Source: a virus
Taxonomy: Duplodnaviria > Heunggongvirae > Uroviricota > Caudoviricetes
Virus record (IMG/VR): IMGVR_UViG_2639762960_000007
Reading direction: 5' to 3' (one strand)
DNA: 38,405 bases
Shown here: positions 1 through 38,405 of the stretch, piece by piece
How the letters are laid out: each line of letters begins with the position of its first letter
Position numbering within the stretch: the stretch's first letter is position 1
Position numbers and translations under genes: made by a program
Notes under the pieces: generated by a model
Seen by the model: the letters and a program-made list of their open reading frames with translations, nothing else
What the model was told of the DNA's origin: nothing
The model's database searches: none

Positions 1-642
1 TTATTTATTGGCTACTGCATCAATACTTAAACTTTCAACGGAGACACCTTTGGTTTCAATTCCAATGGTGGCGATAGCAATTGCGACAATAATTGAAACA
101 GCCCCCAGAAGAATAAAGACTCCCGTTACGCCATAACTACTGAGCAGCACTGCAACGGCATAAGGCGCGGCAATACCACTGATTCGCCCTACCGCATTCG
201 CCAGACCGGAGCCACGGAGTTTGGCCTCTGTTGGCCAGATCTCAGGGACATACACTGCCGAGGCATAGCAAACGTACATATAGACGAAAGTAATCAGGAA
301 GAAACCAATCAGCGTTATGAGCAACATACTGGTTTGCAGTGAATAGATATATCCGAGCACCGCAATCAGGATTAATAGCCCCATCCCCATTGTTTTACGC
401 GGAATTTTATCCATCACCAGCATGGCAATAAAAATACCAAATGGCGCGCCAAACATACTCATGGTATTTAAAACAATCGAGTCTTTTAAATTAATTCCCT
501 GGGTCATGAATATCGTTGGCAACCAGTTAATTAGTGTGTACTGCACAACGTTCATGGCAATCAGCACACAAGAGCCTAATATCACGCGTTTCAGTGATGC
601 GCCGCGCGATAAATGCACTCTATCTTGTGCGATAAATGGCAT
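1..642 (-). CDS. MFS-family transporter, C-terminal half only (5'-truncated; probably a host gene interrupted by the prophage)
   Basis: Stop TAA at 1..3 (tta on plus strand). The 213-aa translation is about six hydrophobic helices, typical of the second half of a 12-TM MFS permease. An in-frame stop lies a few codons upstream of the first Met, so the N-terminal half is absent here. Confidence 0.6.
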   Translation of the reverse strand: MPFIAQDRVHLSRGASLKRVILGSCVLIAMNVVQYTLINWLPTIFMTQGINLKDSIVLNTMSMFGAPFGIFIAMLVMDKIPRKTMGMGLLILIAVLGYIYSLQTSMLLITLIGFFLITFVYMYVCYASAVYVPEIWPTEAKLRGSGLANAVGRISGIAAPYAVAVLLSSYGVTGVFILLGAVSIIVAIAIATIGIETKGVSVESLSIDAVANK

Positions 643-672
643 CCACGCGGCGTTTCATTATTTGAAAAAGAA

Positions 673-1245
673 TTACATTTCAGGTTGCGTTATGACAGTC
701 CCAACAGGGTGATAGCGGTAGATCGTTGACAGTCCAATATCATAGATAATTGCCAGCCGCTTTCTGTCATACCCTTTCTGGAGCAATCTTGCGATCTGCT
801 CATGCTGCTCCTTCGTCAGTTTCGGGCGACGTCCTCCAACTCTTCCTTGTGCTCGCGCAGCAGCCAGTCCTGCCAGCGTGCGCTCAACTATCAGTTCACG
901 CTCCATTTCTGCCAGTGCACCCATCATATGAAAAAAGAACCTTCCCATCGGAGTGCTGGTATCGATTGAATCCGTCAGACTGCGAAAATTGACACCTTTT
1001 GCGCGTAGCTCTTCTGTGAGAGCAATGAGGTGTTTCATTCTTCTACCCAACCGATCCAGCTTCCAGACCACCAATGTATCCCCTCTTTTAAGGCACTTTA
1101 AAGCGCGTTTCAGGCCTGGTCGTTCCGACTTGGTTCCGCTCATTTTGTCCTCAAAAATCTGTTCACATCCTGCGCACATTAATGCATTGCGTTGCAAATC
1201 TGTGTTTTGGTCATTTGTTGACACACGTATGTAGCCAATCAGCAT
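673..1245 (-). CDS. gin: Serine-recombinase DNA invertase (Gin/Pin/Hin/Cin family)
   Basis: ATG at 1243..1245 gives 190 aa starting MLIGYIRVSTNDQ (catalytic Ser motif) with a C-terminal HTH (RKRLAIIYDIGLSTIYRY). The longer track ORF starts at a non-ATG codon upstream. It lies next to the tail-fibre inverted repeats. Confidence 0.9.
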   Translation of the reverse strand: MLIGYIRVSTNDQNTDLQRNALMCAGCEQIFEDKMSGTKSERPGLKRALKCLKRGDTLVVWKLDRLGRRMKHLIALTEELRAKGVNFRSLTDSIDTSTPMGRFFFHMMGALAEMERELIVERTLAGLAAARAQGRVGGRRPKLTKEQHEQIARLLQKGYDRKRLAIIYDIGLSTIYRYHPVGTVITQPEM

Positions 1246-1311
1246 TAAAAATACTCCCTTTTGAGTGGTTAAAGTACTGAGATAATGTGGGGAGGATTTG
1301 AGAGATAAACG

Positions 1312-1510
1312 TTGGTTTGGGGGAAGGCTCTGCATTGCCTGTTGGTGTACCGGTTCCATGGCCCACCGCCACACCGCCAGCAGGCTGGTTAAAGTGCGAC
1401 GGGCGCGCCTTTACAAAAGAACAATATCCTGTTCTGGCCAGAGTCTACCCGACCCTCCGTCTTCCTGATTTACGCGGTGAGTTTATCCGTGGATGGGACG
1501 ACGGGCGCAA
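1312..1510 (+). repeat. Left arm of a ~199-bp inverted repeat flanking the invertible tail-fibre segment
   Basis: Sequence from ttggtttgggggaaggctctgcattgcc to gggacgacgggcgcaa matches the reverse complement of about 2730..2928; verified by eye over the ends and several internal blocks. Confidence 0.85.
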
Positions 1511-1829
1511 AGTTGATACAGGACGTAAGTTGCTGTCCGCACAAGGGGCAACGCTGTTAAGAACAGCAATGCTGGATTATTATAACCAGGACACTACGGG
1601 AACCTCGGGGATAGTCGGCATGGGATTCAACAATGAAGATTCCATTACAGACCTTCGTGAGGGCAGCTTTAAAATGCCGGACGGGACAACATTCAGCGAT
1701 CCTGTCATGGCAATGTCAGACAATGGTATGCAGGCTACTATTCTGACCTCTATCAGAAGCGGGTATGCGAAGGGTATCACTGTCAGACCCCGTAGCATTG
1801 CACTTAATTACATTGTGAGGGCAGTTTAA
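1317..1829 (+). other. Silent alternative tail-fibre C-terminal cassette (Sv'-like); no ATG, would be fused to the fibre gene after inversion
   Basis: Frame opens at TTG inside the inverted repeat. The first ~63 aa are identical to an internal stretch of the fibre (GEGSALPVGVPVPWPTATPPAGWLKCDGRAF...GWDDGRK), followed by a divergent 106-aa tail ending NYIVRAV (the expressed copy ends NYIVRAA). Confidence 0.7.
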
Positions 1830-2443
1830 TGAGTAACACTGCAGTTCTGGATGAAAACGGTATCGCCACTGTAGCGGGCGATATCACTGTATATCACTAT
1901 GACGAGGAAACCCGGGAATACACCTCATCCTCTGTGGAGTATCTCGCCCTTGGGGTGGGTACTCCGGCACATTCGTGCGCCGATGCACCGCCGGAGGCAA
2001 TTTCGGGTTACGTGGTTTGTCGGACTGCCACGCTGAACGGGTGGGAGCATGTGCCTGATCACCGCGGCGAGACGGTATACAGCACGGAGAACGGTAACCC
2101 CGTTCTGATTACCCAACCGGGTGATTACCCGGCGGACACCACCACAAAACAGCCGGCCACGCCATGGGATACCTGGAACGGTGAGGCGTGGGTAACCGAT
2201 ACTGAACGGCAGCGAGCCGCAGAACTGGAGGTTGCCAGACAGCAACGCCAGCAACGGGTGAAACAGGCGATGGCGTCCGTCGATCTTATCAACCTCAAAC
2301 TGCGGGCAGGTCGCAGTCTGACACCAGAAGAAACGGCAAAACTGAACGCCGTGCTGGATTATATCGACGAGCTGAACGCACTGGATATCAGCACGGCACC
2401 TGAAATCAGCTGGCCGGAAGCGCCACTGGCACTTGCCAGCTGA
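1829..2443 (+). CDS. Tail fibre assembly (chaperone) protein, Tfa / Mu U-like
   Basis: ATG at 1829 overlaps the TAA of the upstream cassette, with GAGG upstream. 204 aa with the typical Tfa C-terminal region (AKLNAVLDYIDELNALDISTAPEISWPEAP). Confidence 0.75.
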   Translation: MSNTAVLDENGIATVAGDITVYHYDEETREYTSSSVEYLALGVGTPAHSCADAPPEAISGYVVCRTATLNGWEHVPDHRGETVYSTENGNPVLITQPGDYPADTTTKQPATPWDTWNGEAWVTDTERQRAAELEVARQQRQQRVKQAMASVDLINLKLRAGRSLTPEETAKLNAVLDYIDELNALDISTAPEISWPEAPLALAS

Positions 2444-2449
2444 ACGGTA

Positions 2450-4042
2450 TCACGCCGCCCTCACGATATAGTTAAACGCGATATTGCGGGGGCGGGTTAT
2501 GTTAAAGAATGCTCCGTTTAATTCGGCTTTTGCGCGACTGTTTGTTCCACCCAGAATTGCGTACCACAAATAATCGCTACGGTAATTCCCCGCAAACACC
2601 TTATCGCCGCCATAGTCAATATTATTTCCGTTACTCATGTACGAGATATCCAGCGAAGAATCGTTATCGTCATGACCGCCGACCAGTGTACCTTTCTGCC
2701 ATGAAAGCAACTTACGCCCCTCGTCAATCTTGCGCCCGTCGTCCCATCCACGGATAAACTCACCGCGTAAATCAGGAAGACGGAGGGTCGGGTAGACTCT
2801 GGCCAGAACAGGATATTGTTCTTTTGTAAAGGCGCGCCCGTCGCACTTTAACCAGCCTGCTGGCGGTGTGGCGGTGGGCCATGGAACCGGTACACCAACA
2901 GGCAATGCAGAGCCTTCCCCCAAACCAAGGTAATTGAGGACATCTTTTATACTGCCCTTAGCGATAATCGCGCGACCAATAGCTGTAAGGGTTGCCAGCG
3001 CTGCGCGGTCTGCTCCGGTAAAATAAGGCAACCGATCTGCTGCAGTGGCAAGTCCTGCGAGAGCAGTGAGCGTGGCATCTGCCGGTTGTTTTCCGTTTGC
3101 CAGATCGTATGCAGCCTTGACCGCTTTCGGTGTGGCGGCCAGTATTTCAGACGTGCTGTTGATGGCACTGCTCAGTTGTACGGTGCCTTTTGCCGTCAGC
3201 GAGGCAGCAGGCACTCCCGTTATCTGACTCCACGGGTGAGTGTGGCTGACGGGCGCCTTGCCGGCTGCAAGGTCGTATGCAGCCTTGACCGCCTTCGGCG
3301 TGGCAGCCTCAGTTTCTGATTGACTGTCCGTGGCGCTGCTCAGTTGTACGGTGCCTTTTGCCGTCAGTGAAGCCGCAGGCACTCCCGTTATCTGACTCCA
3401 CGGGTGAGTGTGGCTGGCAGGCGCCTTGCCGGCTGCCAGGTCGTATGCAGCCTTGACCGCTTTCGGTGTGGCGGCCAGCGTTTCAGACGTGCTGTTGATG
3501 GCACTGCTCAGTTGTACGATCCCTTTACGGGTCGTTGTTGCATCCTGGGCTGTGTATTTTCCCCGGGCCAGATCATACGCGATTTTCACAGCCTTCGGCG
3601 TGGCAGCCTCAGTTTCTGATTGACTGTCCGTGGCGCTGCTCAGTTGTACGGTGCCTTTTGCCGTCAGTGAAGCCGCAGGCACTCCCGTTATCTGACTCCA
3701 CGGGTGAGTGTGGCTGGCAGGCGCCTTGCCGGCTGCCAGGTCGTATGCAGCCTTGACCGCTTTTGGTGTGGCGGCCAGCGTTTCAGAGGTGCTGTTGGTG
3801 GCACTGCTCAGTTGGGTGAACCCCTTAGCTGTCAGTGTCGCGTCCGGGTGGTTACGGGAACGTACGTGTTCAGCCAGTGACTGTGCGGCTTCCTCCGTTT
3901 TCTTCTTCAGCCATTTCGTCCTGTTTGCCAGTTGCCGGGGGGCTCGATTTGATATCCCGTCTGCACCACCCAGAACCGGATCTGATGTCTCCAGTTGATA
4001 GATATTTTCTTCCCACTTTTCTGTTTCATTCAGGTTTCCCAT
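2450..4042 (-). CDS. Tail fibre protein with tandem phage-fibre repeats; C-terminal ~93 aa lie inside the invertible segment
   Basis: ATG at 4040..4042 (the track start at 4048 is TTG); the upstream gene's TGA sits at 4045..4047. Repeated SHTHPWSQITGVPAASLTAKGTVQLSSAT..ATPKAVKAAYDLA units are fibre-repeat-like. Lies directly downstream of the baseplate J/I genes. Confidence 0.85.
   Translation of the reverse strand: MGNLNETEKWEENIYQLETSDPVLGGADGISNRAPRQLANRTKWLKKKTEEAAQSLAEHVRSRNHPDATLTAKGFTQLSSATNSTSETLAATPKAVKAAYDLAAGKAPASHTHPWSQITGVPAASLTAKGTVQLSSATDSQSETEAATPKAVKIAYDLARGKYTAQDATTTRKGIVQLSSAINSTSETLAATPKAVKAAYDLAAGKAPASHTHPWSQITGVPAASLTAKGTVQLSSATDSQSETEAATPKAVKAAYDLAAGKAPVSHTHPWSQITGVPAASLTAKGTVQLSSAINSTSEILAATPKAVKAAYDLANGKQPADATLTALAGLATAADRLPYFTGADRAALATLTAIGRAIIAKGSIKDVLNYLGLGEGSALPVGVPVPWPTATPPAGWLKCDGRAFTKEQYPVLARVYPTLRLPDLRGEFIRGWDDGRKIDEGRKLLSWQKGTLVGGHDDNDSSLDISYMSNGNNIDYGGDKVFAGNYRSDYLWYAILGGTNSRAKAELNGAFFNITRPRNIAFNYIVRAA
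2730..2928 (-). repeat. Right arm of the ~199-bp inverted repeat (inside the tail-fibre coding sequence)
   Basis: Reverse complement matches 1312..1510. Confidence 0.85.
3050..3870 (-). repeat. Tandem near-identical coding repeats inside the tail-fibre gene
   Basis: Blocks such as ccgtcagtgaagccgcaggcactcccgttatctgactccacgggtgagtgtggctggcag recur at about 3361 and 3661 (300 bp apart), with a related copy near 3210. Confidence 0.8.
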
Positions 4043-4044
4043 AA

Positions 4045-4623
4045 TCAACTGCTCCCGTGGTTATAACTGCCATCATGGATGGCGGTATTGTTATAGCGAA
4101 TGGCCACAGACTGATACTCCAGGCTGGCCAGATGGCAGCGGGCCGGTGCAAATGCAGCCAGCGTCTGACGCAGCATCGCGGCCTGATCGTTAGTAATGGG
4201 CTGTTTCAGAATAACGCGATAAACTGCCCAGGCGGCTGCATCTCCATGAACAAACAGTCCGTTATAGCTGCGATTGCCGTCGTAACTGAGACGACCTGTG
4301 CCTTCAATCAGATCCACTTCACCAAAGCCAAAACGGCGGATAACTTCCCGGATTGACCACGGCGTCCCTTTATACCGGTGCAGTTCGATGGCTGCTTTTA
4401 TAAGCATGCGGCGAACATCGTCCGATTCCGCCAGCTCCCAGCCATCGCCAGACAGTGAGAACTGCTCGCCCAGCCATGGCAGCGCGGAACTGTCGACGAT
4501 ATCGACGAGAAAGACCATCAGTACGCTCAGGTCGATGTTATCCAGCCGTCCTGCCAGTCTTCCCAGCGTCCTGAGACTGATATCACCCTCAAGCGGTGGC
4601 GGGAGTTGTAATGGCTCAGTCAT
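4045..4623 (-). CDS. Baseplate protein, P2 gpI-like
   Basis: ATG at 4621..4623 (track start at 4635 is GTG). Placed between the J-like gene and the fibre gene; translationally coupled to both neighbours. Confidence 0.65.
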   Translation of the reverse strand: MTEPLQLPPPLEGDISLRTLGRLAGRLDNIDLSVLMVFLVDIVDSSALPWLGEQFSLSGDGWELAESDDVRRMLIKAAIELHRYKGTPWSIREVIRRFGFGEVDLIEGTGRLSYDGNRSYNGLFVHGDAAAWAVYRVILKQPITNDQAAMLRQTLAAFAPARCHLASLEYQSVAIRYNNTAIHDGSYNHGSS

Positions 4624-5719
4624 CAGACACTCCACTCATGTTAAGTGTGATCGCCGTACAGTTTGCCCATTCGTTTTCTGCCACCACCCTCAGTGCCGGT
4701 GTCACCAGTTCAACCTGGTACACCCCGGAAACGGACAATGCACTGATAATCTGGCTGGGGACAATATCACGCCCCAGCGTGGCGGCACGTGATGCCACCC
4801 AGTTCTGTATGGCGCTGTTAGCGGCATCTTTTACAGACCTGGCATCCTGATCACGATAGATCGTAATCCTGGCTTCAATGGTGTAATCCACCTTCACTGG
4901 TGTTTTAGCCCGCACTGTATCAGTGAGTGGCCTGACTTTCTCATCAGAGCAGAAACTCTCTACCAGCGTGAGAACACCGCCGTCCGGCAGACCGGTACTG
5001 AGCAGCGGATACAGATCTACGGTCCCGGGAACCGGGGAAAGCACAGCAACATCGACAATGTTGGGATGGGCCTGCATGGCATGAAAGCGGTATGCGCCAC
5101 GGCTTCCGGCATTGGTGAATGACTCCGGGGCCAGCCTGATACGCTCCCGGAGCCTGTCATCGTCTTCCTGTTCTGAACCGCCGGAACTGGCCGTCAGATT
5201 GCTCACCAGCAGGTCGACGTTATCAATCTCATCGAGTAACTGACTGACCTGCGCAGGTTGCCAGCCGTTACCAGCGGTACCGGGTTCGGTACAGGTGGAC
5301 GTGACATTGACCAGCAGCAATCCGGCCTTCAGTACCACATCTGTATCGGTGGCAAAAATAACGCTGTCGGAAGCGCTGACGCGGGTGCCTGCCGGGATCA
5401 GCACATCAATGGCCAGTGCCTCATCTACGGAGAACTGGAGCGTGGTAGTGGCAGGCTGCGCGGCAAGACGGTATACACCGACCAGTTCACCGAGGTAATC
5501 AATCATCGGCTCACGGGCAAAGGCGACCAGATTCTGCTTTGCTGCCTCCTGTACCGCAACCCTGACCAGCATTTCGCGATAGGCCCACAGATCAATCAGC
5601 AGACGCTCTGCCTGTGCCGGGTACAGCGTTTTGCCGGTATCCGCTTCATACTTCGCAATCATTTCTGCCGTGATTTTGTCGGCATCGCGTTCAATAAAAT
5701 CGGGTTCTGTCAGCGCCAT
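4616..5719 (-). CDS. Baseplate wedge protein, P2 gpJ-like
   Basis: 367 aa; ATG at 5717..5719; order W-J-I-fibre as in P2-type baseplates. Confidence 0.8.
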   Translation of the reverse strand: MALTEPDFIERDADKITAEMIAKYEADTGKTLYPAQAERLLIDLWAYREMLVRVAVQEAAKQNLVAFAREPMIDYLGELVGVYRLAAQPATTTLQFSVDEALAIDVLIPAGTRVSASDSVIFATDTDVVLKAGLLLVNVTSTCTEPGTAGNGWQPAQVSQLLDEIDNVDLLVSNLTASSGGSEQEDDDRLRERIRLAPESFTNAGSRGAYRFHAMQAHPNIVDVAVLSPVPGTVDLYPLLSTGLPDGGVLTLVESFCSDEKVRPLTDTVRAKTPVKVDYTIEARITIYRDQDARSVKDAANSAIQNWVASRAATLGRDIVPSQIISALSVSGVYQVELVTPALRVVAENEWANCTAITLNMSGVSDD

Positions 5720-6057
5720 AGCAGCTCCTGAGTCCGGGTCTGTCCGTCTGAGCCTTTCCAGCTCACCCGGAGCGTAAGATGTTCGCCGTCGACGGCGGGT
5801 TTAACTGACATAAGCTGGCAGCGGGGCTCCCAGCGCCGGATGGCATCGACGGATTCGCGAACCACATGCGGAATGGCCCGGTCGACAGGCCAGTCGATAT
5901 AAAGGTGCAGATTGCTGCCGAACTCCGGGCGATGCGGGTCGCTGCCGCGGGGAGTCCGCAGGATGATTTGGATGGACTGCCGGATATCATCCAGCCCCCT
6001 GACGATTTCGCCGGAAGCCTGCAGAGCTGGTTGCCAGAATACTGAGGTCGTTTTCAT
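5710..6057 (-). CDS. Baseplate protein, P2 gpW / T4 gp25-like
   Basis: 115 aa; ATG at 6055..6057; position between V-like and J-like genes. Confidence 0.75.
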   Translation of the reverse strand: MKTTSVFWQPALQASGEIVRGLDDIRQSIQIILRTPRGSDPHRPEFGSNLHLYIDWPVDRAIPHVVRESVDAIRRWEPRCQLMSVKPAVDGEHLTLRVSWKGSDGQTRTQELLWR

Positions 6058-6113
6058 GGAGGCAGTATTGCCCCCGGGAAGTAAGCGCCGATATTAAAGG
6101 CGTTTAAGAAGGT

Positions 6114-6641
6114 TCAATGGGAATGGTGATTAGAGTTCTGACCATCGGCAAATATGTCACCCGTTGCATGGGCGCTTCCGTTGATTTCCAGATCACCGTT
6201 GAGTGTCGCGTTGCCGTTGATTGTGGTAACTCCCGTGAGGTCAATGCTTTTCCCTTCCAGTGAGATATCGGCGGCAACCTCCACCACGATACGCTCAATA
6301 CCTCCTCTGACCGTCAGCGTATGGGTCGCGCGGTTATAACTGAACTCCGCGCCATCAGCGTACTTCGTGCCCCGGACGTTTTTATCACTGAACGGTGGTT
6401 TATCGACGTCTGAATACACCGCGCCCAGAATAACACCATCCTCGCCGTTGGCATCGAGCAGCACCTCAACCTGCTCCCCCACGTCAGGGAGCCAGTAATC
6501 TTTGTTATCCTGGGTATTGCGCTGCAGCACGTTAAGCCAGTTTGTGCGCAGGTTATCGCATTCAGGCAGACGAACGCGGGCCTGAACCCTGTCGGCATCA
6601 ACGGCACTGACCGTACCGACCTGACGAGTGACACCAGTCAT
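6114..6641 (-). CDS. Baseplate spike/assembly protein, P2 gpV-like
   Basis: 175 aa; ATG at 6639..6641 overlapping the upstream gene's stop; Gly/Asp-rich C-terminus with His-rich tip typical of V-type spikes. Confidence 0.75.
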   Translation of the reverse strand: MTGVTRQVGTVSAVDADRVQARVRLPECDNLRTNWLNVLQRNTQDNKDYWLPDVGEQVEVLLDANGEDGVILGAVYSDVDKPPFSDKNVRGTKYADGAEFSYNRATHTLTVRGGIERIVVEVAADISLEGKSIDLTGVTTINGNATLNGDLEINGSAHATGDIFADGQNSNHHSH

Positions 6642-7810
6642 TTTTTCTTCTCTCTTATTACTGTGGACGTGCTGCCGTCCGGTTTATAGATGGTCAGCGT
6701 CCGGGTTTTGCCGGTTTTTTTACCTTTCTTCGCCTTGCCCTGTGTGACCGGCCCCCGTGCCACTTCCAGCTCTGTGGTGTAGCCGCTGTTACGCTCAAAC
6801 GCATGGAGGGCAGTGGTTATGAGCCATGGCCCGGATAACTGCCCAAAACCCACCAGTTCAATTTTGTTGCCTGCTGTCAGTTGAGGTGTTCCCGTCAGCG
6901 TCAGGGAGCCGTTCTGCTGGTATTCGTTATGTCTGGCCAGTGCTGAATCCGCTTTAATCCGGGCACTGTCCGGGTCGCTGACGCGGCTGTTAACTTTAAG
7001 TGAGTCAGCGCTGGTAACCTTACCACCTTTGAGCTTTTTGTCGCTTTCACGGGTACCACCATCAGCTTCGTAGACGATCAGTTTTTTACTGCTGCTTTTC
7101 TGGTGTTTTACCTTTGCAGATTTATAGACCCGGTTGATGGTGTCACGCAGGGAAAAGCGGGCCACATCCTGCGGTTTTAACTGCCTGACCGGCTCCTGAC
7201 TGCGCAGTGTGGCCAGATGAGAAAAAATCAGCTGGTCACTGACCACTTTCACTGCATAACCATACTCGCTGGCCAGCCGGCGCAGAAAACCCACGTCGGT
7301 TTCAGCATACTGGGTCACCCGGTCGATTCTGATGGACTCAATGCTGCCCACCAGTTTCAGTCGGTGCTTTCTGGCAATCCGCCCCGCAACAGCTGCCAGC
7401 GTGGTGTTCTCAAAACCACGACTGGTTTTAGTCCGCAGGGCACTGTTAACCGAGGTGGCCACCCCACGGATAGAAACAACGGAAGCGGGCGAACTCACTT
7501 CGATCTCGTCTATAGAGAACGTACCGCAGGACAGCAGCTTCTCGCCCTGATAGCCCATTTTCAGCGTCAGCGTGTCACCCTTGCCCGGATACCATTTATC
7601 CAGCCAGCGGCCATCGGTGTCGTCCAGCTCCACCTCAATGGTATCGGACTCATTTTTGATGTTATCGCTCCAGGTCACACGGGTGACATAAGGCGCGATA
7701 TCAGAGGTGATGTTTTTCTGCAGATACCACAAAGTGAACACCGGTGTCAGCACATCGCTGACGCCGGTTAACGCTGATGTGACTTGCGCAGTGCTGTTTA
7801 TCTCAGCCAT
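6638..7810 (-). CDS. Tail protein, P2 gpD-like (late control D family)
   Basis: 390 aa; ATG at 7808..7810; follows X and U as in P2/Mu-like tails; Lys-rich C-terminus. Confidence 0.75.
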   Translation of the reverse strand: MAEINSTAQVTSALTGVSDVLTPVFTLWYLQKNITSDIAPYVTRVTWSDNIKNESDTIEVELDDTDGRWLDKWYPGKGDTLTLKMGYQGEKLLSCGTFSIDEIEVSSPASVVSIRGVATSVNSALRTKTSRGFENTTLAAVAGRIARKHRLKLVGSIESIRIDRVTQYAETDVGFLRRLASEYGYAVKVVSDQLIFSHLATLRSQEPVRQLKPQDVARFSLRDTINRVYKSAKVKHQKSSSKKLIVYEADGGTRESDKKLKGGKVTSADSLKVNSRVSDPDSARIKADSALARHNEYQQNGSLTLTGTPQLTAGNKIELVGFGQLSGPWLITTALHAFERNSGYTTELEVARGPVTQGKAKKGKKTGKTRTLTIYKPDGSTSTVIREKKK

Positions 7811-8010
7811 GGGGCAATATCCTCTTCTGTACGGGCTTCTTCAGCCTCAATCACCGGGATCAGTAACAACAGCCCGGAGGGCAGCACCGGCGTGATGGCC
7901 ACGTGCGGATTGGCGGCAATAATCCGGGGATAGCCCAGCGGGTCGCCGTAGTACTGCCATGCCAGCGAATCCCAGCGCTCTCCGTCACGGGTAACATGTT
8001 CAAGAAACAT
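7798..8010 (-). CDS. Tail protein X-like
   Basis: About 70 aa; ATG at 8008..8010 (track start is GTG one codon upstream); ATGA overlap with the U-like gene. Confidence 0.65.
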   Translation of the reverse strand: MFLEHVTRDGERWDSLAWQYYGDPLGYPRIIAANPHVAITPVLPSGLLLLIPVIEAEEARTEEDIAPWLR

Positions 8011-8894
8011 CACACACTCCTCGTCAGTATTCTGGCGGCCATTGCACTTAATCCCGGAGACATGCGGTTGAATGCTGTGCCGGCGGCGTTAAGCTGCCCG
8101 GAAACGGTATCCAGAGCACCTGCAATATTTCTTTTGTCCACACCACTCAGCGCAGACTGTGCCTGCTGTACATACGTGACTGCTTCGCTGGCTGTTCTGG
8201 CCAGACTGATGGCATCGGGCATGGATTCAGAGAGTGCGTTAAACGCCGGAACACTTTTCCCCAGAGCCCCGGAGATATTACCCAGTCCGCTCATCAGCCC
8301 CGGCACACGGGTCAGTGCGACAACGGGGTTATCCTTCATTTTCTGTGTCACCCGAACGGCGCTGATAGTGGTCTGGAGTACAGACTGCGCCTGTTTCGCA
8401 TAGTTGACGCCGTTGCGGATGAACTGCGCCACCCCTGAAGGTGAAGGTATGGCACCGGAGACCGCCCCGACACCCGGGAGCTTCGTGCGTATTGCCGGTG
8501 GTTGCAGAGTATTTTTCGGGTCACCGGTGTATTCCCGGAGAGACACGGTGGCACTGACAGCCAGCACGTTGCCGGTACTGTCAGTCTGCTCGCTGGTTGC
8601 AGTCACATCGGTAATCACGAACCAGCCGCGATAGTCACCGTTGCCGAAGACCAGCGCCAGTGCCTGATGGGCTTTCATGGCTGTTCGCAGTCTCGCCAGC
8701 TCCACATCGGGTACACAATAATGCTGATGGAAAACCAGAGTTATCTGGATTTCGTCCAGCCTGTCGCCGACGAACTGCAGGCCAGGCTTACCCCCGATGC
8801 GGGCATGCTCCGCATAATCGACGCCGAACGTGGCCTCGAAGCCGTCCCAGTAGGTAATCAGCTCAAACTCAATATCACCCAGTACGGCAAACAT
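8010..8894 (-). CDS. Tail protein, P2 gpU-like
   Basis: 294 aa; ATG at 8892..8894; immediately downstream of the tape measure gene. Confidence 0.65.
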   Translation of the reverse strand: MFAVLGDIEFELITYWDGFEATFGVDYAEHARIGGKPGLQFVGDRLDEIQITLVFHQHYCVPDVELARLRTAMKAHQALALVFGNGDYRGWFVITDVTATSEQTDSTGNVLAVSATVSLREYTGDPKNTLQPPAIRTKLPGVGAVSGAIPSPSGVAQFIRNGVNYAKQAQSVLQTTISAVRVTQKMKDNPVVALTRVPGLMSGLGNISGALGKSVPAFNALSESMPDAISLARTASEAVTYVQQAQSALSGVDKRNIAGALDTVSGQLNAAGTAFNRMSPGLSAMAARILTRSV

Positions 8895-11845
8895 CAGCGG
8901 TACTCCTTACGTTGTTTCTGAGCCAGCAGACGCTCCAGCATTTTTTCCAGCTCATGCAGACTCATATTCAGAGCACCAGTCAGTCCTGCAGGCGCTGTGG
9001 TTTCCCTGCCATTGAGGAAAAACTGAGGATTAAAGCTGACCTGGATACCACCAGACGTTCCACCGCCGGTTGCAGCTGCACCACGGCCTGAATATCCGGC
9101 AGCCATGATTTCAGGCGAGGGGATACGGGGAACATCCGGTGTCATCTCATTTGCCAGACGTTGCCCTGGTAAAATCGATGTCCGGGTGGAGAGCGGGATA
9201 GCGGGCATGGAAGACAAACTATTGATTACGGCTCCGATCGCATTTTTAGCAGACGACATAAACCCGTTGATATCGGGCAACGGCATACTGAAGCGAACAC
9301 CTGAAGTGTTATCCCGTATTTCTGGCCCCTGAATGCTCACGGGCATTCTGGGGAGCAGTTCACTGGCCATTCGCTGCCCGGCCAGAGCTGCAAGCGGAGT
9401 GGTCCGCTGCAGGCCAATGGCGGCCCCCTGCGCGATATTGTCACCAAAGCCCATAAACACGCGGCTCGGCGAATGAATACCCAGCTTTTCACTGAACCAG
9501 CCACTGATGCTGTCACCCATTCCGGTTACACTGGATTTGAGCGACTCCCATTTGTTTTTGATACCGTTAATCAGACCGTCGACAAGATGGCCACCGAAGT
9601 CGGTGAACTTTGCCGGCAGATCAACACCAAGATATTTCAGCGCAGCTGCAAAGGCTTTATAGAGCAGACCTGCCGGCGACCAGTTAATCAGCAGCTTACC
9701 AGTTCCCGCGATACCGCCGTTAAAGGCTTCCTGAATGTCAGCCCAGCACTGTTTAAACCAGCTACTGATGCTGTCACCCATTCCGGTTACACTGGATTTG
9801 AGCGACCCCCATTTGTTTTTGATACCGTTAATCAGACCGTCGATAAGATGGCCACCGAAGTCGGTGAACTTTGCCGGCAGAGCAACGCCGAAATATTTCA
9901 GCGCAGCCGCAAAGGCTTTATAGAGCAGGCCTGCCGGCGACCAGTTAATCAGTAACTTACCAATTCCCACAATGCCGCCGTTAAAGGCTTCCTGAATGTC
10001 TGCCCAGCGCTGTTTAAACCAGCCACTGACTGCCCCCCAGTTGCGGTAGATAAGGTAAGCTGCTGCCGCGACAGCGGTGATAACGAGACCGATGGGATTC
10101 ATCATCAGCGCACGTCCAATCCAGAGAACAGCACGTCCGGCGAGCATAATTCCGCGAACCAGCCCCCCGGAGAGCACGCCACTCAGTGTTCTGGCTCCTC
10201 TGGCGACGGCGCTAAATCCGGTCACCAGCCAGCGGAGCTTACCGCCTTGCCCCAGTGCGAGCGACAGACGAAGCCAGTTGGCCCGAAGTAAAACAGCATT
10301 TTTCCAGACACTTACAAAGGGGGAAATAAGGAGATTCAGCCCCAGTTTGAGACCAACAGTCGCTATCTTAATCGCAAGGAGCGCACTGATGAGCTTAAAA
10401 GCCCCACTGACAAATTGCGGGTGAGTCGCTACCCAGTGTTTTGCCCCCTGAATGAGTGGAAGCAGTTCCTGAGTCAAAGAAATAAAAGATGGAGCTAATT
10501 GATCGCCCAGCGTAATTGCCAGATCGCGACTGCTGACCATAAGTGTTTTAGTGGCTTCAAGGGGAGATTTCAGCCGCTGATCATAAGCACTGGCAAGCAA
10601 ATCGTTATCCGCAGCCCTGAGAGCACCGGCACGGATCTCTCGATATCTGTCCATGTTGGCCAGCATCGGGCGGATAAATGCCATGACCTGCATATCCGCG
10701 AACATATCGCCCAGACCAAAGTTTTTCGCCAGAGCCTGAAGTGCCTCATCTCTTGCCGTATCATTCTTTATTTTCATGGCTGATTTGAAGCCGGCCAGCG
10801 CTTCGGGGCTTTTGGCATTGAGGTAACGTTCTATAACACTCAACATCCCTTCAATCGGAGAGATCCCCGCAGCTTTATAACTCGCAATAGATCCCTGCAA
10901 ATCAATACCCAGATCAGCAAACTGTTTCTGAGTATCGCGGGCAAAAATTTTGGTAAGAAAGTTTTTAAAATTATTGGCTGCTTCGTCGGTGGAACCTGCA
11001 CCGATTTTTGCTATCTGGAGACTGGCCCCGATTTCAGCAACAGCCTCTTTTCCACTGGCAATACCCGCCATCATTGGGGCCAGGGACTGCATCCACTTGA
11101 CCTGATCCGGGATTTCAAATGACCCCTGGTCACCGGCATAAGCCATAATATTCTGAACGGCACCAAAATCTCTGGCCGCACCTTTCAGGGAGTTTTGCCA
11201 GACTGCGGCCACTTTTGCCCAGTCCTGAGCAGACGTGCGTGTTGCCGTTGCCGCGCGGGCAATATCCGGCATCAGAAAACCGATATCTGACACATTATCA
11301 ATATTGTCGCTGATGAGTGAACCCACCGCCTCCTGCAGCTCATCCTGATACTGATTGTATTTAAGCGCCCAGCCTTTTATCTGTCCGGCAAGTGCATCCC
11401 GCGTTTTATTGTCATATTTTGCGGTGATCGACATATCAATCATTTTGTCCTGAAAAGACATGGACTGCTGAACGGCAGGGGAAACCGTATGATAAACAGT
11501 CTGTGCCATGCCATACGCTTCAATCCCCTGACCATACAGCGCCATGCGGTTAGCTTTCAGCGCATCACTGGTAGCGGATGCCGCTGACAGACGGCGCTGC
11601 TGGCGCTCAATTTGCTCCATGGTGCGGCTTACCCGCAGCAGCTCGCTGTTGAGATGCTGCATCCGGGAAGAACCCAGTTGACCATAACGTTCTGTTGCAC
11701 GGGTTAAAGCGTTCTGACGTTCCTGCAGGCGGCGTGAGGTATCGCTCAGGGAATCAAGCGCACGGCGGGTACCGCTCATTGCAGAACGGAATGTGCTGCC
11801 AATCATCCCGCCGATAACAACGCCGACTGAAAACTGTCCCGACAT
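8894..11845 (-). CDS. Tail tape measure protein
   Basis: 983 aa; ATG at 11843..11845; long helical N-terminus, hydrophobic central segments, internal tandem duplication; sits between the chaperone and U-like genes. Confidence 0.85.
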   Translation of the reverse strand: MSGQFSVGVVIGGMIGSTFRSAMSGTRRALDSLSDTSRRLQERQNALTRATERYGQLGSSRMQHLNSELLRVSRTMEQIERQQRRLSAASATSDALKANRMALYGQGIEAYGMAQTVYHTVSPAVQQSMSFQDKMIDMSITAKYDNKTRDALAGQIKGWALKYNQYQDELQEAVGSLISDNIDNVSDIGFLMPDIARAATATRTSAQDWAKVAAVWQNSLKGAARDFGAVQNIMAYAGDQGSFEIPDQVKWMQSLAPMMAGIASGKEAVAEIGASLQIAKIGAGSTDEAANNFKNFLTKIFARDTQKQFADLGIDLQGSIASYKAAGISPIEGMLSVIERYLNAKSPEALAGFKSAMKIKNDTARDEALQALAKNFGLGDMFADMQVMAFIRPMLANMDRYREIRAGALRAADNDLLASAYDQRLKSPLEATKTLMVSSRDLAITLGDQLAPSFISLTQELLPLIQGAKHWVATHPQFVSGAFKLISALLAIKIATVGLKLGLNLLISPFVSVWKNAVLLRANWLRLSLALGQGGKLRWLVTGFSAVARGARTLSGVLSGGLVRGIMLAGRAVLWIGRALMMNPIGLVITAVAAAAYLIYRNWGAVSGWFKQRWADIQEAFNGGIVGIGKLLINWSPAGLLYKAFAAALKYFGVALPAKFTDFGGHLIDGLINGIKNKWGSLKSSVTGMGDSISSWFKQCWADIQEAFNGGIAGTGKLLINWSPAGLLYKAFAAALKYLGVDLPAKFTDFGGHLVDGLINGIKNKWESLKSSVTGMGDSISGWFSEKLGIHSPSRVFMGFGDNIAQGAAIGLQRTTPLAALAGQRMASELLPRMPVSIQGPEIRDNTSGVRFSMPLPDINGFMSSAKNAIGAVINSLSSMPAIPLSTRTSILPGQRLANEMTPDVPRIPSPEIMAAGYSGRGAAATGGGTSGGIQVSFNPQFFLNGRETTAPAGLTGALNMSLHELEKMLERLLAQKQRKEYR
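9495..10016 (-). repeat. Two tandem ~261-bp direct repeats inside the tape measure gene, plus the start of a third
   Basis: actgatgctgtcacccattccggttacactggatttgagcga at 9503 recurs at 9764; the encoded 87-aa units (WFKQRWADIQEAFNGG...GMGDSIS) are nearly identical. Confidence 0.85.
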
Positions 11846-11920
11846 AGTGGTTAACCTCCGGGGAAGGTGAAAAGACGTGAGGGGATAACGCAGAACAGCC
11901 GCTACTGGCGGCTGTCTGTA

Positions 11921-12178
11921 CTATGATTTGTCGCCGTACTCGCTTTTTATTTGCTCTTCAGCCTGCTCCAGCCACATCTCCAGATCGTCAGTATCGAGGG
12001 CATCAATCTCCCCCGGCTGAAACCGGAACCATCTCGCCAGCAGCCCCTGCGCCTGCGTCAGCGCCCTGGTTGCTCTCACCCATCCCCGTGATGAGCTGAA
12101 ATCGTTTCTGTAACTGCAGGTAATCAGCCAGATCCATATTGTCGAGATCTTCCGGGAGAAGACCAGTACTGCGGGCAA
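11921..12178 (-). CDS. Out-of-frame extension ORF overlapping the 3' end of the tail chaperone gene (E'-like; putative frameshift product)
   Basis: ORF in the +1/-2 frame relative to the E-like gene, overlapping 12003..12178 and running to 11921. This is the standard position for a programmed frameshift in tail assembly chaperones. The slip site was not identified. Confidence 0.4.
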   Translation of the reverse strand: MPAVLVFSRKISTIWIWLITCSYRNDFSSSRGWVRATRALTQAQGLLARWFRFQPGEIDALDTDDLEMWLEQAEEQIKSEYGDKS

Positions 12179-12338
12179 TCAGCGGTTCGTCCCAGTCTGC
12201 CGGGTTTTTGCTGATTTTGCGCACCTGCTTCAGGTCTTTTACCGTCAGGCGTTTCAGTTCAACCAGCTCAATTCTGGTACCTGCAGCAGTGGTGAAGGGA
12301 TAAGACAATTTAAAAGTATCGGATGGGGTCTGTGACAT
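12003..12338 (-). CDS. Tail assembly chaperone, P2 gpE-like
   Basis: 111 aa; ATG at 12336..12338; lies just upstream of the tape measure gene with an overlapping second-frame ORF. Confidence 0.6.
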   Translation of the reverse strand: MSQTPSDTFKLSYPFTTAAGTRIELVELKRLTVKDLKQVRKISKNPADWDEPLIARSTGLLPEDLDNMDLADYLQLQKRFQLITGMGESNQGADAGAGAAGEMVPVSAGGD

Positions 12339-12435
12339 GATTGTGCTCCTGTGTAAGTTCAGGGCAGTATGTCGGGAGAAGCGCGTGACGGATATTAAAG
12401 GAGATTAAGAAGAAGGGGCCGGAGCCCCTGTGATG

Positions 12436-12717
12436 TCAGCAAGTGCGAAACCCCTTGCAGTTACGCAGGAAAGCGATGAGAAGCGTCTTTCCCTCAGATT
12501 TGCCGATGCCGGAGAACCAGTGGTCGGGAGGCTCCCATGCTTCAATCAAATCCGCCAGTTTGCGGGCCTTTGAACGTGTGCAGTCAATCGGGTCATTGGT
12601 TTTACGGGTATTAAAAAGGGTTTCCACCCCCGGAATATCAAGGAGGGTAAACCACGTACCATTTGACATGCCCAGTGCCGCACATCGTCCTCCTTTATCC
12701 GTCAGTTCAACACTCAC
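12436..12717 (-). CDS. Hypothetical small protein between tube and chaperone genes (doubtful)
   Basis: 93-aa ORF whose first codon is GTG; no recognisable motif; a similar-size ORF exists on the opposite strand, so coding status is uncertain. Confidence 0.25.
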   Translation of the reverse strand: MSVELTDKGGRCAALGMSNGTWFTLLDIPGVETLFNTRKTNDPIDCTRSKARKLADLIEAWEPPDHWFSGIGKSEGKTLLIAFLRNCKGFRTC

Positions 12718-12719
12718 CG

Positions 12720-13241
12720 TCAGCCCCCGATATTGATACGGTAGTCAGTCAGTTGATCAACACCGCCGACCCGGAAGATGTTGGCCAGATAGTCCAGTTG
12801 CAGCAGCTCTTCACCATCCAGTACCTGTCTGATATACGTGCAGGTGAAGCTACTGGAGAACTCGGCGTTCTCGTGCTGTTTGAACGTCCCCAGCGGGTTC
12901 TTCTTGAACATAATCGTCAGGAAGGTGACCAGCGGGATTTCGTCAATCAGCCCCTGCGAGCTGTAGCGCTGGACGCTGGAACGACACTGCAGTGCCAGCG
13001 ACCTGTACGGGTTCGCGGCAGACAGCATCGCATCGCGGTAAAAGCTGTTCCATTTGATTTCGCCTTCCAGTTTGTCAAAACCAGCCGGGAGTTCCACCTT
13101 ACCCACCATCCCCAGCGCCTTGTGTTCCTGCATAATCATGGAGACATCGGGGAGTTTAACTTCCTCAGCCCGTCCCAGCAGGTTAGTACCATCCAGATAG
13201 ATGTTGGCATTCGTGATGCGGTTTATCTCAATCTTTGACAT
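12720..13241 (-). CDS. Tail tube protein (P2 FII-like)
   Basis: 173 aa; ATG at 13239..13241 in ATGA overlap with the sheath stop; sheath-tube order. Confidence 0.8.
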   Translation of the reverse strand: MSKIEINRITNANIYLDGTNLLGRAEEVKLPDVSMIMQEHKALGMVGKVELPAGFDKLEGEIKWNSFYRDAMLSAANPYRSLALQCRSSVQRYSSQGLIDEIPLVTFLTIMFKKNPLGTFKQHENAEFSSSFTCTYIRQVLDGEELLQLDYLANIFRVGGVDQLTDYRINIGG

Positions 13242-14668
13242 CAGTTGCCCCCTTTCAGGGTTAACAGGTATTCCGAGGTGATCTCAGTCTCAAACGTCAG
13301 TCGCTCCAGCGGCGGTGGTGGCGTATATTTGTAGCTCAGCAACAGGTGCCCGGCGGCCAGCTCCGTCTCCGGATTGCGGGCCGGATCAAACCAGCAACGG
13401 AAGCCCAGTACCGCACCATCACCAGTCATTTTGCGACCGTAGGCGTTGACCGACTCCGTCAGTGCATCAATCAGCGCCTGAGTAATCGGCATGTCGATGT
13501 ACTGCTGGCTGAAATAACGAATGGACTCGTTGATCACATCACCGGTGCGGCGAACGTTCTCAAAGTTACGCATATGGGTGACCGTTGGCCATGCTGCCGT
13601 CCGGTTACCCCACAGACGAAGGCCGCTGCCGTAACTGCTGAATACCGTGGTGATCCCCTGTTCGTTAAGCAGGTTCACCTCACTCTGCGGGTCATCAATC
13701 ATCGCGGACAGCTGGCGCTCCACGCCGGTGATCCCCAGAATCTCCTGATTGGAGGATGACCACCAGTAGCCCTTGTCCAGATCGACTCTGGCACGCAGAC
13801 CTGCTGCACGCTGGCTGAGCGGCTCCAGACGCTCTGTGTTTGTCACCGGGTCATATACCTTCACATGCGGATAGCACAGACGGACGCGGTCGGAGCTGGT
13901 ATTGAAGTTGATGGTGCCTTCCGGGCCACGACCTGCCAGAGCCTGTGCAAAGGTGGTACCGACAGGCGCATCAATGTAGGTTACCGCGCCCAGCTTCTCT
14001 GCCATGGCGATAAGCTCAACTGCGACACTCTTCTGGGTGCAGAACACCGGCGCAATCAGAATTTTGGCGAAATAGCCGTACAGGTTGAAGCTGTCGTTAA
14101 GCAGCTTCATGCCGGTTCGGTTTCCGGCGCTGTTCACCCCGCCGATGATGTCCGCCGCAGTCACCTTCGACGGGTCCGCGTACTCATAGCTCACCTTCAC
14201 GCTGCCACCGGCCTCAATAGCCTTGCCCAGGTTCGTGAGCACACCCGCCTGCGCATCAACACGGTAGTCCGTGTTCGCCGTGTGGGTGGTGCTGCCTTCA
14301 CTGTTTTTCACCACCACATTAGCGACAACCGGATGCGCCAGTCTGGCCTGCCCTGTCGATTTGTCAAAGGTAACCACCTCATCCTCGATCGCCGTTTTAT
14401 GTTTCGCCGGGTCGAGGACGTTAATGACCAGAACGGTGCCTGCACCATGGTCATAAATCGCATCCAGCGCCTGCGGAATGGTAAAGCCGGTGAACTGGCT
14501 GCCAAATGCCGCTGCGTCTTTCTCAGACAGGCACTGTACCAGCGTATTGACATCCCCCATCGGGGCGGTACCAATCAGGCCAATAACGGCAGATTTCACC
14601 GTTTTAACCGGGCGGGCACCGTTTTCCACCTCAATGGTTTCGGGACCATGCAGATAGTTAGCTGCCAT
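13241..14668 (-). CDS. Contractile tail sheath protein (P2 FI-like)
   Basis: 475 aa; ATG at 14666..14668 preceded by GGAGG; size and position typical of myovirus sheath. Confidence 0.9.
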   Translation of the reverse strand: MAANYLHGPETIEVENGARPVKTVKSAVIGLIGTAPMGDVNTLVQCLSEKDAAAFGSQFTGFTIPQALDAIYDHGAGTVLVINVLDPAKHKTAIEDEVVTFDKSTGQARLAHPVVANVVVKNSEGSTTHTANTDYRVDAQAGVLTNLGKAIEAGGSVKVSYEYADPSKVTAADIIGGVNSAGNRTGMKLLNDSFNLYGYFAKILIAPVFCTQKSVAVELIAMAEKLGAVTYIDAPVGTTFAQALAGRGPEGTINFNTSSDRVRLCYPHVKVYDPVTNTERLEPLSQRAAGLRARVDLDKGYWWSSSNQEILGITGVERQLSAMIDDPQSEVNLLNEQGITTVFSSYGSGLRLWGNRTAAWPTVTHMRNFENVRRTGDVINESIRYFSQQYIDMPITQALIDALTESVNAYGRKMTGDGAVLGFRCWFDPARNPETELAAGHLLLSYKYTPPPPLERLTFETEITSEYLLTLKGGN

Positions 14669-14909
14669 GGGTGTCCTCCGTTTTCACTTCGCTGTCACTG
14701 CTGCTTCTGCGCTTTGGTGACTGCACAGCCGGTGTGCCGGCGGGTTTAGTCTCTTCAGGTACCGGCGTCAGATGTTTCAGCGCCACCAGTACCTTCACGT
14801 AGTCATGCTCCTCCGGCAGGGAAACCGTCTTCCCCGGCCAGAGCAGGATTTCGGTTCCGTCCGACAGCGTGACGCCGCTGGCCGGGCCGGAATAGCGGTA
14901 TTCTTTCAT
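14658..14909 (-). CDS. Small conserved phage protein preceding the sheath (DUF2635-like)
   Basis: ATG at 14907..14909 (track start is GTG); ATGA overlap with the upstream gene; conserved position in Mu-like tails. Confidence 0.5.
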   Translation of the reverse strand: MKEYRYSGPASGVTLSDGTEILLWPGKTVSLPEEHDYVKVLVALKHLTPVPEETKPAGTPAVQSPKRRSSSDSEVKTEDTHGS

Positions 14910-15373
14910 CACTCGCTTTCCTCATAGTTCACTTCGGTTAACAGCGGGCCGGACGGTAAATCGCTGTCTTCGATAAAGACGCTTTCAGTCGCGAAGTCGA
15001 GGGCGTACTGCCACAGCCCCCTGACTTCACCGATAAACACCTCGCGGGTCAGCCAGATACGGCGGCGGCAGCCGGGCGGGGTGTGGCCACCGAGAATGCG
15101 GCGGACAGCATCCAGGACATTAATCGCCCCTTTTTTACCGTTGAGCTGGCGGAAGACCACCGTGACGCAGAGCTGGATAGTCTGAGACTGGATCACCGCA
15201 CCGGTATCATCCGGCCTGTCAAAGCGCGAACCGGCATAGCTCAACAGCAACGCGCCAACCGGATGGTTCAGGCGATATTCAGCCGGTTTCTCCGGGAAGT
15301 ACTCCACCTGCAGTTGCGGCAGCTTCTCGCGTAACCGGGCCAGTACCGCATCAAGGACGGGCAGAACGTTCAT
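14909..15373 (-). CDS. Mu gp37-like head-tail joining/completion protein
   Basis: 154 aa; ATG at 15371..15373; position after the gp36-like gene. Confidence 0.55.
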   Translation of the reverse strand: MNVLPVLDAVLARLREKLPQLQVEYFPEKPAEYRLNHPVGALLLSYAGSRFDRPDDTGAVIQSQTIQLCVTVVFRQLNGKKGAINVLDAVRRILGGHTPPGCRRRIWLTREVFIGEVRGLWQYALDFATESVFIEDSDLPSGPLLTEVNYEESE

Positions 15374-15819
15374 CAGTATTTCTCCAGTAAACCGTCACGA
15401 CCGCCGAAAGTGGCCGGGCGACTGCGTACACGAAACTCGCCAGGCTCAGGCACATCTTTCTGAGTGGACGGCAGCCCCAGCGTGAGCCTGTTATCACGTA
15501 ACTCCCTGAGTTGCCGCAGCGCTTCTTTGTGGTCATCCTTCACCGTATCCGGGAGGTCACCTTCCGGGCGGCGGGCGTAGAGCCGGTAACGGACCAGCGT
15601 GATGGCAATGTCCCGCAGAACAGTCGGTATCTCTGCCAGTGGCAGGATATAGCGTCCGCGCAGATGGGCATCAATCAGCTCGTCGGCATAGCGGATACAG
15701 CTGTCCACCACACGGGTATTCACTGTTGCAGGCGAGTCGAAGTCCATCTCTTCACTGGTGAGTTCGATAAGCGTCCGCTCCGGCACCTGCGCAAGCAAAT
15801 CCTCCAGGGTGCAGTACAT
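15373..15819 (-). CDS. Mu gp36-like protein
   Basis: ATG at 15817..15819 gives 148 aa starting MYCTLEDLLAQVPERTLIELT; the track ORF extends upstream with no obvious start signal. Confidence 0.55.
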   Translation of the reverse strand: MYCTLEDLLAQVPERTLIELTSEEMDFDSPATVNTRVVDSCIRYADELIDAHLRGRYILPLAEIPTVLRDIAITLVRYRLYARRPEGDLPDTVKDDHKEALRQLRELRDNRLTLGLPSTQKDVPEPGEFRVRSRPATFGGRDGLLEKY

Positions 15820-15820
15820 G

Positions 15821-16159
15821 TCACACCCCGCGCAGGATACGAATGACGTCGCCTTCACCCCCGGCTTCATCAAGTGCAATACCACAGGATTTACCGTCGC
15901 CGGACTGCGGCACGGCTCTGGCCTGAGCATCTGACTGAACAGCCACACCACGGCTGACAGCGGCCCCGGCCTCGACAGCAATAATGCCCAGAACGCTCAC
16001 CGGCGTGCTGTCGCCGGTAACAGCATCCACTTCGGCAACCCCGAGCGCTGCGGCACCGGCTTTACAGGGGGTATTATCTGCCCCGACAAAACGCTGCTGT
16101 GTCAGTGCGGCCCCTGCCGTTACGGTTGTGATCAGAATGACCTGCTGAGTGGTTCCCAT
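15821..16159 (-). CDS. Gly/Ala-rich head-associated protein (DUF2190-like)
   Basis: 112 aa; ATG at 16157..16159 preceded by AAGGAGG; directly downstream of the major head gene. Confidence 0.5.
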   Translation of the reverse strand: MGTTQQVILITTVTAGAALTQQRFVGADNTPCKAGAAALGVAEVDAVTGDSTPVSVLGIIAVEAGAAVSRGVAVQSDAQARAVPQSGDGKSCGIALDEAGGEGDVIRILRGV

Positions 16160-16168
16160 AACGCCTCC

Positions 16169-17122
16169 TTATTTACTGATACCGGTGATGAGATACCCGG
16201 CATCGCCACCAACCACGGCGACTTTGTAGATATCGGTATAACGGCAGTACTTCACCTTGCCACCGGCTCCGTCGTATTTGTCAGCAACAGGCATCCCCTT
16301 ACGACGCAGGGTGTAGCCGAAGGACGGCTCGTTCTCGTCCGCGCTGTCCGCCCCGGGCTGCGGTTTGCCGACATAGTGCAGCATCAGGTTGTCTCCCCAG
16401 ATATCCGCCGGCACGCTGTCCTTATCCATTGCCGCTTTCATGGACGGCAGGGAGACAGGCGCACCGATGACGATCTCTTCGATCTGAAAGAGGTCCTGCA
16501 GGATTTCTGTGGTGATGCGCTTGCGTTCGTTGGCTCCGATGGCAGCCTGAAGTGCCGGATGGAACTTCAGCAGCGCCATCACGCCGGCACCCATGGTCAT
16601 CAGGTTAGGACGCAGCCCCGTGGCCGTACGGACCGCTTCCATACCGGCTTCAATCACCCCGATGGGGTCCCCCTTACCACCGGCCCAGCGATCACTGGCT
16701 GTCAGTTTTTTAACGTGCCCGGTACGGTAGACCTTTTGATCCTGAGCCAGACGGGCGGCGATAAGTTCACGGCGCAGGTTCACGCCATTCGTGGCGCGAC
16801 GGATGGCCTTGCTCTCTTCGTTAAACATGGACTCCGCCTGTTCGCGGTAATCCACCGGTGCTGCCAGATCGTGTTCACCCAGCACCAGATCCAGTGTGCC
16901 GGTTTTCTCACGGACCAGAACATTGCTGTCCGCCCCGACGGCACGCTCAGTGTCATATTCCACAAAGGCGGTTTTCCCGAAGGTCGGCACACGCACGCCT
17001 TCCTTGTCCGTCAGCACGACGGGGAAAATACGTTCGCCAATGAATGCGGCATTTTTATAGCCTCGGGCGATACTGGTCAGTACCGGATCAACGACACGTT
17101 TACCTTTTAAGTAATCAGACAT
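16169..17122 (-). CDS. Major head (capsid) protein, Mu T-like
   Basis: 317 aa; ATG at 17120..17122; follows the protease/scaffold gene as in Mu. Confidence 0.8.
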   Translation of the reverse strand: MSDYLKGKRVVDPVLTSIARGYKNAAFIGERIFPVVLTDKEGVRVPTFGKTAFVEYDTERAVGADSNVLVREKTGTLDLVLGEHDLAAPVDYREQAESMFNEESKAIRRATNGVNLRRELIAARLAQDQKVYRTGHVKKLTASDRWAGGKGDPIGVIEAGMEAVRTATGLRPNLMTMGAGVMALLKFHPALQAAIGANERKRITTEILQDLFQIEEIVIGAPVSLPSMKAAMDKDSVPADIWGDNLMLHYVGKPQPGADSADENEPSFGYTLRRKGMPVADKYDGAGGKVKYCRYTDIYKVAVVGGDAGYLITGISK

Positions 17123-17136
17123 GATTTCTCCTTAAA

Positions 17137-18252
17137 TTACAGGCAGCGTGCGACAGCAGCCTCATAGCTGATGCCTTCTTTTTTGGACAGGGCCACTGCT
17201 TTCTGATGCAGGGCCAGACGCTCAGGATCGGCTTCCGCAAACTCCGCCACATCCACCTTCACCGTGTCGCCGACACGCTCCTTTGTGGCCTGTTCGGCGA
17301 AATTCATCACCGGCTCCCCGTCGGAGAGCAATGAACGGAAGGCGGTGGCCAGCGGCGTGCGGCTTTCCCCCTCAGCAAACTCCACCGGCTTGTCGCCACC
17401 GGCGACGGCATCCAGCAGGGCAACCACCACGGAGGAGGCGCGGGGAGCCAGACGCCCCTCTGCGACCAGTTTTTCTGCAAAGGCCACATTGTCCTTATGC
17501 AGTTGCTCCTGTCTGGCCTGTGCATCACGCGCATCGCGATCAGCAGCCTGCTGCTTCAGGCGGCGGTTCTCCTCCTGAAGGGCTTCAATCTCTTCTTTTG
17601 TCATCGATGATTCCTCGTTACTTGCGGAAGACGGCACCTGGCCTGTCTCACTGAATTGTGCACCTGCTGCATCCTGCGACGGTGCGTCGCGGTACGCCTC
17701 TTCGCGCAGATTGTTGAGCTGCCATTCCGGCAGGACTTTTTCTGCTTCGTCCAGACTGAAGCGGGCGATCAGAAAATCGCGCAGCTTTCCCCACAGGGAG
17801 GCATTCGTGATGGCCTGCCAGTCGGCGAACTCCACCACACCTTCTTCCTGCTCACTGAAGGACACCTGTTTCAGCCCCTTGACGGAAGGTGGCTGTGCCC
17901 CGAGAAAGCCCACATGGCGCAGGTAGAGCACGCCGGGCTTCGGATTGGACGGTGAATCCGGGAGGTAGAAAGAGGCGGACACTTTTTTGAATCGTCCGTT
18001 GGTGACCATCTCAGCAAACTGCGGGTCCAGCTGGGCAGGCTCTGCCATCAGATCGACGCCGCTGAGCGACAGGGCTTTCACCCAGCCCCACGCCGGGTCT
18101 TCCGTTCTGGGATGACCAATCACGAGTGGTGCTTCATGGACGGACGGGTCATAGGCTTTCACGCAGGCGGCAAGATCGTCTGGCGTGAACGGCAGTTTTT
18201 TGCCGTGCATATCGGTATGAGTACCGGCTTTAAAAATGTGAATGGCTGACAT
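17137..18252 (-). CDS. Head protease/scaffold protein, Mu I-like
   Basis: 371 aa; ATG at 18250..18252; charged coiled-coil C-terminal half (scaffold-like) after a globular N-terminal domain. Confidence 0.75.
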   Translation of the reverse strand: MSAIHIFKAGTHTDMHGKKLPFTPDDLAACVKAYDPSVHEAPLVIGHPRTEDPAWGWVKALSLSGVDLMAEPAQLDPQFAEMVTNGRFKKVSASFYLPDSPSNPKPGVLYLRHVGFLGAQPPSVKGLKQVSFSEQEEGVVEFADWQAITNASLWGKLRDFLIARFSLDEAEKVLPEWQLNNLREEAYRDAPSQDAAGAQFSETGQVPSSASNEESSMTKEEIEALQEENRRLKQQAADRDARDAQARQEQLHKDNVAFAEKLVAEGRLAPRASSVVVALLDAVAGGDKPVEFAEGESRTPLATAFRSLLSDGEPVMNFAEQATKERVGDTVKVDVAEFAEADPERLALHQKAVALSKKEGISYEAAVARCL

Positions 18253-18388
18253 TTTGCTGTCCCGCGTTATGTTGTCGGAGACAGTTTGTGAGAAATGCAG
18301 GCCCGGCGATTTTAATCTGCTTTAGAAAACATCAGGGGAGAAGGACAGGGAAAGCAATGCGGTGAACCGGAAGCGGTTATAAAACAGA

Positions 18389-18420
18389 GGCTGTAAAGCC
18401 TTTATAAAGGTAATACAGCC
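18389..18420 (-). terminator. Candidate intrinsic terminator between the G-like and I-like genes
   Basis: Near-palindrome ggctgtaaagcctttataaaggtaatacagcc. On the minus strand it is followed by tctgttttat. Confidence 0.35.
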
Positions 18421-18466
18421 CCTCATTCGCTGGCAATGATAAATCACCCGCCTGAAGAGAGAAAAC

Positions 18467-18925
18467 TCAGCGACGGGCCGCTGATTCAAGATGGCGGACA
18501 ATGGTATCGAGGATGGGGATTACCACTTCAGGCTGTAGTTCTCCATCCCCCGTCACCGGCAGGAACGGGCGGGCCGGAAGTTCAACAGACTCATTACGCC
18601 CCGTTTTACCCCCGAACTGGTGAATGGTACCGTAAACAACGTTGGTCCCCACAACAGCCTGCCGGTCGTCATGGTCGGTTGATACTGACCCCATCAGACG
18701 CCCGGTATCCTGCAGTGTCTGCCCGTCACGTTCTTCCGCTGCCAGCGAGGGCATCCACCCCGGACGCCCCTCATCAAGAAAGTTAAACTGTGTTTCCGCC
18801 AGCAGGGTTCCGGCGATTTTGCGCATCGCGGGCTCCAGGTCTGTGGCAGCCAGATCCAGCGCACGGAGGCTCCGGCGCAGGGATTTATCGTTAATGGTGA
18901 TACTGACCAGGTTATCGGAAGCCAT
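18467..18925 (-). CDS. Virion morphogenesis protein, Mu G-like
   Basis: 152 aa; ATG at 18923..18925; follows the F-like gene. Confidence 0.7.
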   Translation of the reverse strand: MASDNLVSITINDKSLRRSLRALDLAATDLEPAMRKIAGTLLAETQFNFLDEGRPGWMPSLAAEERDGQTLQDTGRLMGSVSTDHDDRQAVVGTNVVYGTIHQFGGKTGRNESVELPARPFLPVTGDGELQPEVVIPILDTIVRHLESAARR

Positions 18926-18927
18926 TG

Positions 18928-19749
18928 TTATCCTCTCAGTTCCTGTTGTGCCAGTGGCTGAAGCGTACCCTGATAGCGGGCCAGGTCGGGACGGTATGCT
19001 GCCCCCGGTGCATAAGACCAGCCGACGTCGGTGGTCACCTTCGTAGTGCCGGTATTAAAGGTGGCCACGTTCCGCATTTCGCCGGTTTTCTCTGAGACCA
19101 GTTTCAGTTCCTGGCCCATGGCAGAGCCGGAGCTGATAACCTTCAGGCCACGGGCACGTACATCCGCCGCACTCAGGGCAATCACACTACAGCGGCAGCG
19201 CCAGCCGTTCGGCGGGTAAAATGCCTGCCAGAACGGGTCATCCCAGCGCAGCACCAGACCATGCAGCGCCAGATGGCTCCTGCGGGTATGGCTGTCGTTG
19301 ATGCCGGTATACATCCAGTACGGCCTGTCGTCGACGTTTTCCATCTGTTCCGCCCAACGACCGGCGCTGTAGAGTACGGACATATTGGTGCGAAAGATGG
19401 TATCGAGCCGCCACGGACTGCCCTGCTGAATGGTGACCGGCTCACCCGTTACCGGGTCAGTCGTGTCACGTGGTCCCCACCATCCCTTACGCTTCAGCAC
19501 CGGCTCCAGCTCCTGCCGGAACCAGCGATCGGTTTTTCCTTCATCGACAGCCTGCTGCAGTGCCCCGCGAATATCTTCCAGAATATCCAGGCGGGTCACT
19601 TTAGCGACGGTAAAGGCGCGGGCATGGGCTTCCTGCCACATTTCTTCCCAGTCCCAGGTAATCTGATACCCTTTGGACTTCAGGTAACTGACTGCCCGCT
19701 TCGGGGGAAGCGTCATGCAGTACGCCAGTTCAGCCGTTGTCACGCTCAT
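18928..19749 (-). CDS. Head morphogenesis protein, Mu F-like
   Basis: ATG at 19747..19749 (track start at 19776 is TTG); C-terminal region with PPNGWRCRCSV matches F-type proteins; follows the portal gene. Confidence 0.75.
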   Translation of the reverse strand: MSVTTAELAYCMTLPPKRAVSYLKSKGYQITWDWEEMWQEAHARAFTVAKVTRLDILEDIRGALQQAVDEGKTDRWFRQELEPVLKRKGWWGPRDTTDPVTGEPVTIQQGSPWRLDTIFRTNMSVLYSAGRWAEQMENVDDRPYWMYTGINDSHTRRSHLALHGLVLRWDDPFWQAFYPPNGWRCRCSVIALSAADVRARGLKVISSGSAMGQELKLVSEKTGEMRNVATFNTGTTKVTTDVGWSYAPGAAYRPDLARYQGTLQPLAQQELRG

Positions 19750-21226
19750 GCAGACGCCCCCAGATATTTGCCACAAAGAGAATGCGGGCCAGCCGTTCCT
19801 GCAGATCGTCCGTGTTCATCTGAGGGTAGAGCTCCGCCAGTTCGCCCAGCAGCTCAGACGGGTTAACCCCGTTTTCGACCCGCTTAAACAGAGGTGCCAG
19901 GACGGGTTCCAGCGTGCCATTTAACACACCTCCGTTCATCAGAATGTCCAGCGCGTCGTCAAGCTGCTGCTGAGCCTGAATATCGGCATCAATCGCCTCG
20001 GCAAATGACAGCGGCAGCATGTTCTTCTCGCGTTCTGACGGTGGTGTCTCGTCAATATCGCCGTCCTGCAGCTGGTACTCACGCTTGAAGTATTGCGGGG
20101 TCAGACGCAGACCCGCCCGGGTGAGTTTTTCGTCGCGGGTGGCACGGGTGTCATCAATGGCCTCCTGTTCCCACATGGCCCAGACCGGACACGGCACATC
20201 GCCGAAGTTCAGGGTGACCACCGTTCTGATGACCTGATTCACTGCCGCCTGAATGATGTCCGCATCCGCATCGCGGATATCAGCCGTTACCTCCAGCCCG
20301 GCCTGTGCAGAGGCCTTGTTACTGTTCGCTTCCGTGGTCTGATTCTGACCGAGTAATGCAATGGAGATCTCACTGCGTGACAGCGTGATCAGCTCGCGGA
20401 ATACCTCGCTGCTGTCCGCCTTGCCATCCGCGGCTTTGAGTTCGATGCTGCTGTCATCGGGGATGGCGGCCACCGCGTCCTCCACCATCTGCTCCATGGA
20501 GTCCAGCAGTTTTTCAATCTCTGCATCATTTGCACCCCTCGGGTGCTTACCGATCACCCATGGGGAGCCAAACTTTTCGGCAAAGCGGAGCCAGAATTTC
20601 ATCCCGCCTTTCTTGAAGGCGACCGGCCAGAAGCACATGGACAGGTCAGGGAAACCGTAAGGATTGTCATACGAGGCATCCTGTGCCGGCACCACGAATT
20701 TTGACGGTGACAGCAGCTCACCCTCCACACCCGCATCACGCGCCCGGAAGCGCAGGCAGTTGTCCGTATCAAACTGAAACCACTCAGGCGGTTTGCCGAC
20801 AATATCCGTCACCGCCCACGCCCTGACCGAACGGCCCCACATGATTTCACAGGGCTGATACCCGTAGAGCACGGCATCGCTCATCTCACCGATGATGCGG
20901 GACAGATCCAGATCGTCGAGCATGTCGCGGATGAAACGGAAGACCCGGGCAGAAGCGTGACCGCGCTCCAGTCCACGCTCCAGTGATTTGAGCGCTGCTT
21001 TACGTCTGCGGATACAGCCCCCGACCAGCGGGTCGGTGCGCAGTTCGCGGTAGATACGGATATCCCGTCCCTGAGCCTTGAGAATGGGATCAGGGTTGGG
21101 CAGGTACATTCCCAGAGCGTAAAAGTCGATGGCGCGACTGCGCGAGGCAATCTGCGCGGTCAGTGATTTTTTGGGTTCGGTGAACGCCACGAACTCATCG
21201 GGTGAAACCCAGATACCTTTTGCCAT
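19730..21226 (-). CDS. Portal protein (Mu gp29 / DUF935-like)
   Basis: 498 aa; ATG at 21224..21226 overlapping the terminase stop; size and position between terminase and F. Confidence 0.8.
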   Translation of the reverse strand: MAKGIWVSPDEFVAFTEPKKSLTAQIASRSRAIDFYALGMYLPNPDPILKAQGRDIRIYRELRTDPLVGGCIRRRKAALKSLERGLERGHASARVFRFIRDMLDDLDLSRIIGEMSDAVLYGYQPCEIMWGRSVRAWAVTDIVGKPPEWFQFDTDNCLRFRARDAGVEGELLSPSKFVVPAQDASYDNPYGFPDLSMCFWPVAFKKGGMKFWLRFAEKFGSPWVIGKHPRGANDAEIEKLLDSMEQMVEDAVAAIPDDSSIELKAADGKADSSEVFRELITLSRSEISIALLGQNQTTEANSNKASAQAGLEVTADIRDADADIIQAAVNQVIRTVVTLNFGDVPCPVWAMWEQEAIDDTRATRDEKLTRAGLRLTPQYFKREYQLQDGDIDETPPSEREKNMLPLSFAEAIDADIQAQQQLDDALDILMNGGVLNGTLEPVLAPLFKRVENGVNPSELLGELAELYPQMNTDDLQERLARILFVANIWGRLHERDNG

Positions 21227-22542
21227 CAGAATCCCTCCAGCATGCGGGCGGCTTCACGGCGGCGGCGCGAACGCGCCACCACCGGCCCTGACGGTCCGTC
21301 AGTGGCGTTAATAGCCAGAAAACAGGCCCATGTACGGTCGGCGTGACCTGCTGCATCACTTTCCGCCACAAAGCGAGGCGCTCCGGTAGGTCCGGTGATC
21401 TTACGGAGTTTATGCAGATCACTGCGCAGTACCACATCTCCCGCCGGAATACGCAGGCGGCGGTCCTCAAACATCTCCCTGCCACGGGTCGCGAGGGTGA
21501 GCTTGTTCGGGCTGTTAAATATCACCCCCTCCACACGACTCCTGCCGTGGCGCTCCTGAGCATCTTCCACAGGCTTTTCCCCCATTCCTGTCTGATCCAT
21601 ACAGCAGCGCAGCACGCGATAACGGAAAAATACGTCATCCAGCAAAGCATCCTGCTCAGCAAAGGTGGCCCGTTTACGGGTGATGATTTCCCGGGTCCAG
21701 TAGACATCCCCCACCTGTTCAAGCACCCAGATCACAAACAGGTCATTACGGACAGCAATATCCACCCCCACAAAGCAGGGGCCACCCGTATAGTGCACCG
21801 GCAGTCCGGCAGCATCGTGCTCCACGCCGTCAATCAGTTCAAACGTCAGCCAGGCCGATGCCTCATCCAGCCACTTCAGTTCAAACTCCTGTGCCCAGGC
21901 GTCATCATCGTTGAGCGCCTGTCGCATCTGTGCAATGTCACGCGGAAGGCCGTCGCGCACGGCACGGTAAATATCCACGATGTGACGTGACCAGACATTT
22001 TCAAGGGCGTTGCTGGTCATCAGTTCATAAAACTTGTTTCCCTTGCCGTTCGGCGTCGATGTCACACGCAGTCTGTAGCCGTTGGAAATGACCGGAAACA
22101 GGGCGGTCCAGATTTTGCGACTGTCGGCATGGAAGGCGAACTCATCCAGAAAGACGTTAGCCGCAAACCCACGTGCCGTGTCGGGATTTGCCGGCAGGGC
22201 CGTGATACGGGAGCCACCGGGTAACTCCACCTCAAGCATGGTGTAGCGTTCGCCGCTTTCAGCACGGTAATAACTTTCCACCTCACGGGCCGCCATCCGG
22301 TAGGCGCTGCAGTGTTTTTTCACCCCCTCCACCATGGCTTCTTTTGCCTGACGCTCCCCACGCGATAGGATCACCCAGCGAGTGCGTCCCCCTGATGCCT
22401 CTGTTTCAAAACAGTCATCAACCAGTTCCAGCGTGGTGGTGAACGTCTTGCCCGTCTGGCGGGCAAACATGCCAATCTTGAAACGGGCACGATCCAGAAA
22501 CCACGCCTGCTGGTAGGGATACAGCTGAATGGCTGCTGTCAT
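21226..22542 (-). CDS. Terminase large subunit (Mu gp28-like)
   Basis: 438 aa; ATG at 22540..22542; N-terminal Walker A-like GMFARQTGKTFTT. Confidence 0.8.
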   Translation of the reverse strand: MTAAIQLYPYQQAWFLDRARFKIGMFARQTGKTFTTTLELVDDCFETEASGGRTRWVILSRGERQAKEAMVEGVKKHCSAYRMAAREVESYYRAESGERYTMLEVELPGGSRITALPANPDTARGFAANVFLDEFAFHADSRKIWTALFPVISNGYRLRVTSTPNGKGNKFYELMTSNALENVWSRHIVDIYRAVRDGLPRDIAQMRQALNDDDAWAQEFELKWLDEASAWLTFELIDGVEHDAAGLPVHYTGGPCFVGVDIAVRNDLFVIWVLEQVGDVYWTREIITRKRATFAEQDALLDDVFFRYRVLRCCMDQTGMGEKPVEDAQERHGRSRVEGVIFNSPNKLTLATRGREMFEDRRLRIPAGDVVLRSDLHKLRKITGPTGAPRFVAESDAAGHADRTWACFLAINATDGPSGPVVARSRRRREAARMLEGF

Positions 22543-23087
22543 GAGATCACCCCGTAAATCTGTTCCCGCACCATCTTCAGGGTTTCCAGACTCAGGCGGG
22601 TGTCGCCGGACTTCGCCTGTTTTTCCAGAGCATTCATCCGCGCCTCAATTTTTGCCAGCACCTCGGCCCGGAATCGCTTGTGGGTCACCGAAGCACGTAC
22701 CAGTGTGGCTATACTTTCCGAAGCAGTGGCCAGCAGTTTTGCGCGTTTTGCAGGGTCATCATTTTCCCCGATTTCCTGCAGACGCATCAGAACATCCAGC
22801 ATCTCGGTCTGAATAAGTGCCATCATCCCGGCAGAACGATCGTCCGCCTCGTCACCGGCTTCCTGTGCCATCAGACGCGCGGCCTCGGTGGCGGCGCGGA
22901 TGCGGGCCAGTTGTCGCTCCATTTTGTAGCCAAACCGCTGCAGGGAAGAGCGGGTGATGACGTATCCCTTCTCCTTCAGCAGGGCTTCCAGCCGGGCATA
23001 TCCACTGAAGTTATTCTCCGTCAGTGCCCGCTCCAGCCAGCGGCGGACCTCCGTCGGCAGAGAATCAATGCTGCTGCGACGTCCCAT
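22539..23087 (-). CDS. Terminase small subunit (Mu gp27 / DUF3486-like)
   Basis: ATG at 23085..23087 (track start is GTG); helical charged protein immediately upstream of the large subunit with ATGA overlap. Confidence 0.6.
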   Translation of the reverse strand: MGRRSSIDSLPTEVRRWLERALTENNFSGYARLEALLKEKGYVITRSSLQRFGYKMERQLARIRAATEAARLMAQEAGDEADDRSAGMMALIQTEMLDVLMRLQEIGENDDPAKRAKLLATASESIATLVRASVTHKRFRAEVLAKIEARMNALEKQAKSGDTRLSLETLKMVREQIYGVIS

Positions 23088-23089
23088 AA

Positions 23090-23401
23090 TCACTCACTCC
23101 AGTATTTTTCCGGGCGGGCAATACCCGGGCCGCATTCCACGGTGTATTCCACAATATCCACACCAAGGCGACTCAGATCGGCAAACCAGTCACCGGACGG
23201 TCTCTTCTCCAGCTCCACCATTTTGCGATCTGCCAGATAATCAAGCTCCCGGCGCAGCTCCAGTTGCGTGGTGTCCGGGTAGATGGCACGGGACACGTCC
23301 AGCAGCAACGTCTCGCTGGCGGTGTAAGGGCGGGTTTTGTTCAGGGCAACCAGCAGACTCCAGCGCAGGGATTCGCGGCGTACCCGGGTAATATCGACCA
23401 T
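23090..23401 (-). CDS. Conserved hypothetical phage protein
   Basis: 103 aa; ATG at 23399..23401; tightly packed between the membrane protein and small terminase genes. Confidence 0.45.
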   Translation of the reverse strand: MVDITRVRRESLRWSLLVALNKTRPYTASETLLLDVSRAIYPDTTQLELRRELDYLADRKMVELEKRPSGDWFADLSRLGVDIVEYTVECGPGIARPEKYWSE

Positions 23402-23727
23402 TATTGACCTCCGGTATTGCGGTACTGCTGTACCACTTCCAGTTTGTTATAAAGCGCGTCCAGTTTGGCCTCAATGACTGTCTGGCCACGGATATAATCC
23501 TCTCGACGGACATAATTCAGCGGTAAATCCGCTTTAAATCGCATAAATTCTTTTTCCAGCTCGCCCCAGTTGGAGGCGGATTGTTGCAGGGCCTGTTCAA
23601 GGGAGGCGAATCGTGCCGCCTGGCGTTCTTCTGTTTTACTGAACAACCATTTGGCGAGCCCTCCCACAAACCCCATGAAGGTGAGCAGAAAACTCACCAC
23701 CGTCCAGAATTCAACCTGCAGTGTCAT
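23401..23727 (-). CDS. Small membrane protein (one N-terminal TM), possibly lysis-associated
   Basis: 108 aa; ATG at 23725..23727; hydrophobic stretch WTVVSFLLTFMGFVGGLAKWLF followed by a coiled-coil-like region. Confidence 0.5.
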   Translation of the reverse strand: MTLQVEFWTVVSFLLTFMGFVGGLAKWLFSKTEERQAARFASLEQALQQSASNWGELEKEFMRFKADLPLNYVRREDYIRGQTVIEAKLDALYNKLEVVQQYRNTGGQ

Positions 23728-24374
23728 TTCTGTAATCCTTCCCGTTCATCCAGTAACGCGTTTATCTGGTTCCGCCAGCGACGACATTGTCCTGCGTTGT
23801 CGATGATGTTGGCGAGAACGTCACGCTGGGAGACACCCGAATCGCGTAACCGGGTGTCAGTGGTTTCAGGTTGCCCGGTCGCTGTGCCAGAGCGGGTGCC
23901 AGCGGCGGCAACTGAGTCTGAATGACCGGTGTCGACGGATGCGTTGTCATATCCGAGTGCGGCGTTGTACTGGCGCACGAAACCGCGAGTAAACACGCAC
24001 TCAATGGGATGGCTCTTACCTTTTTCATCAATCCAGCGCTGTGTGACATCGTTAATTTGCCCCTGTAGTTGTTTATTCCGGCTCTCCAGTTGAGCAATCT
24101 GCTCAAGATAACCGGCTTCAGCCCGCTGCCCGGCGGCCACCTGCTCCTGATACCGTCTGGCCCAGGCCCGCAGCGCAGCATTCTCAAGCGTTGCCTGCTC
24201 CGTTTTGTACGTGTCGAACGCTGACTGCAACTGACTGAGCGCGGTATCACCGTCACGCTTTGCAGAGTCATGACCACTTCTGTATCCCATGGCATACAGG
24301 CCGACCAGAAAGGCATTGATAAGAATGGCCAGCAGAATGCCGCGCCACGGCAGCTTTTTAACCAGATGCCACAC
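23724..24374 (-). CDS. Rz-like inner-membrane spanin (i-spanin)
   Basis: GTG at 24372..24374 preceded by GGAGG gives about 216 aa: N-terminal TM (GILLAILINAFLVGLYAMG), then a long helical periplasmic domain. Starts at the upstream M codons of the track ORF cannot be excluded. Confidence 0.55.
   Translation of the reverse strand: MWHLVKKLPWRGILLAILINAFLVGLYAMGYRSGHDSAKRDGDTALSQLQSAFDTYKTEQATLENAALRAWARRYQEQVAAGQRAEAGYLEQIAQLESRNKQLQGQINDVTQRWIDEKGKSHPIECVFTRGFVRQYNAALGYDNASVDTGHSDSVAAAGTRSGTATGQPETTDTRLRDSGVSQRDVLANIIDNAGQCRRWRNQINALLDEREGLQK
23762..24028 (-). CDS. Rz1-like outer-membrane lipoprotein spanin (o-spanin), fully embedded in the +1 frame of the Rz-like gene
   Basis: ATG at 24026..24028 gives 88 aa starting MKKVRAIPLSAC (lipobox LSAC), then a proline-rich mature region (TPHSDMTTHPSTPVIQTQLPPLAPALAQRPGNLKPLTPG). 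Confidence 0.55.
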   Translation of the reverse strand: MKKVRAIPLSACLLAVSCASTTPHSDMTTHPSTPVIQTQLPPLAPALAQRPGNLKPLTPGYAIRVSPSVTFSPTSSTTQDNVVAGGTR

Positions 24375-25098
24375 AACTGCTGCCTCCCCATGTGAGATAT
24401 CGCGGTGCCAGTTCGCGCAGGATGCGCTGCGGATAATGGCGGTTCTCCCGCCAGCTGGCCGCATTGCGTCCGGCATTCACCGTGGCGACATGTCCGAACC
24501 AGCGGGTGCTGTCCAGCCCCTGCTGCGAGGCCAGCCGTTTGTCCCGCTGTACCCAGCCCAGACCACCGTTATAGCCTGACAGCGTCATGGCCATACGCTC
24601 GCAGTCACTGGCGGCGCTGACGCGTTGCCACAGCCAGCGGTCATAGCTGACCAGCGCCCGGATGGCCCACGCCGGATTAAACGGTTCACGGCTGTTAAGC
24701 CCCGGCATCAGCTGACTTATCCAGTCAGCGGTGGTGGGCATAAACTGCGCCAGTCCCTGAGCGCCAGCCGGCGAGACCGCATCAGGTCGCCAGCCGCTTT
24801 CCTGATGCAGCTGCGCGGCGAAGTCGGCCACCGGCGCAGACAGTCCCCATTCAAGCCGGGCATTACGGATCACATCATCGCGATACTGCAGCGCAACCTG
24901 CGGAGGCTGCGCTGCGCATGCCTGGCTGAAAAAGCCGCCACACCAGAGCAACATTGCGACAAAGAATACCCATGCCATATGAACCAGAAAGGTCCCGGCG
25001 CGGACTGACAGGCGTTCGGTTCTGATGAAGACCCGAAAGGCTTCGAAAGCCAGTTTCAGGGACATGCATACAATCCAGGTGATCTGCGGCCAGTTCAT
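24358..25098 (-). CDS. Endolysin, soluble lytic transglycosylase (SLT) type, with N-terminal hydrophobic segment (possible signal-anchor-release domain)
   Basis: 246 aa; ATG at 25096..25098; SLT motif region LHQESGWRPDAVSPAGAQGLAQFMP; N-terminal hydrophobic stretch MAWVFFVAMLLWCGGFF. Confidence 0.75.
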   Translation of the reverse strand: MNWPQITWIVCMSLKLAFEAFRVFIRTERLSVRAGTFLVHMAWVFFVAMLLWCGGFFSQACAAQPPQVALQYRDDVIRNARLEWGLSAPVADFAAQLHQESGWRPDAVSPAGAQGLAQFMPTTADWISQLMPGLNSREPFNPAWAIRALVSYDRWLWQRVSAASDCERMAMTLSGYNGGLGWVQRDKRLASQQGLDSTRWFGHVATVNAGRNAASWRENRHYPQRILRELAPRYLTWGGSSCVASG

Positions 25099-25100
25099 GA

Positions 25101-25451
25101 TTAAAGCCCCATCGCAACAGCCAGACAGACAGCTGCAACAATCAGTGCACGGCGGATTAACGCAGCAGAAAATACAAGGTGAAGGCCGGTCTGCACAGGG
25201 AAACGCCCTTCAGCCATCAGCCTGTCTTCATGTTTCAGGTACTGACCGGGACGGGCTTTGGGGAAGAGCGAACGGTCAAGCCAGTACCCCAGCACTGCTG
25301 CCAGCGTGATGAGTGCCAGCTTGTAGATCACAACAGGCAACTGCTGTGGCGAGACCAGAGCGATGATGCCCAGCAACAGCACTGAGGTCAGCAGCCAGCC
25401 GCTGAGGCGAGGTTTTTTAACAGGGGGAATGAATTTTTTCAGGTTTTTCAT
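25101..25451 (-). CDS. Holin (three predicted TM segments)
   Basis: ATG at 25449..25451 preceded by GAGGAG gives 116 aa. The track ORF opens 11 codons upstream (GTG at 25482..25484, then ATG at 25479..25481). First gene of the lysis cassette. Confidence 0.6.
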   Translation of the reverse strand: MKNLKKFIPPVKKPRLSGWLLTSVLLLGIIALVSPQQLPVVIYKLALITLAAVLGYWLDRSLFPKARPGQYLKHEDRLMAEGRFPVQTGLHLVFSAALIRRALIVAAVCLAVAMGL

Positions 25452-25565
25452 GTGTGTCTCCTCGTTTGGTGGAGACAGCATCACAAATGTGGCGGGATAC
25501 GGATTTTAAACAGCGTTAATAGTGAAGATGTAAACGTGCACTGCATGATGGCTTTGAAAGAACGA

Positions 25566-25593
25566 CCAGCCCGGTACCCGAACACCGGGCTGG
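25566..25593 (-). terminator. GC-rich hairpin (10-bp perfect stem, 8-nt loop); candidate minus-strand terminator
   Basis: ccagcccggt-acccgaac-accgggctgg; on the minus strand it is followed by tcgttctttc. Confidence 0.35.
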
Positions 25594-25698
25594 CCATCGC
25601 CCCACAGGAATGCGCTGTGAGCCGACCAAGGTTCAGTCAGTCTCGCGAGACCAGACTAGCCTGCCATATTTTTTATAATTGTAAAAGGCTTACAGATT

Positions 25699-26469
25699 AT
25701 GAAAATGCAGACATTACCCATCGTTCCATGGATTGGTGGCAAACGCCGCCTTGCAAAACACATCCTGCCGCTGTTTCCGGCGCATGAATGTTATGTGGAG
25801 CCGTTTTGTGGGGCAGCAGCGCTCTATTTTCTTAAGGTACCCGGCAAGATCGAAGTCATTAATGATATCAACGGTGAGCTGGTGAACCTGTATCGGGTGG
25901 TAAAACATCATCTGGAAGAATTTGTACGCCAGTTCAAATGGGCGCTGGTCAGCCGGCAGATCTACAAATGGCTGCAGATCACCCCGGAAGAAACACTGAC
26001 GGATATCCAGCGTGCAGCACGGTTCTACTACCTTCAGAAGCAGGCGTTTGGGGGCAAGGTGGCGGAGCACAGCTTTGGTACCTCCACCATATCCCCGCCA
26101 CGCTTCAACCTGCTGCGTATTGAAGAAGAACTGTCAGCGGCACACCTGCGGCTTTCCAGAACGGTCATAGAACACATGGACTGGCAACAGTGCATAGAAC
26201 GATATGATCGCCCGCATACGTTGTTCTACTGTGACCCTCCATACTGGGGAACGGAAGGTTATGGTGTGGAGTTCGGACTAGAAAATTATGATCATATGGC
26301 AGATTTAGCACGCAGGATCAAAGGGAAGATGATTATATCGGTGAACGATATCCCGGAAATGCGGCAGGCATTCAACGGTCTAAATATTCAGTCGGTTGAT
26401 ATCAGCTACAACCTCAAGATCACTGGCAAATCCAGTCGCAAGAAGGAACTCATTATCCTCAACTTTTGA
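25699..26469 (+). CDS. N6-adenine DNA methyltransferase, Dam (D12 class)-like, orphan
   Basis: 256 aa; ATG at 25699; motif I-like EPFCGAAAL and catalytic DPPY (FYCDPPYW); no adjacent restriction endonuclease candidate. Confidence 0.85.
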   Translation: MKMQTLPIVPWIGGKRRLAKHILPLFPAHECYVEPFCGAAALYFLKVPGKIEVINDINGELVNLYRVVKHHLEEFVRQFKWALVSRQIYKWLQITPEETLTDIQRAARFYYLQKQAFGGKVAEHSFGTSTISPPRFNLLRIEEELSAAHLRLSRTVIEHMDWQQCIERYDRPHTLFYCDPPYWGTEGYGVEFGLENYDHMADLARRIKGKMIISVNDIPEMRQAFNGLNIQSVDISYNLKITGKSSRKKELIILNF

Positions 26470-27664
26470 CCGAATAGTAAGACTTCATGCAGTGAATCAA
26501 GTACTGCATGAAGTCAAGGGCTGGTTTTGTGTACCAAAAATAAACAGTGATAGCGGTAATAATTCCCATAACTAGAACACCACGTATAATCCAGAACGTA
26601 CGTTTCTGCGTGTCTAGTCGCGCAGAAATACTGCTAAATACACCAGCCACGTCATCTTTAATGAAGGAATATTCCTTATTAATCTGTTTTTCTTTGTATT
26701 CAATTTCTTCGCCTAAGGCCTTTATAGATTGCATCTGGTTCGAAAGTGCCAGCCAGATTAACGTTGCAGCAAAAATGCATCCCAGAAGAATTATTGTGTT
26801 TGTTATCCCTTGGCCTGACCATTTCGTAGCCACTTTGAATTGGGTAGCTACGATAACAGAGGCAACAGGAATGCCAAGTATATGGTTCTGGATATCTGAA
26901 AACGCTTTGTGGATTTTACCCATTTCTTCGACTTTTGCAGCACGCAGTTGATCCATTACTTTGTCATAAGAGAATCCAGAAGAGTAGATACGATACCCTT
27001 TCAGAAACTTTTCATGCAGACGCTGAATATTGTCCAGTAAATAAGCGAATACTAGAGGTGAATCAATTCCATCACTAACTGCTTGAATACTTTCAATCAG
27101 AATATCTAGCTTCTGATCCTTATGGGTATCATCATTGAAACAAGCTATAAGGTTATCAAGATACTCCCTTTGCAAATTTTGTACATTTTCTGCAGCGAAG
27201 TGCGGTAATAGCTTGATAACTTCTTTTTTCAGAAAAACTAACTGACAAGTTGAGTTATCAAAGTAGGCCGCGGCCTCTTTTAGCAGGTTAACGAACTCGA
27301 GAATCTTCCGGTAGTTGCTGATGAAAACGGGGATATCTTCATCATCATTACGAAATTTTGTTTCTAGGATGAAGTAATTAGCTGGCTCAAGGCACTGATG
27401 CTTTGGAGCATTTAGCAATTTTTCATGGGTGGAAAACACAAGTCCCAGTCCACTCCGTGGTGACGTCACACGTAGGATGATCGTGTTACCTGGAGCGATA
27501 GTGCCTGTATCAATAGAAAGACCATATTCACGAGGATCATCAAGCAAAGTATCAACCAGATCACAATCGGACTGATCTAAGAGCAACAGCGAACCGACAC
27601 GAAACCCCTCTTGGAATTCCATACGACGATACAGAGCTGTCAGCATCTCAAATGAAATCGCCAC
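26459..27664 (-). CDS. Protein with ~270-aa soluble N-terminal domain and three C-terminal TM helices; second gene of the repressor-linked cassette (candidate effector)
   Basis: 401-aa ORF starting at GTG 27662..27664, two nt after the upstream gene's TAA, with GAGG upstream; alternative ATG at 27646. Hydrophobic segments IPVASVIVATQF, ITNTIILLGCIFAATLIWLALS and TFWIIRGVLVMGIITAITVYFWY. AT-rich codon usage. Confidence 0.65.
   Translation of the reverse strand: MAISFEMLTALYRRMEFQEGFRVGSLLLLDQSDCDLVDTLLDDPREYGLSIDTGTIAPGNTIILRVTSPRSGLGLVFSTHEKLLNAPKHQCLEPANYFILETKFRNDDEDIPVFISNYRKILEFVNLLKEAAAYFDNSTCQLVFLKKEVIKLLPHFAAENVQNLQREYLDNLIACFNDDTHKDQKLDILIESIQAVSDGIDSPLVFAYLLDNIQRLHEKFLKGYRIYSSGFSYDKVMDQLRAAKVEEMGKIHKAFSDIQNHILGIPVASVIVATQFKVATKWSGQGITNTIILLGCIFAATLIWLALSNQMQSIKALGEEIEYKEKQINKEYSFIKDDVAGVFSSISARLDTQKRTFWIIRGVLVMGIITAITVYFWYTKPALDFMQYLIHCMKSYYSVKS
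26481..26515. other. Perfect 13-bp-stem inverted repeat at the convergent junction of the methyltransferase and cassette genes
   Basis: gacttcatgcagt-gaatcaagt-actgcatgaagtc, 12 nt after the methyltransferase stop and inside the last ~20 codons of the minus-strand membrane-protein ORF. Confidence 0.4.
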
Positions 27665-27666
27665 GA

Positions 27667-28674
27667 TTAAACCTCAGTCATCCACATTTCCCTAAATTCT
27701 TCAGGTACATTACGTAGGGTGATAATATTTGTTTCCGGATCATAATCAATATAGCCTTCAGTTTTCCCTTCCCGGTCAAACTTAAGTTCCCAATATTTAG
27801 ACTTGCCTTTAAAAGATACCAGAGCCCGAATGACTCGACCATCAGGAACGAAGCCATCCGATAACTCCAACTCTTCAGCAGCAAGTTTACCAGATAACTC
27901 CTCGGGAGCCTGGGGCCAAATGGCATTAACAAGGGTTTCAAGACTAAGTGGTTCACCAGCCTTACTTAGTGCATGTAAGTGTTCAAACGCACTCTTAAGA
28001 AATGCATCTTTTTCAGCGCCGTCAAGTCCTTTCTCTGCCGCAAATGCTTTTAAAACGTCACGTAACTTTTCAGACTCTCGTTTGGCGATTAAGACATCAT
28101 TACAGCCTAGGAACTGTTTAAAATAGTTTGAAACATTACCTTGCCCCTTAAGAAAACTGATATAGCGCTCTGCGCCACTTTCCCACGCGGTTAAGTCAAT
28201 GCGCCCAGCCATACGCAGCTTAGCAATATCAAGATAGGTACTATCTTGGATGTTAAAATCATCTGTGACAGTGGACCCAATGGTAGCGCTTACAATAGCT
28301 ATCAACAGGTGTTCATTGTGTCCTATCACGATATTTGCAAAAAGAACATAACCACCAGTAGCCATGTTTTCTCGCTGAGAACGTTCCGTCAGGTGATGCA
28401 TCATTCGGCAGGAACTTTGGTAGAAATCATCAACACCTTCGAGAAAGTCCCCAGCCATTCGTTCCATAGGATAGTTATCCGTATCGCCTTCAAAATAGCC
28501 ATAACCTTTACCTGTGCGTCCTGCATATTTTGCACAAATATCGTTTATAAGGCGCTGAGAGGCTTCAGTAACTAGACCTTCTTCAGGACTCAATCTCTCA
28601 GAAGCGTCTCCATTTTGTTGTTTGTCTAAAATGTGAACTACAACGTGTTTAACTTCAATGGTCTGCTCAGACAT
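27667..28674 (-). CDS. NdpA/YejK (NA37)-like nucleoid-associated-protein homologue; first gene of the repressor-linked cassette (candidate sensor)
   Basis: 335 aa; ATG at 28672..28674 preceded by GGTGGA. It matches the length and several blocks of E. coli YejK as I recall it (GGYVLF, LLIAIVS, YLDIAKLRMAGRIDLTAWESG, RYISFLKGQG, IITLRNVPEEFRE). The family call is from memory, not a search. Confidence 0.55.
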   Translation of the reverse strand: MSEQTIEVKHVVVHILDKQQNGDASERLSPEEGLVTEASQRLINDICAKYAGRTGKGYGYFEGDTDNYPMERMAGDFLEGVDDFYQSSCRMMHHLTERSQRENMATGGYVLFANIVIGHNEHLLIAIVSATIGSTVTDDFNIQDSTYLDIAKLRMAGRIDLTAWESGAERYISFLKGQGNVSNYFKQFLGCNDVLIAKRESEKLRDVLKAFAAEKGLDGAEKDAFLKSAFEHLHALSKAGEPLSLETLVNAIWPQAPEELSGKLAAEELELSDGFVPDGRVIRALVSFKGKSKYWELKFDREGKTEGYIDYDPETNIITLRNVPEEFREMWMTEV

Positions 28675-28744
28675 TGGCTATCCACCTTATTTTTTATTGC
28701 TTAATGGCAAATAATTTCTGCTATATGTTCTCGTTAGGAACACA

Positions 28745-29152
28745 TTAACCCACATTTTTTAACCGCTCAATCGTTGCGGATAATTCCTTCAGTTGTTTTT
28801 CCATCTCAATCACACGCTGTTTTTCTTCAGCGCCTCGCATGAGATCTCGCCGAACCTCAGGATCTAACTGGTTTAGAAGTTCAAGCATTTTAAGGTCTGA
28901 CGGGCTGAATTGATGTTGTGTTGGTACAGCAACAATTTCTTTAGATGGAATATGTTCTTTACCGGTAAGTAGCCAATCGATTGATACACCCAAATGGGTA
29001 CTTAGCGCAACAAGAGCCTCTGCGTTTGGTTCTCTCTCTCCACGCAAATAGTTTTGAAGTGAGCGATATGGAATTTTTGATAAGTCAGATAATGCCTTTA
29101 TTGTCATGCCATTAGCATCCATCACTTCACGCAATCTCTCTTTTGTACTCAT
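28745..29152 (-). CDS. Phage repressor, HTH (XRE/Cro-C1 type) with C-terminal coiled coil
   Basis: ATG at 29150..29152 gives 135 aa starting MSTKERLREVMDANGMTIKALSDLSKIPYRSLQNYLRG; divergent from the early operon across an operator-like region. Confidence 0.7.
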   Translation of the reverse strand: MSTKERLREVMDANGMTIKALSDLSKIPYRSLQNYLRGEREPNAEALVALSTHLGVSIDWLLTGKEHIPSKEIVAVPTQHQFSPSDLKMLELLNQLDPEVRRDLMRGAEEKQRVIEMEKQLKELSATIERLKNVG

Positions 29153-29168
29153 TTGAACATATCTCAAT

Positions 29169-29196
29169 TTGACACACTCATTTGGGTGTGTACAAT
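29169..29196 (+). promoter_or_regulatory. Candidate early promoter (-35 TTGACA, 16-bp spacer, -10 TACAAT) overlapped by an operator-like dyad
   Basis: TTGACA at 29169..29174 and TACAAT at 29191..29196, 45 bp upstream of the Ner-like ATG; dyad ACACAC-N8-GTGTGT (29172..29191) spans the spacer. Confidence 0.5.
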
Positions 29197-29240
29197 AGAC
29201 CCAATAGAGTACATCATAACCTAACAGGAACACGGTGCAT

Positions 29241-29465
29241 ATGAACAAACAACAAGTTCGGGCACGGCTGGTTGAACGAGGCAGTAGCTTGCGCCAGTTC
29301 GCGCTTAACGCGGGCTATGAACCACGAACAGTCACCCAGGCAGTCAGTCGCTGGGCTGGTAAAAGTGAACTACCTCGCGGTCGTTTGACTTATCGGATTT
29401 TGCGAGATCTATCGGTTGCAATAGGTAAAGAAGTTACCCCCGGTATCCTTAAGGAGGCGTCATGA
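29241..29465 (+). CDS. ner: Ner-like DNA-binding protein
   Basis: ATG at 29241 (track start is GTG two codons upstream); 74 aa with LRQFALNAGYEPRTVTQAVSRW resembling the Mu Ner HTH region; first gene of the early operon. Confidence 0.65.
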   Translation: MNKQQVRARLVERGSSLRQFALNAGYEPRTVTQAVSRWAGKSELPRGRLTYRILRDLSVAIGKEVTPGILKEAS

Positions 29466-29770
29466 ATAAACCAAATACATCAAGCTCAGGTATCCGTATT
29501 TTGCGCGTTCTTAAGGCCTTACGTGGCCACGCTTTGAACGGTGTTTCTAACGGGGAACTAGCGGTTGCACTGCACGAATCACCGGCAAACATCAACCGGG
29601 CACTTAACACGCTCATTGAAGAAGGGTTGGCTCTGAAACTAGAAAACGGGCGTTTCGCACCAGGCATCCAGTTGCTGCAGATCGCCATGGCCCACAGTAA
29701 CGAGATGGCACGTGCACAGGATCGCATTAACGAAATCAACCAACGTGTTATTTCAGGTAGTCGTTTGTAA
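29462..29770 (+). CDS. Winged-helix-like DNA-binding protein
   Basis: 102 aa; ATG at 29462 in ATGA overlap with the Ner-like stop, preceded by AAGGAGG; helix-turn-helix-like region NGVSNGELAVALHESPANINRALNTLIEEGLA. Confidence 0.5.
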   Translation: MNKPNTSSSGIRILRVLKALRGHALNGVSNGELAVALHESPANINRALNTLIEEGLALKLENGRFAPGIQLLQIAMAHSNEMARAQDRINEINQRVISGSRL

Positions 29771-29780
29771 GGAGTAATCA

Positions 29781-30692
29781 ATGGGACGCACCAAATCACC
29801 GGTTAGCACTGAACTGAACGTCGAGGTACCGCTGTCGGATGATCTCAATGTCAGTCTAAACGCCATGACACAGCATCGCATGGAAATCATGCAACAGTTC
29901 GGCGATGGTCTGCCTTATGAGCGCGATCGTGTTGTCCATGAGGCACGCTTTTATATGGCACAGAGCGCTGAGGCCATGCTGGAGGCAGGTAAGCGGCTGA
30001 TAATCCTTAAGGAAAATGAACCACACGGGGAGTTTATAAAGATTCTTGAAAGTGAGTTGGGGCTGGCATACCGGACATCTGTGAGAATGATGCAAGCATC
30101 GACAAAATACTTATCCCCGGCGCTGAAACCAAATGTGCCAACGTTGGCACATTTGGGAAAAGCCAAACTTTTCGAATTAATGACAGAAGACGACGAAGAG
30201 CTTGCCGAACTGGCCGACGGCGGCACAGTTGCCGGCCTGACGCTTGACGACGTTGATCGCATGTCAGTACGCGAACTTCGCCAGGCCCTGCGCGAAGCGC
30301 GCGAAACCAACGCAGCACAACAGCGCGTACTCGCCGATAAAAATGAAAAAATTGATTCTCTCTCTACCAGACTGGAAAAGAAATCCCGTATTCAGCTGCC
30401 TGAGCCTGATGAGGAGGTTAAGAAGCTGCGGGCGGAAGTGACAGCATTAGCGGTTGAGGCGGAATCTGCCATCGCCGTTCGACTGTCCAGCGCTTTTGAG
30501 ACACTGTGCGCATATTGTGCTGAAAACATGATTGATACCCCCAGAGACTTCATGGCAGGCCTGGTCTGTCAACTGGAAAGCACAGCGCGTAGCCTGCGCT
30601 CCACATTTGACCTGCCGGACGAGCCAACAGGCGATGTCGCGCCTTCATGGCTGACTGAGCCGACGCCACAGATTAACGGGCTGGAGGCATAA
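29781..30692 (+). CDS. Hypothetical early protein with coiled-coil central region
   Basis: 303 aa; ATG at 29781 preceded by AAGGAG; no motif I can assign. Confidence 0.55.
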   Translation: MGRTKSPVSTELNVEVPLSDDLNVSLNAMTQHRMEIMQQFGDGLPYERDRVVHEARFYMAQSAEAMLEAGKRLIILKENEPHGEFIKILESELGLAYRTSVRMMQASTKYLSPALKPNVPTLAHLGKAKLFELMTEDDEELAELADGGTVAGLTLDDVDRMSVRELRQALREARETNAAQQRVLADKNEKIDSLSTRLEKKSRIQLPEPDEEVKKLRAEVTALAVEAESAIAVRLSSAFETLCAYCAENMIDTPRDFMAGLVCQLESTARSLRSTFDLPDEPTGDVAPSWLTEPTPQINGLEA

Positions 30693-30695
30693 CCA

Positions 30696-32465
30696 ATGAA
30701 TGCTGCCCTGACTGAACGACTGGTTTATGTCGCCCGCGCGGCACGTGACGCGGGGCATGGTAAACGCGGTGCAATATACGACGCTGCCTGTGCTGAACTT
30801 GGCATGTCCCGCGCCACTCTGCTGCGCAGGCTGAAGGAGGTCTCTGTGACTGATAAACGCAAAAAACGCGCCGATGCCGGGCGCAGCGCCCTGACCCGCG
30901 ACGAAGCCGCGCTGATATCTGCCACACTGCGTGAGGCCACCCGCAAGAACGGTAAGCGTCTCTATTCCATCGCAGATGCAGTGGAAACCCTGCGGGCTAA
31001 CGGCTTTATCTCCGCAGGCAGAACAGATGAAACCACCGGTGAGTTTTTCCCGTTGTCCGAAGATGCCATCAGCCGTGCCCTGCGTAACTATGGCCTGCAC
31101 CCGGAACAACTGGATGCCCCTGCGCCGCATACCGAAGTGGCCAGTCTGCATCCCAATCACGTCTGGCAGATTGATGCCTCGCTCTGCACGCTTTACTACC
31201 TGAGCAATGGACACAAAGGGCTGCAGGTGATGGACAGCGCGAAATTCTACAAGAACAAGCCCGCTAACCTTGCCCGTATCGCCAGTGACCGCGTGTGGAG
31301 TTATGAGATTACCGACCATGCCAGCGGCTGGATTTACGTTGAGTATGTGACGGGTGCGGAATCCGGTGAGAACCTGTGTTCTGTGCTTATCAACGCCATG
31401 CAGGAGCGTGGCGGCGCAGACGTGCTGCACGGCGTGCCAAAAATACTCTATCTCGACCCCGGCTCGGCAAACACCGCGGGTATGACGAAAAACATGTGCC
31501 GCTCACTGGGCATTGACCTGATAGCGCACAAGCCGCATAACGCCCGCGCCACCGGACAGGTGGAAAAGGCGCGGGACATTATCGAACGCAAGCTGGAGCC
31601 GGGTCTGAAGTTCCGGCCGGTTCACAGTCTGGAAGAACTCAACGCGCTGGCCGCGAAATGGCGCAGCCACTTTAACGCCACGGCTGTTCACAGCCGCCAC
31701 GGTAAAACCCGCACGGATATCTGGCTGAAGATTACTGCTGAGCAGCTGAAAAAAGCGCCTTCCGTTGAGGTATGTCGTGAACTGGCTGTGGCGGCACCAG
31801 AACTCCGCAAAGTCACGCCAAAACTTCGTGTCTCGTTCCGGGGCACTGAATTTGACGTATCAACGGTACCGGGCGTACTGGTTGGTGAAAAACTGATGAT
31901 TACCCGTAACCCATGGCGCAGCGATGTGGCACAGGTGGTTCTGACCGGTGAGGACGGCCACGAGACGTTCTTCCTGGTCGAAGAGGTCAGAAAGAACGAG
32001 TTTGGCTTTGCTGAAGGCGCGGCGGTATTTGGCGAAAGTTACAAAGCCCTGCCGGAAACCCCGGCACAGATGGCGGCAAAAGAAACTGAAGCGCTGGTTA
32101 CCGGTACAGACAACGCCGCAGATGCAGCCGCCGCACGCAAGGCGAAGGCGCTGCCGTTCGGCGGGCGGCTTGACCCGTATAAACATATCGACGACACCAC
32201 ACTTCCGGCCTATATGCCGAAGCGTGGTCAGGCCTCTGACGTACGCGGGCCGCGCACTGAACAACGTCCCATGACTCATGTGGAGGCCGCGAAAGCCCTG
32301 CGCGATAAGTTCAGCGCCGACGGCCTTACCTGGACGCCGGAACATTACCGCCAGTTAACGGCACAGTACCCGGACGGCGTACCGGAAGCCGCACTGGATG
32401 AAGTCATGGCCACGCTGACCACACCGGCCAGCAGCAGTGTTATCAGCATTGTTAACGGCAACTGA
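30696..32465 (+). CDS. DDE transposase (Mu A-like function, integrase-core type)
   Basis: 589 aa; ATG at 30696 preceded by GGAGG; N-terminal HTH-like region; candidate catalytic acidic residues in WQIDAS and YLDPGSAN, with a downstream Glu. Confidence 0.8.
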   Translation: MNAALTERLVYVARAARDAGHGKRGAIYDAACAELGMSRATLLRRLKEVSVTDKRKKRADAGRSALTRDEAALISATLREATRKNGKRLYSIADAVETLRANGFISAGRTDETTGEFFPLSEDAISRALRNYGLHPEQLDAPAPHTEVASLHPNHVWQIDASLCTLYYLSNGHKGLQVMDSAKFYKNKPANLARIASDRVWSYEITDHASGWIYVEYVTGAESGENLCSVLINAMQERGGADVLHGVPKILYLDPGSANTAGMTKNMCRSLGIDLIAHKPHNARATGQVEKARDIIERKLEPGLKFRPVHSLEELNALAAKWRSHFNATAVHSRHGKTRTDIWLKITAEQLKKAPSVEVCRELAVAAPELRKVTPKLRVSFRGTEFDVSTVPGVLVGEKLMITRNPWRSDVAQVVLTGEDGHETFFLVEEVRKNEFGFAEGAAVFGESYKALPETPAQMAAKETEALVTGTDNAADAAAARKAKALPFGGRLDPYKHIDDTTLPAYMPKRGQASDVRGPRTEQRPMTHVEAAKALRDKFSADGLTWTPEHYRQLTAQYPDGVPEAALDEVMATLTTPASSSVISIVNGN

Positions 32466-32475
32466 GGAGGGAAAC

Positions 32476-33642
32476 ATGCTGGTACTGAAGCAGCAACTGA
32501 AAGAGGCCCGTATTCCACAGGCGGTGGTGGCGAGAGCTGTCGATGTTTCTGAGGCCACGCTGGCCCAGATTGTGAATCATAACGCGTGGCCCCGCACCAG
32601 CCCCGGAGAAGTGCGCCGGCGTCTTGCGTCCTGGCTGGAAAGTCAGGGGATTGATACAACGAAGAGTTTTGATGCTGTACAGGGCGCGGCCACGCCCCGT
32701 ACAGCGGGTACCACAGATAAAACGAGCCTCAGTGAGGAAGAGAATATGTTACTCAAAAAACAGGTGTTATTTCCAGCAACCAAAAAAGCGTTTGGTCTTT
32801 TCCGTGACCCGTTCGCCGACGAAGCCATGCAGGGTTCTGATGATGTGTTCACCACCCCGGATATTCGCTACGTGCGTGAGGCGTTGTACCAGACAGCCCG
32901 TCATGGTGGGTTTATGGCCGTCATCGGTGAGTCCGGTGCGGGTAAATCCACGCTGCGCCGCGACCTGACTGAACGTATCAACCGCGAGAATGCGCCGGTA
33001 ATTGTTATCGAGCCATACATCATCGCTATGGAAGACAACGATGTGAAAGGGAAAACCCTGAAGGCAGCAGCGATTGCCGAAGCCATTATCAGTACCATCG
33101 CACCACTGGAAAGCATCAGACGCAGTCAGGACGCCCGCTTTCGCCAGTTGCATCGCGTCCTGAAAGACAGCAGCCAGGCGGGGTTCAGCCACGTTCTGGT
33201 GATTGAGGAGGCCCACAGTCTGCCCATTCCGACACTGAAACACCTCAAACGCTTTTTTGAGCTGGAGTCCGGTTTCAAAAAACTGCTGTCCATCGTGCTG
33301 ATTGGCCAGCCGGAACTGGCGACAAAACTGTCTGAACGCAATATGGAAGTCCGTGAAGTCGTTCAGCGCTGTGAGGTGGTCGAACTTCTGCCTCTGGACA
33401 ATAACCTTGAAGAGTTTCTGACGTTCAAACTGCAACGGGCCGGTAAACAACTGACGGACATTATGGACGCCAGCGCAGTGGATGCCATACGTGCCCGCCT
33501 GAGCAATCCGGGAAGTCATCGTAAAAATATGGTCAGCCTGCTGTATCCGCTGGCCGTCAGTAACCTGGTAATAGCCGCCATGAATCTGGCCGCTGAAATC
33601 GGGGTTCCACAGGTCAACGCTGACGTTGTCAAAGGGGTTTAA
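32476..33642 (+). CDS. Transposition ATPase (Mu B-like, AAA+)
   Basis: ATG at 32476 preceded by GAGGAGGG (track ORF starts earlier, inside the transposase gene); Walker A GESGAGKST and Walker B-like HVLVIEEAH. Confidence 0.8.
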   Translation: MLVLKQQLKEARIPQAVVARAVDVSEATLAQIVNHNAWPRTSPGEVRRRLASWLESQGIDTTKSFDAVQGAATPRTAGTTDKTSLSEEENMLLKKQVLFPATKKAFGLFRDPFADEAMQGSDDVFTTPDIRYVREALYQTARHGGFMAVIGESGAGKSTLRRDLTERINRENAPVIVIEPYIIAMEDNDVKGKTLKAAAIAEAIISTIAPLESIRRSQDARFRQLHRVLKDSSQAGFSHVLVIEEAHSLPIPTLKHLKRFFELESGFKKLLSIVLIGQPELATKLSERNMEVREVVQRCEVVELLPLDNNLEEFLTFKLQRAGKQLTDIMDASAVDAIRARLSNPGSHRKNMVSLLYPLAVSNLVIAAMNLAAEIGVPQVNADVVKGV

Positions 33643-33644
33643 TA

Positions 33645-33914
33645 ATGAAATCCACCACAGGTATCAACCAGCAAATCAGCAAAGTGCAGTCAGCCATTAT
33701 GGCGCTTAAGGCGACGAACACGGATGTACAAAGCATCACCATCAGGGGTAACAAACCTGTCATCCGCGTTTCCCGGAGTGCGCATTGCATGCGCATGCTT
33801 GAGCAGGGAAAGGCCTGTTATCTGTATACCGGTCATGACCACAGGGGACATTTCCGTCAGGGCGTTTTCGAACTGCACGGCTGTCGCGTCGTGTGGCCGG
33901 AATCTTTGTGGTAA
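33645..33914 (+). CDS. Hypothetical small early protein
   Basis: 89 aa; ATG at 33645, 2 nt after the B-like stop; Cys/His-containing C-terminus. Confidence 0.45.
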   Translation: MKSTTGINQQISKVQSAIMALKATNTDVQSITIRGNKPVIRVSRSAHCMRMLEQGKACYLYTGHDHRGHFRQGVFELHGCRVVWPESLW

Positions 33915-33941
33915 TCAGCACAACAGGAGGAGTCATAAAAT

Positions 33942-34472
33942 ATGGCAAAAAGTACAAAAGGGGCAAAACGTATCAAAGCCGCAGCAGCACTCTGGGTGCC
34001 GGGGACACGCGAAGAGGTCATTGAGGGAATCAGACTGCTTGGTGACGCGCAACGTGAACTGGTCAGGGCTGAAACAGAAATGAATGACACCATTGGCGAC
34101 ATCACTGCACGTTATGCCCCGCTCACCGAGAGCCTGAAAAAACGCATGGCCGAACTGCAGTCCGGTATCCAGACATGGTGTGAGGCGCACCGTGATGAAC
34201 TGACCGGCAACGGGAAGGTGAAGTTCGCTAACCTCACCACCGGCGAGGTGCAGTGGCGAAACCGTCCGCCGTCAGTCAGCATTCGCGGGGCGGATAATGT
34301 TATTGAATTACTGAGACGTCTGGGGCTTGAGCGCTTTATTCGTGTAAAGGAGGAAATAAATAAAGATGCCATTCTGAATGAAAAAGAGGCTGTGAAAAAT
34401 ATTCCCGGTATTACCATAAAAAGTGATATTGAGGATTTTTCAATAATTCCTTTTGAGCAGGATGTGCAGTAA
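33942..34472 (+). CDS. gam: Host-nuclease inhibitor Gam (Mu Gam family, Ku-like DNA-end binding)
   Basis: 176 aa; ATG at 33942 preceded by GGAGGAG. It resembles Mu Gam along the whole length as I recall it, including the shared C-terminal motif GIEDFSIIPFEQ. Confidence 0.9.
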   Translation: MAKSTKGAKRIKAAAALWVPGTREEVIEGIRLLGDAQRELVRAETEMNDTIGDITARYAPLTESLKKRMAELQSGIQTWCEAHRDELTGNGKVKFANLTTGEVQWRNRPPSVSIRGADNVIELLRRLGLERFIRVKEEINKDAILNEKEAVKNIPGITIKSDIEDFSIIPFEQDVQ

Positions 34473-34569
34473 ACACACCACGTTAATTATTTAATAAAAA
34501 CATTTTCTTTTTTATTCCGGCGTCAGCGCCGCGGGCTTCTGCACGCCGGAAACAGAGGAGAATTAAATT

Positions 34570-34764
34570 ATGATATTTAAATGTATTCAGTGCGAGAGGG
34601 ATATAACAGCCCTGCGTTTTCACAGCGCCATCGCCGTGATGTCCGGTAAGTATCACATACCTGCAGTACGTGTCACCCTGGTCTGCCCGTACTGCAGCCA
34701 GCATTTTTCGGCGGACGTGCCCGTCATAGAATTCTCCCGCCCTGACAGGGAGGACGCGCAATGA
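34570..34764 (+). CDS. Small zinc-ribbon protein, Com-like
   Basis: 64 aa; ATG at 34570 preceded by GAGGAG; two CxxC pairs (FKCIQCERDI and LVCPYCSQHF). Confidence 0.45.
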   Translation: MIFKCIQCERDITALRFHSAIAVMSGKYHIPAVRVTLVCPYCSQHFSADVPVIEFSRPDREDAQ

Positions 34765-35033
34765 TTACCCCACAGGAAGCACGACAGCGCACCCGAACTC
34801 TTGTTGAACACTATGTCAACGAGTGTGAATGCCGCGACCTCACCGATGTGAAGCACGTCCTGACGGCGCTAATCAGCATGGCCACACAGGCCATTGTGGC
34901 GACCAACGGAAAGGAGGCTGCCCTGCAGGTACTGATGAACACACTCACCCACACGGCAGAGCATGAGGTGCCGTACCGGATGGAAACCACTGCAGAAGGC
35001 GGCCTGCACATCACCGTCAGCCGGAAGCACTGA
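34761..35033 (+). CDS. Hypothetical early protein
   Basis: 90 aa; ATGA overlap with the upstream gene. Confidence 0.45.
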   Translation: MITPQEARQRTRTLVEHYVNECECRDLTDVKHVLTALISMATQAIVATNGKEAALQVLMNTLTHTAEHEVPYRMETTAEGGLHITVSRKH

Positions 35034-35042
35034 GGGCGCGGC

Positions 35043-35339
35043 ATGACACGAAACACCGAACTCACCCGCACCGCCCTCTACCGTCTGGCCCTGCAGCGTT
35101 TCGGGCCGGACGCACAGGCCCTGAAACTGACAGAAGAGGCCGCTGAACTGGCGGCCAGTGCTGCCCGCAATCTGAACGGACAGGGCAGCGAAAGTGACCT
35201 CGCGGCAGAGCTGGCAGACGTGGAAATCATGACAGAGCAACTGCGCCTTCAGGGGATGGACCGGCTGATTGACTTCCACAAACAGAAAAAACTGGAACGT
35301 CTGGCTGCACGACTGGGCGTGATTTACACGAACGAGTAA
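35043..35339 (+). CDS. MazG-like nucleotide pyrophosphohydrolase domain protein (tentative)
   Basis: 98 aa; ATG at 35043 preceded by GAGGG; acidic helices LTEEAAELAASAA and AELADVEIMTEQL resemble the EExxE/D motifs of small MazG-like proteins. Confidence 0.4.
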   Translation: MTRNTELTRTALYRLALQRFGPDAQALKLTEEAAELAASAARNLNGQGSESDLAAELADVEIMTEQLRLQGMDRLIDFHKQKKLERLAARLGVIYTNE

Positions 35340-35353
35340 CCGGGAGGCATTCA

Positions 35354-35569
35354 ATGGCTGACATACTCAGGGAAATCACCGCATGGACACTGATTCTTAC
35401 TGGCCTGGCGACATGCCTCAGTGCGGGGGCAGCCCTGGCTGCCCTGCTGATGCACATAACAACACAGTGGTTATGGGAAAAGCTTAAAGCAGCATACAGC
35501 CTGAAAGAGCTGTCCGACGCTGTCCGGGCATGGAAACGGCAGAAAAATACCGGAGATACAGAACAATGA
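35354..35569 (+). CDS. Small membrane protein
   Basis: 71 aa; ATG at 35354 preceded by GGGAGG; hydrophobic segment WTLILTGLATCLSAGAALAALLM. Confidence 0.45.
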   Translation: MADILREITAWTLILTGLATCLSAGAALAALLMHITTQWLWEKLKAAYSLKELSDAVRAWKRQKNTGDTEQ

Positions 35570-36249
35570 CAGACCAGAATAAACACATTGAGAAACTGAA
35601 AAAGTTGCTGGCGCTGGCCGCATCCGGCAACCCGCACGAGGCCGCTCTGGCACTGCGCCGAGCCCGTAAACTGATGGATGTTCACGGCATCACACATTCC
35701 GACATTGCTATGAGTGATATTGATGAAACCATCAGTCATTACTGGCCGACAGGCAGTCTCCGTCCACCGCGCTACATGCTGGGCCTGATGAACATCATCC
35801 GCGAGGCATTTGGTGTTAACTCCATCATTCACCCCGGCACGCATCCGTCTGTGGGGTTCTACGGTAACCGGGAACGAGCGGCACTGGCTGCGTACACCTG
35901 GGAAGTGCTGGTCCGCCAGCTGAAAAAGGCGCGTCAGCAGTATATCAGCGCACAGAACAAAAGAATAAAAAACGCCACCCGTACCAGCCGTGGAGACCAG
36001 TTTGCTGAAGGCTGGGTACTGGCCGTTATCAGTGAAATACAGTCCTTTGCCCTGACCGATGATGAGCGTGAACTGATGCAACAGTGGCTGGAACATAAAT
36101 ACCCGCAGACGCAAACCACCAGGGCGCGTAAACCGGGAAGAAGCCGCAATGGCGACGCCTCGCGCTATGCGGGGTTTCGTGAAGGGCAGAACGTCAGACT
36201 GCACCGCCCGGTCAGTGGGCAGGAACAACAGAAACTGGAGGCCAGATGA
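35566..36249 (+). CDS. DUF2786-like phage protein
   Basis: ATG at 35566 in ATGA overlap with the upstream gene, preceded by GGAGA; N-terminus IEKLKKLLALAASGNPHEAALALRRARKLMDVHGI matches the DUF2786 signature as I recall it. Confidence 0.55.
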   Translation: MTDQNKHIEKLKKLLALAASGNPHEAALALRRARKLMDVHGITHSDIAMSDIDETISHYWPTGSLRPPRYMLGLMNIIREAFGVNSIIHPGTHPSVGFYGNRERAALAAYTWEVLVRQLKKARQQYISAQNKRIKNATRTSRGDQFAEGWVLAVISEIQSFALTDDERELMQQWLEHKYPQTQTTRARKPGRSRNGDASRYAGFREGQNVRLHRPVSGQEQQKLEAR

Positions 36250-36476
36250 TTACGCTATCAGGTAACAGCCGGAAATTAAAAGCCTGCCGAATATCTGCCA
36301 GATACCTTTTTGCCCGCGCCTTTTTTAAGAACGTCAGGCCGGGGATCACAATTGGTGTTATTGCCGGACGCGAACAGGTTGAAAAATACATGTCAGGTGC
36401 ATGGTGGAATAACGACCCTGTCATTGCTGCCCGTAATATTCATATCGAATGGGGAGGTATTCAGAATGACTACTGA
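36246..36476 (+). CDS. Hypothetical small protein
   Basis: 76 aa; ATG at 36246 overlapping the upstream stop. Confidence 0.35.
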   Translation: MITLSGNSRKLKACRISARYLFARAFFKNVRPGITIGVIAGREQVEKYMSGAWWNNDPVIAARNIHIEWGGIQNDY

Positions 36477-36672
36477 AACCATTGTCTGTTTTCTTTTCTG
36501 GTATATGTACGCAGGATCATGCAGCGCAAGACTTCATCGTTCCCTGGGCTATGGCAGGCACTACGACACCGCGCATTACATCCTGTACATGACCGCCGTC
36601 ATGTTGTTCTGGCCAGTCACCCTGCCAGCTGCAACCGACATTGTTGCCGACAGACTGAAAAAAAGGAGATGA
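36466..36672 (+). CDS. Small membrane protein
   Basis: 68 aa from ATG 36466 preceded by GGGGAGG; two hydrophobic segments. Confidence 0.4.
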   Translation: MTTETIVCFLFWYMYAGSCSARLHRSLGYGRHYDTAHYILYMTAVMLFWPVTLPAATDIVADRLKKRR

Positions 36673-36673
36673 T

Positions 36674-37123
36674 ATGCAGAAAAAACGCCTGATACAGCTT
36701 ATCCATATTGCCCGTAATGAACTGGGTATGGATGAAGACACCTACCGCCAGATGTTACAGGGGCTGACCGGTAAAGCCTCAACCAAAGGAATGGATACCA
36801 CACAACTAAACTGCGTGCTGGAATCCATGAAAAAGAAAGGCTTTCGCGTTAAACCAGCCAGAAAAGCCAGCTCCGGTTTACCGCTGGATAACCATCCGCA
36901 GTCCAGGAAAATTCGTGCGCTATGGCTTGAAATGGCTGCTGCCGGCATTGTTCGTGACCGTTCAGAAAATGCATTAGCGCGGTGGATCAAGCGGGAAACG
37001 GGCATCAGCGCCCTGCGCTGGCTCAATACTGAACAGGCAAGCAGTGTTATTGAGAAACTGAAGAAGTGGCAGCACAGAGCTGCGGGAGTAAAACATGAGC
37101 GACCTGAATCAGTTTCGAAGTAA
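36674..37123 (+). CDS. gemA: GemA-like protein (Mu gp16 family)
   Basis: 149 aa; ATG at 36674 preceded by AAGGAGA; N-terminal LIQLIHIARNELGMDEDTYRQMLQGLTGKAS matches the GemA signature; sits immediately upstream of mor. Confidence 0.75.
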   Translation: MQKKRLIQLIHIARNELGMDEDTYRQMLQGLTGKASTKGMDTTQLNCVLESMKKKGFRVKPARKASSGLPLDNHPQSRKIRALWLEMAAAGIVRDRSENALARWIKRETGISALRWLNTEQASSVIEKLKKWQHRAAGVKHERPESVSK

Positions 37124-37493
37124 AGGGCCGGAACTCCTGGTGGAGCTGGCACAGCATACCTCTGAGACCGTTCGCGAGATTATTGATATTGAGCCCGCAA
37201 TTGCCGACCAGATTGGTCAGGCCGTCGCGAACCGAATGATGCAGGTCTGGGGCGGGCAAAACGTTTATTTCCCGATGGGCATGGTATGGAAGGTCAGTCA
37301 GCGCGACCGGGAAATCTTCAGGGAGTTTAACGGACGCAACCACCACGAACTGGCCCGCAAGTTTGGTGTTTCGCTTCAGTGGGTCTACAGCGTGGTTAAG
37401 CGGGTCAGAAAAGAAGAACTGGATCGGATGCAGGGCAGGTTGTTTGATGAAGATCTGCCAGAGGAGACGAAAGACGTTAACAAATCCAGATAA
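37095..37493 (+). CDS. mor: Mor-family transcription activator (middle operon regulator)
   Basis: 132 aa; ATG at 37095 preceded by GGGAG; C-terminal HTH ELARKFGVSLQWVYSVVKR resembles Mor/C family; overlaps the gemA 3' end. Confidence 0.8.
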   Translation: MSDLNQFRSKGPELLVELAQHTSETVREIIDIEPAIADQIGQAVANRMMQVWGGQNVYFPMGMVWKVSQRDREIFREFNGRNHHELARKFGVSLQWVYSVVKRVRKEELDRMQGRLFDEDLPEETKDVNKSR

Positions 37494-37536
37494 TTCCTGC
37501 TTGTTAAAGTCCTTTCAAAAATCTCCTTATTGTATA

Positions 37537-37569
37537 AAAGCACGGTAGACCCCTTACCGTGCTTTTTTT
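37537..37569 (+). terminator. Rho-independent terminator after mor
   Basis: aaagcacggta-gacccct-taccgtgcttt followed by a T-run, 44 nt after the mor stop. Confidence 0.75.
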
Positions 37570-37607
37570 ATGCTCTCTCTTTAGTATTCAGGATGCAGGG
37601 AGAAAAT

Positions 37608-38240
37608 ATGTTTGACGTTTCGTTGTTAAATCTGCCATGGGCAACACTGGTGACCCTGACCAGTGGCTATATTGGGTATTTTATTGCGAATGTGGGACTG
37701 AAGGATCACCACAAGCCCATTGAGGTGACTTTTTCTTCGCTGATTTTTGGCCTGACAGCAATGATGGCTTACCAGGCTGTTATGTGGGCAGGTCTGAATG
37801 CCTGGCTGGCAACACCACCAGCACTTCTGTGTGCCGTTACATGCGGTGCGTGGTGGCGCAGGTACGGTCGCAAATGGATGTACAGATTACTGTGGAATAA
37901 TGATGTTTCATGGTCTGACGATACCAGCTCAGCATGGCAGGCAATGTTTGATCAAACAGGCTTCAGCGTTACCGAGGTCAGAGTGATTCTTCGCGATGGT
38001 TCCGGTATGATGTCACGGCTGCCAGGGAACTTTGAAGAGTGGCCTAACGGTCCGTTTACCCTGGGGAATAAAGGCGATATGGTTCTTTACGTCACGCACA
38101 GCAGCCCTTCAGGCAGTAACGAATGGGAAGAGTATAAAGGCGTGGTTGATAAGTACTGGGGAGCTCTGGCAACCTATATTCCAGCAGATCAGATTGCCAG
38201 AGTGGAGATCAGGCGCGTTCGTGCAACGAACGATGAATGA
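37608..38240 (+). CDS. Membrane protein (three N-terminal TM helices plus ~110-aa soluble C-terminal domain), function unknown
   Basis: ATG at 37608 preceded by AGGGAG gives 210 aa (track ORF starts upstream inside the terminator); hydrophobic segments WATLVTLTSGYIGYFIANV, VTFSSLIFGLTAMMAYQAVMWAGL and ALLCAVTCGAWW. Confidence 0.55.
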   Translation: MFDVSLLNLPWATLVTLTSGYIGYFIANVGLKDHHKPIEVTFSSLIFGLTAMMAYQAVMWAGLNAWLATPPALLCAVTCGAWWRRYGRKWMYRLLWNNDVSWSDDTSSAWQAMFDQTGFSVTEVRVILRDGSGMMSRLPGNFEEWPNGPFTLGNKGDMVLYVTHSSPSGSNEWEEYKGVVDKYWGALATYIPADQIARVEIRRVRATNDE

Positions 38241-38405
38241 TGTTTATTTTTTCCCTGGGGCAGGGGCTGCCGGCATAGTGGTTTTATTGGCAGAGGAAGA
38301 CGATTCTCCTTTTCTACCGGAATCGCGCTCGAACGTCACGATGTGCTTGCTTTTGGGCTTTTCTGAGTAATCCAGGCTATCATGCTTATTGTTTTGAGTA
38401 GTCAT

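Follow-up and report, generated by a model that had tools for sequence, protein, structure and literature searches.

A probable BcepMu/B3-type transposable prophage in Escherichia coli ydjK and the architecture of its ends

BcepMu is a transposable phage whose genome is organized in two divergent gene clusters, encodes a transposase placed in the Tn552/IS1604 group, and ends in terminal CA dinucleotides (PMC2771037). It does not carry a tail-fibre inversion system (PMC2771037). TG...CA termini are typical of the BcepMu-like group (PMC2628397). The DNA described here, referred to as the window, is the whole stretch of 38,405 nucleotides that was analysed. With a probability of roughly 0.92, the window from position 595 onward is one end of a BcepMu/B3-type prophage, 38,007 bp long, that entered the E. 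coli gene ydjK at codon 263/264 by DDE transposition and duplicated the target sequence TTTCAG. This is a known kind of element in a routine insertion, and the architecture of its ends is a modest refinement; current understanding is not overturned by these results.

An earlier note on this DNA, made from the sequence alone, described a prophage end abutting a truncated MFS transporter gene and placed the phage terminus at a motif resembling a Mu transposase site, just beyond a DNA invertase gene. The first part of this description is sound, as the open reading frame holds only the C-terminal part of the transporter. The truncated gene is E. coli ydjK, of which 197 of 459 residues (263-459) are left. 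Megablast of window 1-598 gives a ydjK match of up to 99.8% in 4,259 complete E. coli genomes, with the annotation taken from CFT073, and the CFT073-type ydjK is identical to bases 1-594. The features at the junction are as follows:

1..594, minus strand: C-terminal fragment of ydjK, an MFS transporter (residues 263-459, with the stop codon at 1-3), from megablast and alignment with intact ydjK.
589..594, no strand: left copy of the 6-bp target-site duplication TTTCAG, from comparison of intact ydjK with the right junction that public assemblies show for this insertion.
595..596, plus strand: terminal dinucleotide 5'-TG of the phage end, the first base common to all independent insertions.
595..38405, no strand: BcepMu-type transposable prophage with its tail-fibre/invertase end at 595, running 196 bp past the window, from the common terminus, right-end mapping and gene organization.
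1..642, minus strand: chimeric open reading frame of 213 aa, with 16 phage codons (642..595, MPFIAQDRVHLSRGAS) in frame with 197 C-terminal ydjK codons, from the list of open reading frames, junction mapping and comparison with YdjK.

The junction lies at 594/595 by base-level alignment, with host DNA up to 594 and phage DNA from T595, where it begins with 5'-TG. The alignment set the window and intact ydjK against seven insertions at other loci, to which one in fliC was later added. All phage copies begin TGATGCGCCGCGCGATAAATG... at the position equal to window T595, and the base before that position differs among insertions (G, C, T or A). In other E. coli, the common terminus TGATGCGCC... 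adjoins yfaL, irp2, gcd, fadL, ecpC, a rimK-family ligase gene, idi and fliC, and the same phage end is found at nine or more independent loci. Intact ydjK reads ...CGCGTTTCAG/TAATACTCC across the junction, where the slash marks the insertion point, and ...CGCGTTTCAGTAATACTCC at the duplication site. In a megablast search with bases 1-1300, the phage match starts at 579-591 where other genes adjoin, and the ydjK/phage junction of the window is found in none of 5,426 complete E. coli genomes; the megablast match to ydjK ends at 598. The phage therefore ends 56 bp outside the start of the motif (651), an outcome that the earlier note had named in advance as contradicting its placement of the terminus.

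The chimeric open reading frame at 642..1 most likely arose by accident, when the insertion joined phage-end DNA to the 3' part of ydjK. An in-frame stop lies at 655..657, as first reported (tca, which is TGA on the minus strand). Gene calls give exactly this left-junction protein on at least 18 contigs of public assemblies, GCA_002461695.1 among them. The stop codon of the invertase was also correctly placed at 673 and occupies 673-675. The gap of about 30 bp given for the interval holds for the distance from the ATG of the chimeric frame (642) to the invertase stop, which is 30 bp, but not for the phage DNA between that stop and the terminus T595, which measures 77 bp (595-672). The elements within and beside this interval are:

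600..621, plus strand: end site 1, a probable transposase-binding site whose core GCGATAAAT occupies 606-614 (positions 12-20, counted from the terminus), with the same core at the same distance at the other end and at both BcepMu ends.
623..644, plus strand: end site 2, whose core GCGATAAAT occupies 629-637 (positions 35-43, counted from the terminus), at a spacing of 23 bp from site 1.
651..677, plus strand: box 3, an arm TTTCA (653-657) followed by the dyad TGAAA-N5-TTACA (663-677), overlapping the invertase stop (673-675).

Read inward, the two ends of the E. coli phage, like those of BcepMu, carry TGA at positions 1-3 and G(C/A)GATA(A/T)(A/T)T at 12-20 and 35-43, and the B3 ends carry a degenerate form of these site cores. 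A pattern built on the TGA and the site cores recovers at least 120 phage ends in IMG/VR. Conservation of the site 1 and site 2 cores in this set is by construction, as the cores are part of the search pattern, and only BcepMu, B3 and the two end variants in E. coli support it independently. The recovered ends fall into two classes: tail-side ends are GC-rich at positions 5-11, with Mor nearby in none and an invertase in 12, and mor-side ends are purine-rich at positions 5-11, with Mor nearby in 26 and an invertase in none. Both GCGATAAAT sites are probably bound by the transposase to build the transpososome.

Box 3 is also conserved, and none of its conserved positions belongs to the search pattern. 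Over the region of window 651-677, an alignment of 44 distinct tail-side ends has TT.C-N9-AA-N5-TT invariant or nearly so, and the consensus of the box is GTTTCA...TG.AA..GAATT.CA. The window dyad TGAAAAAGAATTACA at 663-677 includes the invertase stop codon, and the TTTCA arm forms a second dyad with TGAAA. The dyad TG[ACT]AA-N5-TT[AG]CA occurs at position 68-69 in 15 of 48 tail-side ends and at 86-88 in 21 of 42 mor-side ends, with a frequency of about zero in shuffles. The motif singled out in the earlier note, CGTTTCATTATTTGAAAAAG, was located at 648..667 and actually lies at 651..670. By sequence comparison, it is the outer two-thirds of box 3 and not the terminus, and the retention of box 3 in about 45 diverse relatives suggests that it is functional. 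All 77 bp from the invertase stop to the terminus would appear to be cis-acting end DNA.

The dyad in 651-677 could instead act as an RNA or single-stranded DNA hairpin, such as a terminator for the invertase gene, and not as a protein site. Just past the invertase stop, TTTCA-N5-TGAAA forms a perfect inverted repeat of 5 bp, and a perfect dyad of at least 5 bp is found at the same place in 21 of 46 relatives, where shuffles predict 6.4. However, the arms pair at a rate of 78.6% in 44 relatives, where shuffles give 76.9% and 87 of 500 shuffles score as high, and no T-run follows the dyad. The distance from the box to the terminus is also fixed whatever gene adjoins it and whichever way that gene is oriented, including in BcepMu, whose last gene points inward, and a related dyad is found at a fixed distance (86-88) at the opposite end. 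A hairpin is therefore unlikely, and box 3 is read as a protein-binding site because its arms pair no better than column composition predicts; it is probably bound by the transposase or by an accessory protein. Readings of box 3 as an IHF site, a promoter or a terminator were considered by eye and rejected, as the spacing or flanks did not fit.

The second phage end defines the size of the element and its target duplication. A continuation of ydjK was sought within the window and is absent from it, because the mor-side terminus lies 196 bp past the window end. In relatives with the same mor-side variant, phage DNA ends ...CATTTATCTCATGTCTGATCA-3' and is followed by unrelated host DNA; the mor-side terminus of the element is ...GTCTGATCA-3', which gives the whole element its length of 38,007 bp. 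Four other insertions for which both ends were fetched carry the 6-bp duplications TTTAGC, TCTTCG, GTCACG and CTCAGA.

The duplication in ydjK was approached at the protein level. A 6-bp duplication predicts a 5' fragment consisting of YdjK 1-264 followed by the phage terminal TGA, and duplications of 4, 5 or 7 bp predict other C-terminal tails. The predicted 264-aa protein is found exactly on 42 contigs in a collection of 15 billion proteins (for example AJM73952.1, E. coli RS218), and the proteins predicted for 4-, 5- and 7-bp duplications are not found in the same collection. At one YdjK 1-264 locus, the right-junction DNA in window orientation reads ...CATGTCTGATCA/TTTCAGTAATACTCCTGTCAG, and in public assemblies the right junction reads ...CATGTCTGATCA/TTTCAGTAATACTCC, which is ...GATCA/TTTCAG-TAATACTCC. 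At this locus, the phage DNA carries the genes for a 53-aa protein, a 210-aa protein, Mor and GemA, and the host DNA carries ydjL; both junctions are present in one sample, SRR32145690. The junction was reached in public assemblies by exact-protein look-ups; searches of IMG/VR, GTDB genomes and JGI metagenomes for an exact pattern of the expected right junction gave no match, nor did a search of IMG/VR for the left one. As read from assemblies with identical junction proteins, the event is a clean insertion of the 38,007-bp element with a 6-bp TTTCAG duplication. The earlier note had proposed looking for a duplication of 5 bp; the value is 6 bp here and in each of the four other insertions.

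Deletion or rearrangement beside the prophage, for example by recombination between two prophage copies, would also leave ydjK cut at this point. Such events are known for this phage: in strain B36, yfaL lies on one side of the prophage and ycaL on the other, and the genome has three matching places. The second junction of the present insertion is also outside the window. Nevertheless, assemblies with the identical left-junction protein have the right junction, the 5' part of ydjK, ydjL and a perfect 6-bp duplication, which makes a rearrangement very improbable and favours simple insertion.

The prophage has the gene layout of a BcepMu-type phage. Its late genes, from lysis to tail fibre, all occupy the minus strand, between about 25.5 kb and 1.3 kb. 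The plus strand carries a divergent operon, which begins at about 29.4 kb with HTH proteins and DUF3102, continues with an rve transposase, an AAA+ ExeA-like protein, Gam, GemA and Mor, and ends near the far terminus. Regions matching the mor side are found in 640 of 5,426 complete E. coli genomes, and an Rfam scan of the whole window gave no match. The genes that bear on identity are:

30696..32465, plus strand: DDE (rve) transposase of the BcepMu/B3 type, 589 aa, with rve as its only Pfam match.
32476..33642, plus strand: AAA+ (ExeA-like) transposition ATPase, counterpart of BcepMu gp08, from Pfam AAA_22, the ExeA family annotation of relatives and the annotation of BcepMu gp08 as 'DNA transposition protein'.
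37095..37493, plus strand: Mor-family transcription activator near the mor-side end (Pfam Mor, 1e-43), in the same place as BcepMu gp01 and B3 ORF1.
673..1245, minus strand: DNA invertase of the Gin/Cin/Pin family, 190 aa, the last prophage gene (Pfam Resolvase, 8e-51, and HTH_7, 1e-12).
1309..2931, no strand: invertible tail-fibre segment between inverted repeats of 229 nt (1309-1537 and 2703-2931), carrying an assembly gene and alternative C-termini for the fibre.

The transposase shares 68.5% identity with BcepMu gp09 over 98% of the protein and 56.6% with Pseudomonas B3 TnpA. Mu is absent from its tblastn phage matches at 1e-5, no MuA chain is among its PDB matches even at E<=10, and Pfam detects no MuA domains in it.

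The resemblance to Mu at the end of the element was evaluated with a consensus for Mu transposase sites, YGTTTCAYTNNAARYRCGAAAA, which was then scored on the real Mu right end and gave 19/20 for R2, 15/20 for R1 and 19/20 for R3. R3 of Mu is in inverted orientation at positions 56-77. Of the 20 specified positions of YGTTTCAYTNNAARYRCGAAAA, the motif at 651 agrees with 14, and it is oriented like Mu R1 and R2. Sites scoring 14 or better number 19 in the window, so that the match alone is at chance level for 38 kb; by the tests applied, the motif is part of a conserved box and probably not a MuA site. At the true terminus, the first 20 window bases match the Mu right end at 15 of 20 positions. 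The tail-side family consensus matches the Mu right end (attR) at 10/11 and 16/20 positions, including 8 of 9 at positions 3-11, which are outside the search pattern.

A prophage of the Mu type, moved by MuA, with its end marked by the MuA-site-like motif at about 648-670 and a 5-bp duplication, is scarcely credible. The score and orientation of the motif are in its favour, as are an invertase that is 77% identical to Mu Gin and the presence of Mor, GemA and Gam homologues. It is contradicted by the terminus, which is 595 in every independent insertion, by the 6-bp duplication, by a transposase with neither MuA domains nor detectable MuA similarity, by a gene order that is not that of Mu, and by the equally good consensus matches elsewhere in the window. 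The Mu-style insertion first proposed is accordingly right in being transpositional and not site-specific, but the transposase and layout are of the BcepMu type and not of Mu. Many prophages do interrupt genes at fixed sites, yet integration by a site-specific integrase with ydjK as the attachment site has a negligible probability, as other strains have the same phage end at no fewer than nine loci, all insertions examined have 6-bp duplications that are unrelated to one another in sequence, and the prophage has a DDE transposase and AAA+ partner and, by Pfam, no integrase.

The three end elements of the BcepMu/B3-type prophage lie approximately where R1, R2 and R3 lie in Mu: the two sites span about 6-27 and 29-50, and box 3 spans 57-83. 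It is possible, although doubtful, that BcepMu/B3-type ends in general carry a third cis element, the dyad TG(A/C)AA-N5-TT(A/G)CA at 68-69 on the tail side and 86-88 on the mor side, which with the two GCGATAAAT sites would reproduce the R1-R2-R3 spacing of Mu. If true, this spacing and the near-identity of the terminal 11 bases to Mu attR would mean shared ancestry or convergent design of the BcepMu-type and Mu transpososomes, despite transposases without detectable similarity.

The invertase and the adjoining invertible segment occupy the tail-side end. In relatives, this serine recombinase is annotated as a recombinase, WP_000904922.1. The invertible segment measures 1,623 bp, and its inverted repeats are 96% complementary. 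The tail-fibre inversion system works, because the segment is reversed in strain B36. The interval from the invertase to the phage end contains no gene, and hence no mom, in agreement with the earlier note. That note had also called the invertase unusually close to the terminus. It is indeed the last phage gene, but relatives have the same arrangement: an invertase ends about 80-115 nt from the terminus in 12 of 52 tail-side family ends in IMG/VR, and six of these 12 terminal invertases are merely 71-74% identical to that of the window. As terminal invertases are found in such distant relatives, ending in an invertase and lacking mom is the norm in this enterobacterial branch.

The element moves by transposition, as its TG...CA ends, 6-bp duplications and many sites establish, and its insertion disrupts ydjK. 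In the proposed mechanism, the rve transposase would bind sites 1 and 2 at each end, and its AAA+ partner may help with target capture, as in other Mu-like systems. Box 3 may bind the second DNA-binding module of the transposase, or a small phage or host protein, during assembly of the transpososome; alternatively, it may have a role in packaging.

Exact boundaries are now fixed for a prophage family present in roughly one in eight complete E. coli genomes, and for each such insertion gene callers report two artefactual "MFS transporter" proteins. "Mu-like" E. coli prophages are two mechanistically different families, with 5-bp and 6-bp duplications and different transposases. The conserved three-element ends are concrete targets for testing how BcepMu-type transpososomes assemble.

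BcepMu (Bcepmuvirus, with relatives such as phiE255) resembles the window phage in its transposase (68.5% identical) and ExeA-like ATPase partner. It also shares two divergent clusters, with mor and gemA at one end and P2-like tail genes toward the other, as well as TG...CA termini, site cores at 12-20 and 35-43, and a sub-terminal box. The two phages differ in host, which is Burkholderia for BcepMu and E. coli for the window phage, and in cargo genes. The terminal slot in BcepMu contains an acyltransferase gene, whereas the window phage has a Gin-like invertase and an adjoining invertible fibre segment there.

Mu (Muvirus) and Sp18-type prophages share with the window phage a transposable, temperate myovirus lifestyle, insertion at many sites and TG...CA ends. 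They also share a Gin-type invertase, an invertible tail-fibre segment near one end, and Mor, GemA and Gam homologues. Unlike Mu, the window phage is without MuA or MuB homologues, and its early operon runs opposite to the late genes and ends in mor at the far terminus. The Mu map is collinear (c, ner, A and B on the left, then the late genes, with gin-com-mom on the right), and that of the window phage is not. Target duplications are 5 bp in Mu and 6 bp in the window phage and the four other insertions. The distance from gin to the end is 1,044 bp in Mu, which includes com and mom, and about 4.4 kb in Sp18, in contrast to 77 bp without com or mom in the window phage. Sp18 of E. coli O157 Sakai has MuA and MuB at one end and the invertase followed by com-mom at the other; it was considered as the same phage and rejected, as it is a true Mu-type prophage with MuA/MuB and mom.

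Pseudomonas phage B3 (Beetrevirus) has a transposase 56.6% identical to that of the window phage and the same inverted early operon. Its tail-side end has CGTTTCGTGTGCGGCAAAAGAATTTC at position 56, in which 18 of 26 bases match box 3 of the window. B3 differs in being a siphovirus with unrelated tail genes, in having no invertase, and in its more degenerate site-1 and site-2 cores. Tn552/IS1604-type elements are small transposons and not phages; Tn552 generates duplications of 6-7 bp, which would fit the 6 bp seen here.

The two ends of this prophage share a property that bears on how the interrupted host gene is annotated. TGA is the inward-read start of both phage termini (window 595-597, and 2293-2295 of L148, the locus carrying the mor-side terminus), so that when the reading frame fits, translation of an interrupted gene stops at once at the phage end. 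In the 5′ fragment of ydjK the last codon is exactly number 264 and the phage TGA comes directly after it; the 264-aa "MFS transporter" and the 213-aa chimera are both stored in databases as ordinary proteins.

The mor-side end (window 37494-38405 plus 196 bp beyond it) contains additional cargo that is missing from the variant in E. coli strain B36:

~37537-37570, terminator-like hairpin
37608-38240, 210-aa open reading frame
38244-38405, minus strand, 53-aa open reading frame

The 210-aa product has no match in Pfam or PADLOC, and the cargo-bearing variant is found in ~114 complete E. coli genomes. Across IMG/VR loci of this phage family (L021-L140), mor-side ends contain GGGA/GGAA-rich repeats at positions 45 to 85; beyond these, a TGCAA-N5-TT(G/A)CA-N5-GTGAA block with strong conservation starts at 86-88. 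This block is not present in that form at the cargo-bearing mor-side end of the window phage.

A tail-fibre switch lies near the opposite terminus:

1309-2931, invertible tail-fibre segment bounded by 229-nt inverted repeats (96% complementary)

These inverted repeats are unusually long and code for a stretch common to both alternative fibre C-termini, and a gix/cix-like sequence (reverse complement TTCCCCCAAACCAACGTTTATCTC) lies at the outer edge of the repeat, at ~1303-1326. In B36 the segment is in the opposite orientation relative to the window. The tail-fibre gene (2450-4048, minus strand) contains a ~100-aa unit in 3-4 tandem copies (…TAKGTVQLSSATDSQSETEAATPKAVKAAYDLAAGKAPASHTHPWSQITGVPAASL…), and the B36 annotation breaks the equivalent region into several pseudogene fragments, suggesting repeat-number variation or assembly trouble. 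The tape-measure gene (8894-11845) contains ~290-bp internal direct repeats at 9495-10047, visible as off-diagonal BLAST matches to B36, where this gene is annotated as frameshifted.

The B36 prophage copy (L009, NZ_LR130545.1 1713500-1760000) has yfaL at one flank and ycaL-cmk-rpsA at the opposite flank; three places in the B36 genome match the prophage. Together, the mismatched flanks and multiple matches suggest a chromosomal rearrangement through recombination between prophage copies.

A low-GC cargo region (26459-29248; GC 0.42-0.44 versus ~0.57 in the rest of the window) adjoins the repressor and is not in the B36 phage copy. It encodes a 401-aa protein with a weak match to KwaA of the Kiwa defence system (E 8e-5) and a 335-aa nucleoid-associated protein of the NA37/YejK type (E 1e-80); the region is a possible defence or silencing module. 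A modification gene occupies the neighboring interval:

25699-26469, D12-class adenine methyltransferase, with the lysis genes on one side and the immunity region on the other

This Dam-like enzyme is not a Mom homologue. It may protect against restriction as mom does in Mu, which is reported for other Mu-like prophages without mom (PMC3299994).

Follow-up and report, generated by a model that had tools for sequence, protein, structure and literature searches.

General Features of the Prophage

The window, the whole stretch of 38,405 nucleotides analysed here, contains nearly the whole of a single Mu-like transposable E. coli prophage, 38 kb in length. The genes are arranged in two blocks, one for early and transposition functions and one for lysis, head and tail, which run in opposite directions away from an internal immunity region (Table 1). 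Positions 595-38405 are 100% identical to the 38,007-bp prophage of E. coli N61 and GIMC1410, and identical copies are already contained in RefSeq E. coli genomes. Escherichia phage PhiKM (PQ738613), which bears the label Bcepmuvirus in GenBank, is 95-98% identical to the window; close relatives of the prophage have already been isolated as phages.

The layout was taken, in window coordinates, from the RefSeq annotation of the identical N61 prophage. This annotation confirms the reading of an earlier note, made from the letters alone, that the early genes run rightward on the plus strand and the late genes leftward on the minus strand. The same note had placed the repressor and the transposase internally and the invertase at one terminus; this is also the case, the invertase gene lying 78 bp from the prophage end. 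The relative orientations of the early and late genes were confirmed by tblastn and blastn comparison with BcepMu and Mu. On the late side, plus-strand exceptions can be noted: the fibre-tip copy with the assembly gene (1317-2443) and the dam gene.

Table 1. Features of the prophage and its flank in window coordinates
Feature	Position	Strand	Basis or details
Host flank, interrupted ydjK (MFS transporter)	1-594	-	Outside the element; 100% ydjK match in >4000 E. coli genomes
Tail-fibre/invertase-side prophage end	595-640	+	Opens 5'-TG; junctions in N61 and GIMC1410
Gin-type serine DNA invertase	673-1245	-	76% aa identity to Mu Gin; RefSeq: recombinase family protein
Invertible tail-fibre segment	1309-2931	.	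229-nt inverted repeats 1309-1537 and 2703-2931, 96% complementarity
Alternative (switched-off) fibre tip	1317-1829	+	
Tail-fibre assembly gene	1829-2443	+	
Late gene cluster, holin to tail fibre	2450-25451	-	RefSeq annotation; collinear tblastn to BcepMu genes 21-52
Predicted late promoter, upstream of gpW baseplate gene	6064-6107	-	Dyad TTAA-ACGCCT-TTAA; -10-like CAATAC/AATACT (6070-6064)
Predicted late promoter, upstream of tail assembly chaperone and tape measure	12366-12408	-	Dyad TTAA-TCTCCT-TTAA; -10-like CATACT (12371-12366)
Predicted P_I, upstream of protease/scaffold gene	18283-18325	-	Dyad CTAA-AGCAGA-TTAA; -10-like CAAACT (18288-18283)
Predicted P_lys	25477-25520	-	Dyad ATTAA-CGCTGT-TTAAA (25520-25505); TGT-GATGCT, -10 at 25482-25477
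Candidate terminator	25553-25598	-	Strong hairpin then GUUCUUUC; between repressor/cargo transcription unit and P_lys
D12-class DNA adenine methyltransferase (dam-like)	25699-26469	+	Pfam PF02086 7e-28; PADLOC type II MTase 4e-115
Low-GC cargo pair downstream of repressor	26459-28674	-	GC 0.42-0.44
401-aa protein, hydrophobic C-terminal stretches	26459-27664	-	Weak KwaA match 8e-5 (PADLOC)
NA37-family nucleoid-associated protein	27667-28674	-	Pfam NA37 1e-80
Cro/CI-type HTH repressor	28745-29152	-	Pfam HTH_3 3e-12, Phage_CI_repr 1.5e-6; NCBIfam DicA/RstR-like
Candidate early promoter Pe	29169-29196	+	TTGACA-16-TACAAT
Early operon	29241-37493	+	RefSeq names, tblastn, Pfam, NCBIfam
Ner-like HTH	29241-29465	+	
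HTH regulator	29462-29770	+	
DUF3102 protein	29781-30692	+	
rve transposase	30696-32465	+	
AAA+ ATPase	32476-33642	+	
Gam	33942-34472	+	
GemA	36674-37123	+	
Mor, last gene of the early operon	37095-37493	+	RefSeq: Mor transcription activator family protein
Variable cargo, Mor-side end	37608-38405	.	phrog_12870 and phrog_15726 matches
210-aa protein	37608-38240	+	
53-aa ORF	38244-38405	-	

Prophage Ends and Insertion Sites

The similarity of the window to prophage-bearing genomes begins at 590-595, and together with the junctions in N61 and GIMC1410 this places the start of the element at 595 and not at 673, the position given in the earlier note. Two GCGATAAATG repeats are located at 606-615 and 629-638, 23 bp apart; they are putative transposase-binding sites, and this perfect pair is unique to the end within the window. 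The other end, which the note had proposed to look for past position 38405, was found through N61: the element stops 196 bp further, at the equivalent of 38601, which leaves no room for another gene there.

In the two complete copies, N61 and GIMC1410, the prophage termini are TGATGC...TGATCA (TG...CA), and the copies are flanked by the 6-bp target duplications GCTATC and TCGTGG. With ydjK in the window, three chromosomal sites of the prophage were found in all. The insertion into ydjK probably occurred by transposition, and the Mor-side junction of this copy, which lies beyond the window, is expected to read ...CATTTATCTCATGTCTGATCA, then TTTCAG and the remaining ydjK. Such termini, varied insertion sites and a target duplication agree with a BcepMu-like element. 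The ends of BcepMu have the same design, with a terminal TGA and two repeats, and TG...CA termini have been cited for BcepMu relatives (PMC2628397).

Late Genes and the Probable Tail-Fibre Switch

The late cluster encodes a holin, SLT endolysin and spanin, followed by TerS, TerL, portal, F, G, protease/scaffold and capsid proteins, P2-like sheath, tube, tape measure and baseplate proteins, and the tail fibre. The RefSeq names of the tail genes include tail protein X, late control D and the baseplate V, W and J homologues. Collinear matches to BcepMu gp27-gp52 were found by tblastn at 23-76% aa identity. Read leftward, the order is the repressor and the cargo, which is probably expressed in the lysogen, then lysis, head and P2-like tail genes, and finally the Gin-type invertible tail-fibre segment.

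Gin/Cin-like crossover sequences (...CCAAACC-AA-..., with a central AA) are located at the outer arm edges of the inverted repeats. The invertase gene thus adjoins a segment with inverted crossover-like sites, an arrangement that probably represents a switch of the Gin/Cin/Pin/Hin (Din) type, in which tail-fibre C-termini are exchanged.

Early Operon, Repressor and Cargo

By its position, the repressor is the equivalent of BcepMu gp17. Beside its gene lies the candidate early promoter Pe, which matches the consensus at 11/12 positions, has the top score within 24.8-30 kb and holds an inverted repeat, ACACAC-N8-GTGTGT, in its spacer. This strong predicted sigma-70 promoter would drive the early operon rightward. 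Small ORFs are present in the operon between Gam and GemA.

The transposase shows 68.5% aa identity to BcepMu gp09 over 581 residues (tblastn). Among domain models, it matches only Pfam rve, the NCBIfam IS481/IS21 matches being weak. It is an rve-type DDE enzyme, Tn552/IS1604-like by description, and is not related to MuA. A BLASTP comparison revealed no similarity of the transposase, the ATPase and the repressor to MuA, MuB and Mu c.

The Mor protein consists of 132 aa and shows 56% aa identity to BcepMu gp01, 31% to Mu Mor (2e-12) and 35% to Mu C (5e-12). Members of the Mor/C family are small proteins (~100-150 aa) with a C-terminal HTH and a conserved GGxxxYxP linker; the size agrees, and the linker is contained in WGGQNVYFPMG. 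A profile that combined Mu Mor, Mu C, BcepMu gp01 and the Mor of the window was run against all six frames of the window and of the missing 196 bp. It matched 37092-37490 with E=6e-57, the next best match having E=0.3; a tblastn search at E up to 50 likewise revealed no second Mor/C gene. Mor is consequently the sole Mor/C-family gene, with no separate C-like activator, as the earlier note had stated for the window.

Phrog_5023 was matched in the low-GC cargo pair downstream of the repressor, and this pair was found in 19 of 5426 genomes. At the Mor-side end, the similarity of many relatives ends at 37450-37453. PADLOC and Pfam searches with the right-end ORFs gave no match.

Comparison with BcepMu and Mu

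According to Lavigne et al. 2009 (PMC2771037), the BcepMu genome falls into two clusters: the bottom strand carries genes 1-13, the top strand carries genes 17-52, and the control of lysogeny is located where the clusters meet. The earlier note had likened the layout to the BcepMu-type arrangement, and tblastn and blastn bear this out, both the late and the early genes matching BcepMu in the same order. The collinear set comprises every late gene, with the tail-fibre N-terminus and the holin as its limits, and, on the early side, the HTH regulator, DUF3102 protein, transposase, ATPase, GemA and Mor. Since every BcepMu match is on one, opposite strand, the genomes are collinear end to end. The back-to-back layout of early and late genes was correctly recognised but is not new, having already been published for Burkholderia phage BcepMu.

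Divergent clusters with the repressor at the interface are common to the window, BcepMu, PhiKM and a Klebsiella phage KP12 clone (OM835952). Other features shared with the BcepMu group are the Tn552/IS481-like rve transposase with an ExeA-like AAA+ partner (59% aa identity to that of BcepMu), the DUF3102 gene, GemA, the holin/SLT endolysin/spanin cassette, a Mu-like head with a P2-like tail, TG...CA termini with two repeats per end, and transposition into varied sites. A single Mor/C gene adjoins one end of the element; in the BcepMu annotation (NC_005882), this gene is gp01. The differences are that BcepMu has an acyltransferase and no inversion system, whereas the prophage has the Gin-type invertase and an invertible tail-fibre segment; that BcepMu has no Gam match, whereas the Gam of the prophage is Mu-like, with 61.5% aa identity to Mu Gam; and that BcepMu has other cargo in place of the dam gene, the NA37-family protein, the 401-aa protein and the right-end ORFs.

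Like Mu (NC_000929; Muvirus), the prophage is a transposable myovirus with TG...CA ends, and the two are similar in size. Their Gam, GemA, Mor/C, TerL, portal, F and G proteins are homologous, and both have, at the late end, a Gin invertase and a tail-fibre segment that it can invert. A further likeness, predicted in the case of the window, concerns the late promoters: four of them depend on an activator and have a dyad ~43 bp before the start but no -35 element. Unlike Mu, the prophage has one Mor/C gene instead of two, a P2-type tail module, no com/mom, an internal repressor and an early block opposite to the late genes. The target duplications of the two complete copies are 6 bp long; those of Mu are 5 bp long.

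The earlier note had described the early region as inverted relative to Mu. In comparison with Mu, the late genes and the invertase are indeed on one strand and gam, gemA and mor on the other, so the description holds for these three early genes. It does not hold for the transposase, the ATPase and the repressor, which have no homologues in MuA, MuB and Mu c; the early module is therefore a different one that is oppositely oriented, not a flipped Mu module.

Two other explanations of the strand switch were considered. The strand switch and the low-GC stretch (0.42-0.44) at 26-29 kb could resemble a junction, near 25.5-29.2 kb, between two unrelated abutting elements, a Mu-like early one on the right and a P2/Mu-like late prophage on the left. 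However, the entire 38,007-bp unit with both modules moves as one to the three chromosomal sites, each complete copy has a single TG...CA end pair with a 6-bp duplication, no end-like repeat pair was found between the early and late modules in the window, and the isolated phages PhiKM and BcepMu have both modules in the same arrangement. The case of two adjacent elements, which the note had named as its own refutation, is refuted by the junction analysis. The orientation might also be a strain-specific rearrangement or an assembly artefact, in which the early block of a Mu-type collinear phage was flipped by recombination or by the invertase, whose gene looks active. This is very improbable, because the same orientation is found in independent genomes, KP12, PhiKM and BcepMu, the transposition genes differ from those of Mu, and the sole long inverted repeat pair revealed by a search of the window bounds the tail-fibre segment, with none around the early block.

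We are highly confident that the window represents one complete-type BcepMu-like transposable myovirus prophage, with two blocks diverging around an internal immunity region. The assignment to a BcepMu-like phage is meant in the broad sense: the clusters are divergent, the repressor, lysis, head and tail genes lie on the strand opposite to the early/transposition genes, and the head/terminase genes are Mu-like while the order of the tail genes is P2-like. Under the usual ICTV criterion, the members of a genus are about 70% or more identical to its type species in nucleotide sequence over the whole genome. In this strict sense, the prophage falls outside Bcepmuvirus, as BcepMu aligns to 23% of the window at a mean identity of ~68% (blastn) and gives no match by megablast. 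It does not belong to Muvirus either, which is marked by MuA/MuB transposition proteins and the collinear order c, ner, A, B ... mor, C and late genes, given its own transposition genes and the strand of its early block.

Predicted Late Promoters and Regulation

The pattern YTAA-N6-TTAAWATC, with one mismatch or fewer, has exactly four matches in 38.4 kb, all on the late strand and intergenic; 0.15 chance matches are expected, an optimistic figure, as the pattern was derived from the same four sites. The distance from the dyad centre to the centre of the -10-like hexamer, read from the sequence, is 33 bp at three of the sites; at the remaining one it is 33 or 34 bp. Other motifs were less useful. 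The 5 matches of RWTTAAAATC did not exceed the 5.8 expected by chance. With 2 mismatches allowed, TAAMGCNNNTTAAAA yielded numerous weak matches that were not used, though its two perfect matches led to the final dyad. A pattern that joined the box to the -10 had the wrong spacing across the loci and gave no information.

Independent support for the four predicted promoter boxes comes from cross-phage conservation only. The same dyad sites are present in KP12, and three of them in BcepMu; P_lys is conserved in KP12, PhiKM and BcepMu. Among relatives with 72-75% aa identity, P_I has kept an invariant box and -10 between diverged flanks, while the box is mostly absent from more distant relatives (36-49% aa identity in the protease gene).

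The published Mor site of Mu has 16 bp, with two 5-bp inverted repeats and a G/C-rich hexamer spacer, and lies at -51 to -36 of a promoter with no extended -10. A text search of Howe-lab and structural papers did not yield its printed sequence, and the dyad was placed on Mu DNA by deduction from the text (G at -57, A at -54, element at -51 to -36, no TGn). Mu has AGTAA-AGCCGG-TTAAT just 3' of mor, which fits the published description. The dyad/-10 spacing in the window equals the geometry reported for Mu Mor at Pm. Activators of the Mor/C family bind a dyad centred near -43.5 of promoters with a -10 but no -35 element.

These similarities suggest that one activator may switch on the late genes directly. 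A single Mor-family protein would bind the YTAA-N6-TTAA dyad, whose centre lies about 33 bp before the weak -10 hexamers, and so directly activate the four opposite-strand late promoters; the cascade would then have two tiers (early to late) instead of the three of Mu. A different possibility is that three tiers are kept, Mor activating an intermediate gene whose product, a late activator outside the Mor/C family and perhaps a small ORF product, reads the boxes. Candidates for such a factor exist among some ten ORFs of the early operon and the cargo genes, none of which has a function assigned to it, and the link from Mor to the boxes is predicted from the sequence. Nevertheless, the boxes agree with the known Mor site of Mu Pm in both architecture and spacing, BcepMu likewise has one annotated Mor/C gene, and the only other dyad in the window is within the invertase gene, so there is no fifth box ahead of any candidate regulator gene. 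We regard a three-tier cascade as unlikely.

Since the repressor operon is directed toward the lysis genes, stable lysogeny would need a dedicated terminator upstream of P_lys. The candidate hairpin could serve here: the fold of 25545-25615 (minus strand) has -34.2 kcal/mol with z = -3.1, although the U-tract is weak and a simple terminator scan does not list it. Such a terminator would keep lysogenic transcription of the repressor and cargo out of the co-directional lysis genes. Taken as a whole, the proposed BcepMu-type two-tier cascade has, in our estimation, an even chance of being correct: Mor, encoded at the end of the early operon, would directly activate the lysis, head protease, tail chaperone and gpW promoters through the dyads, lysogeny would require the terminator upstream of P_lys, and the gpW promoter may give a leaderless mRNA.

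Significance of the Prophage

The discovery value of the divergent early/late layout is small, as it is a published hallmark of BcepMu-like phages. The practical value lies in the annotation, namely the exact ends, the target duplication of 6 bp and ydjK as the host gene that is interrupted. The four candidate Mor-dependent late promoters form a testable set, which would make it easy to study regulation in this common but little-studied group of E. coli prophages.

Identity and Boundaries of the Prophage

The prophage in the window is already present in public genomes, and its arrangement is already known. A search of complete E. coli genomes found prophages with 100% identity to window positions 595–38405 in strains N61 and GIMC1410, and 643 of 5426 complete E. 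coli genomes carry parts of the early region. Among phage records, megablast showed 95–98% identity across most of the window with Escherichia phage PhiKM (PQ738613), classified in GenBank as Bcepmuvirus, and about 85% identity with the Klebsiella phage KP12 clone (OM835952).

The N61 copy interrupts a cysteine hydrolase gene, and the GIMC1410 copy is inserted between fadM and ybaV. The junctions delimit an identical 38,007-bp unit, which starts with TGATGCGCCGCGCGATAAATG, ends with CATGTCTGATCA and is bordered by direct duplications of 6 bp (GCTATC and TCGTGG in the N61 and GIMC1410 copies). Both ends carry two G(C/A)GATAAAT(G/A) repeats 23 bp apart, the two-repeat design of the ends of Burkholderia phage BcepMu (NC_005882). 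The element starts at 595 and would end at the equivalent of 38601; the window lacks only the final 196 bp, too little to conceal a gene. The earlier note had considered a second boundary between the early and late modules, which would make them two adjacent elements. This is refuted by the three insertion sites, the two complete copies each having a single end pair and a single duplication. In the window, perfect end repeats were found only at 606–638 and none between the modules, and the single long inverted repeat pair lies within the tail-fibre segment.

Features of the window; gene rows follow the RefSeq annotation of the identical prophage, transferred to window coordinates
Feature	Position	Strand	Basis
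Host gene ydjK	1–594		
Invertase	673–1245	-	RefSeq annotation
Alternative fibre tip and assembly gene	1317–2443	+	RefSeq annotation
Tail fibre to holin	2450–25451	-	RefSeq annotation
dam	25699–26469	+	RefSeq annotation
401-aa protein	26459–27664	-	RefSeq annotation
NA37-family protein	27667–28674	-	RefSeq annotation
HTH repressor	28745–29152	-	RefSeq annotation
Early operon, GemA and Mor last	29241–37493	+	RefSeq annotation
Two cargo ORFs	37608–38405		RefSeq annotation
YTAA-N6-TTAAWATC box	25502–25519	-	Pattern match, intergenic
YTAA-N6-TTAAWATC box	18308–18325	-	Pattern match, intergenic
YTAA-N6-TTAAWATC box	12391–12408	-	Pattern match, intergenic
YTAA-N6-TTAAWATC box	6090–6107	-	Pattern match, intergenic

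Comparison with BcepMu and Mu

In tblastn, all late proteins match BcepMu genes 21–52, in order and on one strand, and the early proteins match genes 1–12 on the other. Every match has the opposite orientation to the window, which makes the two genomes mirror images of each other in collinear order. The transposases are 68.5% identical, the ATPases 59% and the Mor proteins 56%, and identity reaches 76% in the sheath. In BcepMu the genes form two clusters, and lysogeny is controlled where they meet (Lavigne et al. 2009, PMC2771037). Late proteins and the invertase match Mu on the opposite strand, whereas Gam (61.5%), GemA and Mor match it on the same strand; blastn orientations agree for both phages. 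As read from these alignments, the early block is inverted relative to Mu, and its arrangement is exactly that of BcepMu. The inversion and the BcepMu-type arrangement, both claimed in the earlier note, are confirmed.

A simply flipped Mu was rejected, since BLASTP revealed no similarity of the transposase, ATPase and repressor to MuA, MuB and Mu c. Pfam recognises only an rve core in the transposase, which has weak similarity to IS481/IS21; the partner ATPase is of the AAA_22 (ExeA-like) kind and the repressor of the Cro/CI HTH type. The first early gene shows only faint Ner likeness (E = 0.009).

The prophage also differs from BcepMu, which is without tail-fibre inversion (Lavigne et al. 2009, PMC2771037). 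It has a Gin-type invertase (76% aa identity to Mu Gin), a 1.6-kb invertible segment with 229-nt inverted repeats and Cin/Gin-like crossover sequences, a Mu-like Gam, a dam methylase and low-GC cargo.

Tail-Fibre Segment and Other Repeats

The invertible segment (1309–2931; arms 1309–1537 and 2703–2931) is asymmetric. The tip now fused to the fibre gene is 84 aa in length (2702–2450) and is not followed by an assembly gene; in the silent orientation there is a 97-aa tip (1538–1829) together with a tail-fibre assembly gene (1829–2443). Crossover-like sites, TTCCCCCAAACC-AA-CGTTTATCTC and TTCCCCCAAACC-AA-GGTAATTGAG, are located at the outer arm edges. Three repeats of 282 nt lie within the tail-fibre gene (3099–3848). 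The tape measure gene (2952 nt vs. 2466 nt in KP12) has a tandem 261-nt duplication with 93% identity (9495–10016), coinciding with a PhiKM sequencing gap.

The gap between the G and protease (I) genes holds a hairpin or palindrome (window 18386–18423; BcepMu 18739–18753), its loop TTTATAAAGG being common to the E. coli and Burkholderia phages. It is near the prophage middle, in the gap where the Mu record annotates a gyrase cut site, and may act as a terminator or as a counterpart of that site.

Cargo, dam and the Repressor Region

The cargo pair (26459–28674, minus strand, GC 0.42), directly downstream of the repressor, encodes an NA37 (YejK-like) nucleoid-associated family protein and a 401-aa protein with hydrophobic C-terminal stretches (phrog_5023; weak PADLOC KwaA match, 8e-5). 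The pair is present in 19 of 5426 complete E. coli genomes, adjoins the same DNA adenine methylase gene in the 12 genomes listed, and may provide defence or conversion functions expressed in the lysogen. The dam gene (D12-class DNA adenine methyltransferase), located between the early and late blocks, is convergent with the cargo operon, overlapping its last gene by 11 bp, and divergent from P_lys, the predicted late promoter before holin. Variable cargo also occupies the Mor-side end (37454–38405), with a 210-aa protein (phrog_12870) and a 53-aa ORF (phrog_15726); similarity to many related prophages, PhiKM and KP12 ends at 37450–37453.

The top sigma-70 match of the central region, the candidate early promoter Pe (TTGACA-16-TACAAT, 29169–29196), precedes the first early gene by 45 bp. 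Its spacer contains an inverted repeat, ACACAC-N8-GTGTGT, and GTAC-AATAGA-CCC-AATAGA-GTAC is directly downstream. ACTCATTTG occurs twice, about 29 bp apart, in the 88-bp gap that separates the repressor from the first early gene (29146–29240). The repeats of this gap are candidate operators. A simple scan found no good minus-strand repressor promoter.

The repressor and cargo genes are directed at the lysis genes, so read-through would be harmful. A hairpin at 25553–25598 (17-bp stem, -34 kcal/mol, z = -3.1), followed by GUUCUUUC and directly upstream of the P_lys box, is a plausible, unproven insulator against it.

Single Mor/C-Family Gene and Predicted Late Promoters

Mu Mor, Mu C, BcepMu gp01 and the window's Mor were combined into a profile, which was run against all six-frame ORFs of the window and of the 196 bp that it lacks. 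The profile matched 37092–37490 (E = 6e-57; next best E = 0.3) and found no second Mor/C-family gene there, so the earlier statement that Mor is the only one in the window holds to the element end. Likewise, gp01 is the only such gene in the BcepMu annotation.

A box found upstream of the holin and head protease genes is also present in KP12, PhiKM and BcepMu. The pattern YTAA-N6-TTAAWATC has exactly four matches in the window with at most one mismatch, all late-strand and intergenic, vs. 0.15 expected by chance. The pattern was derived from the sites recovered, so conservation is the only independent support for the four predicted promoters. KP12 has the same four sites, and BcepMu has three clear ones in equivalent gaps. 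Among relatives whose protease genes are 72–75% identical, neither the box nor the -10 region varies, but the intervening stretch of roughly 12 nt and all upstream sequence have diverged.

The bare dyad YTAA-N6-TTAA has one extra site in the window (TTAAGGCACTTTAA, 1088–1101; also KP12 441–458), located about 150 nt into the invertase gene. It may be due to chance or related to the recombinational enhancer inside gin-type genes.

At three sites, a -10-like hexamer (GATGCT, preceded by TGT; CAAACT; CATACT) is centred 33 bp downstream of the dyad centre, and at the fourth, the distance is 33 or 34 bp (CAATAC or AATACT). No convincing -35 was found at the four predicted promoters. At the baseplate gene gpW, the predicted -10 AATACT (6069–6064, minus strand) ends 7 nt before the ATG (6057), and no Shine-Dalgarno precedes it (6055–6070, minus strand), which suggests a leaderless gpW mRNA. 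The sequence ...GGCAAyAyKGCC.CCATG at the gpW start is kept in KP12, PhiKM and BcepMu.

The published Mor site is 16 bp, with two 5-bp inverted repeats and a G/C-rich hexamer spacer, at -51 to -36, with G at -57, A at -54 and no extended -10. The Mu sequence directly 3' of mor, AGTAA-AGCCGG-TTAAT, fits this description, and with that placement, the Mu -10 centre is also 33 bp from the dyad. Given the shared box architecture and spacing, we propose the Mor-family protein as the direct late activator. The late genes of this prophage are probably switched on directly by this single protein, which would activate four late transcription units.

Follow-up and report, generated by a model that had tools for sequence, protein, structure and literature searches.

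A minimal two-site Min-type tail-fibre inversion system with a single chaperone gene in a transposable BcepMu-like prophage of Escherichia coli

The prophage and its tail-fibre locus

The window analysed here, that is, the whole stretch of 38,405 nucleotides, carries what is, judging from its gene content, a transposable BcepMu-like prophage in E. coli: it has Pfam matches to the transposition genes rve (DDE transposase) and AAA_22 (AAA+ partner), its tail genes are of the P2 type, and its insertion sites are varied, with host flanks that differ across 15 loci. One prophage end lies at about position 595, no right end was found within the window, and the nearest phage record is PhiKM, classed as Bcepmuvirus. 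The P2-type baseplate genes I, J and W (4045..6057, minus strand; Pfam Tail_P2_I and Baseplate_J, RefSeq) are located upstream of the tail-fibre gene and run in the same operon direction.

The whole tail-fibre gene occupies 2450-4042 on the minus strand according to the RefSeq (PGAP) annotation of strain N61, in which the locus is identical, and the longest fibre ORF extends over 2450-4048 (532 aa). The gene contains a constant part with Phage_fiber_2 repeats (2929..4042, minus strand; Pfam, RefSeq) and a C-terminal tip, named B, whose variable part is placed by the ORF map at 2450..2729 on the same strand and is the one now expressed. A silent tip cassette, A, lies on the plus strand at 1314..1829 (171 codons counted from the crossover site; ORF 1317-1829), as delimited by ORFs and by sister loci, with its variable part at 1511-1829. 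Tips A and B have the collar and the last ~14 residues in common and differ in an inserted part of 60-80 residues. They are homologous to the T4 gp37 tip (PDB 2xgf, E=2e-15), the match covering both the collar and the C-terminal NIAFNYIVR strand, and on this homology they are small relatives of it. The inserted part is probably the receptor-binding portion, and tips A and B would then differ in host range.

The sole tail-fibre assembly protein gene, TfaE-like and encoding 204 aa, is found at 1829..2443 on the plus strand (Caudo_TAP, PF02413, E=3.5e-28, 98.8 bits against a curated cut-off of 22.1). Its ATG overlaps the stop codon of tip A (TAATG), and by this overlap the gene is, as far as the reading frames tell, translationally coupled to tip A. 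The protein is 59% identical to TfaE of e14 and 57-59% identical to the chaperones of the P1-like and EPEC systems; a comparison of its sequence with solved structures gave no match. Tip B and the chaperone gene are convergent, with stop codons 6 bp apart, and past the expressed tip the minus strand is the antisense of the chaperone gene and holds no chaperone-like gene. The preliminary description, in which a lone chaperone gene stands behind the silent tip only, was therefore accurate on this point. A concealed second chaperone on the minus strand within 1829-2443 was considered and rejected, only Arg/Cys-rich antisense ORFs being present.

A Din-family serine DNA invertase of 190 aa is encoded at 673..1245 on the minus strand and is transcribed away from the invertible segment. 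It contains Pfam Resolvase (E=8e-51) and HTH_7 (1e-12) domains, matches the Mu Gin structures 4m6f and 3uj3 (E=2e-93), and is 77% identical to Mu Gin, 76% to e14 Pin, 84% to Min of a P1-like plasmid and 86% to the invertase of the EPEC P2-like prophage. The segment had been called Gin-controlled, a label that does not hold in the strict sense, since the recombinase shares more identity with Min-like enzymes (84-86%) than with Gin (77%) and the sites have an AA rather than a GA core. Over 27,000 indexed blocks of the contig collection contain this exact protein, and it is the enzyme that would catalyse the inversion.

In Din systems a Fis-dependent recombinational enhancer acts in cis from within the 5' portion of the invertase gene. 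When 17 such genes are compared, their synonymous-codon entropy is minimal at codons 1-30 (0.38-0.56, against 0.6-0.75 over most codons) and drops again across the last ~15 codons. The first 210 nt of the gene show 73-83% DNA identity to Mu gin, and no Fis sites were identified.

Inverted repeat and crossover sites

The arms of the segment form an inverted repeat which a repeat search delimits as 229 nt at 96% identity (1309-1537 and 2703-2931), while, when the arms are compared directly, 1312-1510 and 2730-2928 agree over all 199 nt, and this perfect core lies just where the preliminary description had put it. The runner-up among inverted repeats of the first 5 kb is only 24 nt long at 71%, so the 199-bp repeat is far above chance. 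The left arm is the collar-coding part of a tip (Pfam Collar), and the tail-fibre coding frame is continuous with both arms, whose common peptide, GLGEG...WDDGRK, amounts on translation to 65-66 residues and not to the 63 first counted. Arm identity within the window is 100%, yet the same region is highly polymorphic among strains (pS 0.12-0.42), so that homologous exchange or gene conversion evidently acts here. The long repeat would be dispensable for the enzyme; it is the collar-coding sequence common to the tips, presumably kept identical via gene conversion.

Two 26-bp sites (12-2-12) sit on the outer repeat edges in inverted orientation, share an identical AA centre and fit TTC---AAAC- -A -GTTT---GAA. 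The invertase-proximal site, assigned by its fit to the Din consensus, lies at 1300..1325 (outer half 1300-1311, core 1312-1313, inner half 1314-1325), reads TTCCCCCAAACC-AA-CGTTTATCTCTC on the minus strand and resembles pixR and mixMI''L' among the Din, mix, pix and gix site sequences available for comparison (Table 3, PMC3241671). The fibre-side site, TTCCCCCAAACC-AA-GGTAATTGAGGA at 2915..2940, was assigned by its match to mixQ''R' of p15B (TTCCCCCAAACC AA GGTAATCAAGAA), with 22 of 26 positions identical (PMC3241671). The pix sites of e14 are also similar to those of the window, pixR being TTCTCCCAAACC AA CGTTTATGAAAA, and the AA core dinucleotide is that of mix and pix, whereas gix has GA (PMC3241671). 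GGTTTGGGGGAA is found at 1314-1325 and its complement at 2915-2926, and TTCCCCCAAACCAA has two matches in the 38 kb window, both of them these half-sites. The resemblance to Gin/Hin half-sites noticed earlier at the outer edges (about 1314 and 2926) can thus be made more precise, the comparison with Table 3 of PMC3241671 identifying them as genuine Din-family crossover half-sites.

In sister loci the outer half-site is constant and the inner half relocates together with its cassette; where sister prophages have middle sites, these match mixN''O' and mixO''P' of p15B. A variant, GGTTTAGGAGAA, 6-9 bp off the core, accompanies cassette A to fibre-side, middle and invertase-side positions, and since the outer half-sites do not follow it on these moves, the crossover is placed at the centre of the site. 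This bears on the alternative that RecA-dependent homologous recombination at the 199-229 bp repeats, and not the invertase, makes the flips. The repeats are long enough for RecA, and arms that stay identical despite polymorphism among strains do imply homologous exchange or gene conversion, but crossovers of that kind would be spread over 199 bp and not confined to the core, as they are when the variant inside the repeat always follows the cassette and the flanks remain fixed. Moreover, every locus has kept an intact Gin-like invertase and canonical sites next to it, and the middle site of three-tip systems has an outer flank without homology. RecA as the author of the flips is thus very unlikely.

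Both orientations in nature and the proposed switch

When the segment is flipped in silico, tip A becomes the C-terminus of an intact fibre of 545 aa, which is then followed by the chaperone gene. The exchange of tip B for tip A with its chaperone, as proposed in the preliminary description, has natural counterparts: phage 503046, about 98% identical, has 1312-2931 of the window inverted, and among complete E. coli genomes tip A is fused to the fibre in 272 and tip B in 73. The alleles of the window themselves occur in the opposite orientation in another locus (L008), three loci with identical cassette alleles (L005, L009 and L014) represent between them each of the three states in which a three-tip set can be expressed, and in two others (L006 and L010) the entire region is flipped at the same chromosomal site. 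As read from such natural variants and population snapshots, the segment is one that inverts in nature. Decay is also seen among the relatives: the cassette of L011 is frameshifted, the fibre of L010 is truncated and H39-H42 have no invertase.

The locus is very probably an invertase-driven, programmed host-range switch of a transposable BcepMu-like prophage, built as a two-site Min/Pin-type system of the Din family. The invertase (673-1245) would bring together the sites at 1300-1325 and 2915-2940 and cut at the central AA/TT dinucleotide, upon which the intervening 1.6 kb would flip. In the orientation of the window, tip B would terminate the fibre and the chaperone gene would lie antisense to the late transcript; in the inverted state, tip A would terminate the fibre, with the TfaE-like chaperone next and translationally coupled. 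One could instead regard the locus as a frozen relic, with switch-like anatomy and no more inversion or phage production in this strain, given that the window shows one orientation only and that decayed relatives are known. Such a relic is hardly to be expected, however, where the invertase, the two sites, the two tips and the chaperone gene are all intact, the arms are perfectly identical and the same alleles are found oppositely oriented elsewhere, and we regard it as extremely improbable.

Relation to known inversion systems

The closest relatives of this arrangement are the Min-type systems, of which the window is a minimal two-site member, and for that class a single chaperone is normal. 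The invertase of a p15B-like plasmid shares 84% identity with that of the window. In Min of p15B, as in the window, tip cassettes are of the collar type, each running from a site to ...NYIVRAA, and the same layout, a tip-chaperone-tip segment with only a TfaE-like gene, is found in L016, in the EPEC locus L019, in L024 and in pMCR_SCKP-LL83. The p15B layout was judged from a plasmid like p15B and from an annotation table in the literature: the region of pMCR_SCKP-LL83 is 99% identical to p15B min and has a single annotated tfaE (PMC5786510). A p15B-like plasmid holds eight tips and one chaperone, and sister prophages hold three to six tips and one chaperone, with three sites in, for example, L003, L005 and L008, and six tips in L103. 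The multiple-inversion trait of Min, at least three crossover sites, is absent from the window, which has two sites, two tips and 2 isomers, in contrast to the 6-8 sites of p15B-like plasmids. The elements also differ, that of p15B being a P1-like plasmid and that of the window a transposable BcepMu-like prophage, and tips A and B are of types absent from L016.

Another close relative is the shufflon of the P2-like prophage of EPEC E2348/69, whose isomers coexist in clonal cultures, as seen by sequencing and PCR (Goldberg et al. 2014, PMC4272514). Its collar-coding repeats of ~215 bp are homologous to those of the window, its three tips are accompanied by one chaperone gene, and the two invertases are 86% identical. 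It differs in lying in a P2-like prophage, in having three sites, and in repeats that agree with one another at 92% rather than 100%. The chaperone count of this locus is not discussed in PMC4272514.

The G segment of Mu and the C segment of P1 share with the window the enzyme family, a constant fibre part with alternative C-termini, and an invertase gene that lies beside the segment and reads outward. In the P1 C segment, as here, the sites are at the outer edges of long repeats, while the repeats of Mu are only 34 bp. Mu has paired S-U and S'-U' units, so that each tip has its own chaperone, and P1 also has a paired tip-chaperone arrangement; the window has one Caudo_TAP gene, and Mu U shows no detectable similarity to its product. 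In the P/Pin system of e14, the stfE tip is of the collar type and is followed by TfaE, but there are two chaperone genes (tfaP and tfaE), and the second tip, StfP, is not collar-type. The departure from a paired layout that had been pointed out is therefore real with respect to Mu, e14 and P1, but it is standard for Min-type systems and is no oddity. Finally, in comparison with T4 gp37/gp38, the tips of the window are much smaller, B is without His-x-His needle repeats, and T4 has no inversion.

Does tip B need the chaperone?

With B and the chaperone gene fixed in convergent orientation and no site between them, the two would never be co-transcribed from the fibre promoter. On balance we favour the reading that tip B folds and works without the chaperone, and that tip A needs or carries it. 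When the variable regions were clustered after trimming (looser limits had merged all tips), some tip types never adjoined a chaperone gene, namely B (0/12), D (0/7) and E (0/6). Tips of type B are intact in 12 of 12 loci, and the dN/dS of the unique tip parts is 0.33 for B, 0.29 for C and 0.15 for E, the value for B being derived from few changes (23 synonymous and 27 nonsynonymous pairwise differences, summed). In a large protein database, B-type tips are restricted to E. coli and Salmonella Typhi and occupy chaperone-less positions every time, and no B tip in an independent context was found there. A Rahnella P2-like prophage has a fibre ending in a D-type, B-related tip, which shares 72% identity with the D tip of E. 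coli, within a gene order J-I-H-sheath-tube from which the chaperone gene is absent.

The alternative is that a single chaperone serves every tip, B included. TfaE-type proteins are conserved beside unrelated tip inserts, and because they are 57-59% identical next to quite different tips, the conserved collar, present in B as well, is suggested to be what they recognise. Identical tip types are, furthermore, found with and without a neighbouring chaperone gene: the YATEDHAHG type has an adjacent one in e14, L031 and L032 but not in L016 and L024, and the HTILDHAHY type, without one in L016, is accompanied by one in a Klebsiella phage. Across Enterobacterales, the chaperone gene is directly 3' of most stand-alone collar tips, and T4 gp37, homologous to the tips, depends on gp38 (PMC9608196).

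A shared chaperone would, in the B orientation, have to be made from an undetected invertase-side promoter that transcribes A together with the chaperone gene, or be supplied by TfaE-like genes of other resident prophages; if there were no such source, particles in the B orientation would be defective. An orientation-independent promoter for the chaperone gene was sought in two ways, which are not decisive: a consensus scan, a weak test, gave no sigma-70-like promoter on either strand over 600-4200, and the invertase-to-site spacer, aligned across three phage families, had no clearly conserved rightward promoter. A tip B that never worked should decay, which is at odds with its intactness and its dN/dS, and the P2-like prophages L030 and L042 have collar-tipped fibres without a chaperone gene. 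Taken together, these observations make a chaperone common to all tips rather unlikely.

To return to the favoured reading, in which B is independent of the chaperone, a further step may be ventured, though only tentatively: in Min-type switches the lone chaperone gene might itself be what is switched, with B, D and E as self-folding mini-gp37 domains, and with the TfaE-like partner of A possibly staying on the fibre as part of the adhesin. If this is true, relatives with at least three sites would vary the orientation of the chaperone segment independently of the fused tip, and host-range variation would gain a layer, with or without chaperone.

Significance

The value of the locus is practical and not conceptual, as it reveals no new kind of system. 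Tips B, D and E are candidate small, helper-free receptor-binding modules, which may be useful for phage or tailocin engineering, and simple genetics on the locus could tell whether TfaE-type proteins assist every collar tip as chaperones or are partners dedicated to certain tips. More generally, the locus would serve as a clean, minimal model, with just two states, of a kind of host-range switch very widespread in E. coli.

The invertible segment and its fibre tips

The tail-fibre gene (2450-4042, minus strand, as annotated in RefSeq for an identical locus) ends in the expressed C-terminus, tip B, while a plus-strand ORF at 1317-1829 encodes the silent one, tip A, and has the peptide GLGEGSALPVGVPVPWP...RGWDDGRK in common with it. 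A repeat search returned one long inverted repeat with arms at 1309-1537 and 2703-2931 (229 nt, 96% identity), and base-by-base comparison placed inside it a perfect 199-nt core, 1312-1510 against 2730-2928, beyond which the arms diverge abruptly; these core coordinates are exactly those of the preliminary description. Each arm is in-frame coding sequence, and the peptide that the two share, previously put at 63 aa, has 65-66 residues. After it come two different C-termini, one of 92 and one of 105 residues, with the common ending RPR(N/S)IA(F/L)NYIVRA(A/V). Pfam places a phage tail Collar domain in both tips, Phage_fiber_2 repeats in the fibre shaft, and P2-type I and J baseplate proteins upstream of the fibre.

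Four lines of evidence indicate that this segment inverts. The proposal that inversion swaps the expressed tip for the silent one is borne out: in-silico inversion of 1312-2928 gives an intact fibre of 545 aa that has tip A at its end, with the chaperone gene directly after it; the record of phage 503046 (CP025887.1, ~98% identical) has exactly 1312-2931 on the opposite strand; and, in junction-specific queries of 5,426 complete E. coli genomes, the constant part was joined to tip B in 73 genomes and to tip A in 272. Sister prophages with three tips carry A, B and C or A, D and E (C, D and E being further cassette types), and all three expression states were found among loci with identical cassette alleles (L005, L009 and L014). 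Two other loci, L006 and L010, share a chromosomal site and carry the entire region in opposite orientations.

The repeat-coded part (1312-1510 / 2730-2928) is 100% identical from arm to arm in the window, yet between strains its synonymous polymorphism (pS 0.12 for A, 0.42 for C) far exceeds that of the parts unique to each tip (0.004 and 0.078), a pattern suggestive of gene conversion inside loci and of mosaic cassettes from locus to locus. The shaft has three in-frame repeats at 3099-3848 (~300 nt each, 81-91% identical), and among sister prophages fibre length ranges from 277 to 779 aa, probably by gain and loss of repeat copies.

Invertase and crossover sites

The invertase (673-1245, minus strand) contains Resolvase and HTH_7 domains (Pfam) and matches solved Mu Gin structures with E=2e-93. 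Control by Gin had been suggested, and the enzyme is indeed Gin-like, but it is closer to Min-like invertases (84% identity for that of a P1-like plasmid, 86% for that of the EPEC P2-like prophage) than to Gin (77%) or e14 Pin (76%), and the core of its sites is AA, as in mix, pix and hix, whereas that of gix is GA (PMC3241671). Synonymous-codon variation reaches its lowest level in the first ~30 codons of 17 related invertase genes (1156-1245 in the window), a sequence pattern that could be compatible with a cis recombinational enhancer.

The only crossover sites in the window are an invertase-side one, TTCCCCCAAACC-AA-CGTTTATCTCTC, at 1300-1325 (minus strand) and a fibre-side one, TTCCCCCAAACC-AA-GGTAATTGAGGA, at 2915-2940. 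The half-sites at the outer repeat edges, earlier likened to those of Gin/Hin, match Din-family sites tabulated in Table 3 of PMC3241671: the fibre-side site is almost the same as p15B mixQ''R' (…AA GGTAATCAAGAA), the invertase-side site is similar to pixR and mixMI''L', and the middle site of three-tip relatives (…AA CGTTTTTATGCG) to mixN''O' and mixO''P'. Every cassette starts with TT-GGTTTGGGGGAA, and the 12-mer in front of it is specific to the position. Since GGTTTAGGAGAA, a variant of the inner half-site, goes with cassette A in every case, be the cassette at the fibre-side, middle or invertase-side position, and the outer half-sites never move among sister loci, crossovers occur within a few bp of the site core, which fits a serine invertase and not general recombination over 199 bp.

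The transposable prophage

An rve-type transposase and its AAA+ partner are encoded in the window too, the host flanks of sister loci are different in each strain (truncated flgA, a cysteine hydrolase gene, an Ail/Lom gene and others), and PhiKM, the closest phage record, is assigned to Bcepmuvirus. The element is therefore a BcepMu-like transposable prophage; its tail is P2-type, and the invertase lies at its very end. Identity to fifteen sister loci starts at 591-595, 78 bp past the invertase stop.

The prophage end lies at about 595, with TG... reading inward, and the second end is not in the window. The insertion interrupted an MFS transporter gene, whose C-terminal half is seen as the 213-aa 'ORF' at 1-642; the sites of sister prophages are in a different gene in every strain, as expected of a transposable phage. 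One strain (L010, 1-3424) has genes for a reverse transcriptase (RVT_1), a SLATT_5 protein and a tyrosine integrase in place of the 5' part of the fibre operon, an arrangement that looks like a defence-type island inserted in a prophage remnant. A contig of Moraxella osloensis whose invertase is 100% identical, and two of Vagococcus with enterobacterial-type fibre loci (L036, L043 and L057), are probably contaminants in their assemblies.

A single chaperone gene

The chaperone gene (1829-2443, plus strand; Pfam Caudo_TAP, E=3.5e-28) overlaps the silent-tip stop with its start codon (TAATG), and at its other end 6 bp separate its stop codon from that of the convergent expressed tip. The locus has no second chaperone gene. 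A terminator-like hairpin occurs on the minus strand at 2333-2352, ~100 nt past the stop codon of tip B and antisense to the chaperone gene, in a region where such hits are not above chance.

A single chaperone is not unusual for Min-type systems, whose layout the window has. All sister prophages examined have exactly one chaperone gene, with 2, 3 or 6 tips. The p15B-like P1 plasmid NZ_CP023961.1 combines 8 cassettes and canonical mix sites with one chaperone gene, in a tip-chaperone-tip segment laid out like 1312-2928, and pMCR_SCKP-LL83, with a region 99% identical to p15B min, also has one (tfaE; PMC5786510). The EPEC E2348/69 P2-like prophage has 3 tips and one chaperone gene; its isomers coexist in clonal cultures, as found by sequencing and PCR (Goldberg et al., PMC4272514), and its reported 215-bp repeats are homologous to those of the window (PMC4272514). 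Paired tip-chaperone layouts are found in Mu, e14, a Klebsiella P2-like phage, and some Erwinia and Xenorhabdus loci. The layout of P1 is paired, like that of Mu. The contrast with Mu drawn in the preliminary description thus stands, but the layout of the window is one known from Min-type systems. One locus of the same phage family (L103, E. coli GCA_016103345.1, 3915-8641) has six tip cassettes and one chaperone gene, so that tip number in the family ranges from 2 to 6.

Tip B without a co-transcribed chaperone

No site lies between tip B and the chaperone gene, so the two are permanently convergent and never co-transcribed from the fibre promoter. We somewhat favour a chaperone-independent tip B over a chaperone that is shared or supplied in trans. 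In a tip-chaperone census of 79 loci from different Enterobacterales species together with the E. coli loci, an adjacent chaperone gene was found for none of 12 B, 7 D, 6 E and 8 Photorhabdus/Xenorhabdus-type tips. The fibre of a Rahnella P2-like prophage ends in a D-type tip, within a J-I-H-sheath-tube gene order without a chaperone gene; this tip shares 72% identity with its E. coli D counterpart and is related to B through a 42% match of 36 residues within the first part of the insert. The same chaperone-free order recurs in a Pluralibacter prophage. The dN/dS values of the unique tip parts are 0.33 (B), 0.29 (C) and 0.15 (E). A shared or trans-supplied chaperone is a possible, rather doubtful, explanation, in favour of which a TfaE-type gene follows most stand-alone collar tips, some tip types have such a neighbour at some loci and lack it at others, and TfaE-type proteins are still 57-59% identical beside unrelated inserts. 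A weak test found no promoter from which the chaperone gene could be expressed in the orientation that the window shows.

The preliminary finding was accurate and the inversion mechanism is well supported. The locus adds one more member, a minimal one, to the Min/Pin-type tail-fibre inversion systems, and the prophage family that carries it is very common in E. coli.

Follow-up and report, generated by a model that had tools for sequence, protein, structure and literature searches.

The DNA analysed here, referred to below as the window, is a 38,405-nt stretch of a Caudoviricetes virus (IMG/VR record IMGVR_UViG_2639762960_000007). On sequence grounds, the window carries one end of a transposable prophage that is Mu-like (BcepMu/PhiKM-type): elsewhere it encodes a portal of the Mu type, an rve transposase, and an AAA ATPase, and the nearest sequenced phages are Escherichia phages 503046 and PhiKM, of the genus Bcepmuvirus. 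The prophage sits in the MFS-transporter gene ydjK of E. coli, with the phage end at approximately nt 594. On its minus strand, the genes for baseplate proteins V, W, J, and I are followed by a gene for a 530-aa tail fibre. The fibre gene follows immediately after Baseplate_J and Tail_P2_I and has Collar and Caudo_TAP neighbours, an arrangement with which the RefSeq annotation of E. coli KE50 agrees. The fibre protein is identical to WP_077790698.1, which RefSeq lists in KE50 as a “phage tail protein” (100% nucleotide match), and the prophage of KE50 occupies another chromosomal site, adjoining fliD.

The fibre protein matched the PF03406 (Phage_fiber_2) profile in five stretches, with a score of 306.6 bits (cut-off 22) and an E-value of 1.5e−93. 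This match, together with the collar domain and the neighbouring baseplate J and I genes, supports the assignment of the repeat region as the shaft of the tail fibre. The N-terminal domain showed only 0–3 differences in 207 nt from those of the 3- to 11-module alleles described below, and is presumed, by analogy, to anchor the fibre on the baseplate; the N-terminus of Mu gp49 docks on the baseplate wedge (PMC11915804). In a PDB sequence search, the expressed C-terminus matched the T4 gp37 tip (2xgf, E-value 9.6e−14). The features of the fibre gene and its surroundings are listed in Table 1.

Table 1. Features of the tail-fibre gene and the adjoining invertible segment (positions in the window)
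Feature	Position	Strand	Remarks
Tail-fibre gene, 530 aa	2450..4042	minus	ORF list; Pfam PF03406 x5 and PF07484 collar domain
N-terminal domain, aa 1-69	3836..4042	minus	MGNLNETEKWEE...; marks the Mu-like fibre family
U1, aa 70-125, 56 aa	3668..3835	minus	Alpha core and long linker with SHTHPWSQITGVPAAS
U2, aa 126-169, 44 aa	3536..3667	minus	Beta core SSATDSQSETEAAT and short linker RGKYTAQDAT
U3, aa 170-225, 56 aa	3368..3535	minus	Alpha core and long linker
U4, aa 226-281, 56 aa	3200..3367	minus	Beta core and long linker
U5, aa 282-325, 44 aa	3068..3199	minus	Terminal alpha module, runs into the conserved ADATLTALAGLATAADRLPYFTG segment
Copy A, 173-nt exact direct repeat	3591..3763		End of U1 and start of U2
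Copy B, 173-nt exact direct repeat	3291..3463		End of U3 and start of U4
SHTH (HxH motif)	3704..3715 (U1), 3404-3415 (U3), 3236-3247 (U4)	minus	From sequence
Invertible segment with alternative fibre C-termini	1300..2940		Outside the repeat array
Crossover-like sites	2915-2940, 1300-1325	plus, minus	TTCCCCCAAACCAAGG...
Serine DNA invertase, 190 aa from MLIGYIRVST	673..1245	minus	Pfam Resolvase and HTH_7; “recombinase family protein” WP_000904922.1
Alternative fibre C-terminus cassette	1317-1829	plus	ORF, Pfam Collar; silent in the present orientation
Tail-fibre assembly protein	1829-2443	plus	ORF, Pfam Caudo_TAP; silent in the present orientation

When positions 2450–4048 were compared with themselves, the best 100-nt segment was identical at 100/100 positions at an offset of 300 nt, at 95/100 at offsets of 168 and 468 nt, and at 92/100 at an offset of 336 nt, against at most 42–44/100 at unrelated offsets, which confirms tandem repeats far beyond chance. 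TRF reported an array of period 168 at 3098–3526 (score 681), and a single family of direct repeats comprised three 282-nt copies (3099–3380, 3267–3548, and 3567–3848) with identities of 81%, 100%, and 91% and spacings of 168 and 300 nt. The period is thus composite: modules of 168 nt and 132 nt together form a 300-nt super-unit, equivalent to 100 aa. Exact duplication reaches at most 173 nt, in two copies that lie 300 nt apart. A first-pass annotation of this DNA, made from its letters alone, had placed near-identical tandem repeats at 3050–3870, a range that brackets the true array (3068–3835), and its example pair at 3361 and 3661 falls inside the 173-nt duplicate. The self-comparison that it had proposed returned a defined, composite period with the 300-nt super-unit, and similarity that was not weak. 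The repeated peptide units that it described were also recovered: SHTHPWSQITGVPAASLTAKGTVQLSSAT occurs exactly at aa 110 and aa 210, and in a third copy at aa 266 the last residue alone is changed.

The array consists of five in-frame PF03406 modules (aa 70–325), all on the minus strand. All three 56-aa modules (U1, U3, and U4) carry the SHTHPWSQITGVPAAS insert, and the cores come in two flavours, alpha (SSA[TI]NSTSETLAAT) and beta (SSATDSQSETEAAT). Where an alpha core adjoins a beta core, the two share 28 of 35 residues but no more than about 65% of their DNA positions; the flavours differ mostly synonymously. Like cores 300 nt apart are 87–88% identical and their linkers 100% identical; because like parts match best at this distance, the effective repeat is the 300-nt (100-aa) super-unit. 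U4, the betaL module, is the penultimate module throughout the alleles of the main series, and showed 0 mismatches to the corresponding module in the loci L002 and L004 described below.

Across 3045–3998, the ORF list also contains six plus-strand ORFs of 60–96 aa, and these could in principle be real small genes, with the repeats representing duplication of those genes. That idea is hardly conceivable. None of the six ORFs had a Pfam match at E ≤1, whereas the minus-strand frame runs for 768 nt with 0 stops and carries the PF03406 match. Furthermore, substitutions between the repeats concentrate at the third codon position of the minus strand (45, 51, and 131 differences at positions 1, 2, and 3, respectively), and codon differences were synonymous in 102 cases and non-synonymous in 58. 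This position-3 bias and synonymous excess indicate that the minus-strand frame is the one under selection. The earlier description of the plus-strand ORFs as artefacts therefore stands, with a refinement as to how they are created: they exist because the antisense frames are poor in stop codons, and the repeats only make them recur.

The long linkers contain an SHTH motif, starting at aa 110, 210, and 266. The insert is conserved as HxHPWxQITGVP; its histidines were invariant across 37 aligned fibres, and HxH was kept in every one of the variants SHTH, NHIH, NHTH, and GHTH. In T4 gp37, the R-pyocin fibre, and P2 gpV, octahedral Fe sites are built from such HxH motifs (PMC6116203). By analogy with these fibres, the HxH motifs of the long modules from three chains may together hold a buried metal ion. 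An AlphaFold2 monomer model of the whole fibre, built from the 37-sequence alignment for a protein expected to be an intertwined trimer, had a mean pLDDT of 32.9 and a pTM of 0.19. PDB matches to the whole protein and to a 134-aa super-repeat were Mu S entries, the T4 gp37 tip, and a short tail fibre (collar domain). The only PDB chains whose PF03406 repeat was matched by sequence were those of the Mu fibre (5yvq, 8ju3, and 9ki1), with one module each. In the cryo-EM study of Mu, the fibre was built for its N-terminus only (PMC11915804), and little is known of the structure or function of PF03406 (PMC3368898).

Related prophages carry 3, 5, 7, 9, or 11 modules, in agreement with the earlier suggestion that the repeats permit changes in fibre length. 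The N-terminus of the window fibre was common to 65 of the 120 best database homologues (66 with the window's own protein), and these 66 cluster representatives among the best 120 homologues had 5–11 modules with 56/44-aa spacing. The dominant architecture was (alphaL-betaS)n-alphaL-betaL-alpha, with n = 0 to 4. The three-module form (n = 0) occurs in PhiKM (L003) and in an ST131-type prophage adjoining aroA (L002), and the window has five modules (n = 1). Seven modules (n = 2) are found in L004–L006 (630 aa), nine (n = 3) in L007 (730 aa), and eleven (n = 4) in L008 (843 aa). Gene neighbourhoods were identical across all loci of this series (L002–L008 and the window). When 300 nt were removed from the window array, anywhere within the exact repeat, the array of L002 and L003 was obtained with 1 mismatch in 468 nt. 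L004–L008 lie at five different chromosomal sites and showed 0 mismatches over 3000 nt upstream, and their arrays differed only by 300 or 600 nt, with 0–1 mismatch otherwise. Identical 3-kb upstream regions with differing arrays imply that copy number has changed faster than point substitution has accumulated there. Super-units differed at 2/300 positions within one lineage compared with 13–15/300 between lineages, a pattern that, at the level of sequence comparison, indicates recent amplification or concerted evolution. The exact repeats 300 nt apart measure 173 nt in the window and reach 446 nt in the longer alleles. Some homologues had a different architecture, for example a run of 56-aa modules, which shows that the 168-nt register has been in use as well.

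We consider it highly probable that the array is a fibre shaft of PF03406 modules in which exchange or slippage between exact repeats adds or removes 300-nt super-units in frame. The changes would arise by homologous unequal exchange or by replication slippage between identical stretches 300 nt apart; from established knowledge of such repeats, unequal exchange would be RecA-dependent and slippage RecA-independent. An exchange between copies A and B, for instance, would yield the 3-module allele. The direct repeats here are well above the minimal homology length for exchange or slippage. The first-pass annotation had named both recombination and slipped-strand changes: recombination or slippage between long direct repeats fits the alleles, but slipped-strand mispairing of the microsatellite type does not. 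Each added super-unit would lengthen the shaft, which is presumably trimeric, and the length of the fibre would in turn affect the reach of its receptor-binding tip to the cell surface. Repeat-built fibres adjust their length by duplicating motifs (PMC6116203).

Such a series could also be produced by assembly, if the differences in copy number were artefacts and the true array length were equal in all prophages. Exact repeats of 173–446 nt exceed short reads, and many fibre entries in the databases are “partial” proteins of 87–117 aa that end within the first repeat; when the N-terminal 72 aa were used as a protein query, only short partial proteins were retrieved. The partial entries may reflect contig breaks in the first repeat, and some public assemblies may mis-size the arrays. 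However, the loci compared here came from complete genomes or megabase-scale contigs, the same alleles recurred in many independent genomes (the 5-module allele in at least 13 complete genomes and the 3-module allele in at least 59, with the 630-aa protein P0034 present in 57 indexed blocks of the collection, from which 24 contigs were read), and all alleles were in frame and differed by exact multiples of 300 nt, with 0–1 mismatch otherwise. We therefore regard an assembly origin as very improbable. Annotation is affected too: intact 3-module genes are given as pseudogene fragments by PGAP. The repeats thus explain the difficulty of assembling and annotating this gene.

The insertion at ydjK was not found among the complete E. 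coli genomes of the collection, where all matches start at about nt 594, and the ST131 lineage with the insertion at the aroA site was used as its substitute in testing for copy-number change in situ. At least 59 genomes with this insertion share one 3-module length; this count refers to the best 60 of 136 complete genomes covering ≥80% of the query, and the sole length exception among those 60 was one IS insertion. The 5-module allele likewise recurred without change, in at least 13 complete genomes. The constant length at the aroA site and the recurrence of the 5-module allele indicate that the alleles are stably inherited.

These counts bear on the proposal that the array is a contingency locus, phase- or length-variable, that switches at high frequency within a clonal population. 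Different copy numbers do occur on identical phage backbones, and exact repeats of 173–446 nt are, from established knowledge, readily deleted or duplicated by both RecA-dependent and RecA-independent routes. Nevertheless, a switch of this kind is quite improbable, given the constant length among the best 60 of the 136 aroA-site genomes and the size of the units. Simple-sequence contingency loci have units of 1–9 nt that shift the reading frame or the promoter spacing, whereas each of the units here (132, 168, and 300 nt) is divisible by three, which makes a frameshift switch impossible. Because all registers are multiples of three, a change in copy number means a change in fibre length, not on/off switching or phase variation. 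The neighbouring invertible segment, by contrast, does vary in orientation in the same lineage.

This segment lies beside the array and is bounded by inverted repeats at 1309–1537 and 2703–2931 (229 nt, 96% complementary). No crossover-like site was found inside the repeat array, and the position of the segment outside the array places the array in the constant part of the gene. The layout known from Mu S and P2 H is present, with a constant N-terminal part, alternative C-termini, inverted repeats, and a serine invertase. An assembly gene co-oriented with each C-terminus is not: there is a single Caudo_TAP gene, which is co-oriented with the silent cassette, and no Caudo_TAP gene was found after the expressed C-terminus among the window ORFs searched with Pfam. 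Both orientations of the segment were found at the same aroA site in ST131 prophages (L002 and L012). As the segment inverts while no change in array length is seen among the best 60 genomes of the same lineage, programmed variation of the fibre comes from the invertase and not from the repeats.

The array also takes part in exchange between different phages. The locus L011 is a P2-like prophage in strain M1/5, in which a P2 H-like N-terminus replaces that of the window fibre. From nt 370 of the gene, at the U1/U2 boundary, to the stop codon, its fibre had 95.3% nucleotide identity to that of the window, and its gpI had no nucleotide similarity to the gpI of the window. This junction inside the array indicates that the array is also a place where phages of different types exchange their distal fibres. 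By tblastn, 376 phage records contained the repeat array, P2-like, P1, lambda, and Stx phages among them, and E. coli genomes carrying the repeat had a median of 5 matching places, so that templates for exchange are abundant. A set of matches ending at window position 3814 (H82–H96) was considered as further mosaic junctions and rejected: these are members of the same prophage family, in which extra repeats split the BLAST alignment.

The repeat family is shared with well-known phages. The PF03406 fibres of P2 (gpH), Mu (S/gp49), P1 (S), and lambda (Stf) have the same core of about 40 residues, KG.VQLSSA..S.SET.AATPKAVK.AYDLA, and their shafts likewise lie between a baseplate-attachment N-terminus and a receptor-binding C-terminus. 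Mu S has a single repeat, whereas the window fibre has five, three of them with a 16-aa insert containing HxH. Unlike these fibres, the family of the window alternates modules of 56 and 44 aa, forming the 300-nt super-unit, and extends from 3 to 11 modules. Mosaic evolution of tail fibres, with recombination at conserved motifs, was reportedly described by Haggard-Ljungquist et al. in 1992 and by Sandmeier in 1994, and recombination at the “His-box” of T-even phages is said to have been described by Tetart et al. in 1998. As in those systems, conserved repeated motifs serve here as patches of homology at which unrelated phages swap fibre segments, and a P2-type N-terminus has been joined within the array; in contrast to them, the patches form a tandem series, are near-identical, and can extend over several hundred nt, and besides swapping they also drive the change in copy number. 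The recurrence of HxH in a fibre presumed to be trimeric has parallels in the R1/R2 pyocin fibres, the T4 gp37 tip, and the P2 gpV apex. However, the helix-plus-turn shaft of the pyocins has no sequence similarity to the PF03406 modules, and the SHTH metal site here is only putative. The invertible segment resembles the G-segment/Din-family systems (Mu Gin, P1 Cin, and e14 Pin) in its invertase, its alternative C-termini, and its inverted repeats of 229 nt. It differs in that inversion is here a separate, neighbouring mechanism, and no portion of the repeat array falls outside the constant part.

Publications already exist on the repeat family, on the part it plays in the mosaic evolution of fibres, and on the principle that fibre length can be adjusted. 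Our literature searches turned up no description of this particular series of alleles with 3, 5, 7, 9, and 11 modules. As a set of lengths on one identical backbone, the series illustrates known principles neatly rather than being a discovery, and it leaves the current view of tail-fibre evolution unchanged. It does provide a natural experiment on fibre length and adsorption, the backbone being otherwise identical, and the series of modules could guide the engineering of fibres or tailocins of adjustable length. The array is, in addition, documented as a junction for a distal fibre that is common to P2-like and Mu-like phages.

A more elaborate reading, which we hold to be rather unlikely, would make the array a quantised “length ruler”, in which the divergence of alpha and beta channels recombination, HxH pins the register, and selection tunes the length. 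Adjacent alpha and beta cores would then be kept about 35% divergent in DNA, mostly synonymously, leading to the 300-nt register and so to the gain or loss of complete 100-aa super-units. An HxH metal site in each super-unit would hold the three chains in register, and the range of 3–11 modules would be tuned to how thick a layer of O-antigen or capsule covers the hosts in which the phage circulates.

In the window's present orientation, the invertible segment associated with the invertase places one C-terminus in the expressed tail-fibre frame, and no assembly-protein gene is co-oriented with that C-terminus. The only Caudo_TAP gene goes with the silent cassette, and this layout is repeated in the 7-module prophages L004 and L005, the 9-module L007, L009, and the P2-like prophage L011. 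In some relatives (the aroA-adjacent ST131-type prophage L002, the 7-module L006, and L007), the invertible region also carries a third C-terminal cassette (151–167 aa, with a collar domain), and the count of alternative receptor-binding tips therefore ranges from two to three among otherwise near-identical phages.

Coordinates of the features
Feature	Locus	Position	Remark
ydjK (MFS transporter), truncated	window	1–594	adjoins prophage end
Invertase	window	673–1245	
Invertible segment	window	1300–2940	229-nt inverted repeats
Caudo_TAP gene	window	1829–2443	
Expressed fibre C-terminus	window	2450–2931	minus strand
Third cassette in invertible region	L002	5295–6859	
3-module fibre gene	L002	4007–5254	
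3-module fibre gene	L012	3273–4565	

The ORF start listed at 642 falls within phage DNA. No prophage was found at this ydjK site in any complete E. coli genome of the collection, consistent with near-random Mu-type transposition; related prophages neighbour fliD, aroA, flgA, ybaP, and other genes.

The 3-module fibre genes of L002 and L012, another aroA-site ST131 prophage, are intact with stop-free translations. In RefSeq/PGAP they nonetheless appear as a shortened CDS together with two or three pseudogene fragments labelled “incomplete”; the repeats apparently mislead the annotation. Among homologues retrieved with the N-terminal 72 aa (P0121–P0140), many “partial” fibre entries of 45–117 aa stop within the first repeat or ahead of it, and one cluster of such proteins has 126 members; these entries suggest that the module array is a routine break point of short-read assemblies. 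Several fibre proteins among the homologues P0033, P0035, P0055, P0066, P0067, P0071, and P0088 carry the clearly wrong NCBI/nr source name “short-chain fatty acid transporter.”

Follow-up and report, generated by a model that had tools for sequence, protein, structure and literature searches.

Evidence for an 87-residue tape measure module of variable copy number in BcepMu-like prophages of Escherichia coli

The window analysed here, a stretch of 38,405 nucleotides of caudoviral DNA, carries on its minus strand a run of tail genes recognised by Pfam in the order sheath, tube, gpE-type chaperone, tape measure protein (TMP), gpU and gpD, so that the gene of interest occupies the position of a TMP gene. 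The host element is a BcepMu-like transposable E. coli prophage, with Mu-type head and transposition genes beside a P2-type contractile tail; among phages, the Bcepmuvirus Escherichia phage PhiKM matches it best. Clinical E. coli strains, ST131 among them, very commonly carry this prophage. The features considered below are the following.

6638-7810, minus strand: gpD (Pfam)
8010..8894, minus strand: P2 gpU-like tail protein, downstream of the TMP gene (Pfam Phage_P2_GpU at 7e-39)
8894..11845, minus strand: tail length tape measure protein gene, 983 aa (ORF, Pfam, PHROG, RefSeq annotation)
9167..9379, minus strand: second length-variable segment, 71 aa (aa 823-893), missing in diverged alleles of 821-825 aa (protein alignment A1)
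9455..9481, minus strand: G-I-H-S-P-S-R-V-F motif, aa 789-797, just downstream of the array, invariant in 6/6 aligned alleles
9495..9507, minus strand: border microhomology S-G-W-F, 13 nt, after which similarity ends
9508..9768, minus strand: repeat unit 2 (B type), coding nt 2078-2338, about aa 693-779, differing from unit 1 at 17/261 nt
9769..10029, minus strand: repeat unit 1 (A type), coding nt 1817-2077, about aa 606-692
10046..10132, minus strand: second hydrophobic segment, aa 572-600, immediately upstream of the array (Kyte-Doolittle, 19-aa window, >1.5)
10307..10417, minus strand: first hydrophobic segment, aa 477-513 (Kyte-Doolittle, 19-aa window, >1.5)
12003..12338, minus strand: tail assembly chaperone (gpE type), upstream of the TMP gene (Pfam Phage_TAC_7 at 5.5e-21)
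12720-13241, minus strand: tail tube (Pfam)
13241-14668, minus strand: tail sheath (Pfam)

The initial annotation had taken the gene for a tape measure gene, and profile searches agree with this. The product matches Pfam PhageMin_Tail PF10145 (2e-20; score 74 bits, cutoff 33.2). It also matches several TMP families of PHROG, among them phrog_28 (7.8e-135) and phrog_794, both named 'tail length tape measure protein', and identical or near-identical genes bear the RefSeq name 'phage tail tape measure protein'. Residues 742-830 are matched by many TMP PHROG families, and the 71-aa variable segment is flanked by the direct repeats GQRMASE.../GQRLANE.... An AlphaFold single-sequence model of residues 541-846 was nearly all helix, but its pLDDT of 42 makes it unusable, and a PDB sequence search returned no solved structure of a relative. 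Autocorrelation over the unit region gave no excess of aromatic residues at a lag of either 11 or 18 aa.

Within this gene, Tandem Repeats Finder reported a repeat at window positions 9495-10029 with period 261, 2.0 copies, 93% matches, 0% indels and a score of 951. Direct comparison showed two head-to-tail units identical at 244 of 261 positions, with 17 mismatches and no indels, and in the codon-aligned register the units correspond to residues 606-692 and 693-779 with nine amino acid differences. As 261 bp equal 87 codons, the frame is intact across the array, which lies inside the sole long ORF of the region. An in-frame tandem duplication of two nearly identical 87-aa units, as first described from the letters of the DNA, is thus confirmed. 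The same program found no further repeat of comparable size and identity in the window, and therefore the 261-bp repeat cannot be a product of chance. The 'start of a third' unit proposed earlier did not survive inspection of the array edges. On the left the similarity breaks off sharply, and on the right it ends only 13 nt into the next period. In the single-unit relatives IAL7250, AW1.7 and GABEEC10 a short S-x-W-F motif stands at both edges of the lone unit, with an exact 8-nt TGGTTCAA at both edges in IAL7250 and AW1.7; for this reason the 13-nt S-G-W-F is read as the border microhomology of the original duplication, not as a truncated third copy.

Comparison of the two units (NG86) gave dS = 0.168 and dN = 0.046. 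The resulting dN/dS of 0.27 shows that both A and B are constrained by purifying selection. Outside the repeat, dS between the window and ST131 alleles is 0.075, and since the value between the units is about 0.17, the duplication is old, not recent. Nor is it private to this genome.

Intact ORFs of 2691, 2952 and 3213 bp correspond to one, two and three units (896, 983 and 1070 aa). Population counts were obtained by split-flank BLAST over 5426 complete E. coli genomes. Two units are the majority allele, found in about 450 of the roughly 630 genomes carrying the gene, followed by three units in about 116 genomes and one unit in about 20. The search returned 19 genomes at N<=1, which is an undercount, 469/626 at N<=2 and 585/633 at N<=3; the N<=2 count repeated in the ST131 background was 448/617, a 609-nt gap having been joined by the tool. 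The single-unit total is accordingly approximate, comprising the 19 genomes plus ST131-type cases such as AVS0947; single units made up about 2 per 50 sampled rows of the N<=2 and N<=3 matches, and 13 one-unit genomes matched at 99% identity. Because clonal ST131 dominates the sample, these are counts of genomes and not of events. The same length classes of 896, 983 and 1070 aa were recovered from an independent protein database, where two 1070-aa clusters are backed by 25 and 17 contigs and singleton proteins of 995 and 1084 aa by one contig each. Four or more units were encountered neither as an unjoined high-identity class in the N<=3 split-flank BLAST nor, as a protein of 1157 aa, among the top-scoring clusters of the protein database. 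Strain 510016 harbours two related prophages, one with a three-unit and one with a two-unit copy; three units are also present in AR Bank #0349, Z0117EC0117 and 10034292-3. BLAST matches covering only query positions 602-2952 had suggested a mosaic junction at the edge of the repeat, with a different C-terminal module beyond it. This was rejected, each of these genes being an intact 3213-bp allele with three units whose alignment BLAST had split at the extra unit.

The chimeric make-up of individual units can be read directly at the diagnostic sites that separate A from B. The single units of the near-identical 896-aa alleles are 5'-A/3'-B chimeras, as in UPEC129 (aaaaaaaaBaBBBBBBB) and EcPF7 (aaaaaaaaaaBBBBBBB), and three-unit alleles have in the middle the reciprocal 5'-B/3'-A form, BBBBBBBaBaaaaaaaa or BaBaaa....; in the independent protein database the middle unit is 5'B/3'a in every three-unit cluster. 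Many other mosaic a/B patterns occur across alleles. In the flank comparison, one-, two- and three-unit alleles were present in both haplotype groups, so that the changes were independent events, and AVS0947 (one unit) differs from ST131 O25b:H4 (two units) at 0/2430 flank nt, its single unit combining the 5' end of ST131 unit 1 with private markers of ST131 unit 2. Because of the reciprocal chimeras, the occurrence of all three states on both flank haplotypes and the identical-flank pair, the copy-number changes are attributed to recurrent unequal homologous recombination, for which A and B are substrates, being 261 bp long and 93% identical. The earlier suggestion that the array is a hotspot of recombination is upheld in so far as the array is evidently a recombination substrate. 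Most near-identical single-unit alleles are secondary collapses of a two-unit allele and not its ancestors. The two-unit state is not fixed, with one- and three-unit alleles arising repeatedly. The initial annotation had named an ancient fixed feature as the outcome that would speak against it; the two-unit state is indeed old and in the majority, but it is not fixed. Likewise, the single-unit relatives with which this prophage had been contrasted do exist, at 896 aa and at 821-825 aa, but having two units is not peculiar to it.

The diverged relatives of 821-825 aa retain one ancestral unit. In outgroup single units the A and B states are interleaved, with eight derived changes falling on A and six on B, a pattern in keeping with descent from a single ancestral copy. 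Among named phages the nearest relatives are KP12 and Phi06_2974 B, at 64% identity to the gene studied here; they align over only about 2400 nt, against its 2952 nt, a length compatible with one unit. The TMPs of the BcepMu gp44, phiE255 gp18 and P2 gpT type are homologous (33-36% identity over aa 1-816) and share the gene order, inside a P2-like tail module carried by a Mu-like transposable phage; compared with these TMPs, the E. coli clade has the additional 87-aa duplication and the 71-aa insert. Of the 150 best distant TMP clusters, 27 carry the module in tandem with other periods, from 42 to 114 aa and with varying borders. No convincing common quantum was found among these periods, and distant TMPs have duplicated the same module independently.

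Could the copy-number differences be artefacts of assembly, all real prophages having two units, with collapse producing the chimeric single units and mis-joins the third? In the PhiKM record a gap of 100 N falls precisely within the array, a de Bruijn assembler switching between 93%-identical copies would yield precisely an A/B chimera, some single-unit alleles from short-read assemblies could have arisen in this way, and the one-contig proteins of 995 and 1084 aa are oddities of the kind expected. However, the counted genomes are all 'complete genome' assemblies, identical one-unit alleles (the 13 at 99% identity) and three-unit alleles (the approximately 116) recur across laboratories and countries, expansions are not produced by assembly collapse, the frame is intact and the diagnostic patterns are consistent in both, and the three length classes recur in the independent protein collection, supported there by multiple contigs; an artefact is therefore extremely unlikely. 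It is also quite unlikely that the units were joined from two different prophage TMP alleles instead of diverging after an internal duplication. Phage tail genes are strongly mosaic, some genomes carry two related prophages, as strain 510016 does, and dS is higher between the units than between the window and ST131 alleles. An unequal crossover between alleles would nevertheless duplicate the unit in tandem through the same mechanism, making this a variant more than a true alternative, and the eight-to-six mixture of A and B states in outgroup single units is what one ancestor is expected to leave. Among the alleles examined, no single unit was pure A or pure B across all 17 sites.

We consider it highly probable that this is a copy-number-variable 87-aa TMP module with a history of duplication, divergence and unequal recombination, to which an effect on tail length may be added. 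An ancestral single unit, still single in the diverged 821-825-aa alleles, would have been duplicated once, probably by slippage or illegitimate recombination at the 8-13-nt S-x-W-F border microhomology. Copies A and B would then have diverged under purifying selection, and unequal recombination between them would have given the one-unit A/B chimera of 896 aa and the three-unit product of 1070 aa, consisting of A, a B/A chimera and B, with gene-conversion mosaics arising alongside.

To our knowledge, the ruler rule is established in lambda, T4 and TP901-1 and not for tails of the BcepMu/P2 type. The lambda gpH, T4 gp29 and TP901-1 TMPs are likewise long proteins of the tail cluster with hydrophobic segments and a repeat-bearing region, and have no close sequence relationship to the present TMP. 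In these phages TMP length sets tail length, in-frame deletions and duplications shifting it linearly by about 0.15 nm per residue (PMC5099701, PMC9928086 and PMC13585406, the last citing Katsura & Hendrix 1984 and Abuladze 1994). From these models it is reasonable to expect a longer tail with more units. Each unit would add about 13 nm (87 aa at about 0.15 nm/aa, about 9% of the length), and the tails of one-, two- and three-unit prophages would probably measure about 134, 147 and 160 nm.

Processing of C-terminal parts, or their activity in membrane passage, is known for some TMPs, such as lambda gpH and T5 Pb2, and this favours a reading in which copy number is real and neutral for tail length, the module lying outside the ruler in a cleaved, baseplate or membrane-inserting portion and altering envelope penetration, DNA-channel formation or nothing. 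The location fits, as the array lies in the C-terminal third, begins right after a hydrophobic segment and ends just before the widely conserved GIHSPSRVF; with hydrophobic segments so near, it could be folded or baseplate-located instead of extended in the tube lumen. On the other hand, deletions in the repeat region of the TP901-1 TMP and in its adjacent hydrophobic region each shorten the tail linearly (PMC5099701), the amplification of the module with varied borders in distant TMPs fits tolerance of, or selection for, length change, and both copies are under purifying selection. Neutrality for tail length is thus judged unlikely. Beyond a module that lengthens the tail, the three alleles might be maintained as a polymorphism of tail length, a 'tunable ruler' of low copy number under selection in the prophage family, but this we regard as rather improbable. 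If true, each step would fit the reach of the contractile tail to the thickness of the host envelope or capsule, and the independent amplification of the module with many periods in distant TMPs would be accounted for.

Internal tandem repeats in TMPs and the setting of tail length by TMP length are textbook knowledge, and the present case, which clearly illustrates a known phenomenon and adds no new one, leaves the understanding of phage tails unchanged. Tandem units in varying number also occur in the natural TMPs of mycobacteriophages and other siphophages, where 11-aa Trp/Phe units vary through duplication and loss (Belcaid et al. 2011, PMC3271669); here, by contrast, the unit has 87 aa, 11- or 18-aa aromatic periodicity is lacking and the tail is contractile. 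Coding minisatellites or VNTRs, such as the repeats of bacterial surface proteins, share with this array the head-to-tail in-frame units, the copy-number polymorphism on identical flanks and the reciprocal chimeras. Unlike them, it has just one to three copies and its units are already 7% diverged, and it is for these reasons that we take it to be a low-copy system that probably changes slowly; the analysis gave no sign of programmed or high-frequency switching. A literature search found no paper describing this TMP copy-number polymorphism, and for phage PhiKM it returned only unrelated papers on phiKMV-type phages.

Whereas the length variants of lambda, T4 and TP901-1 were engineered, the one-, two- and three-unit series is natural and occurs in one prophage lineage. 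It amounts to a natural experiment in a contractile-tailed Mu/P2-hybrid prophage, including one pair with identical flanks, which could serve to test the ruler rule beyond the classic models and to relate tail length to host range. As regards sequence records, the array disrupts assemblies, as seen in the gap in PhiKM, and PGAP annotates some intact three-unit genes as pseudogenes.

Tandem Repeats Finder detected one strong array in the window, at 9495..10029 (period 261, 2.0 copies, 93% matches, 0 indels, score 951). The array lies inside an open reading frame (ORF) of 983 aa at 8894..11845, and since 261 nt equals 87 codons, the reading frame is maintained across it. Units 1 and 2, designated A and B, correspond to coding nucleotides 1817–2077 and 2078–2338 on the minus strand and differ at 17 of 261 positions; in a direct comparison, unit similarity was absent upstream of the array and ended 13 nt into the next period. 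In profile searches the ORF hit Pfam PhageMin_Tail (2e-20) and several PHROG tape-measure families; it is flanked by a gpE-type tail assembly chaperone on one side and by P2 gpU/gpD homologues on the other, with tube and sheath genes upstream; sequence and gene context together place its product in the tail length tape measure protein (TMP) family. Repeat detection, ORF and profile matches thus bear out the in-frame 261-bp tandem duplication that the initial annotation had placed here in a tape measure gene, except that its "start of a third unit" amounts to merely 13 nt (S-G-W-F), where similarity stops. In the protein the array covers residues 606–779, directly after the second of two hydrophobic segments (aa 477–513 and 572–600) and just ahead of an invariant GIHSPSRVF motif.

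Elsewhere the window encodes a P2-like baseplate, a tail fibre with a serine invertase cassette, Mu-type head genes (portal, Mu F, gp27), a DDE transposase and a MuB-like ATPase. Among named phages, Escherichia phage PhiKM, a Bcepmuvirus by classification, comes closest, and the TMPs of BcepMu and phiE255 share 33–36% identity with that of the window. This module make-up and these relatives identify the window as a contractile-tailed, BcepMu-like transposable prophage of E. coli that carries the repeat in its TMP. The first 642 nt are a fragment of a host MFS transporter gene, which puts the end of the prophage near position 650, adjacent to the invertase gene. A homologue of a 37-kDa nucleoid-associated protein (Pfam NA37, 1e-80) is found at 27667–28674, between the head and transposition genes.

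Of 5426 complete E. coli genomes, 636 have the TMP gene, which occurs with one, two or three units; ORFs of all three lengths were intact in the fetched loci.

Unit number in TMP alleles of E. coli
1 unit: ORF 2691 bp, 896 aa; UPEC129, EcPF7, AVS0947
2 units: ORF 2952 bp, 983 aa; window, ST131 O25b:H4
3 units: ORF 3213 bp, 1070 aa; A1.S1.65, 10034292-3, AR Bank #0349, Z0117EC0117

Unit classes were counted with split, two-flank queries, whose pieces were joined only if the gap was below half the query length plus 500 nt. At most one unit was scored in 19 genomes, an underestimate given the divergence of one flank in ST131-type alleles, at most two in 469 of 626 and at most three in 585 of 633. 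The approximate totals are ~450 genomes for two units, ~116 for three, ~20 for a single recombinant unit and ~48 for genes that are diverged or partial. Clonal ST131 dominates these figures, so they do not give the number of events. No class with four units turned up in these genomes. The same length classes of 896, 983 and 1070 aa recurred in an independent collection of 5.8 billion proteins, where no 1157-aa protein was among the top-scoring clusters and 961, 995 and 1084 aa were rarer lengths. Single-unit relatives, against which the initial annotation had set the window, do exist, but the two-unit state is the common allele and not particular to this genome.

Some records of these loci deserve mention. 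That of PhiKM (PQ738613, 3628–3952), the sole closely related one from an isolated phage, is interrupted by a 100-N sequencing gap right inside the repeat, its TMP being annotated as two CDS. In A1.S1.65 and Z0117EC0117 the three-unit genes have intact 3213-bp ORFs, yet RefSeq PGAP labels them pseudogenes or partial. E. coli 510016 (NZ_CP025851.1) seemingly carries two related prophages, at ~817959–820309 and ~4810914–4811722, one behaving as a three-unit and the other as a two-unit allele; such a pair, if real, would permit inter-prophage recombination.

The origin of the variants was traced with the 17 sites separating A from B as markers. In UPEC129 and EcPF7 the 5' side of the single unit carries A states and the 3' side B states, the crossover lying between sites 100 and 121; in the single unit of AVS0947 the 5' end of ST131 unit 1 is fused to the 3' part of ST131 unit 2, private substitutions of the latter included. 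Three-unit alleles read A, B/A chimera, B, with a crossover interval of sites 66–74 in one group and of sites 5–20 in another. Judged by these markers, the chimeric single and middle units are the reciprocal products expected of unequal crossing-over between misaligned units. At the protein level, single-unit clusters display at least four crossover intervals, the middle unit is 5'-B/3'-A in every three-unit protein, and many two-unit alleles are gene-conversion mosaics. Furthermore, one-, two- and three-unit alleles occur in each of two flank haplotype groups, and the contraction in AVS0947 is very recent, since none of 2430 flanking nucleotides differs from the ST131 two-unit allele. Array copy number is unstable via unequal crossing-over, which yields a natural series of one, two and three units; the proposed recombination hotspot is well supported by the reciprocal chimeras, the variation in both haplotypes and the conversion mosaics.

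The two units differ by dS = 0.168 with dN/dS = 0.27, so both are constrained. As dS between the window and ST131 alleles outside the repeat is 0.075, the duplication predates their split and is common to most relatives. It is an old and common allele, not a novelty of the window genome; the situation in which all relatives share the same two diverged units is approached in this respect, but one- and three-unit alleles exist. The diverged alleles of 821–825 aa (IAL7250, AW1.7, GABEEC10) have one unit in which A and B states are interleaved at the 17 sites, and polarising with them assigns 8 changes to A and 6 to B, a pattern that fits an ancestral single copy duplicated once. In these diverged single-unit genes a short motif already recurs at both borders of the unit, with an exact TGGTTCAA in IAL7250 and AW1.7. 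The original slippage or illegitimate recombination likely occurred at this motif, which also accounts for the 13-nt "third unit".

This part of the TMP has changed length repeatedly. One 87-aa unit as query matched 579 clusters at E ≤ 1e-3 among 1.84 billion representative proteins; on re-scoring the best 150, 27 had two or more tandem near-full copies (at least 60 aa each), and further clusters had partial duplications, the source of shorter periods. Module spacings in these 150 were 42–44, 49, 54, 72, 76 (commonest), 83, 87, 91, 105 and 113–114 aa, so this part underwent many independent duplications with differing borders. Within the E. coli clade, the gene shows a second and older change in length, a 71-aa indel (aa 823–893, window 9167–9379). 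The window, ST131 and allied alleles carry this segment and the 821–825-aa alleles lack it; the similar motifs GQRMASELLPRMPVSIQGPEI and GQRLANEMTPDVPRIPSPEI, short direct repeats, flank it. Rarer variants occur near the array: in SCU-387 the TMP has lost 22 aa upstream of it (961 aa). Two proteins known from a single contig each, and thus possible assembly errors, have a 12-aa duplication at the unit junction (P0034, 995 aa) and a 101-aa tandem duplication that covers the hydrophobic segment and runs into the start of unit 1 (P0018, 1084 aa).

Tail length in lambda and T4 is set by TMP length, as cited in PMC13585406. In TP901-1 a 347-aa TMP deletion took tail length down from 118 nm to 65 nm, which corresponds to 0.153 nm per residue (PMC5099701), and 0.15 nm per residue is a working rule (PMC9928086). 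By this rule each unit would add ~13 nm, with predicted tails near 134, 147 and 160 nm for one, two and three units. It is unlikely that the module instead lies outside the ruler part of the TMP; in TP901-1, deletions in the hydrophobic region adjoining the repeats also shortened the tail (PMC5099701). Structure prediction of the array region was unusable (pLDDT 42), and a PDB sequence search found no solved relative. The series is chiefly of value as a naturally occurring set of variants for testing what determines tail length, in a prophage that has a contractile tail and is common in clinical E. coli. The array does not belong with the 11-aa aromatic TMP repeats of Belcaid et al. (PMC3271669), because aromatic autocorrelation revealed neither 11- nor 18-aa periodicity in the unit region. 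It behaves like a low-copy coding minisatellite, and is a well-documented further case of an already known kind of feature; our literature search, of incomplete coverage, found no publication on this unit-number polymorphism.

The tail fibre region is arranged as follows.

Features of the tail fibre region
673–1374, minus strand: serine invertase (Resolvase 1e-50, HTH_7)
1317–1829, plus strand: Collar-domain ORF beside the invertase, in opposite orientation
1829–2443, plus strand: tail fibre assembly gene
2450–4048, minus strand: tail fibre gene, faced by the Collar-domain ORF and the assembly gene

The layout at 673–4048 resembles a Mu G-segment/Gin-type cassette and is a candidate for invertible host range. 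The tail fibre gene contains a second in-frame tandem repeat at 3098–3526 (period 168 bp or 56 aa, 2.6 copies, 85% matches), which corresponds to five Pfam Phage_fiber_2 repeats.

Follow-up and report, generated by a model that had tools for sequence, protein, structure and literature searches.

Translational frameshifting in tail assembly chaperone genes is known, and shifts of -1, -2 or +1 are given in reviews, those of +1 and -2 being the rare cases (PMC3498833, PMC5009743). In phage lambda the proteins gpG and gpGT share their N-terminus, are produced in a fixed low ratio and are both absent from virions (PMC5009743). In two papers the ratio of G to GT is quoted at about 30:1 and the efficiency of the -2 shift of phage Mu at about 2.2% (PMC3498833, PMC5009743). 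Phage P2 makes gpE+E' besides gpE by a -1 shift on the heptamer T_TTT_TTG, which lies six codons before the stop of E. Another kind of site is found in influenza A virus, where P-site slippage on UUU_C was demonstrated for PA-X at UCC_UUU_CGU; its authors proposed a general class of such sites in which the A- and E-site codons are restricted (PMC3498833). Well-defined +1 sites in bacteria are few and nearly all of them need a stop codon.

The DNA analysed here (the window, i.e. the whole stretch of 38,405 nucleotides) is a transposable prophage that resembles BcepMu, and of 5426 complete Escherichia coli genomes 637 (about 12%) contain the same 551 bases. Its tail region is 99.7% identical to that of Escherichia phage PhiKM, a phage assigned to Bcepmuvirus, and is collinear with that of Burkholderia phage BcepMu. 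According to the list of open reading frames (ORFs) and to Pfam, the minus strand encodes a contractile-tail module in the order sheath, tube, a 93-aa ORF, E, E' and tape measure (Table 1). E and E' are thus placed downstream of the tube gene and directly upstream of the tape measure gene, as in the lambda G/GT paradigm, and in the enteric relatives just 75 nt separate E' from the latter. The tape measure protein is presumed to be the client of the E chaperone. E matches Pfam PF10109 (Phage_TAC_7), the family of P2 E and BcepMu gp41, over residues 8-81 with E = 5.5e-21 and 74.8 bits (cutoff 25). This match and the position of the gene between the sheath and tube genes and the tape measure gene bear out the suggestion of an earlier note on this DNA that a tail assembly chaperone pair is encoded here. 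That the locus is the chaperone pair of a BcepMu-like myovirus prophage and that its long form would arise by a +1 slip at TTT_C is, taken together, a reading in which we have considerable confidence.

Table 1. Features of the tail module and of the E/E' overlap (positions in the window)
Feature	Position	Strand	Remarks
Tail sheath gene	14668..13241	-	ORF list; PF04984/PF17482
Tail tube gene	13241..12720	-	ORF list; PF04985
Small 93-aa ORF	12717..12436	-	ORF list; between tube gene and E
E-like tail assembly chaperone	12338..12003	-	111 aa; ATG; GGAG 8 nt upstream; Pfam PF10109
Second (E'-like) ORF	12178..11921	-	85 aa; nominal TTG start
Upstream part of the nominal +1 ORF	12178..12098	-	open by chance; non-coding in the +1 frame
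Proposed +1 frameshift site CGA_TTT_C	12104..12098	-	E codons 79-80 and first base of codon 81
E' coding part	12097..11921	-	+1 frame after the proposed slip; SSSRGWVRATRALTQAQGLLARWFRFQPGEIDALDTDDLEMWLEQAEEQIKSEYGDKS, then stop TAG (11923..11921)
G-rich run CCGGGGGAG	12016..12008	-	encodes Pro-Gly-Glu of E' in the +1 frame
Tape measure protein gene	11845..8894	-	ORF list; PF10145 PhageMin_Tail

Near its end E is read as TCA GCC GGG GGA GAT TGA, whereas the second frame at the same place is CAG CCG GGG GAG ATT GAT. The codons of the second ORF therefore lie one nucleotide downstream of those of E, which is a displacement of +1 or, equivalently, of -2. This can be read directly from the codons and agrees with the earlier note, in which a +1/-2 rather than a -1 relation had been deduced for an E'-like ORF that overlaps the 3' part of E; both ORFs are listed exactly as described there. 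A canonical slippery heptamer had not been recognized, and indeed no X_XXY_YYZ sequence in the phase of E is present within the E/E' overlap. The -1 frame closes within 5-15 codons of the Phe codon of the proposed site, on its downstream side within 8, and has no protein-like conservation, and on these grounds it was rejected as a route to E'. The product of the +1 frame, by contrast, is kept in more than 100 distinct loci, in which variation gathers at the third positions of that frame. This indicates that the overlap is not due to chance.

The second ORF might in principle be an open frame without a product. Its 5' part is indeed non-coding in that frame, the variation between 12178 and 12098 being at the third positions of E, but the protein that its 3' part encodes is shared by loci ranging from E. 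coli to Burkholderia and Pseudomonas, and the variation in this part is of a synonymous kind. In an alignment of the +1 tails of 13 lineages an invariant Trp is found 3-6 codons after the Phe codon, followed by the motif QP.E..L and by a conserved helix-like stretch. E' matches phrog_8286 with E = 2.7e-34 and resembles Pfam PF06528 (Phage_P2_GpE) over 33 of the 37 profile positions with E = 0.0015 and a score of 18.4 bits, which is below the cutoff of 23; 10 of the 13 members of the E' family match this profile at E <= 0.1. Judged by these comparative data, a chance origin is effectively refuted and has practically no probability left. When E' was aligned with the tail of P2 E' by hhalign, a probability of 86.6% was obtained (E = 4.5e-6), and in some genomes PGAP labels the +1 ORF as 'GpE family phage tail protein'. 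On the strength of these profile comparisons E' is considered to be remotely homologous to P2 E'. The E+E' fusion has no sequence match among solved structures, and no meaningful match was obtained in NCBIfam.

The position of the shift was bounded by comparison with relatives drawn from IMG/VR viral contigs, GTDB species genomes and phage records (tblastn), with P2 and Mu as references. A scan of viral contigs with the E' alignment gave close relatives only; the distant ones came from tblastn of phage records. The comparison set comprised 103 distinct loci from Enterobacterales, Rivihabitans, Burkholderia, Ralstonia and Pseudomonas, and 54 different enteric sequences, with an effective number of about 22, were used for the column entropies. 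On the upstream side, the +1 frame is closed four codons before the Phe codon in Ralstonia phage YO107_2 (L217) and five codons before it in L099. On the downstream side, the E frame stops eight codons after Phe in Rivihabitans (L132) and at codon 91 in a 90-aa variant that is present on 914 contigs. Within these bounds TTT_C offers the only cognate P-site re-pairing, and the site is therefore placed at the end of the domain-encoding part of E (Table 1), 31 codons before the E stop.

The pattern of variation changes at the same place. Up to codon 78 the variable position in the 54 enteric sequences is the third base of the E frame. Codons 79-80 (CGA TTT) are invariant at each of their six positions. 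A mixed stretch that codes in both frames extends over codons 82-94, and from codon 83 onwards the variable base is the first position of the E frame, which is the third position of the +1 frame. At codon 86, for instance, the entropies are 1.53/0/0: E has ATG, CTG, TTG or GTG, and the fixed bases are those of GGN-TGG (Gly-Trp) in the +1 frame. Likewise, in 13 Burkholderia-type sequences the +1 codon that follows TTT is GCA, GCC, GCT, GCG or GTC, whereas the E-frame residue at this position is C, D, G, L, R or S. The periodicity of selection switches from the E to the +1 frame at the Phe codon (F80 of the window protein).

Beyond residue 80 the C-terminal tail of E is Gly/Ala-rich and variable in length, E being about 88-111 aa long in the relatives. 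The 90-aa variant mentioned above (protein P0014, in L021/L022) results from a CAG-to-TAG change in E codon 91 (12068..12066). Its TTT_C site and +1 ORF are intact, so that E can probably do without the Gly/Ala-rich tail.

TTT followed by C at the invariant Phe, in the +1 arrangement, was found in 102 of the 103 distinct loci. The properties proposed for the PA-X class, namely a zero-frame UUU followed by C that is conserved at the nucleotide level and located at the 5' end of a +1 ORF, are present in these 102. The exception (L123) has the same nucleotides together with a single-base deletion 15 nt upstream. The most frequent form is CGA TTT CAG (75 loci); TCC TTT CGC occurs in seven, GCC TTT CGC in five, CGA TTT CGC in four, CAC TTT CGC or CGT in three and CGA TTT CTG in two. 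Single cases are those with CAA, CAT, TCT..CGT, CGG TTT CAG, GTG TTT CGG and GCA TTT CAA, and Burkholderia phage vB_HM795 has TCC TTT CGA. In the A site, for which the PA-X class prefers CGN, 76 loci have CAG and 22 have CGN (21 plus vB_HM795), the rest having CTG, CAA or CAT. In the E site 83 loci have CGA, and the others have TCC, GCC, CAC, TCT, GTG, GCA or CGG.

This conservation is found at the level of the nucleotides. The residue that follows Phe in the E frame is variable (Q, R, L or H), but the first base of its codon, C, is invariant. In the enteric set CGA and TTT are each present in 54 of 54 sequences, whereas synonymous changes are seen at every other conserved codon for Phe or Arg in E and E'. 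TTT is retained in the Burkholderia-type loci even though TTC outnumbers TTT by 553 to 125 in their long ORFs. The fixation of TTT_C could in part reflect dual-coding constraint rather than a recoding signal.

UUU and UUC are both read by one tRNA-Phe. UUU-pyrimidine sites are reportedly prone to +1 shifting in E. coli, as Schwartz and Curran are said to have found in 1997. Most ribosomes would translate E through to its stop, and a minority would shift at codon 80. The peptidyl-tRNA-Phe (anticodon GAA), located on UUU in the P site (12101..12099), would re-pair one base on with UUC (12100..12098), with which it pairs better, and translation would resume in the +1 frame with AGC. The predicted product consists of E residues 1-80 followed by SSSRGWVRATRALTQAQGLLARWFRFQPGEIDALDTDDLEMWLEQAEEQIKSEYGDKS and has 138 aa; its E' part would run from SSSRGW to GDKS. 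CGA, the usual E-site codon, is decoded inefficiently via an I:A wobble, and this weak pairing may help the slip. A -2 shift at the Phe codon would put tRNA-Phe on GAU or CCU. A true +1 shift is favoured over -2 because only +1 lets the P-site tRNA re-pair cognately. From the arrangement of the frames and the fixation of the site we infer that a +1 slip of P-site tRNA-Phe on TTT_C most likely makes E+E'.

How often this would happen can be estimated only roughly. The A site contains neither a stop codon nor an evidently rare codon, being CAG in the window, and no Shine-Dalgarno-like (SD-like) element was seen upstream of the site. The minimum free energy folds 3' of it differ among the lineages (z-scores -2.4 to +1.4), giving no sign of a stimulatory RNA structure, and no Rfam family matches between 11700 and 12500. 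As none of these aids was seen, the efficiency is probably a few per cent, as the ratios of tail chaperones require. It could also be very low, CAG being no rare codon and no stimulator having been seen. A low unassisted efficiency would suit a chaperone pair, given the values for Mu and lambda quoted above. By analogy with lambda G/GT and P2 E/E+E', E and E+E' would use their common N-terminal domain to bind the tape measure protein, and recruitment of the tube protein would fall to the E' extension.

The earlier note had implied that the shift takes place near a G-rich run close to the end of E. The run is present where it had been reported (Table 1), and the E frame of the window does reach it, stopping two codons later. 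A slip at this place (GCC GGG GGA GAT TGA), either +1 on GGG_G or -2 as in Mu, would give a product that reads ...EMVPVSAG(G)EIDALD..., with the junction ...MVPVSAGEIDALD (+1) or ...MVPVSAGGEIDALD (-2). According to two papers, Mu gets to its own +1 frame by a -2 slip on the similar run CGG GGG CGA (PMC3498833, PMC5009743), and several database ORFs carry exactly the G-run junction through a change of G5 to G4. Nevertheless, in about half of the enteric relatives the E frame does not get that far but is terminated at GTT TAG, seven codons earlier. The sequence of the run also varies, being CCT or CCA GGG GAG or CCG AGT GAG, and in BcepMu CCG TCC GAG, changes all of which leave the +1-frame residue unaltered or replace it conservatively; Brenneria-type and Burkholderia relatives lack the run. 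A conserved G5 run in the zero-frame ORF, as would mark a shift point of the Mu type, is therefore not found, and on account of the upstream stop and the variability of the run it was rejected as a conserved shift site. Moreover, the +1 frame is under purifying selection from about 25 codons upstream of the run, and the peptide QAQGLLARWFRFQP, which it encodes there, is nearly invariant. Such selection would be pointless if this part were not translated, which argues against a shift at the G run; we consider it very improbable as the route to E'. In the window's own lineage, where the E frame reaches the run, a minor second slip at G5 may occur in addition to that at TTT_C.

In some database entries E and E' are fused into one 138-aa ORF by single-base indels. 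They comprise L107 (Erwinia tracheiphila) and L123 (Apirhabdus apintestini), both of which are single-base deletions, and proteins P0001-P0009. The indels are G5 to G4 at the G run, A5 to A4, G3 to G2 or the deletion 15 nt upstream of TTT. The fact that the junctions are at several different homopolymers gives them the appearance of indel errors or mutants and speaks against the G run as the natural junction. The single-ORF fusions were not accepted as displaying a natural junction, as they differ in the homopolymer concerned (G5, A5 or G3) or have multiple indels; most likely they are sequencing errors or mutants that would make only the long form.

A change of frame at the RNA level, by slippage of RNA polymerase, is extremely improbable. 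No points in its favour were found, and G5 is the only homopolymer of more than four bases near the E stop. Productive transcriptional slippage is established to need long runs of A or T (reviewed in PMC5009743), but the conserved site has only three T, and slippage at G5 is contradicted by the lack of conservation of that run.

Alternatively, E' could be a separate small protein made from an internal start, so that no frameshift would be involved. BcepMu gp42 is annotated as a separate gene with its own ATG, and an in-frame Met is kept in the Burkholderia group; in some E. coli genomes PGAP annotates a CDS of 46 aa; and in the window a GTG (12079..12077) is preceded by GGGGA. The SD-like spacing of this GTG, however, is only 3 nt, and most enteric relatives have GCA in its place. 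The nominal TTG at 12178 comes directly after a stop and has no ribosome binding site (RBS). In the enteric relatives no conserved +1-frame start was found and no conserved combination of start codon and RBS that would belong to the second ORF, which the earlier note had regarded as the sign of separate translation; independent initiation of E' was rejected for this reason. The selection on the +1 frame and the invariant Trp start upstream of every candidate start, including the annotated start of BcepMu gp42, and the fixation of the nucleotides of TTT_C in all lineages would be left unexplained by an independent start. In addition, the P2 homologue of E' is demonstrably made as a fusion (record annotation). 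Separate initiation is thus unlikely, and the +1 slip at TTT_C is retained as the preferred reading. In the BcepMu record (NC_005882; L003, record 24858..25363) the frames joined by the proposed slippage are gp42 and gp43 instead of gp41 and gp42. This annotation is probably wrong, since the enteric relatives have nothing that corresponds to the gp43 frame; the 75 nt between E' and the tape measure gene leave no room for it there.

Some further observations were made in the neighbourhood of the locus. The 93-aa ORF between the tube gene and E matches DUF7739 with E = 3.5e-5, which is below the cutoff, and phrog_1239, of unknown function, with E = 4.7e-48. It is followed on the same strand by a terminator-like hairpin (12429..12414), AGGGGCTCCGGCCCCT, with a T-rich tail. 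In BcepMu there are just about 120 nt in place of this ORF, which thus has the look of a moron-like gene that was inserted. Between the E' stop and the start of the tape measure gene a stem-loop is present on the minus strand (11915..11895), which consists of ACAGCCGC-CAGTA-GCGGCTGT and is followed by TCTGCGTT. A hairpin in this gap is kept in the relatives, in some with another stem, e.g. GCAGCC-GGTAA-CGGCTGC and then TTTCTTCC. It could be a weak terminator, an attenuator or an element of RNA stability. Within the tape measure gene 261 bp are duplicated in tandem (9495..10029; 2.0 copies, 93% identical), so that an 87-aa segment is repeated; in the record of the nearly identical phage PhiKM the gene is interrupted by a sequencing gap. 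Variants with different copy numbers may have tails of different lengths. Finally, an 8-kb contig labelled Arthrobacter sp. GMC3 (NZ_PJIO01000028.1; L097) carries the chaperone of this enterobacterial prophage with 99% protein identity, most likely because of contamination of the Arthrobacter assembly.

No earlier description of a TTT_C site in a chaperone gene was found in the searchable literature, outside which most subscription journals lie. In the annotated records examined, those of E. coli genomes included, E and E' are never joined, E' being either omitted or made a separate gene. Prediction tools that look for a heptamer near the stop codon will miss a site that is located 31 codons upstream of it. 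If the reading is correct, UUU_C on sense codons, which is kept in loci ranging from E. coli to Burkholderia and Pseudomonas, would be a simple and testable class of bacterial +1 signals.

Among the known systems, P2 gpE/gpE+E' has the same order of sheath, tube, E, E' and tape measure genes as the window; its E also belongs to PF10109, its E' appears to be remotely homologous, and its shift is likewise at a Phe codon on the C-terminal edge of the PF10109 domain. The two differ in the signal, P2 using a -1 heptamer and the window, by the present proposal, +1 slippage on a tetranucleotide. They differ also in its distance from the E stop (6 against 31 codons), so that the overlap in the window is long and dual-coding. 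In Pasteurella phage AFS-2018a E' is in the -1 frame and the canonical sequence A_AAG_GGA is present. P2 and the Pasteurella phage thus have canonical -1 sites at the same domain boundary, which implies that the fusion of E to E' is the conserved outcome. That P2, the Pasteurella phage and the BcepMu-like homologues would obtain the same fusion by opposite slips bears on the evolutionary exchange of recoding signals.

Mu gp41 resembles the window in that it comes from a Mu-like transposable myovirus and that its second frame is +1, and it is the known precedent for a chaperone shift other than -1. It belongs, however, to a different family (Gp41_Mu, PF23746) and slips -2 on a G5 run (CGG_GGG_CGA), whereas the G5 run of the window lacks conservation and TTT does not permit re-pairing after a -2 shift. 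With lambda gpG/gpGT the window has in common a chaperone pair encoded just upstream of the tape measure gene; lambda is a siphovirus and shifts -1 on G_GGA_AAG.

In the nature of the site the closest likeness is to influenza A PA-X, which has the UUU_C tetranucleotide, the +1 direction and the proposed re-pairing of P-site tRNA-Phe, and for the window, too, a low efficiency would be expected. TCC TTT CGC of the BcepMu group, which BcepMu itself has too, is identical to the influenza sequence UCC_UUU_CGU at eight of nine bases, the last being C instead of U. PA-X-type sites act on eukaryotic ribosomes and have CGN in the A site, whereas the window has CAG in the A site and CGA in the E site; the resemblance is convergent and not due to descent. 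In bacteria, +1 P-site slips like the one proposed here are known at CUU_UGA of prfB and in structural genes of a Listeria phage and SPP1. On balance we lean, with some reserve, towards the wider view that a +1 slip on UUU_C, unassisted by a stop codon, hungry codon, Shine-Dalgarno element or RNA structure, makes the long chaperone throughout a clade of BcepMu-like phages and prophages of Beta- and Gammaproteobacteria, with CGA in the E site as a modest enhancer. Such a site would be the bacterial counterpart of the influenza PA-X/amalgavirus motif and would have replaced the -1 heptamers that homologous P2-like chaperones still use.

Follow-up and report, generated by a model that had tools for sequence, protein, structure and literature searches.

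The lysis cassette of phage BcepMu consists of a holin (gp21), an SLT endolysin (gp22), Rz (gp23) and Rz1 (gp24) (Summer et al. 2004, J Mol Biol 340:49; NC_005882 annotation). BcepMu and phiE255 are both listed in the embedded group of two-component spanins (PMC6139136), and in RNA-seq of the B3-like phage Fc02 a separate gene cluster starts at the holin (PMC9936078). Here we describe a cassette that, judging by its sequence, is very probably of the BcepMu type. It is located in the window, by which we mean the whole stretch of viral DNA analysed (38,405 nt; IMG/VR record IMGVR_UViG_2639762960_000007).

General features of the lysis region

The window sequence is a 100% match to the chromosome of E. 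coli M-17, and the prophage contains transposase, MuB-like, Gam and Mor genes. The closest phage is PhiKM, which is classified as a Bcepmuvirus; the cassette itself occurs in 638 of the 5,426 complete genomes of E. coli. On the minus strand the gene order is holin, SLT lytic-transglycosylase endolysin, i-spanin Rz and o-spanin Rz1, the last embedded in Rz. A small N-out membrane protein and then the terminase genes follow 3′ of the spanins, an arrangement collinear with BcepMu gp21-gp28 (Table 1). The lysis ORFs occupy 25101-25484/25451, 24358-25098, 23724-24374 and 23762-24028 of this strand, and PHROG matches identify holin, endolysin and Rz-like spanin. An earlier note on this DNA had recognised a lysis cassette with a holin, an endolysin of the SLT rather than the Mu lysozyme type, and an embedded Rz/Rz1-like pair; Pfam and PHROG matches and synteny with BcepMu bear this out. 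We consider it likely that the region is the lysis module at the start of the late operon of a BcepMu-like (Bcepmuvirus) transposable E. coli prophage. It is an ordinary cell-bursting gene set of a kind already described, and its sole unusual detail is a wall-cutting enzyme with a fused two-helix membrane module in place of a plain export signal. Throughout, signals and topology were called from hydropathy, the positive-inside rule and a set of pattern rules devised for this analysis.

Table 1. Features of the lysis region and the evidence on which each is assigned (positions in the window)
Feature	Position	Strand	Evidence
Candidate activator (Mor-family) binding motif of late promoter, TAACGCTGTTTAAAATCC	25501..25518	-	conserved in 42 distinct upstream contexts
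Conserved block ATTTGTGATGCTGTCTCC	25471..25488	-	nearly invariant DNA in all relatives; frame to holin ATG varies
Holin, 116 aa, Holin_2-3 family	25101..25451	-	Pfam PF13272, phrog_1528, BcepMu gp21 identity
Two-helix membrane module, endolysin residues 1-57	24928..25098	-	AF2, hhalign, phrog_5479 homology
Linker S58-Q59-A60-C61-A62, predicted signal peptidase I site (A62/A63)	24913..24927	-	A-x-A pattern
Endolysin catalytic domain, family-1 lytic transglycosylase (SLT)	24358..24912	-	PF01464, BcepMu gp22 identity
i-spanin (Rz-like), 216 aa, GTG start	23724..24374	-	phrog_1403, BcepMu gp23 identity
o-spanin (Rz1-like), 88 aa, +1 frame of Rz	23762..24028	-	conservation, codon-position diversity, orthologues
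gp25-like membrane protein, 108 aa	23401..23727	-	50% identity to BcepMu gp25; phrog_462

Holin and upstream motifs

The holin aligns with the complete PF13272 (Holin_2-3) profile (positions 1-106 of 106) at 142.4 bits, well above the gathering cutoff of 27 (E 7e-42), and with phrog_1528 'holin' (E 8.6e-55). It possesses a basic N-tail (+6) and three hydrophobic segments (TMD1 16-34, TMD2 39-58 and a C-terminal segment, 92-116) and, as the first gene of the cassette, lies directly upstream of the endolysin (junction TAATCATG). RefSeq annotates the start at ATG 25451, with GAGGAG 6 nt 5′ of it; this Shine-Dalgarno (AAGGAGAC/GAGGAGAC) is conserved among relatives.

In-frame GTG (25484) and ATG (25481) codons are located 11 and 10 codons 5′ of this ATG. 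In the lambda S107 logic, an upstream start adds a basic residue, delaying triggering. The earlier note saw here a possible holin/antiholin pair and, in the endolysin, a possible SAR domain. Spelled out, this model has a 127-aa antiholin (GTG 25484), the 116-aa holin (ATG 25451) and an endolysin of the classical SAR type, in which one weakly hydrophobic N-terminal domain, never cleaved, would come out of the membrane when it is depolarised. The upstream start is indeed present in the window and is in frame at 36 of 63 related loci, but at 27 of the 63 it is out of frame or meets TGA while the DNA motif is invariant: GTGATG sits in an 18-nt block conserved as DNA, and 1-2 nt indels shift its register relative to the holin ATG. 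No Shine-Dalgarno precedes the upstream GTG/ATG, and the extension (MMLSPPNEETH) adds two Glu (E8, E9) and not a single Lys or Arg. Because the upstream codons belong to a DNA motif conserved regardless of frame, a dual start is unsupported, and a holin/antiholin pair of the lambda S105/S107 type is rejected on account of the unconserved frame, the acidic extension and the DNA-level motif. We are confident that the holin has a single start, ATG 25451, and taken as a whole the earlier reading, whose endolysin part is discussed below, appears improbable.

The conserved block overlapping the supposed upstream start resembles, and may well be, the −10 region of a late promoter that depends on an activator. 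It holds a putative extended −10 (TGTGATGCT, 25485-25477) together with the GTG and ATG, and ATTT...CTGTCTCC recurs at a second site before the head genes (18296-18277), where there is no ORF like the holin extension. A generic sigma-70 scan gave no call at the putative promoter, the promoter reading being made at the level of consensus. The TAACGCTGTTTAAAATCC motif is kept in 42 distinct contexts, the sequence further 5′ being unrelated among relatives. A second copy (15/18 match) occupies 18307-18324 (-), within the 214-nt gap that precedes the head genes; BcepMu has a similar motif, TAAAGCCGATTAAAAGACC, upstream of gp21. A Mor-family gene is present at 37095-37493, and we infer that the motif is a candidate site for a Mor-family activator.

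Endolysin

The endolysin ORF (25098-24358, minus strand) matches PF01464 (SLT) at 54.2 bits (cutoff 21.3; E 1.3e-14). Its catalytic E100-S101 lies in HQESGW; among 40 homologues E100 is invariant and S101 nearly so (at least 90%), and C166 and C242 are likewise invariant. The AF2 model is all-helical with a moderate mean pLDDT of 67.7, and the top Foldseek PDB matches are MltF, MltC, MltE and MltD, with a probability of ~1.0 and an E of only 3e-3 (weak). The HMM score above threshold, the catalytic Glu in an E-S motif and the all-helical model place the enzyme among the family 1 lytic transglycosylases.

The N-terminal module comprises H1 (3-25), a basic turn (26-29), H2 (30-53) and GGFF (54-57), preceded by an uncharged N-tail; AF2 models two helices here (pLDDT 71-82). 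By profile comparison, residues 1-57 are homologous to free-standing phage membrane mini-proteins of phrog_5479, a 52-aa protein being an example. A profile of 23 endolysin N-termini (A5) matches Ps60 gp24 in hhalign (Prob 97.3%, E 2.6e-11), and residues 1-58, the whole module, align with phrog_5479 positions 1-53 (E 3.9e-4). A search with the module profile retrieved 1,694 representative clusters, mostly of 52-65 aa proteins and 143 at E <= 1e-10; with at least that many clusters the family is very widespread.

The linker is conserved in a particular manner. Among 91 distinct N-termini the first Ala of A-x-A is found in 85, the following hypervariable position is occupied by nine different residues, and the second Ala is found in 89; AF2 confidence falls below 50 at residues 61-63. 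The endolysins of B3 and Ps60, the one with the hairpin and the other with a classical signal, part company no more than 1-2 residues from A-x-A, and their mature domains are 97% identical; hairpin and classical signal peptide replace each other exactly at this site. Other members of the endolysin family carry plain signal peptides or a lipobox. From the two modelled helices, the basic turn and uncharged N-tail, and the homology to Ps60 gp24, we regard it as highly likely that the endolysin is exported by its own N-terminus; to its predicted cleavage at A-x-A we give an even chance.

The earlier note had suggested a signal-anchor-release (SAR) endolysin. The N-terminus is hydrophobic, as claimed, but it forms two helices rather than one stretch, its composition is not that of a SAR domain, and a conserved A-x-A follows. 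H2 is 23% G/A/S/T and 68% L/I/V/F/M/W, against 56% and 33% for the validated SAR domain of Mu gp22, and in the window its hydrophobicity equals that of the stable TMDs in the holin and in Rz. The suggestion does find some backing elsewhere: Chamblee et al. 2022 (PMC9239132) assigned the SLT endolysins of Mu-like siphophages of Pseudomonas to the SAR type, and H2 of types B and C has a mean hydropathy of 1.1-1.3, similar to that of the Mu gp22 SAR domain (1.31), and a conserved GG end. Lacking a single weakly hydrophobic TMD, the enzyme is not assigned to the SAR class, though it may still behave in a SAR-like manner.

A different proposal is that the hairpin is a permanent or regulated uncleaved tether, which would keep the transglycosylase on the inner membrane, either inactive or unable to reach the wall, until it is freed or activated at lysis by the holin and/or the gp25-like protein, in the manner of the Mu gp25 releasin. 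H2 is strongly hydrophobic and, at 22 residues, typical of uncleaved signal anchors and long for the h-region of a cleaved signal; it may stay as an uncleaved anchor, and tethering would account for the avoidance of premature lysis. Two near-invariant alanines flanking a variable −2 position are, however, difficult to account for unless signal peptidase acts there; some members of the family have a lipobox or a plain signal that looks cleavable, and BcepMu has a gp25-like gene but an endolysin with a single short signal. Taken with the evidence on the gp25-like protein given below, we find the tether rather unlikely and prefer export with probable cleavage.

In the window, K15, E19 and R22 lie on a single face of H1, which has a hydrophobic moment of 1.21 and may rest on the membrane instead of spanning it. 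A point against export with cleavage is that a freely soluble transglycosylase present in the periplasm ahead of holin triggering would need some restraint, and none was recognised.

Spanins

The conserved Rz start is GTG 24374, behind GGGGAGG; both start and Shine-Dalgarno are kept in relatives, and there is a 17-nt overlap with the endolysin stop. A 250-aa ORF (start 24476) was rejected as the Rz gene, its upstream ATG being severed by stop codons in 15 relatives. The protein matches phrog_1403 'Rz-like spanin' (E 7.6e-92), is named 'lysis system spanin subunit' in some RefSeq records, and has the motif CVFT(R/A)GFVR in common with BcepMu gp23. It consists of a basic tail (MWHLVKKLPWR), an N-terminal TMD (12-30; mean KD 2.15) and a periplasmic helical domain, with cysteines at 126 and 197 and weak OmpH-like coiled-coil matches over residues 47-135. 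The single N-terminal TMD, the N-in/C-out topology and the position immediately downstream of the endolysin are those of an i-spanin.

The Rz1 ORF (24028-23762, inside 24374-23724) is offset by 346 nt into the +1 frame, encodes 13.6% Pro and spans 0.53-0.94 of the length of Rz, a range typical of ~70% of embedded spanins (PMC6139136). The earlier note had described an 88-aa proline-rich lipoprotein wholly within the +1 frame of Rz and had made its case depend on a lipoprotein signal and on conservation of the frame in related phages. In 67 of 67 complete loci the ORF is intact, always of one length and beginning with ATG. Orthologous ORFs for proline-rich lipoproteins use this frame in BcepMu, where the product is annotated as gp24, in a Ralstonia phage and in Ps60; the first two are embedded, and that of Ps60 extends 7 nt beyond the Rz stop.

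It could be argued that the ORF arises as a by-product of the codon composition of Rz and is not expressed, the outer membrane being dealt with by the 216-aa protein on its own or by some other gene. Since 24% of synonymous shuffles of Rz give a +1 ATG ORF of at least 88 codons, length alone says little. The +1 frame is open for 203 codons in the window, an openness that is not conserved; the ORF has a weak ribosome-binding site (GGA at a spacing of 3 nt); and the product is unannotated in RefSeq and gave no match against PHROG, Pfam or NCBIfam. Against this stand, besides the 67 intact loci and the orthologues, the rarity of an ORF with Met and signal plus lipobox in the shuffles (only 0.4%) and one decayed copy (L073) that has both an insertion and C18Y. 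The per-codon-position diversity pattern also switches to the Rz1 frame in the conserved proline-rich core (LPPLAPALAQRPGNLKPLTPGYA), where diversity peaks at the Rz1 wobble position (0.181 vs 0.049 and 0.068) and amino-acid diversity is lower in Rz1 than in Rz (0.103 vs 0.203), all of these being descriptive figures from phylogenetically related sequences; a chi-square comparison of variable-site counts between the pre-overlap region and the core gave only p = 0.10. From this conservation and selection signature the embedded o-spanin is almost certainly real, and the by-product account is very improbable.

A lipoprotein signal is present by pattern rule, with signal residues 1-17 and a lipobox LAVS-C18 (Cys codon 23977-23975). 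The earlier note had instead chosen LSAC, probably the wrong one of two cysteines. Cys12 of LSAC fits the strict lipobox regex and is only 11 residues from the N-terminus; only Cys18 (LLAVSC; PLSACLLAVSC) satisfies the PROSITE PS51257-type rule, with K/R in the first seven residues. Each orthologue has one PS51257-type Cys, close to Cys18 within one short stretch of aligned residues: that of Ps60 is in the identical column, that of Ralstonia one column later and that of BcepMu two later. On the rule and the alignment, C18 is more likely to be lipidated than C12. The call of an o-spanin signal with sorting to the outer membrane is by pattern rule only, on the lipobox Cys and the Ala (not Asp) at +2.

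gp25-like protein

Among annotated genes the gp25-like gene comes second after the endolysin, and third if the embedded Rz1 is included. Its product has an N-out TMD (7-25) and a cytoplasmic helical domain; the N-tail has a charge of −1, and K26 and a basic stretch follow the TMD. It fills the slot of a true DUF2730 protein in phage Fc02, a point in favour of the tether. As a positional analogue of the Mu gp25 releasin it is a possible accessory lysis factor, a role that we infer.

Homology to DUF2730 was not found, which speaks against the tether. A PF10805 (DUF2730) search with the gp25-like protein and 23 homologues gave no match even at E <= 10, and hhalign of the family gave Prob 10% against the Mu gp25 family and 0.5% against the Fc02 DUF2730 protein; on these grounds the protein is not placed in DUF2730. 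The PHROG families also differ (462 for the gp25-like protein, 736 for Mu gp25/DUF2730). UniRef names two gp25-like homologues DUF2730, an unverified lead. Also unfavourable to the tether, the gp25-like and gp26-like genes are exchanged together as one block, which lies to the terminase side of a mosaic boundary; the pair may thus serve packaging instead.

A broader and, in our view, doubtful reading takes the endolysin as a natural fusion of a phrog_5479 mini-protein and an SLT transglycosylase, possibly a two-in-one product processed by SPase, in which the mini-protein is itself a lysis regulator (antiholin, holin partner or endolysin tether) and the gp25-like protein replaces the Mu releasin. 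If true, this scheme of holin, hairpin-endolysin, spanin and releasin analogue would be new for transposable phages.

Proposed course of lysis

The course that we favour would begin when a Mor-family activator turns on the putative late promoter, the −10 region of which covers the supposed upstream start of the holin; only the 116-aa form from ATG 25451 would then be made. The endolysin hairpin would insert with its basic turn in the cytoplasm (H1 out-to-in, H2 in-to-out), and the catalytic domain would pass to the periplasm with no cytoplasmic wait. Signal peptidase I would probably cut after A60-C61-A62, releasing a 62-residue membrane mini-protein and a 184-residue soluble transglycosylase, the two products encoded as separate genes in Pseudomonas phages Ps60 and Fc02. 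As the endolysin would export itself, the holin would act as a timer and trigger through collapse of the membrane potential, and not as a conduit. Rz would be anchored in the inner membrane and Rz1, lipidated on Cys18, would be sorted to the outer membrane (Ala at +2); with the wall meshwork cut, the two, spanning the periplasm together, would disrupt the outer membrane.

Comparison with known systems

The endolysin N-terminus carries the phrog_5479 signature M-x-W-P-Q-I ... basic loop ... L-L-W-x-G-G-F-F. Members of that family are normally free-standing proteins of 52-65 aa or tandem doublets of ~110 aa, whereas the window module is fused to an enzyme; each of the five genomic contexts examined was an early or replication region, and none was a lysis cassette.

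Like the SAR endolysins P1 Lyz, phage 21 R and Mu gp22, the window enzyme presumably needs no holin for its export, which a hydrophobic domain at the N-terminus would bring about. It differs from them in its two helices, non-SAR composition and conserved A-x-A, and in being a transglycosylase, not a muramidase. The gp25-like protein recalls the Mu gp25 releasin (Chamblee et al. 2022, PMC9239132) in that both are N-out/C-in single-TMD proteins of transposable phages, encoded a few genes 3′ of the endolysin; unlike the releasin, it has no detectable DUF2730 membership.

As in lambda Rz/Rz1, the proline-rich region is constrained and the C-terminal tail variable. There is no sequence similarity to the lambda proteins, however, and those of the window are longer (216 and 88 aa). 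Mature window Rz1, unlike that of lambda, has no Cys beyond the lipidated one, so that intermolecular disulfides would need Rz Cys126 and Cys197 only.

The Beetrevirus phages B3 (ORF24-ORF28), Ps60 and Fc02 of Pseudomonas have a holin of the same family (44% identity), an SLT domain ~60% identical to that of the window, and an o-spanin ORF in the same +1 frame of Rz, that of Ps60 being technically overlapped, not embedded. The gp25-like and gp26-like genes are common to the window, Ps60 and B3, and B3 ORF25 is the same fusion of hairpin, A-x-A and SLT domain as the window endolysin. In Ps60 and Fc02, by contrast, the hairpin is a separate 52-aa gene, the endolysin has its own classical signal (lipobox-like LLTAC), and an extra 72-aa gene lies between endolysin and Rz; Fc02 has a DUF2730 protein where the window has the gp25-like protein.

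BcepMu has the identical gene order, overlaps and families, with an embedded proline-rich Rz1 followed by gp25, gp26, TerS and TerL. Identities of gp21 to gp26 with the window proteins are 51%, 61%, 27%, 35%, 50% and 57%, respectively. The two differ in host, Burkholderia for BcepMu and E. coli for the window, and in the endolysin N-terminus: gp22 has one short signal (MRVLIAFVVALLGAAAPVAA/Q), whereas the window enzyme has ~43 extra residues, which constitute the two-helix module.

Identity and layout of the lysis cassette

The 2.4 kb around the cassette matches the E. coli M-17 chromosome at 100% identity; of 5,426 complete E. coli genomes, 638 contain this region at 80-100% identity. Among phage records, Escherichia phage PhiKM (96.5%; classified as Bcepmuvirus), Phi06_2974 B and Klebsiella phage KP12 come closest. 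By its RefSeq annotation, the whole window shows a complete transposable prophage: the minus strand carries the tail, head and terminase genes, and there are also genes for a repressor, a DDE transposase, a MuB-like ATPase, Gam and a Mor-family activator. PHROGs assigns the three annotated cassette genes to holin, endolysin and Rz-like spanin. RefSeq labels for the i-spanin (Rz) are inconsistent, varying between "hypothetical", "lipoprotein" and "spanin subunit", and the o-spanin (Rz1) gene is unannotated in this prophage, a gap that concerns an element present in so many E. coli genomes. The left end of the window carries a gene of the recombinase family, a truncated tail-fibre gene and the assembly gene that goes with it, in a layout resembling the Gin/Min-type invertible tail-fibre segment of Mu.

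Location of the lysis genes, candidate promoter elements and other features in the window
Feature	Position	Strand	Remarks
Holin, 116 aa	25451-25101	minus	Pfam Holin_2-3, 142 bits
Endolysin, 246 aa	25098-24358	minus	SLT domain; ATG 2 nt past the holin stop
i-spanin Rz, 216 aa	24374-23724	minus	GTG start downstream of GGGGAGG
o-spanin Rz1, 88 aa	24028-23762	minus	+1 frame, wholly within Rz
gp25-like membrane protein, 108 aa	23727-23401	minus	Followed by gp26-like gene, Mu-gp27-type TerS and TerL
Second copy of putative late-promoter element (TAAAGCAGATTAAAATCG ... ATTTCTCACAAACTGTCTCC)	18324-18277	minus	Within the 214-nt gap that precedes the head-gene block (start at 18252)
Third, weaker box match	1093-1110		Resembles the putative late-promoter box
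Generic sigma-70 match	25705-25678		Upstream of the cassette
Low-GC island	26100-29300		Between dam methylase and repressor
401-aa ORF	26459-27664	minus	In low-GC island; no Pfam match
Left-end tail-fibre region	1-403 and 475-2087		Recombinase-family, truncated tail-fibre and assembly genes

Endolysin and its N-terminal hairpin

The catalytic part of the endolysin is a family-1 lytic transglycosylase, as the earlier note had proposed: it possesses an SLT domain, the E-S motif has an invariant E100 and a nearly invariant S101, and the AF2 model comes structurally closest to MltF, MltC, MltE and MltD. The N-terminus, which had been read as a possible SAR domain, is hydrophobic, but not as one single stretch. 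AF2 and hydropathy predict two helices (H1, residues 3-25; H2, residues 30-53) with the basic turn RTER between them; GGFF and the linker SQACAA, which is modelled with low confidence, come next. H1 and the loop fall into three sequence types among relatives, on one constant plan. In the window, H2 consists of 68% large hydrophobics and 23% G/A/S/T, whereas the validated SAR domain of Mu gp22 has 33% and 56%, respectively; judged by composition, this H2 is a stable TMD. After GGFF, 91 distinct N-termini read S-Q-A-x-A-A-(Q/E)-P-P, with Ala in 85/91 and 89/91 at the two A-x-A positions and nine different residues between them. This pattern matches the (-3,-1) signature of signal peptidase I, and cleavage is predicted, probably between A62 and A63. 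Two helices, the composition of H2 and the conserved A-x-A thus speak against a single-stretch SAR domain, and a fused hairpin module (H1, basic turn and H2) gives a more specific picture of this N-terminus.

Across the Enterobacterales the endolysin family includes members with plain signal peptides or lipoboxes, and the KS10 paper describes lysin N-termini that differ, with a predicted signal peptide. The endolysins of phages Ps60 (L079:3865-4494) and Fc02 begin with a lipobox-like LLTAC, and a homologous protein (P0081) with LLSGC; such SLT enzymes may be lipoprotein endolysins instead of soluble or SAR forms.

In Ps60 and Fc02, which are B3-like Pseudomonas phages, a separate gene for a 52-aa protein with two TMDs lies between holin and endolysin, and the profile of the enterobacterial endolysin N-terminus matches this protein over its full length (hhalign Prob 97.3%, E 2.6e-11). 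In B3 the hairpin and endolysin are fused, as in the window (Prob 87%). Residues 57-243 of the B3 protein and 23-209 of the Ps60 endolysin are 97% identical, and directly upstream of this part B3 has hairpin-GGFFSSAKA whereas Ps60 has the classical signal MKRLLTLGLLGLLTACQPAFAT. The switch at that point implies that hairpin plus A-x-A is interchangeable with signal peptide plus A-x-A exactly at the predicted cleavage point, and it provides a clean natural experiment on the targeting and restraint of exported endolysins.

The hairpin profile matched 1,694 representative clusters; the best 150 comprise 100 free-standing proteins of 70 aa or less, 38 tandem doublets and only two with an SLT motif. 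The family corresponds to phrog_5479, to which no function is assigned in PHROGs and for which no Pfam model was found; by these matches it is a large and modular family of orphan mini-proteins. Roughly a quarter of the best matches are tandem two-TMD duplications (about 105-121 aa, four TMDs; e.g. P0267, P0268, P0272 and P0274), and in P0272 (277 aa) the tandem module is extended by a long coiled-coil tail. Five free-standing members are located in early/replication regions or among unannotated small ORFs; the reading of the hairpin as a dedicated lysis-cassette protein was therefore rejected, and these contexts offer no function that could be transferred to it. The exchange of hairpin and signal peptide between B3 and Ps60 gives a first functional handle on this large family of mini membrane proteins. 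Beyond the hairpin fusion and the orphan family, the cassette yields no lead of wider interest.

Rz and the nested Rz1

A 250-aa Rz beginning at ATG 24476 was rejected: stop codons break it in 15 relatives, and the GTG at 24374 is conserved together with its SD sequence. The nested Rz/Rz1-like pair suggested earlier is real. In a comparison set of 69 related IMG/VR loci (Rz identity 71-100%), the embedded ORF retains its frame, its ATG, a length of exactly 88 codons and both cysteines in all 67 complete loci, the remaining two being broken by an insertion (L073) or cut at the contig end (L076). The conserved Rz1 core, LPPLAPALAQRPGNLKPLTPGYA, aligns with BcepMu gp24, with an embedded ORF of a Ralstonia phage and with a same-frame ORF of Ps60, which differs in running 7 nt past its Rz stop.

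Selection on Rz1 is evident from nucleotide diversity by codon position in 48 distinct ungapped Rz sequences. Before the overlap, Rz positions 1/2/3 show a normal wobble-dominated pattern (0.180/0.121/0.306); the signal-peptide stretch shared by both genes is nearly frozen (0.016); across Rz1 residues 19-64 the values are 0.181/0.049/0.068, the peak now falling on the Rz1 wobble position, and amino-acid diversity is half as great in Rz1 (0.103) as in Rz (0.203); in the Rz1 tail the pattern reverts (0.061/0.072/0.198). The sequences being related, these figures are descriptive only. A chi-square test of the variable-site counts returned p = 0.10 for pre-overlap versus core and p = 0.01 for core versus tail.

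Length alone is not unusual, since 24% of synonymous Rz shuffles contain a +1 ORF this long; a Met-plus-lipobox ORF occurs in only 0.4%. A 209-aa +1 ORF (23762-24391, minus strand) was also considered. Its length is unusual against synonymous shuffles (p = 0.003), 203 codons of the +1 frame being open in the window, more than in 99.7% of shuffles. Relatives, however, keep just 8-115 codons open in the stretch that precedes the Rz1 ATG. The 88-aa ORF alone is therefore real, and the longer opening is probably a chance or compositional effect.

That Rz1 carries a lipobox is upheld by the pattern rule, though probably not at the LSAC (Cys12) originally named, which would give a signal of 11 residues. 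Under a PROSITE-type rule (six uncharged residues, [LIVMFWSTAG]2-[LIVMFYSTAGCQ]-[AGS]-C, Cys at 15-35), Cys18 is the sole qualifying site. Each orthologue has one such Cys, all within the same short alignment stretch: in the Cys18 column in Ps60, one column downstream of it in the Ralstonia phage and two columns downstream in BcepMu. The residue at +2 of the lipobox is Ala, consistent with outer-membrane sorting under the established Lol "+2 rule". In L073 (IMGVR_UViG_2910425090_000009, about 3570-5615), a decaying prophage copy, roughly 2 kb is inserted between the 3′-end of Rz/Rz1 and the gp25-like gene, and Rz1 has acquired C18Y plus a read-through tail; this sole Cys change falls on the predicted lipidation site.

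Holin start and putative late promoter

Two codons upstream of the holin ATG, GTG 25484 and ATG 25481, lie inside an 18-nt block, ATTTGTGATGCTGTCTCC, and had been taken as a second start giving a possible holin/antiholin pair. The block is near-invariant across all relatives, but differences of 1-2 nt in the distance between it and the holin ATG leave the upstream "start" in frame in only 36 of 63 loci and out of frame or as TGA in 27. A dual-start holin was rejected because the frame is not conserved. The full element consists of TAACGCnnTTTAAAATCC, 11-12 variable nt, ATTTGTGATGCTGTCTCC, 8-10 nt, AAGGAGAC and the holin ATG, and is kept even where the DNA further upstream is unrelated. TGTGATGCT shows an extended -10 pattern (TGn plus nAnnnT) without a -35, which reads as the layout expected of an activator-dependent late promoter; a similar box precedes BcepMu gp21. 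In RNA-seq data for Fc02, a separate late cluster starts at the holin (PMC9936078). From the conserved element, its second copy, the extended -10, the Mor-family gene and the Fc02 data we surmise that GTG 25484 and ATG 25481 are promoter DNA, probably not transcribed. Annotating the upstream start would spread a wrong antiholin call over bases that are more likely a late promoter. A generic sigma-70 and terminator scan found nothing over shuffle expectation within the cassette and a single promoter-like match upstream of it.

In the low-GC island the GC fraction is 0.39-0.44, as against 0.55-0.60 for the late genes of the phage. RefSeq labels a 335-aa ORF there "nucleoid-associated protein", and the C-terminal TM region of the 401-aa ORF weakly matches PADLOC KwaA (Kiwa; E 8e-5). 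Other cargo occupies this site in relatives (an ABC ATPase, DUF2441 and hypothetical genes); the variation suggests a hotspot for morons or defence genes adjoining the putative lysis promoter.

The gp25-like protein and the lysis/packaging boundary

The 108-aa gp25-like protein, predicted to have an N-out TMD and a cytoplasmic helical domain, occupies the position of the Mu gp25 releasin (PMC9239132). The same slot holds a genuine DUF2730 protein in Fc02 (PF10805, E 4.6e-9), and in Ps60, B3, BcepMu and this prophage a gp25-like protein instead. Neither a Pfam scan (24 members) nor three hhalign runs nor the PHROG assignment revealed a link between the two families, so homology to the DUF2730 releasin was rejected, leaving a positional and architectural analogy. 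The swap, moreover, takes the neighbouring gp26-like gene along. That the gp25-like protein is functionally analogous to releasin is therefore a hypothesis only. The slot makes a test case for whether releasin function exists on more than one fold.

Fc02 and Ps60 are near-identical phages (holin 100%, endolysin 99.5% identity) in which a block is swapped right after Rz: Fc02 (L088:2724-3343) has DUF2730 and a Mu-gp26-like gene, and Ps60 (L079:5311-5998) has BcepMu-gp25-like and gp26-like genes. Their TerS proteins are only 45% identical, which together with the swap marks a mosaic joint at the lysis/packaging boundary.

Proposed lysis pathway and comparison with known systems

Late transcription, dependent on Mor, would yield a single holin. 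The endolysin would export itself via the hairpin and probably be clipped at the A-x-A site; the holin would set lysis timing by membrane depolarisation, and Rz with Rz1 would complete lysis through disruption of the outer membrane.

The cassette is of a known type, and its recognition in the earlier note was correct but ordinary; as a lysis cassette it adds little new knowledge. Descriptions of the BcepMu and B3 lysis cassettes reportedly date from 2004, and embedded spanins are textbook knowledge. The genes are collinear with BcepMu gp21-gp28, and the existing annotation of BcepMu gp24 reads "Rz1, out of frame, embedded proline-rich protein". In pairwise comparison the proteins share with their BcepMu counterparts 51% (holin), 61% (endolysin core), 27% (Rz), 35% (Rz1), 50% (gp25) and 57% (gp26) identity. 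BcepMu and phiE255 constitute an embedded two-component spanin group (Kongari et al. 2018, PMC6139136).
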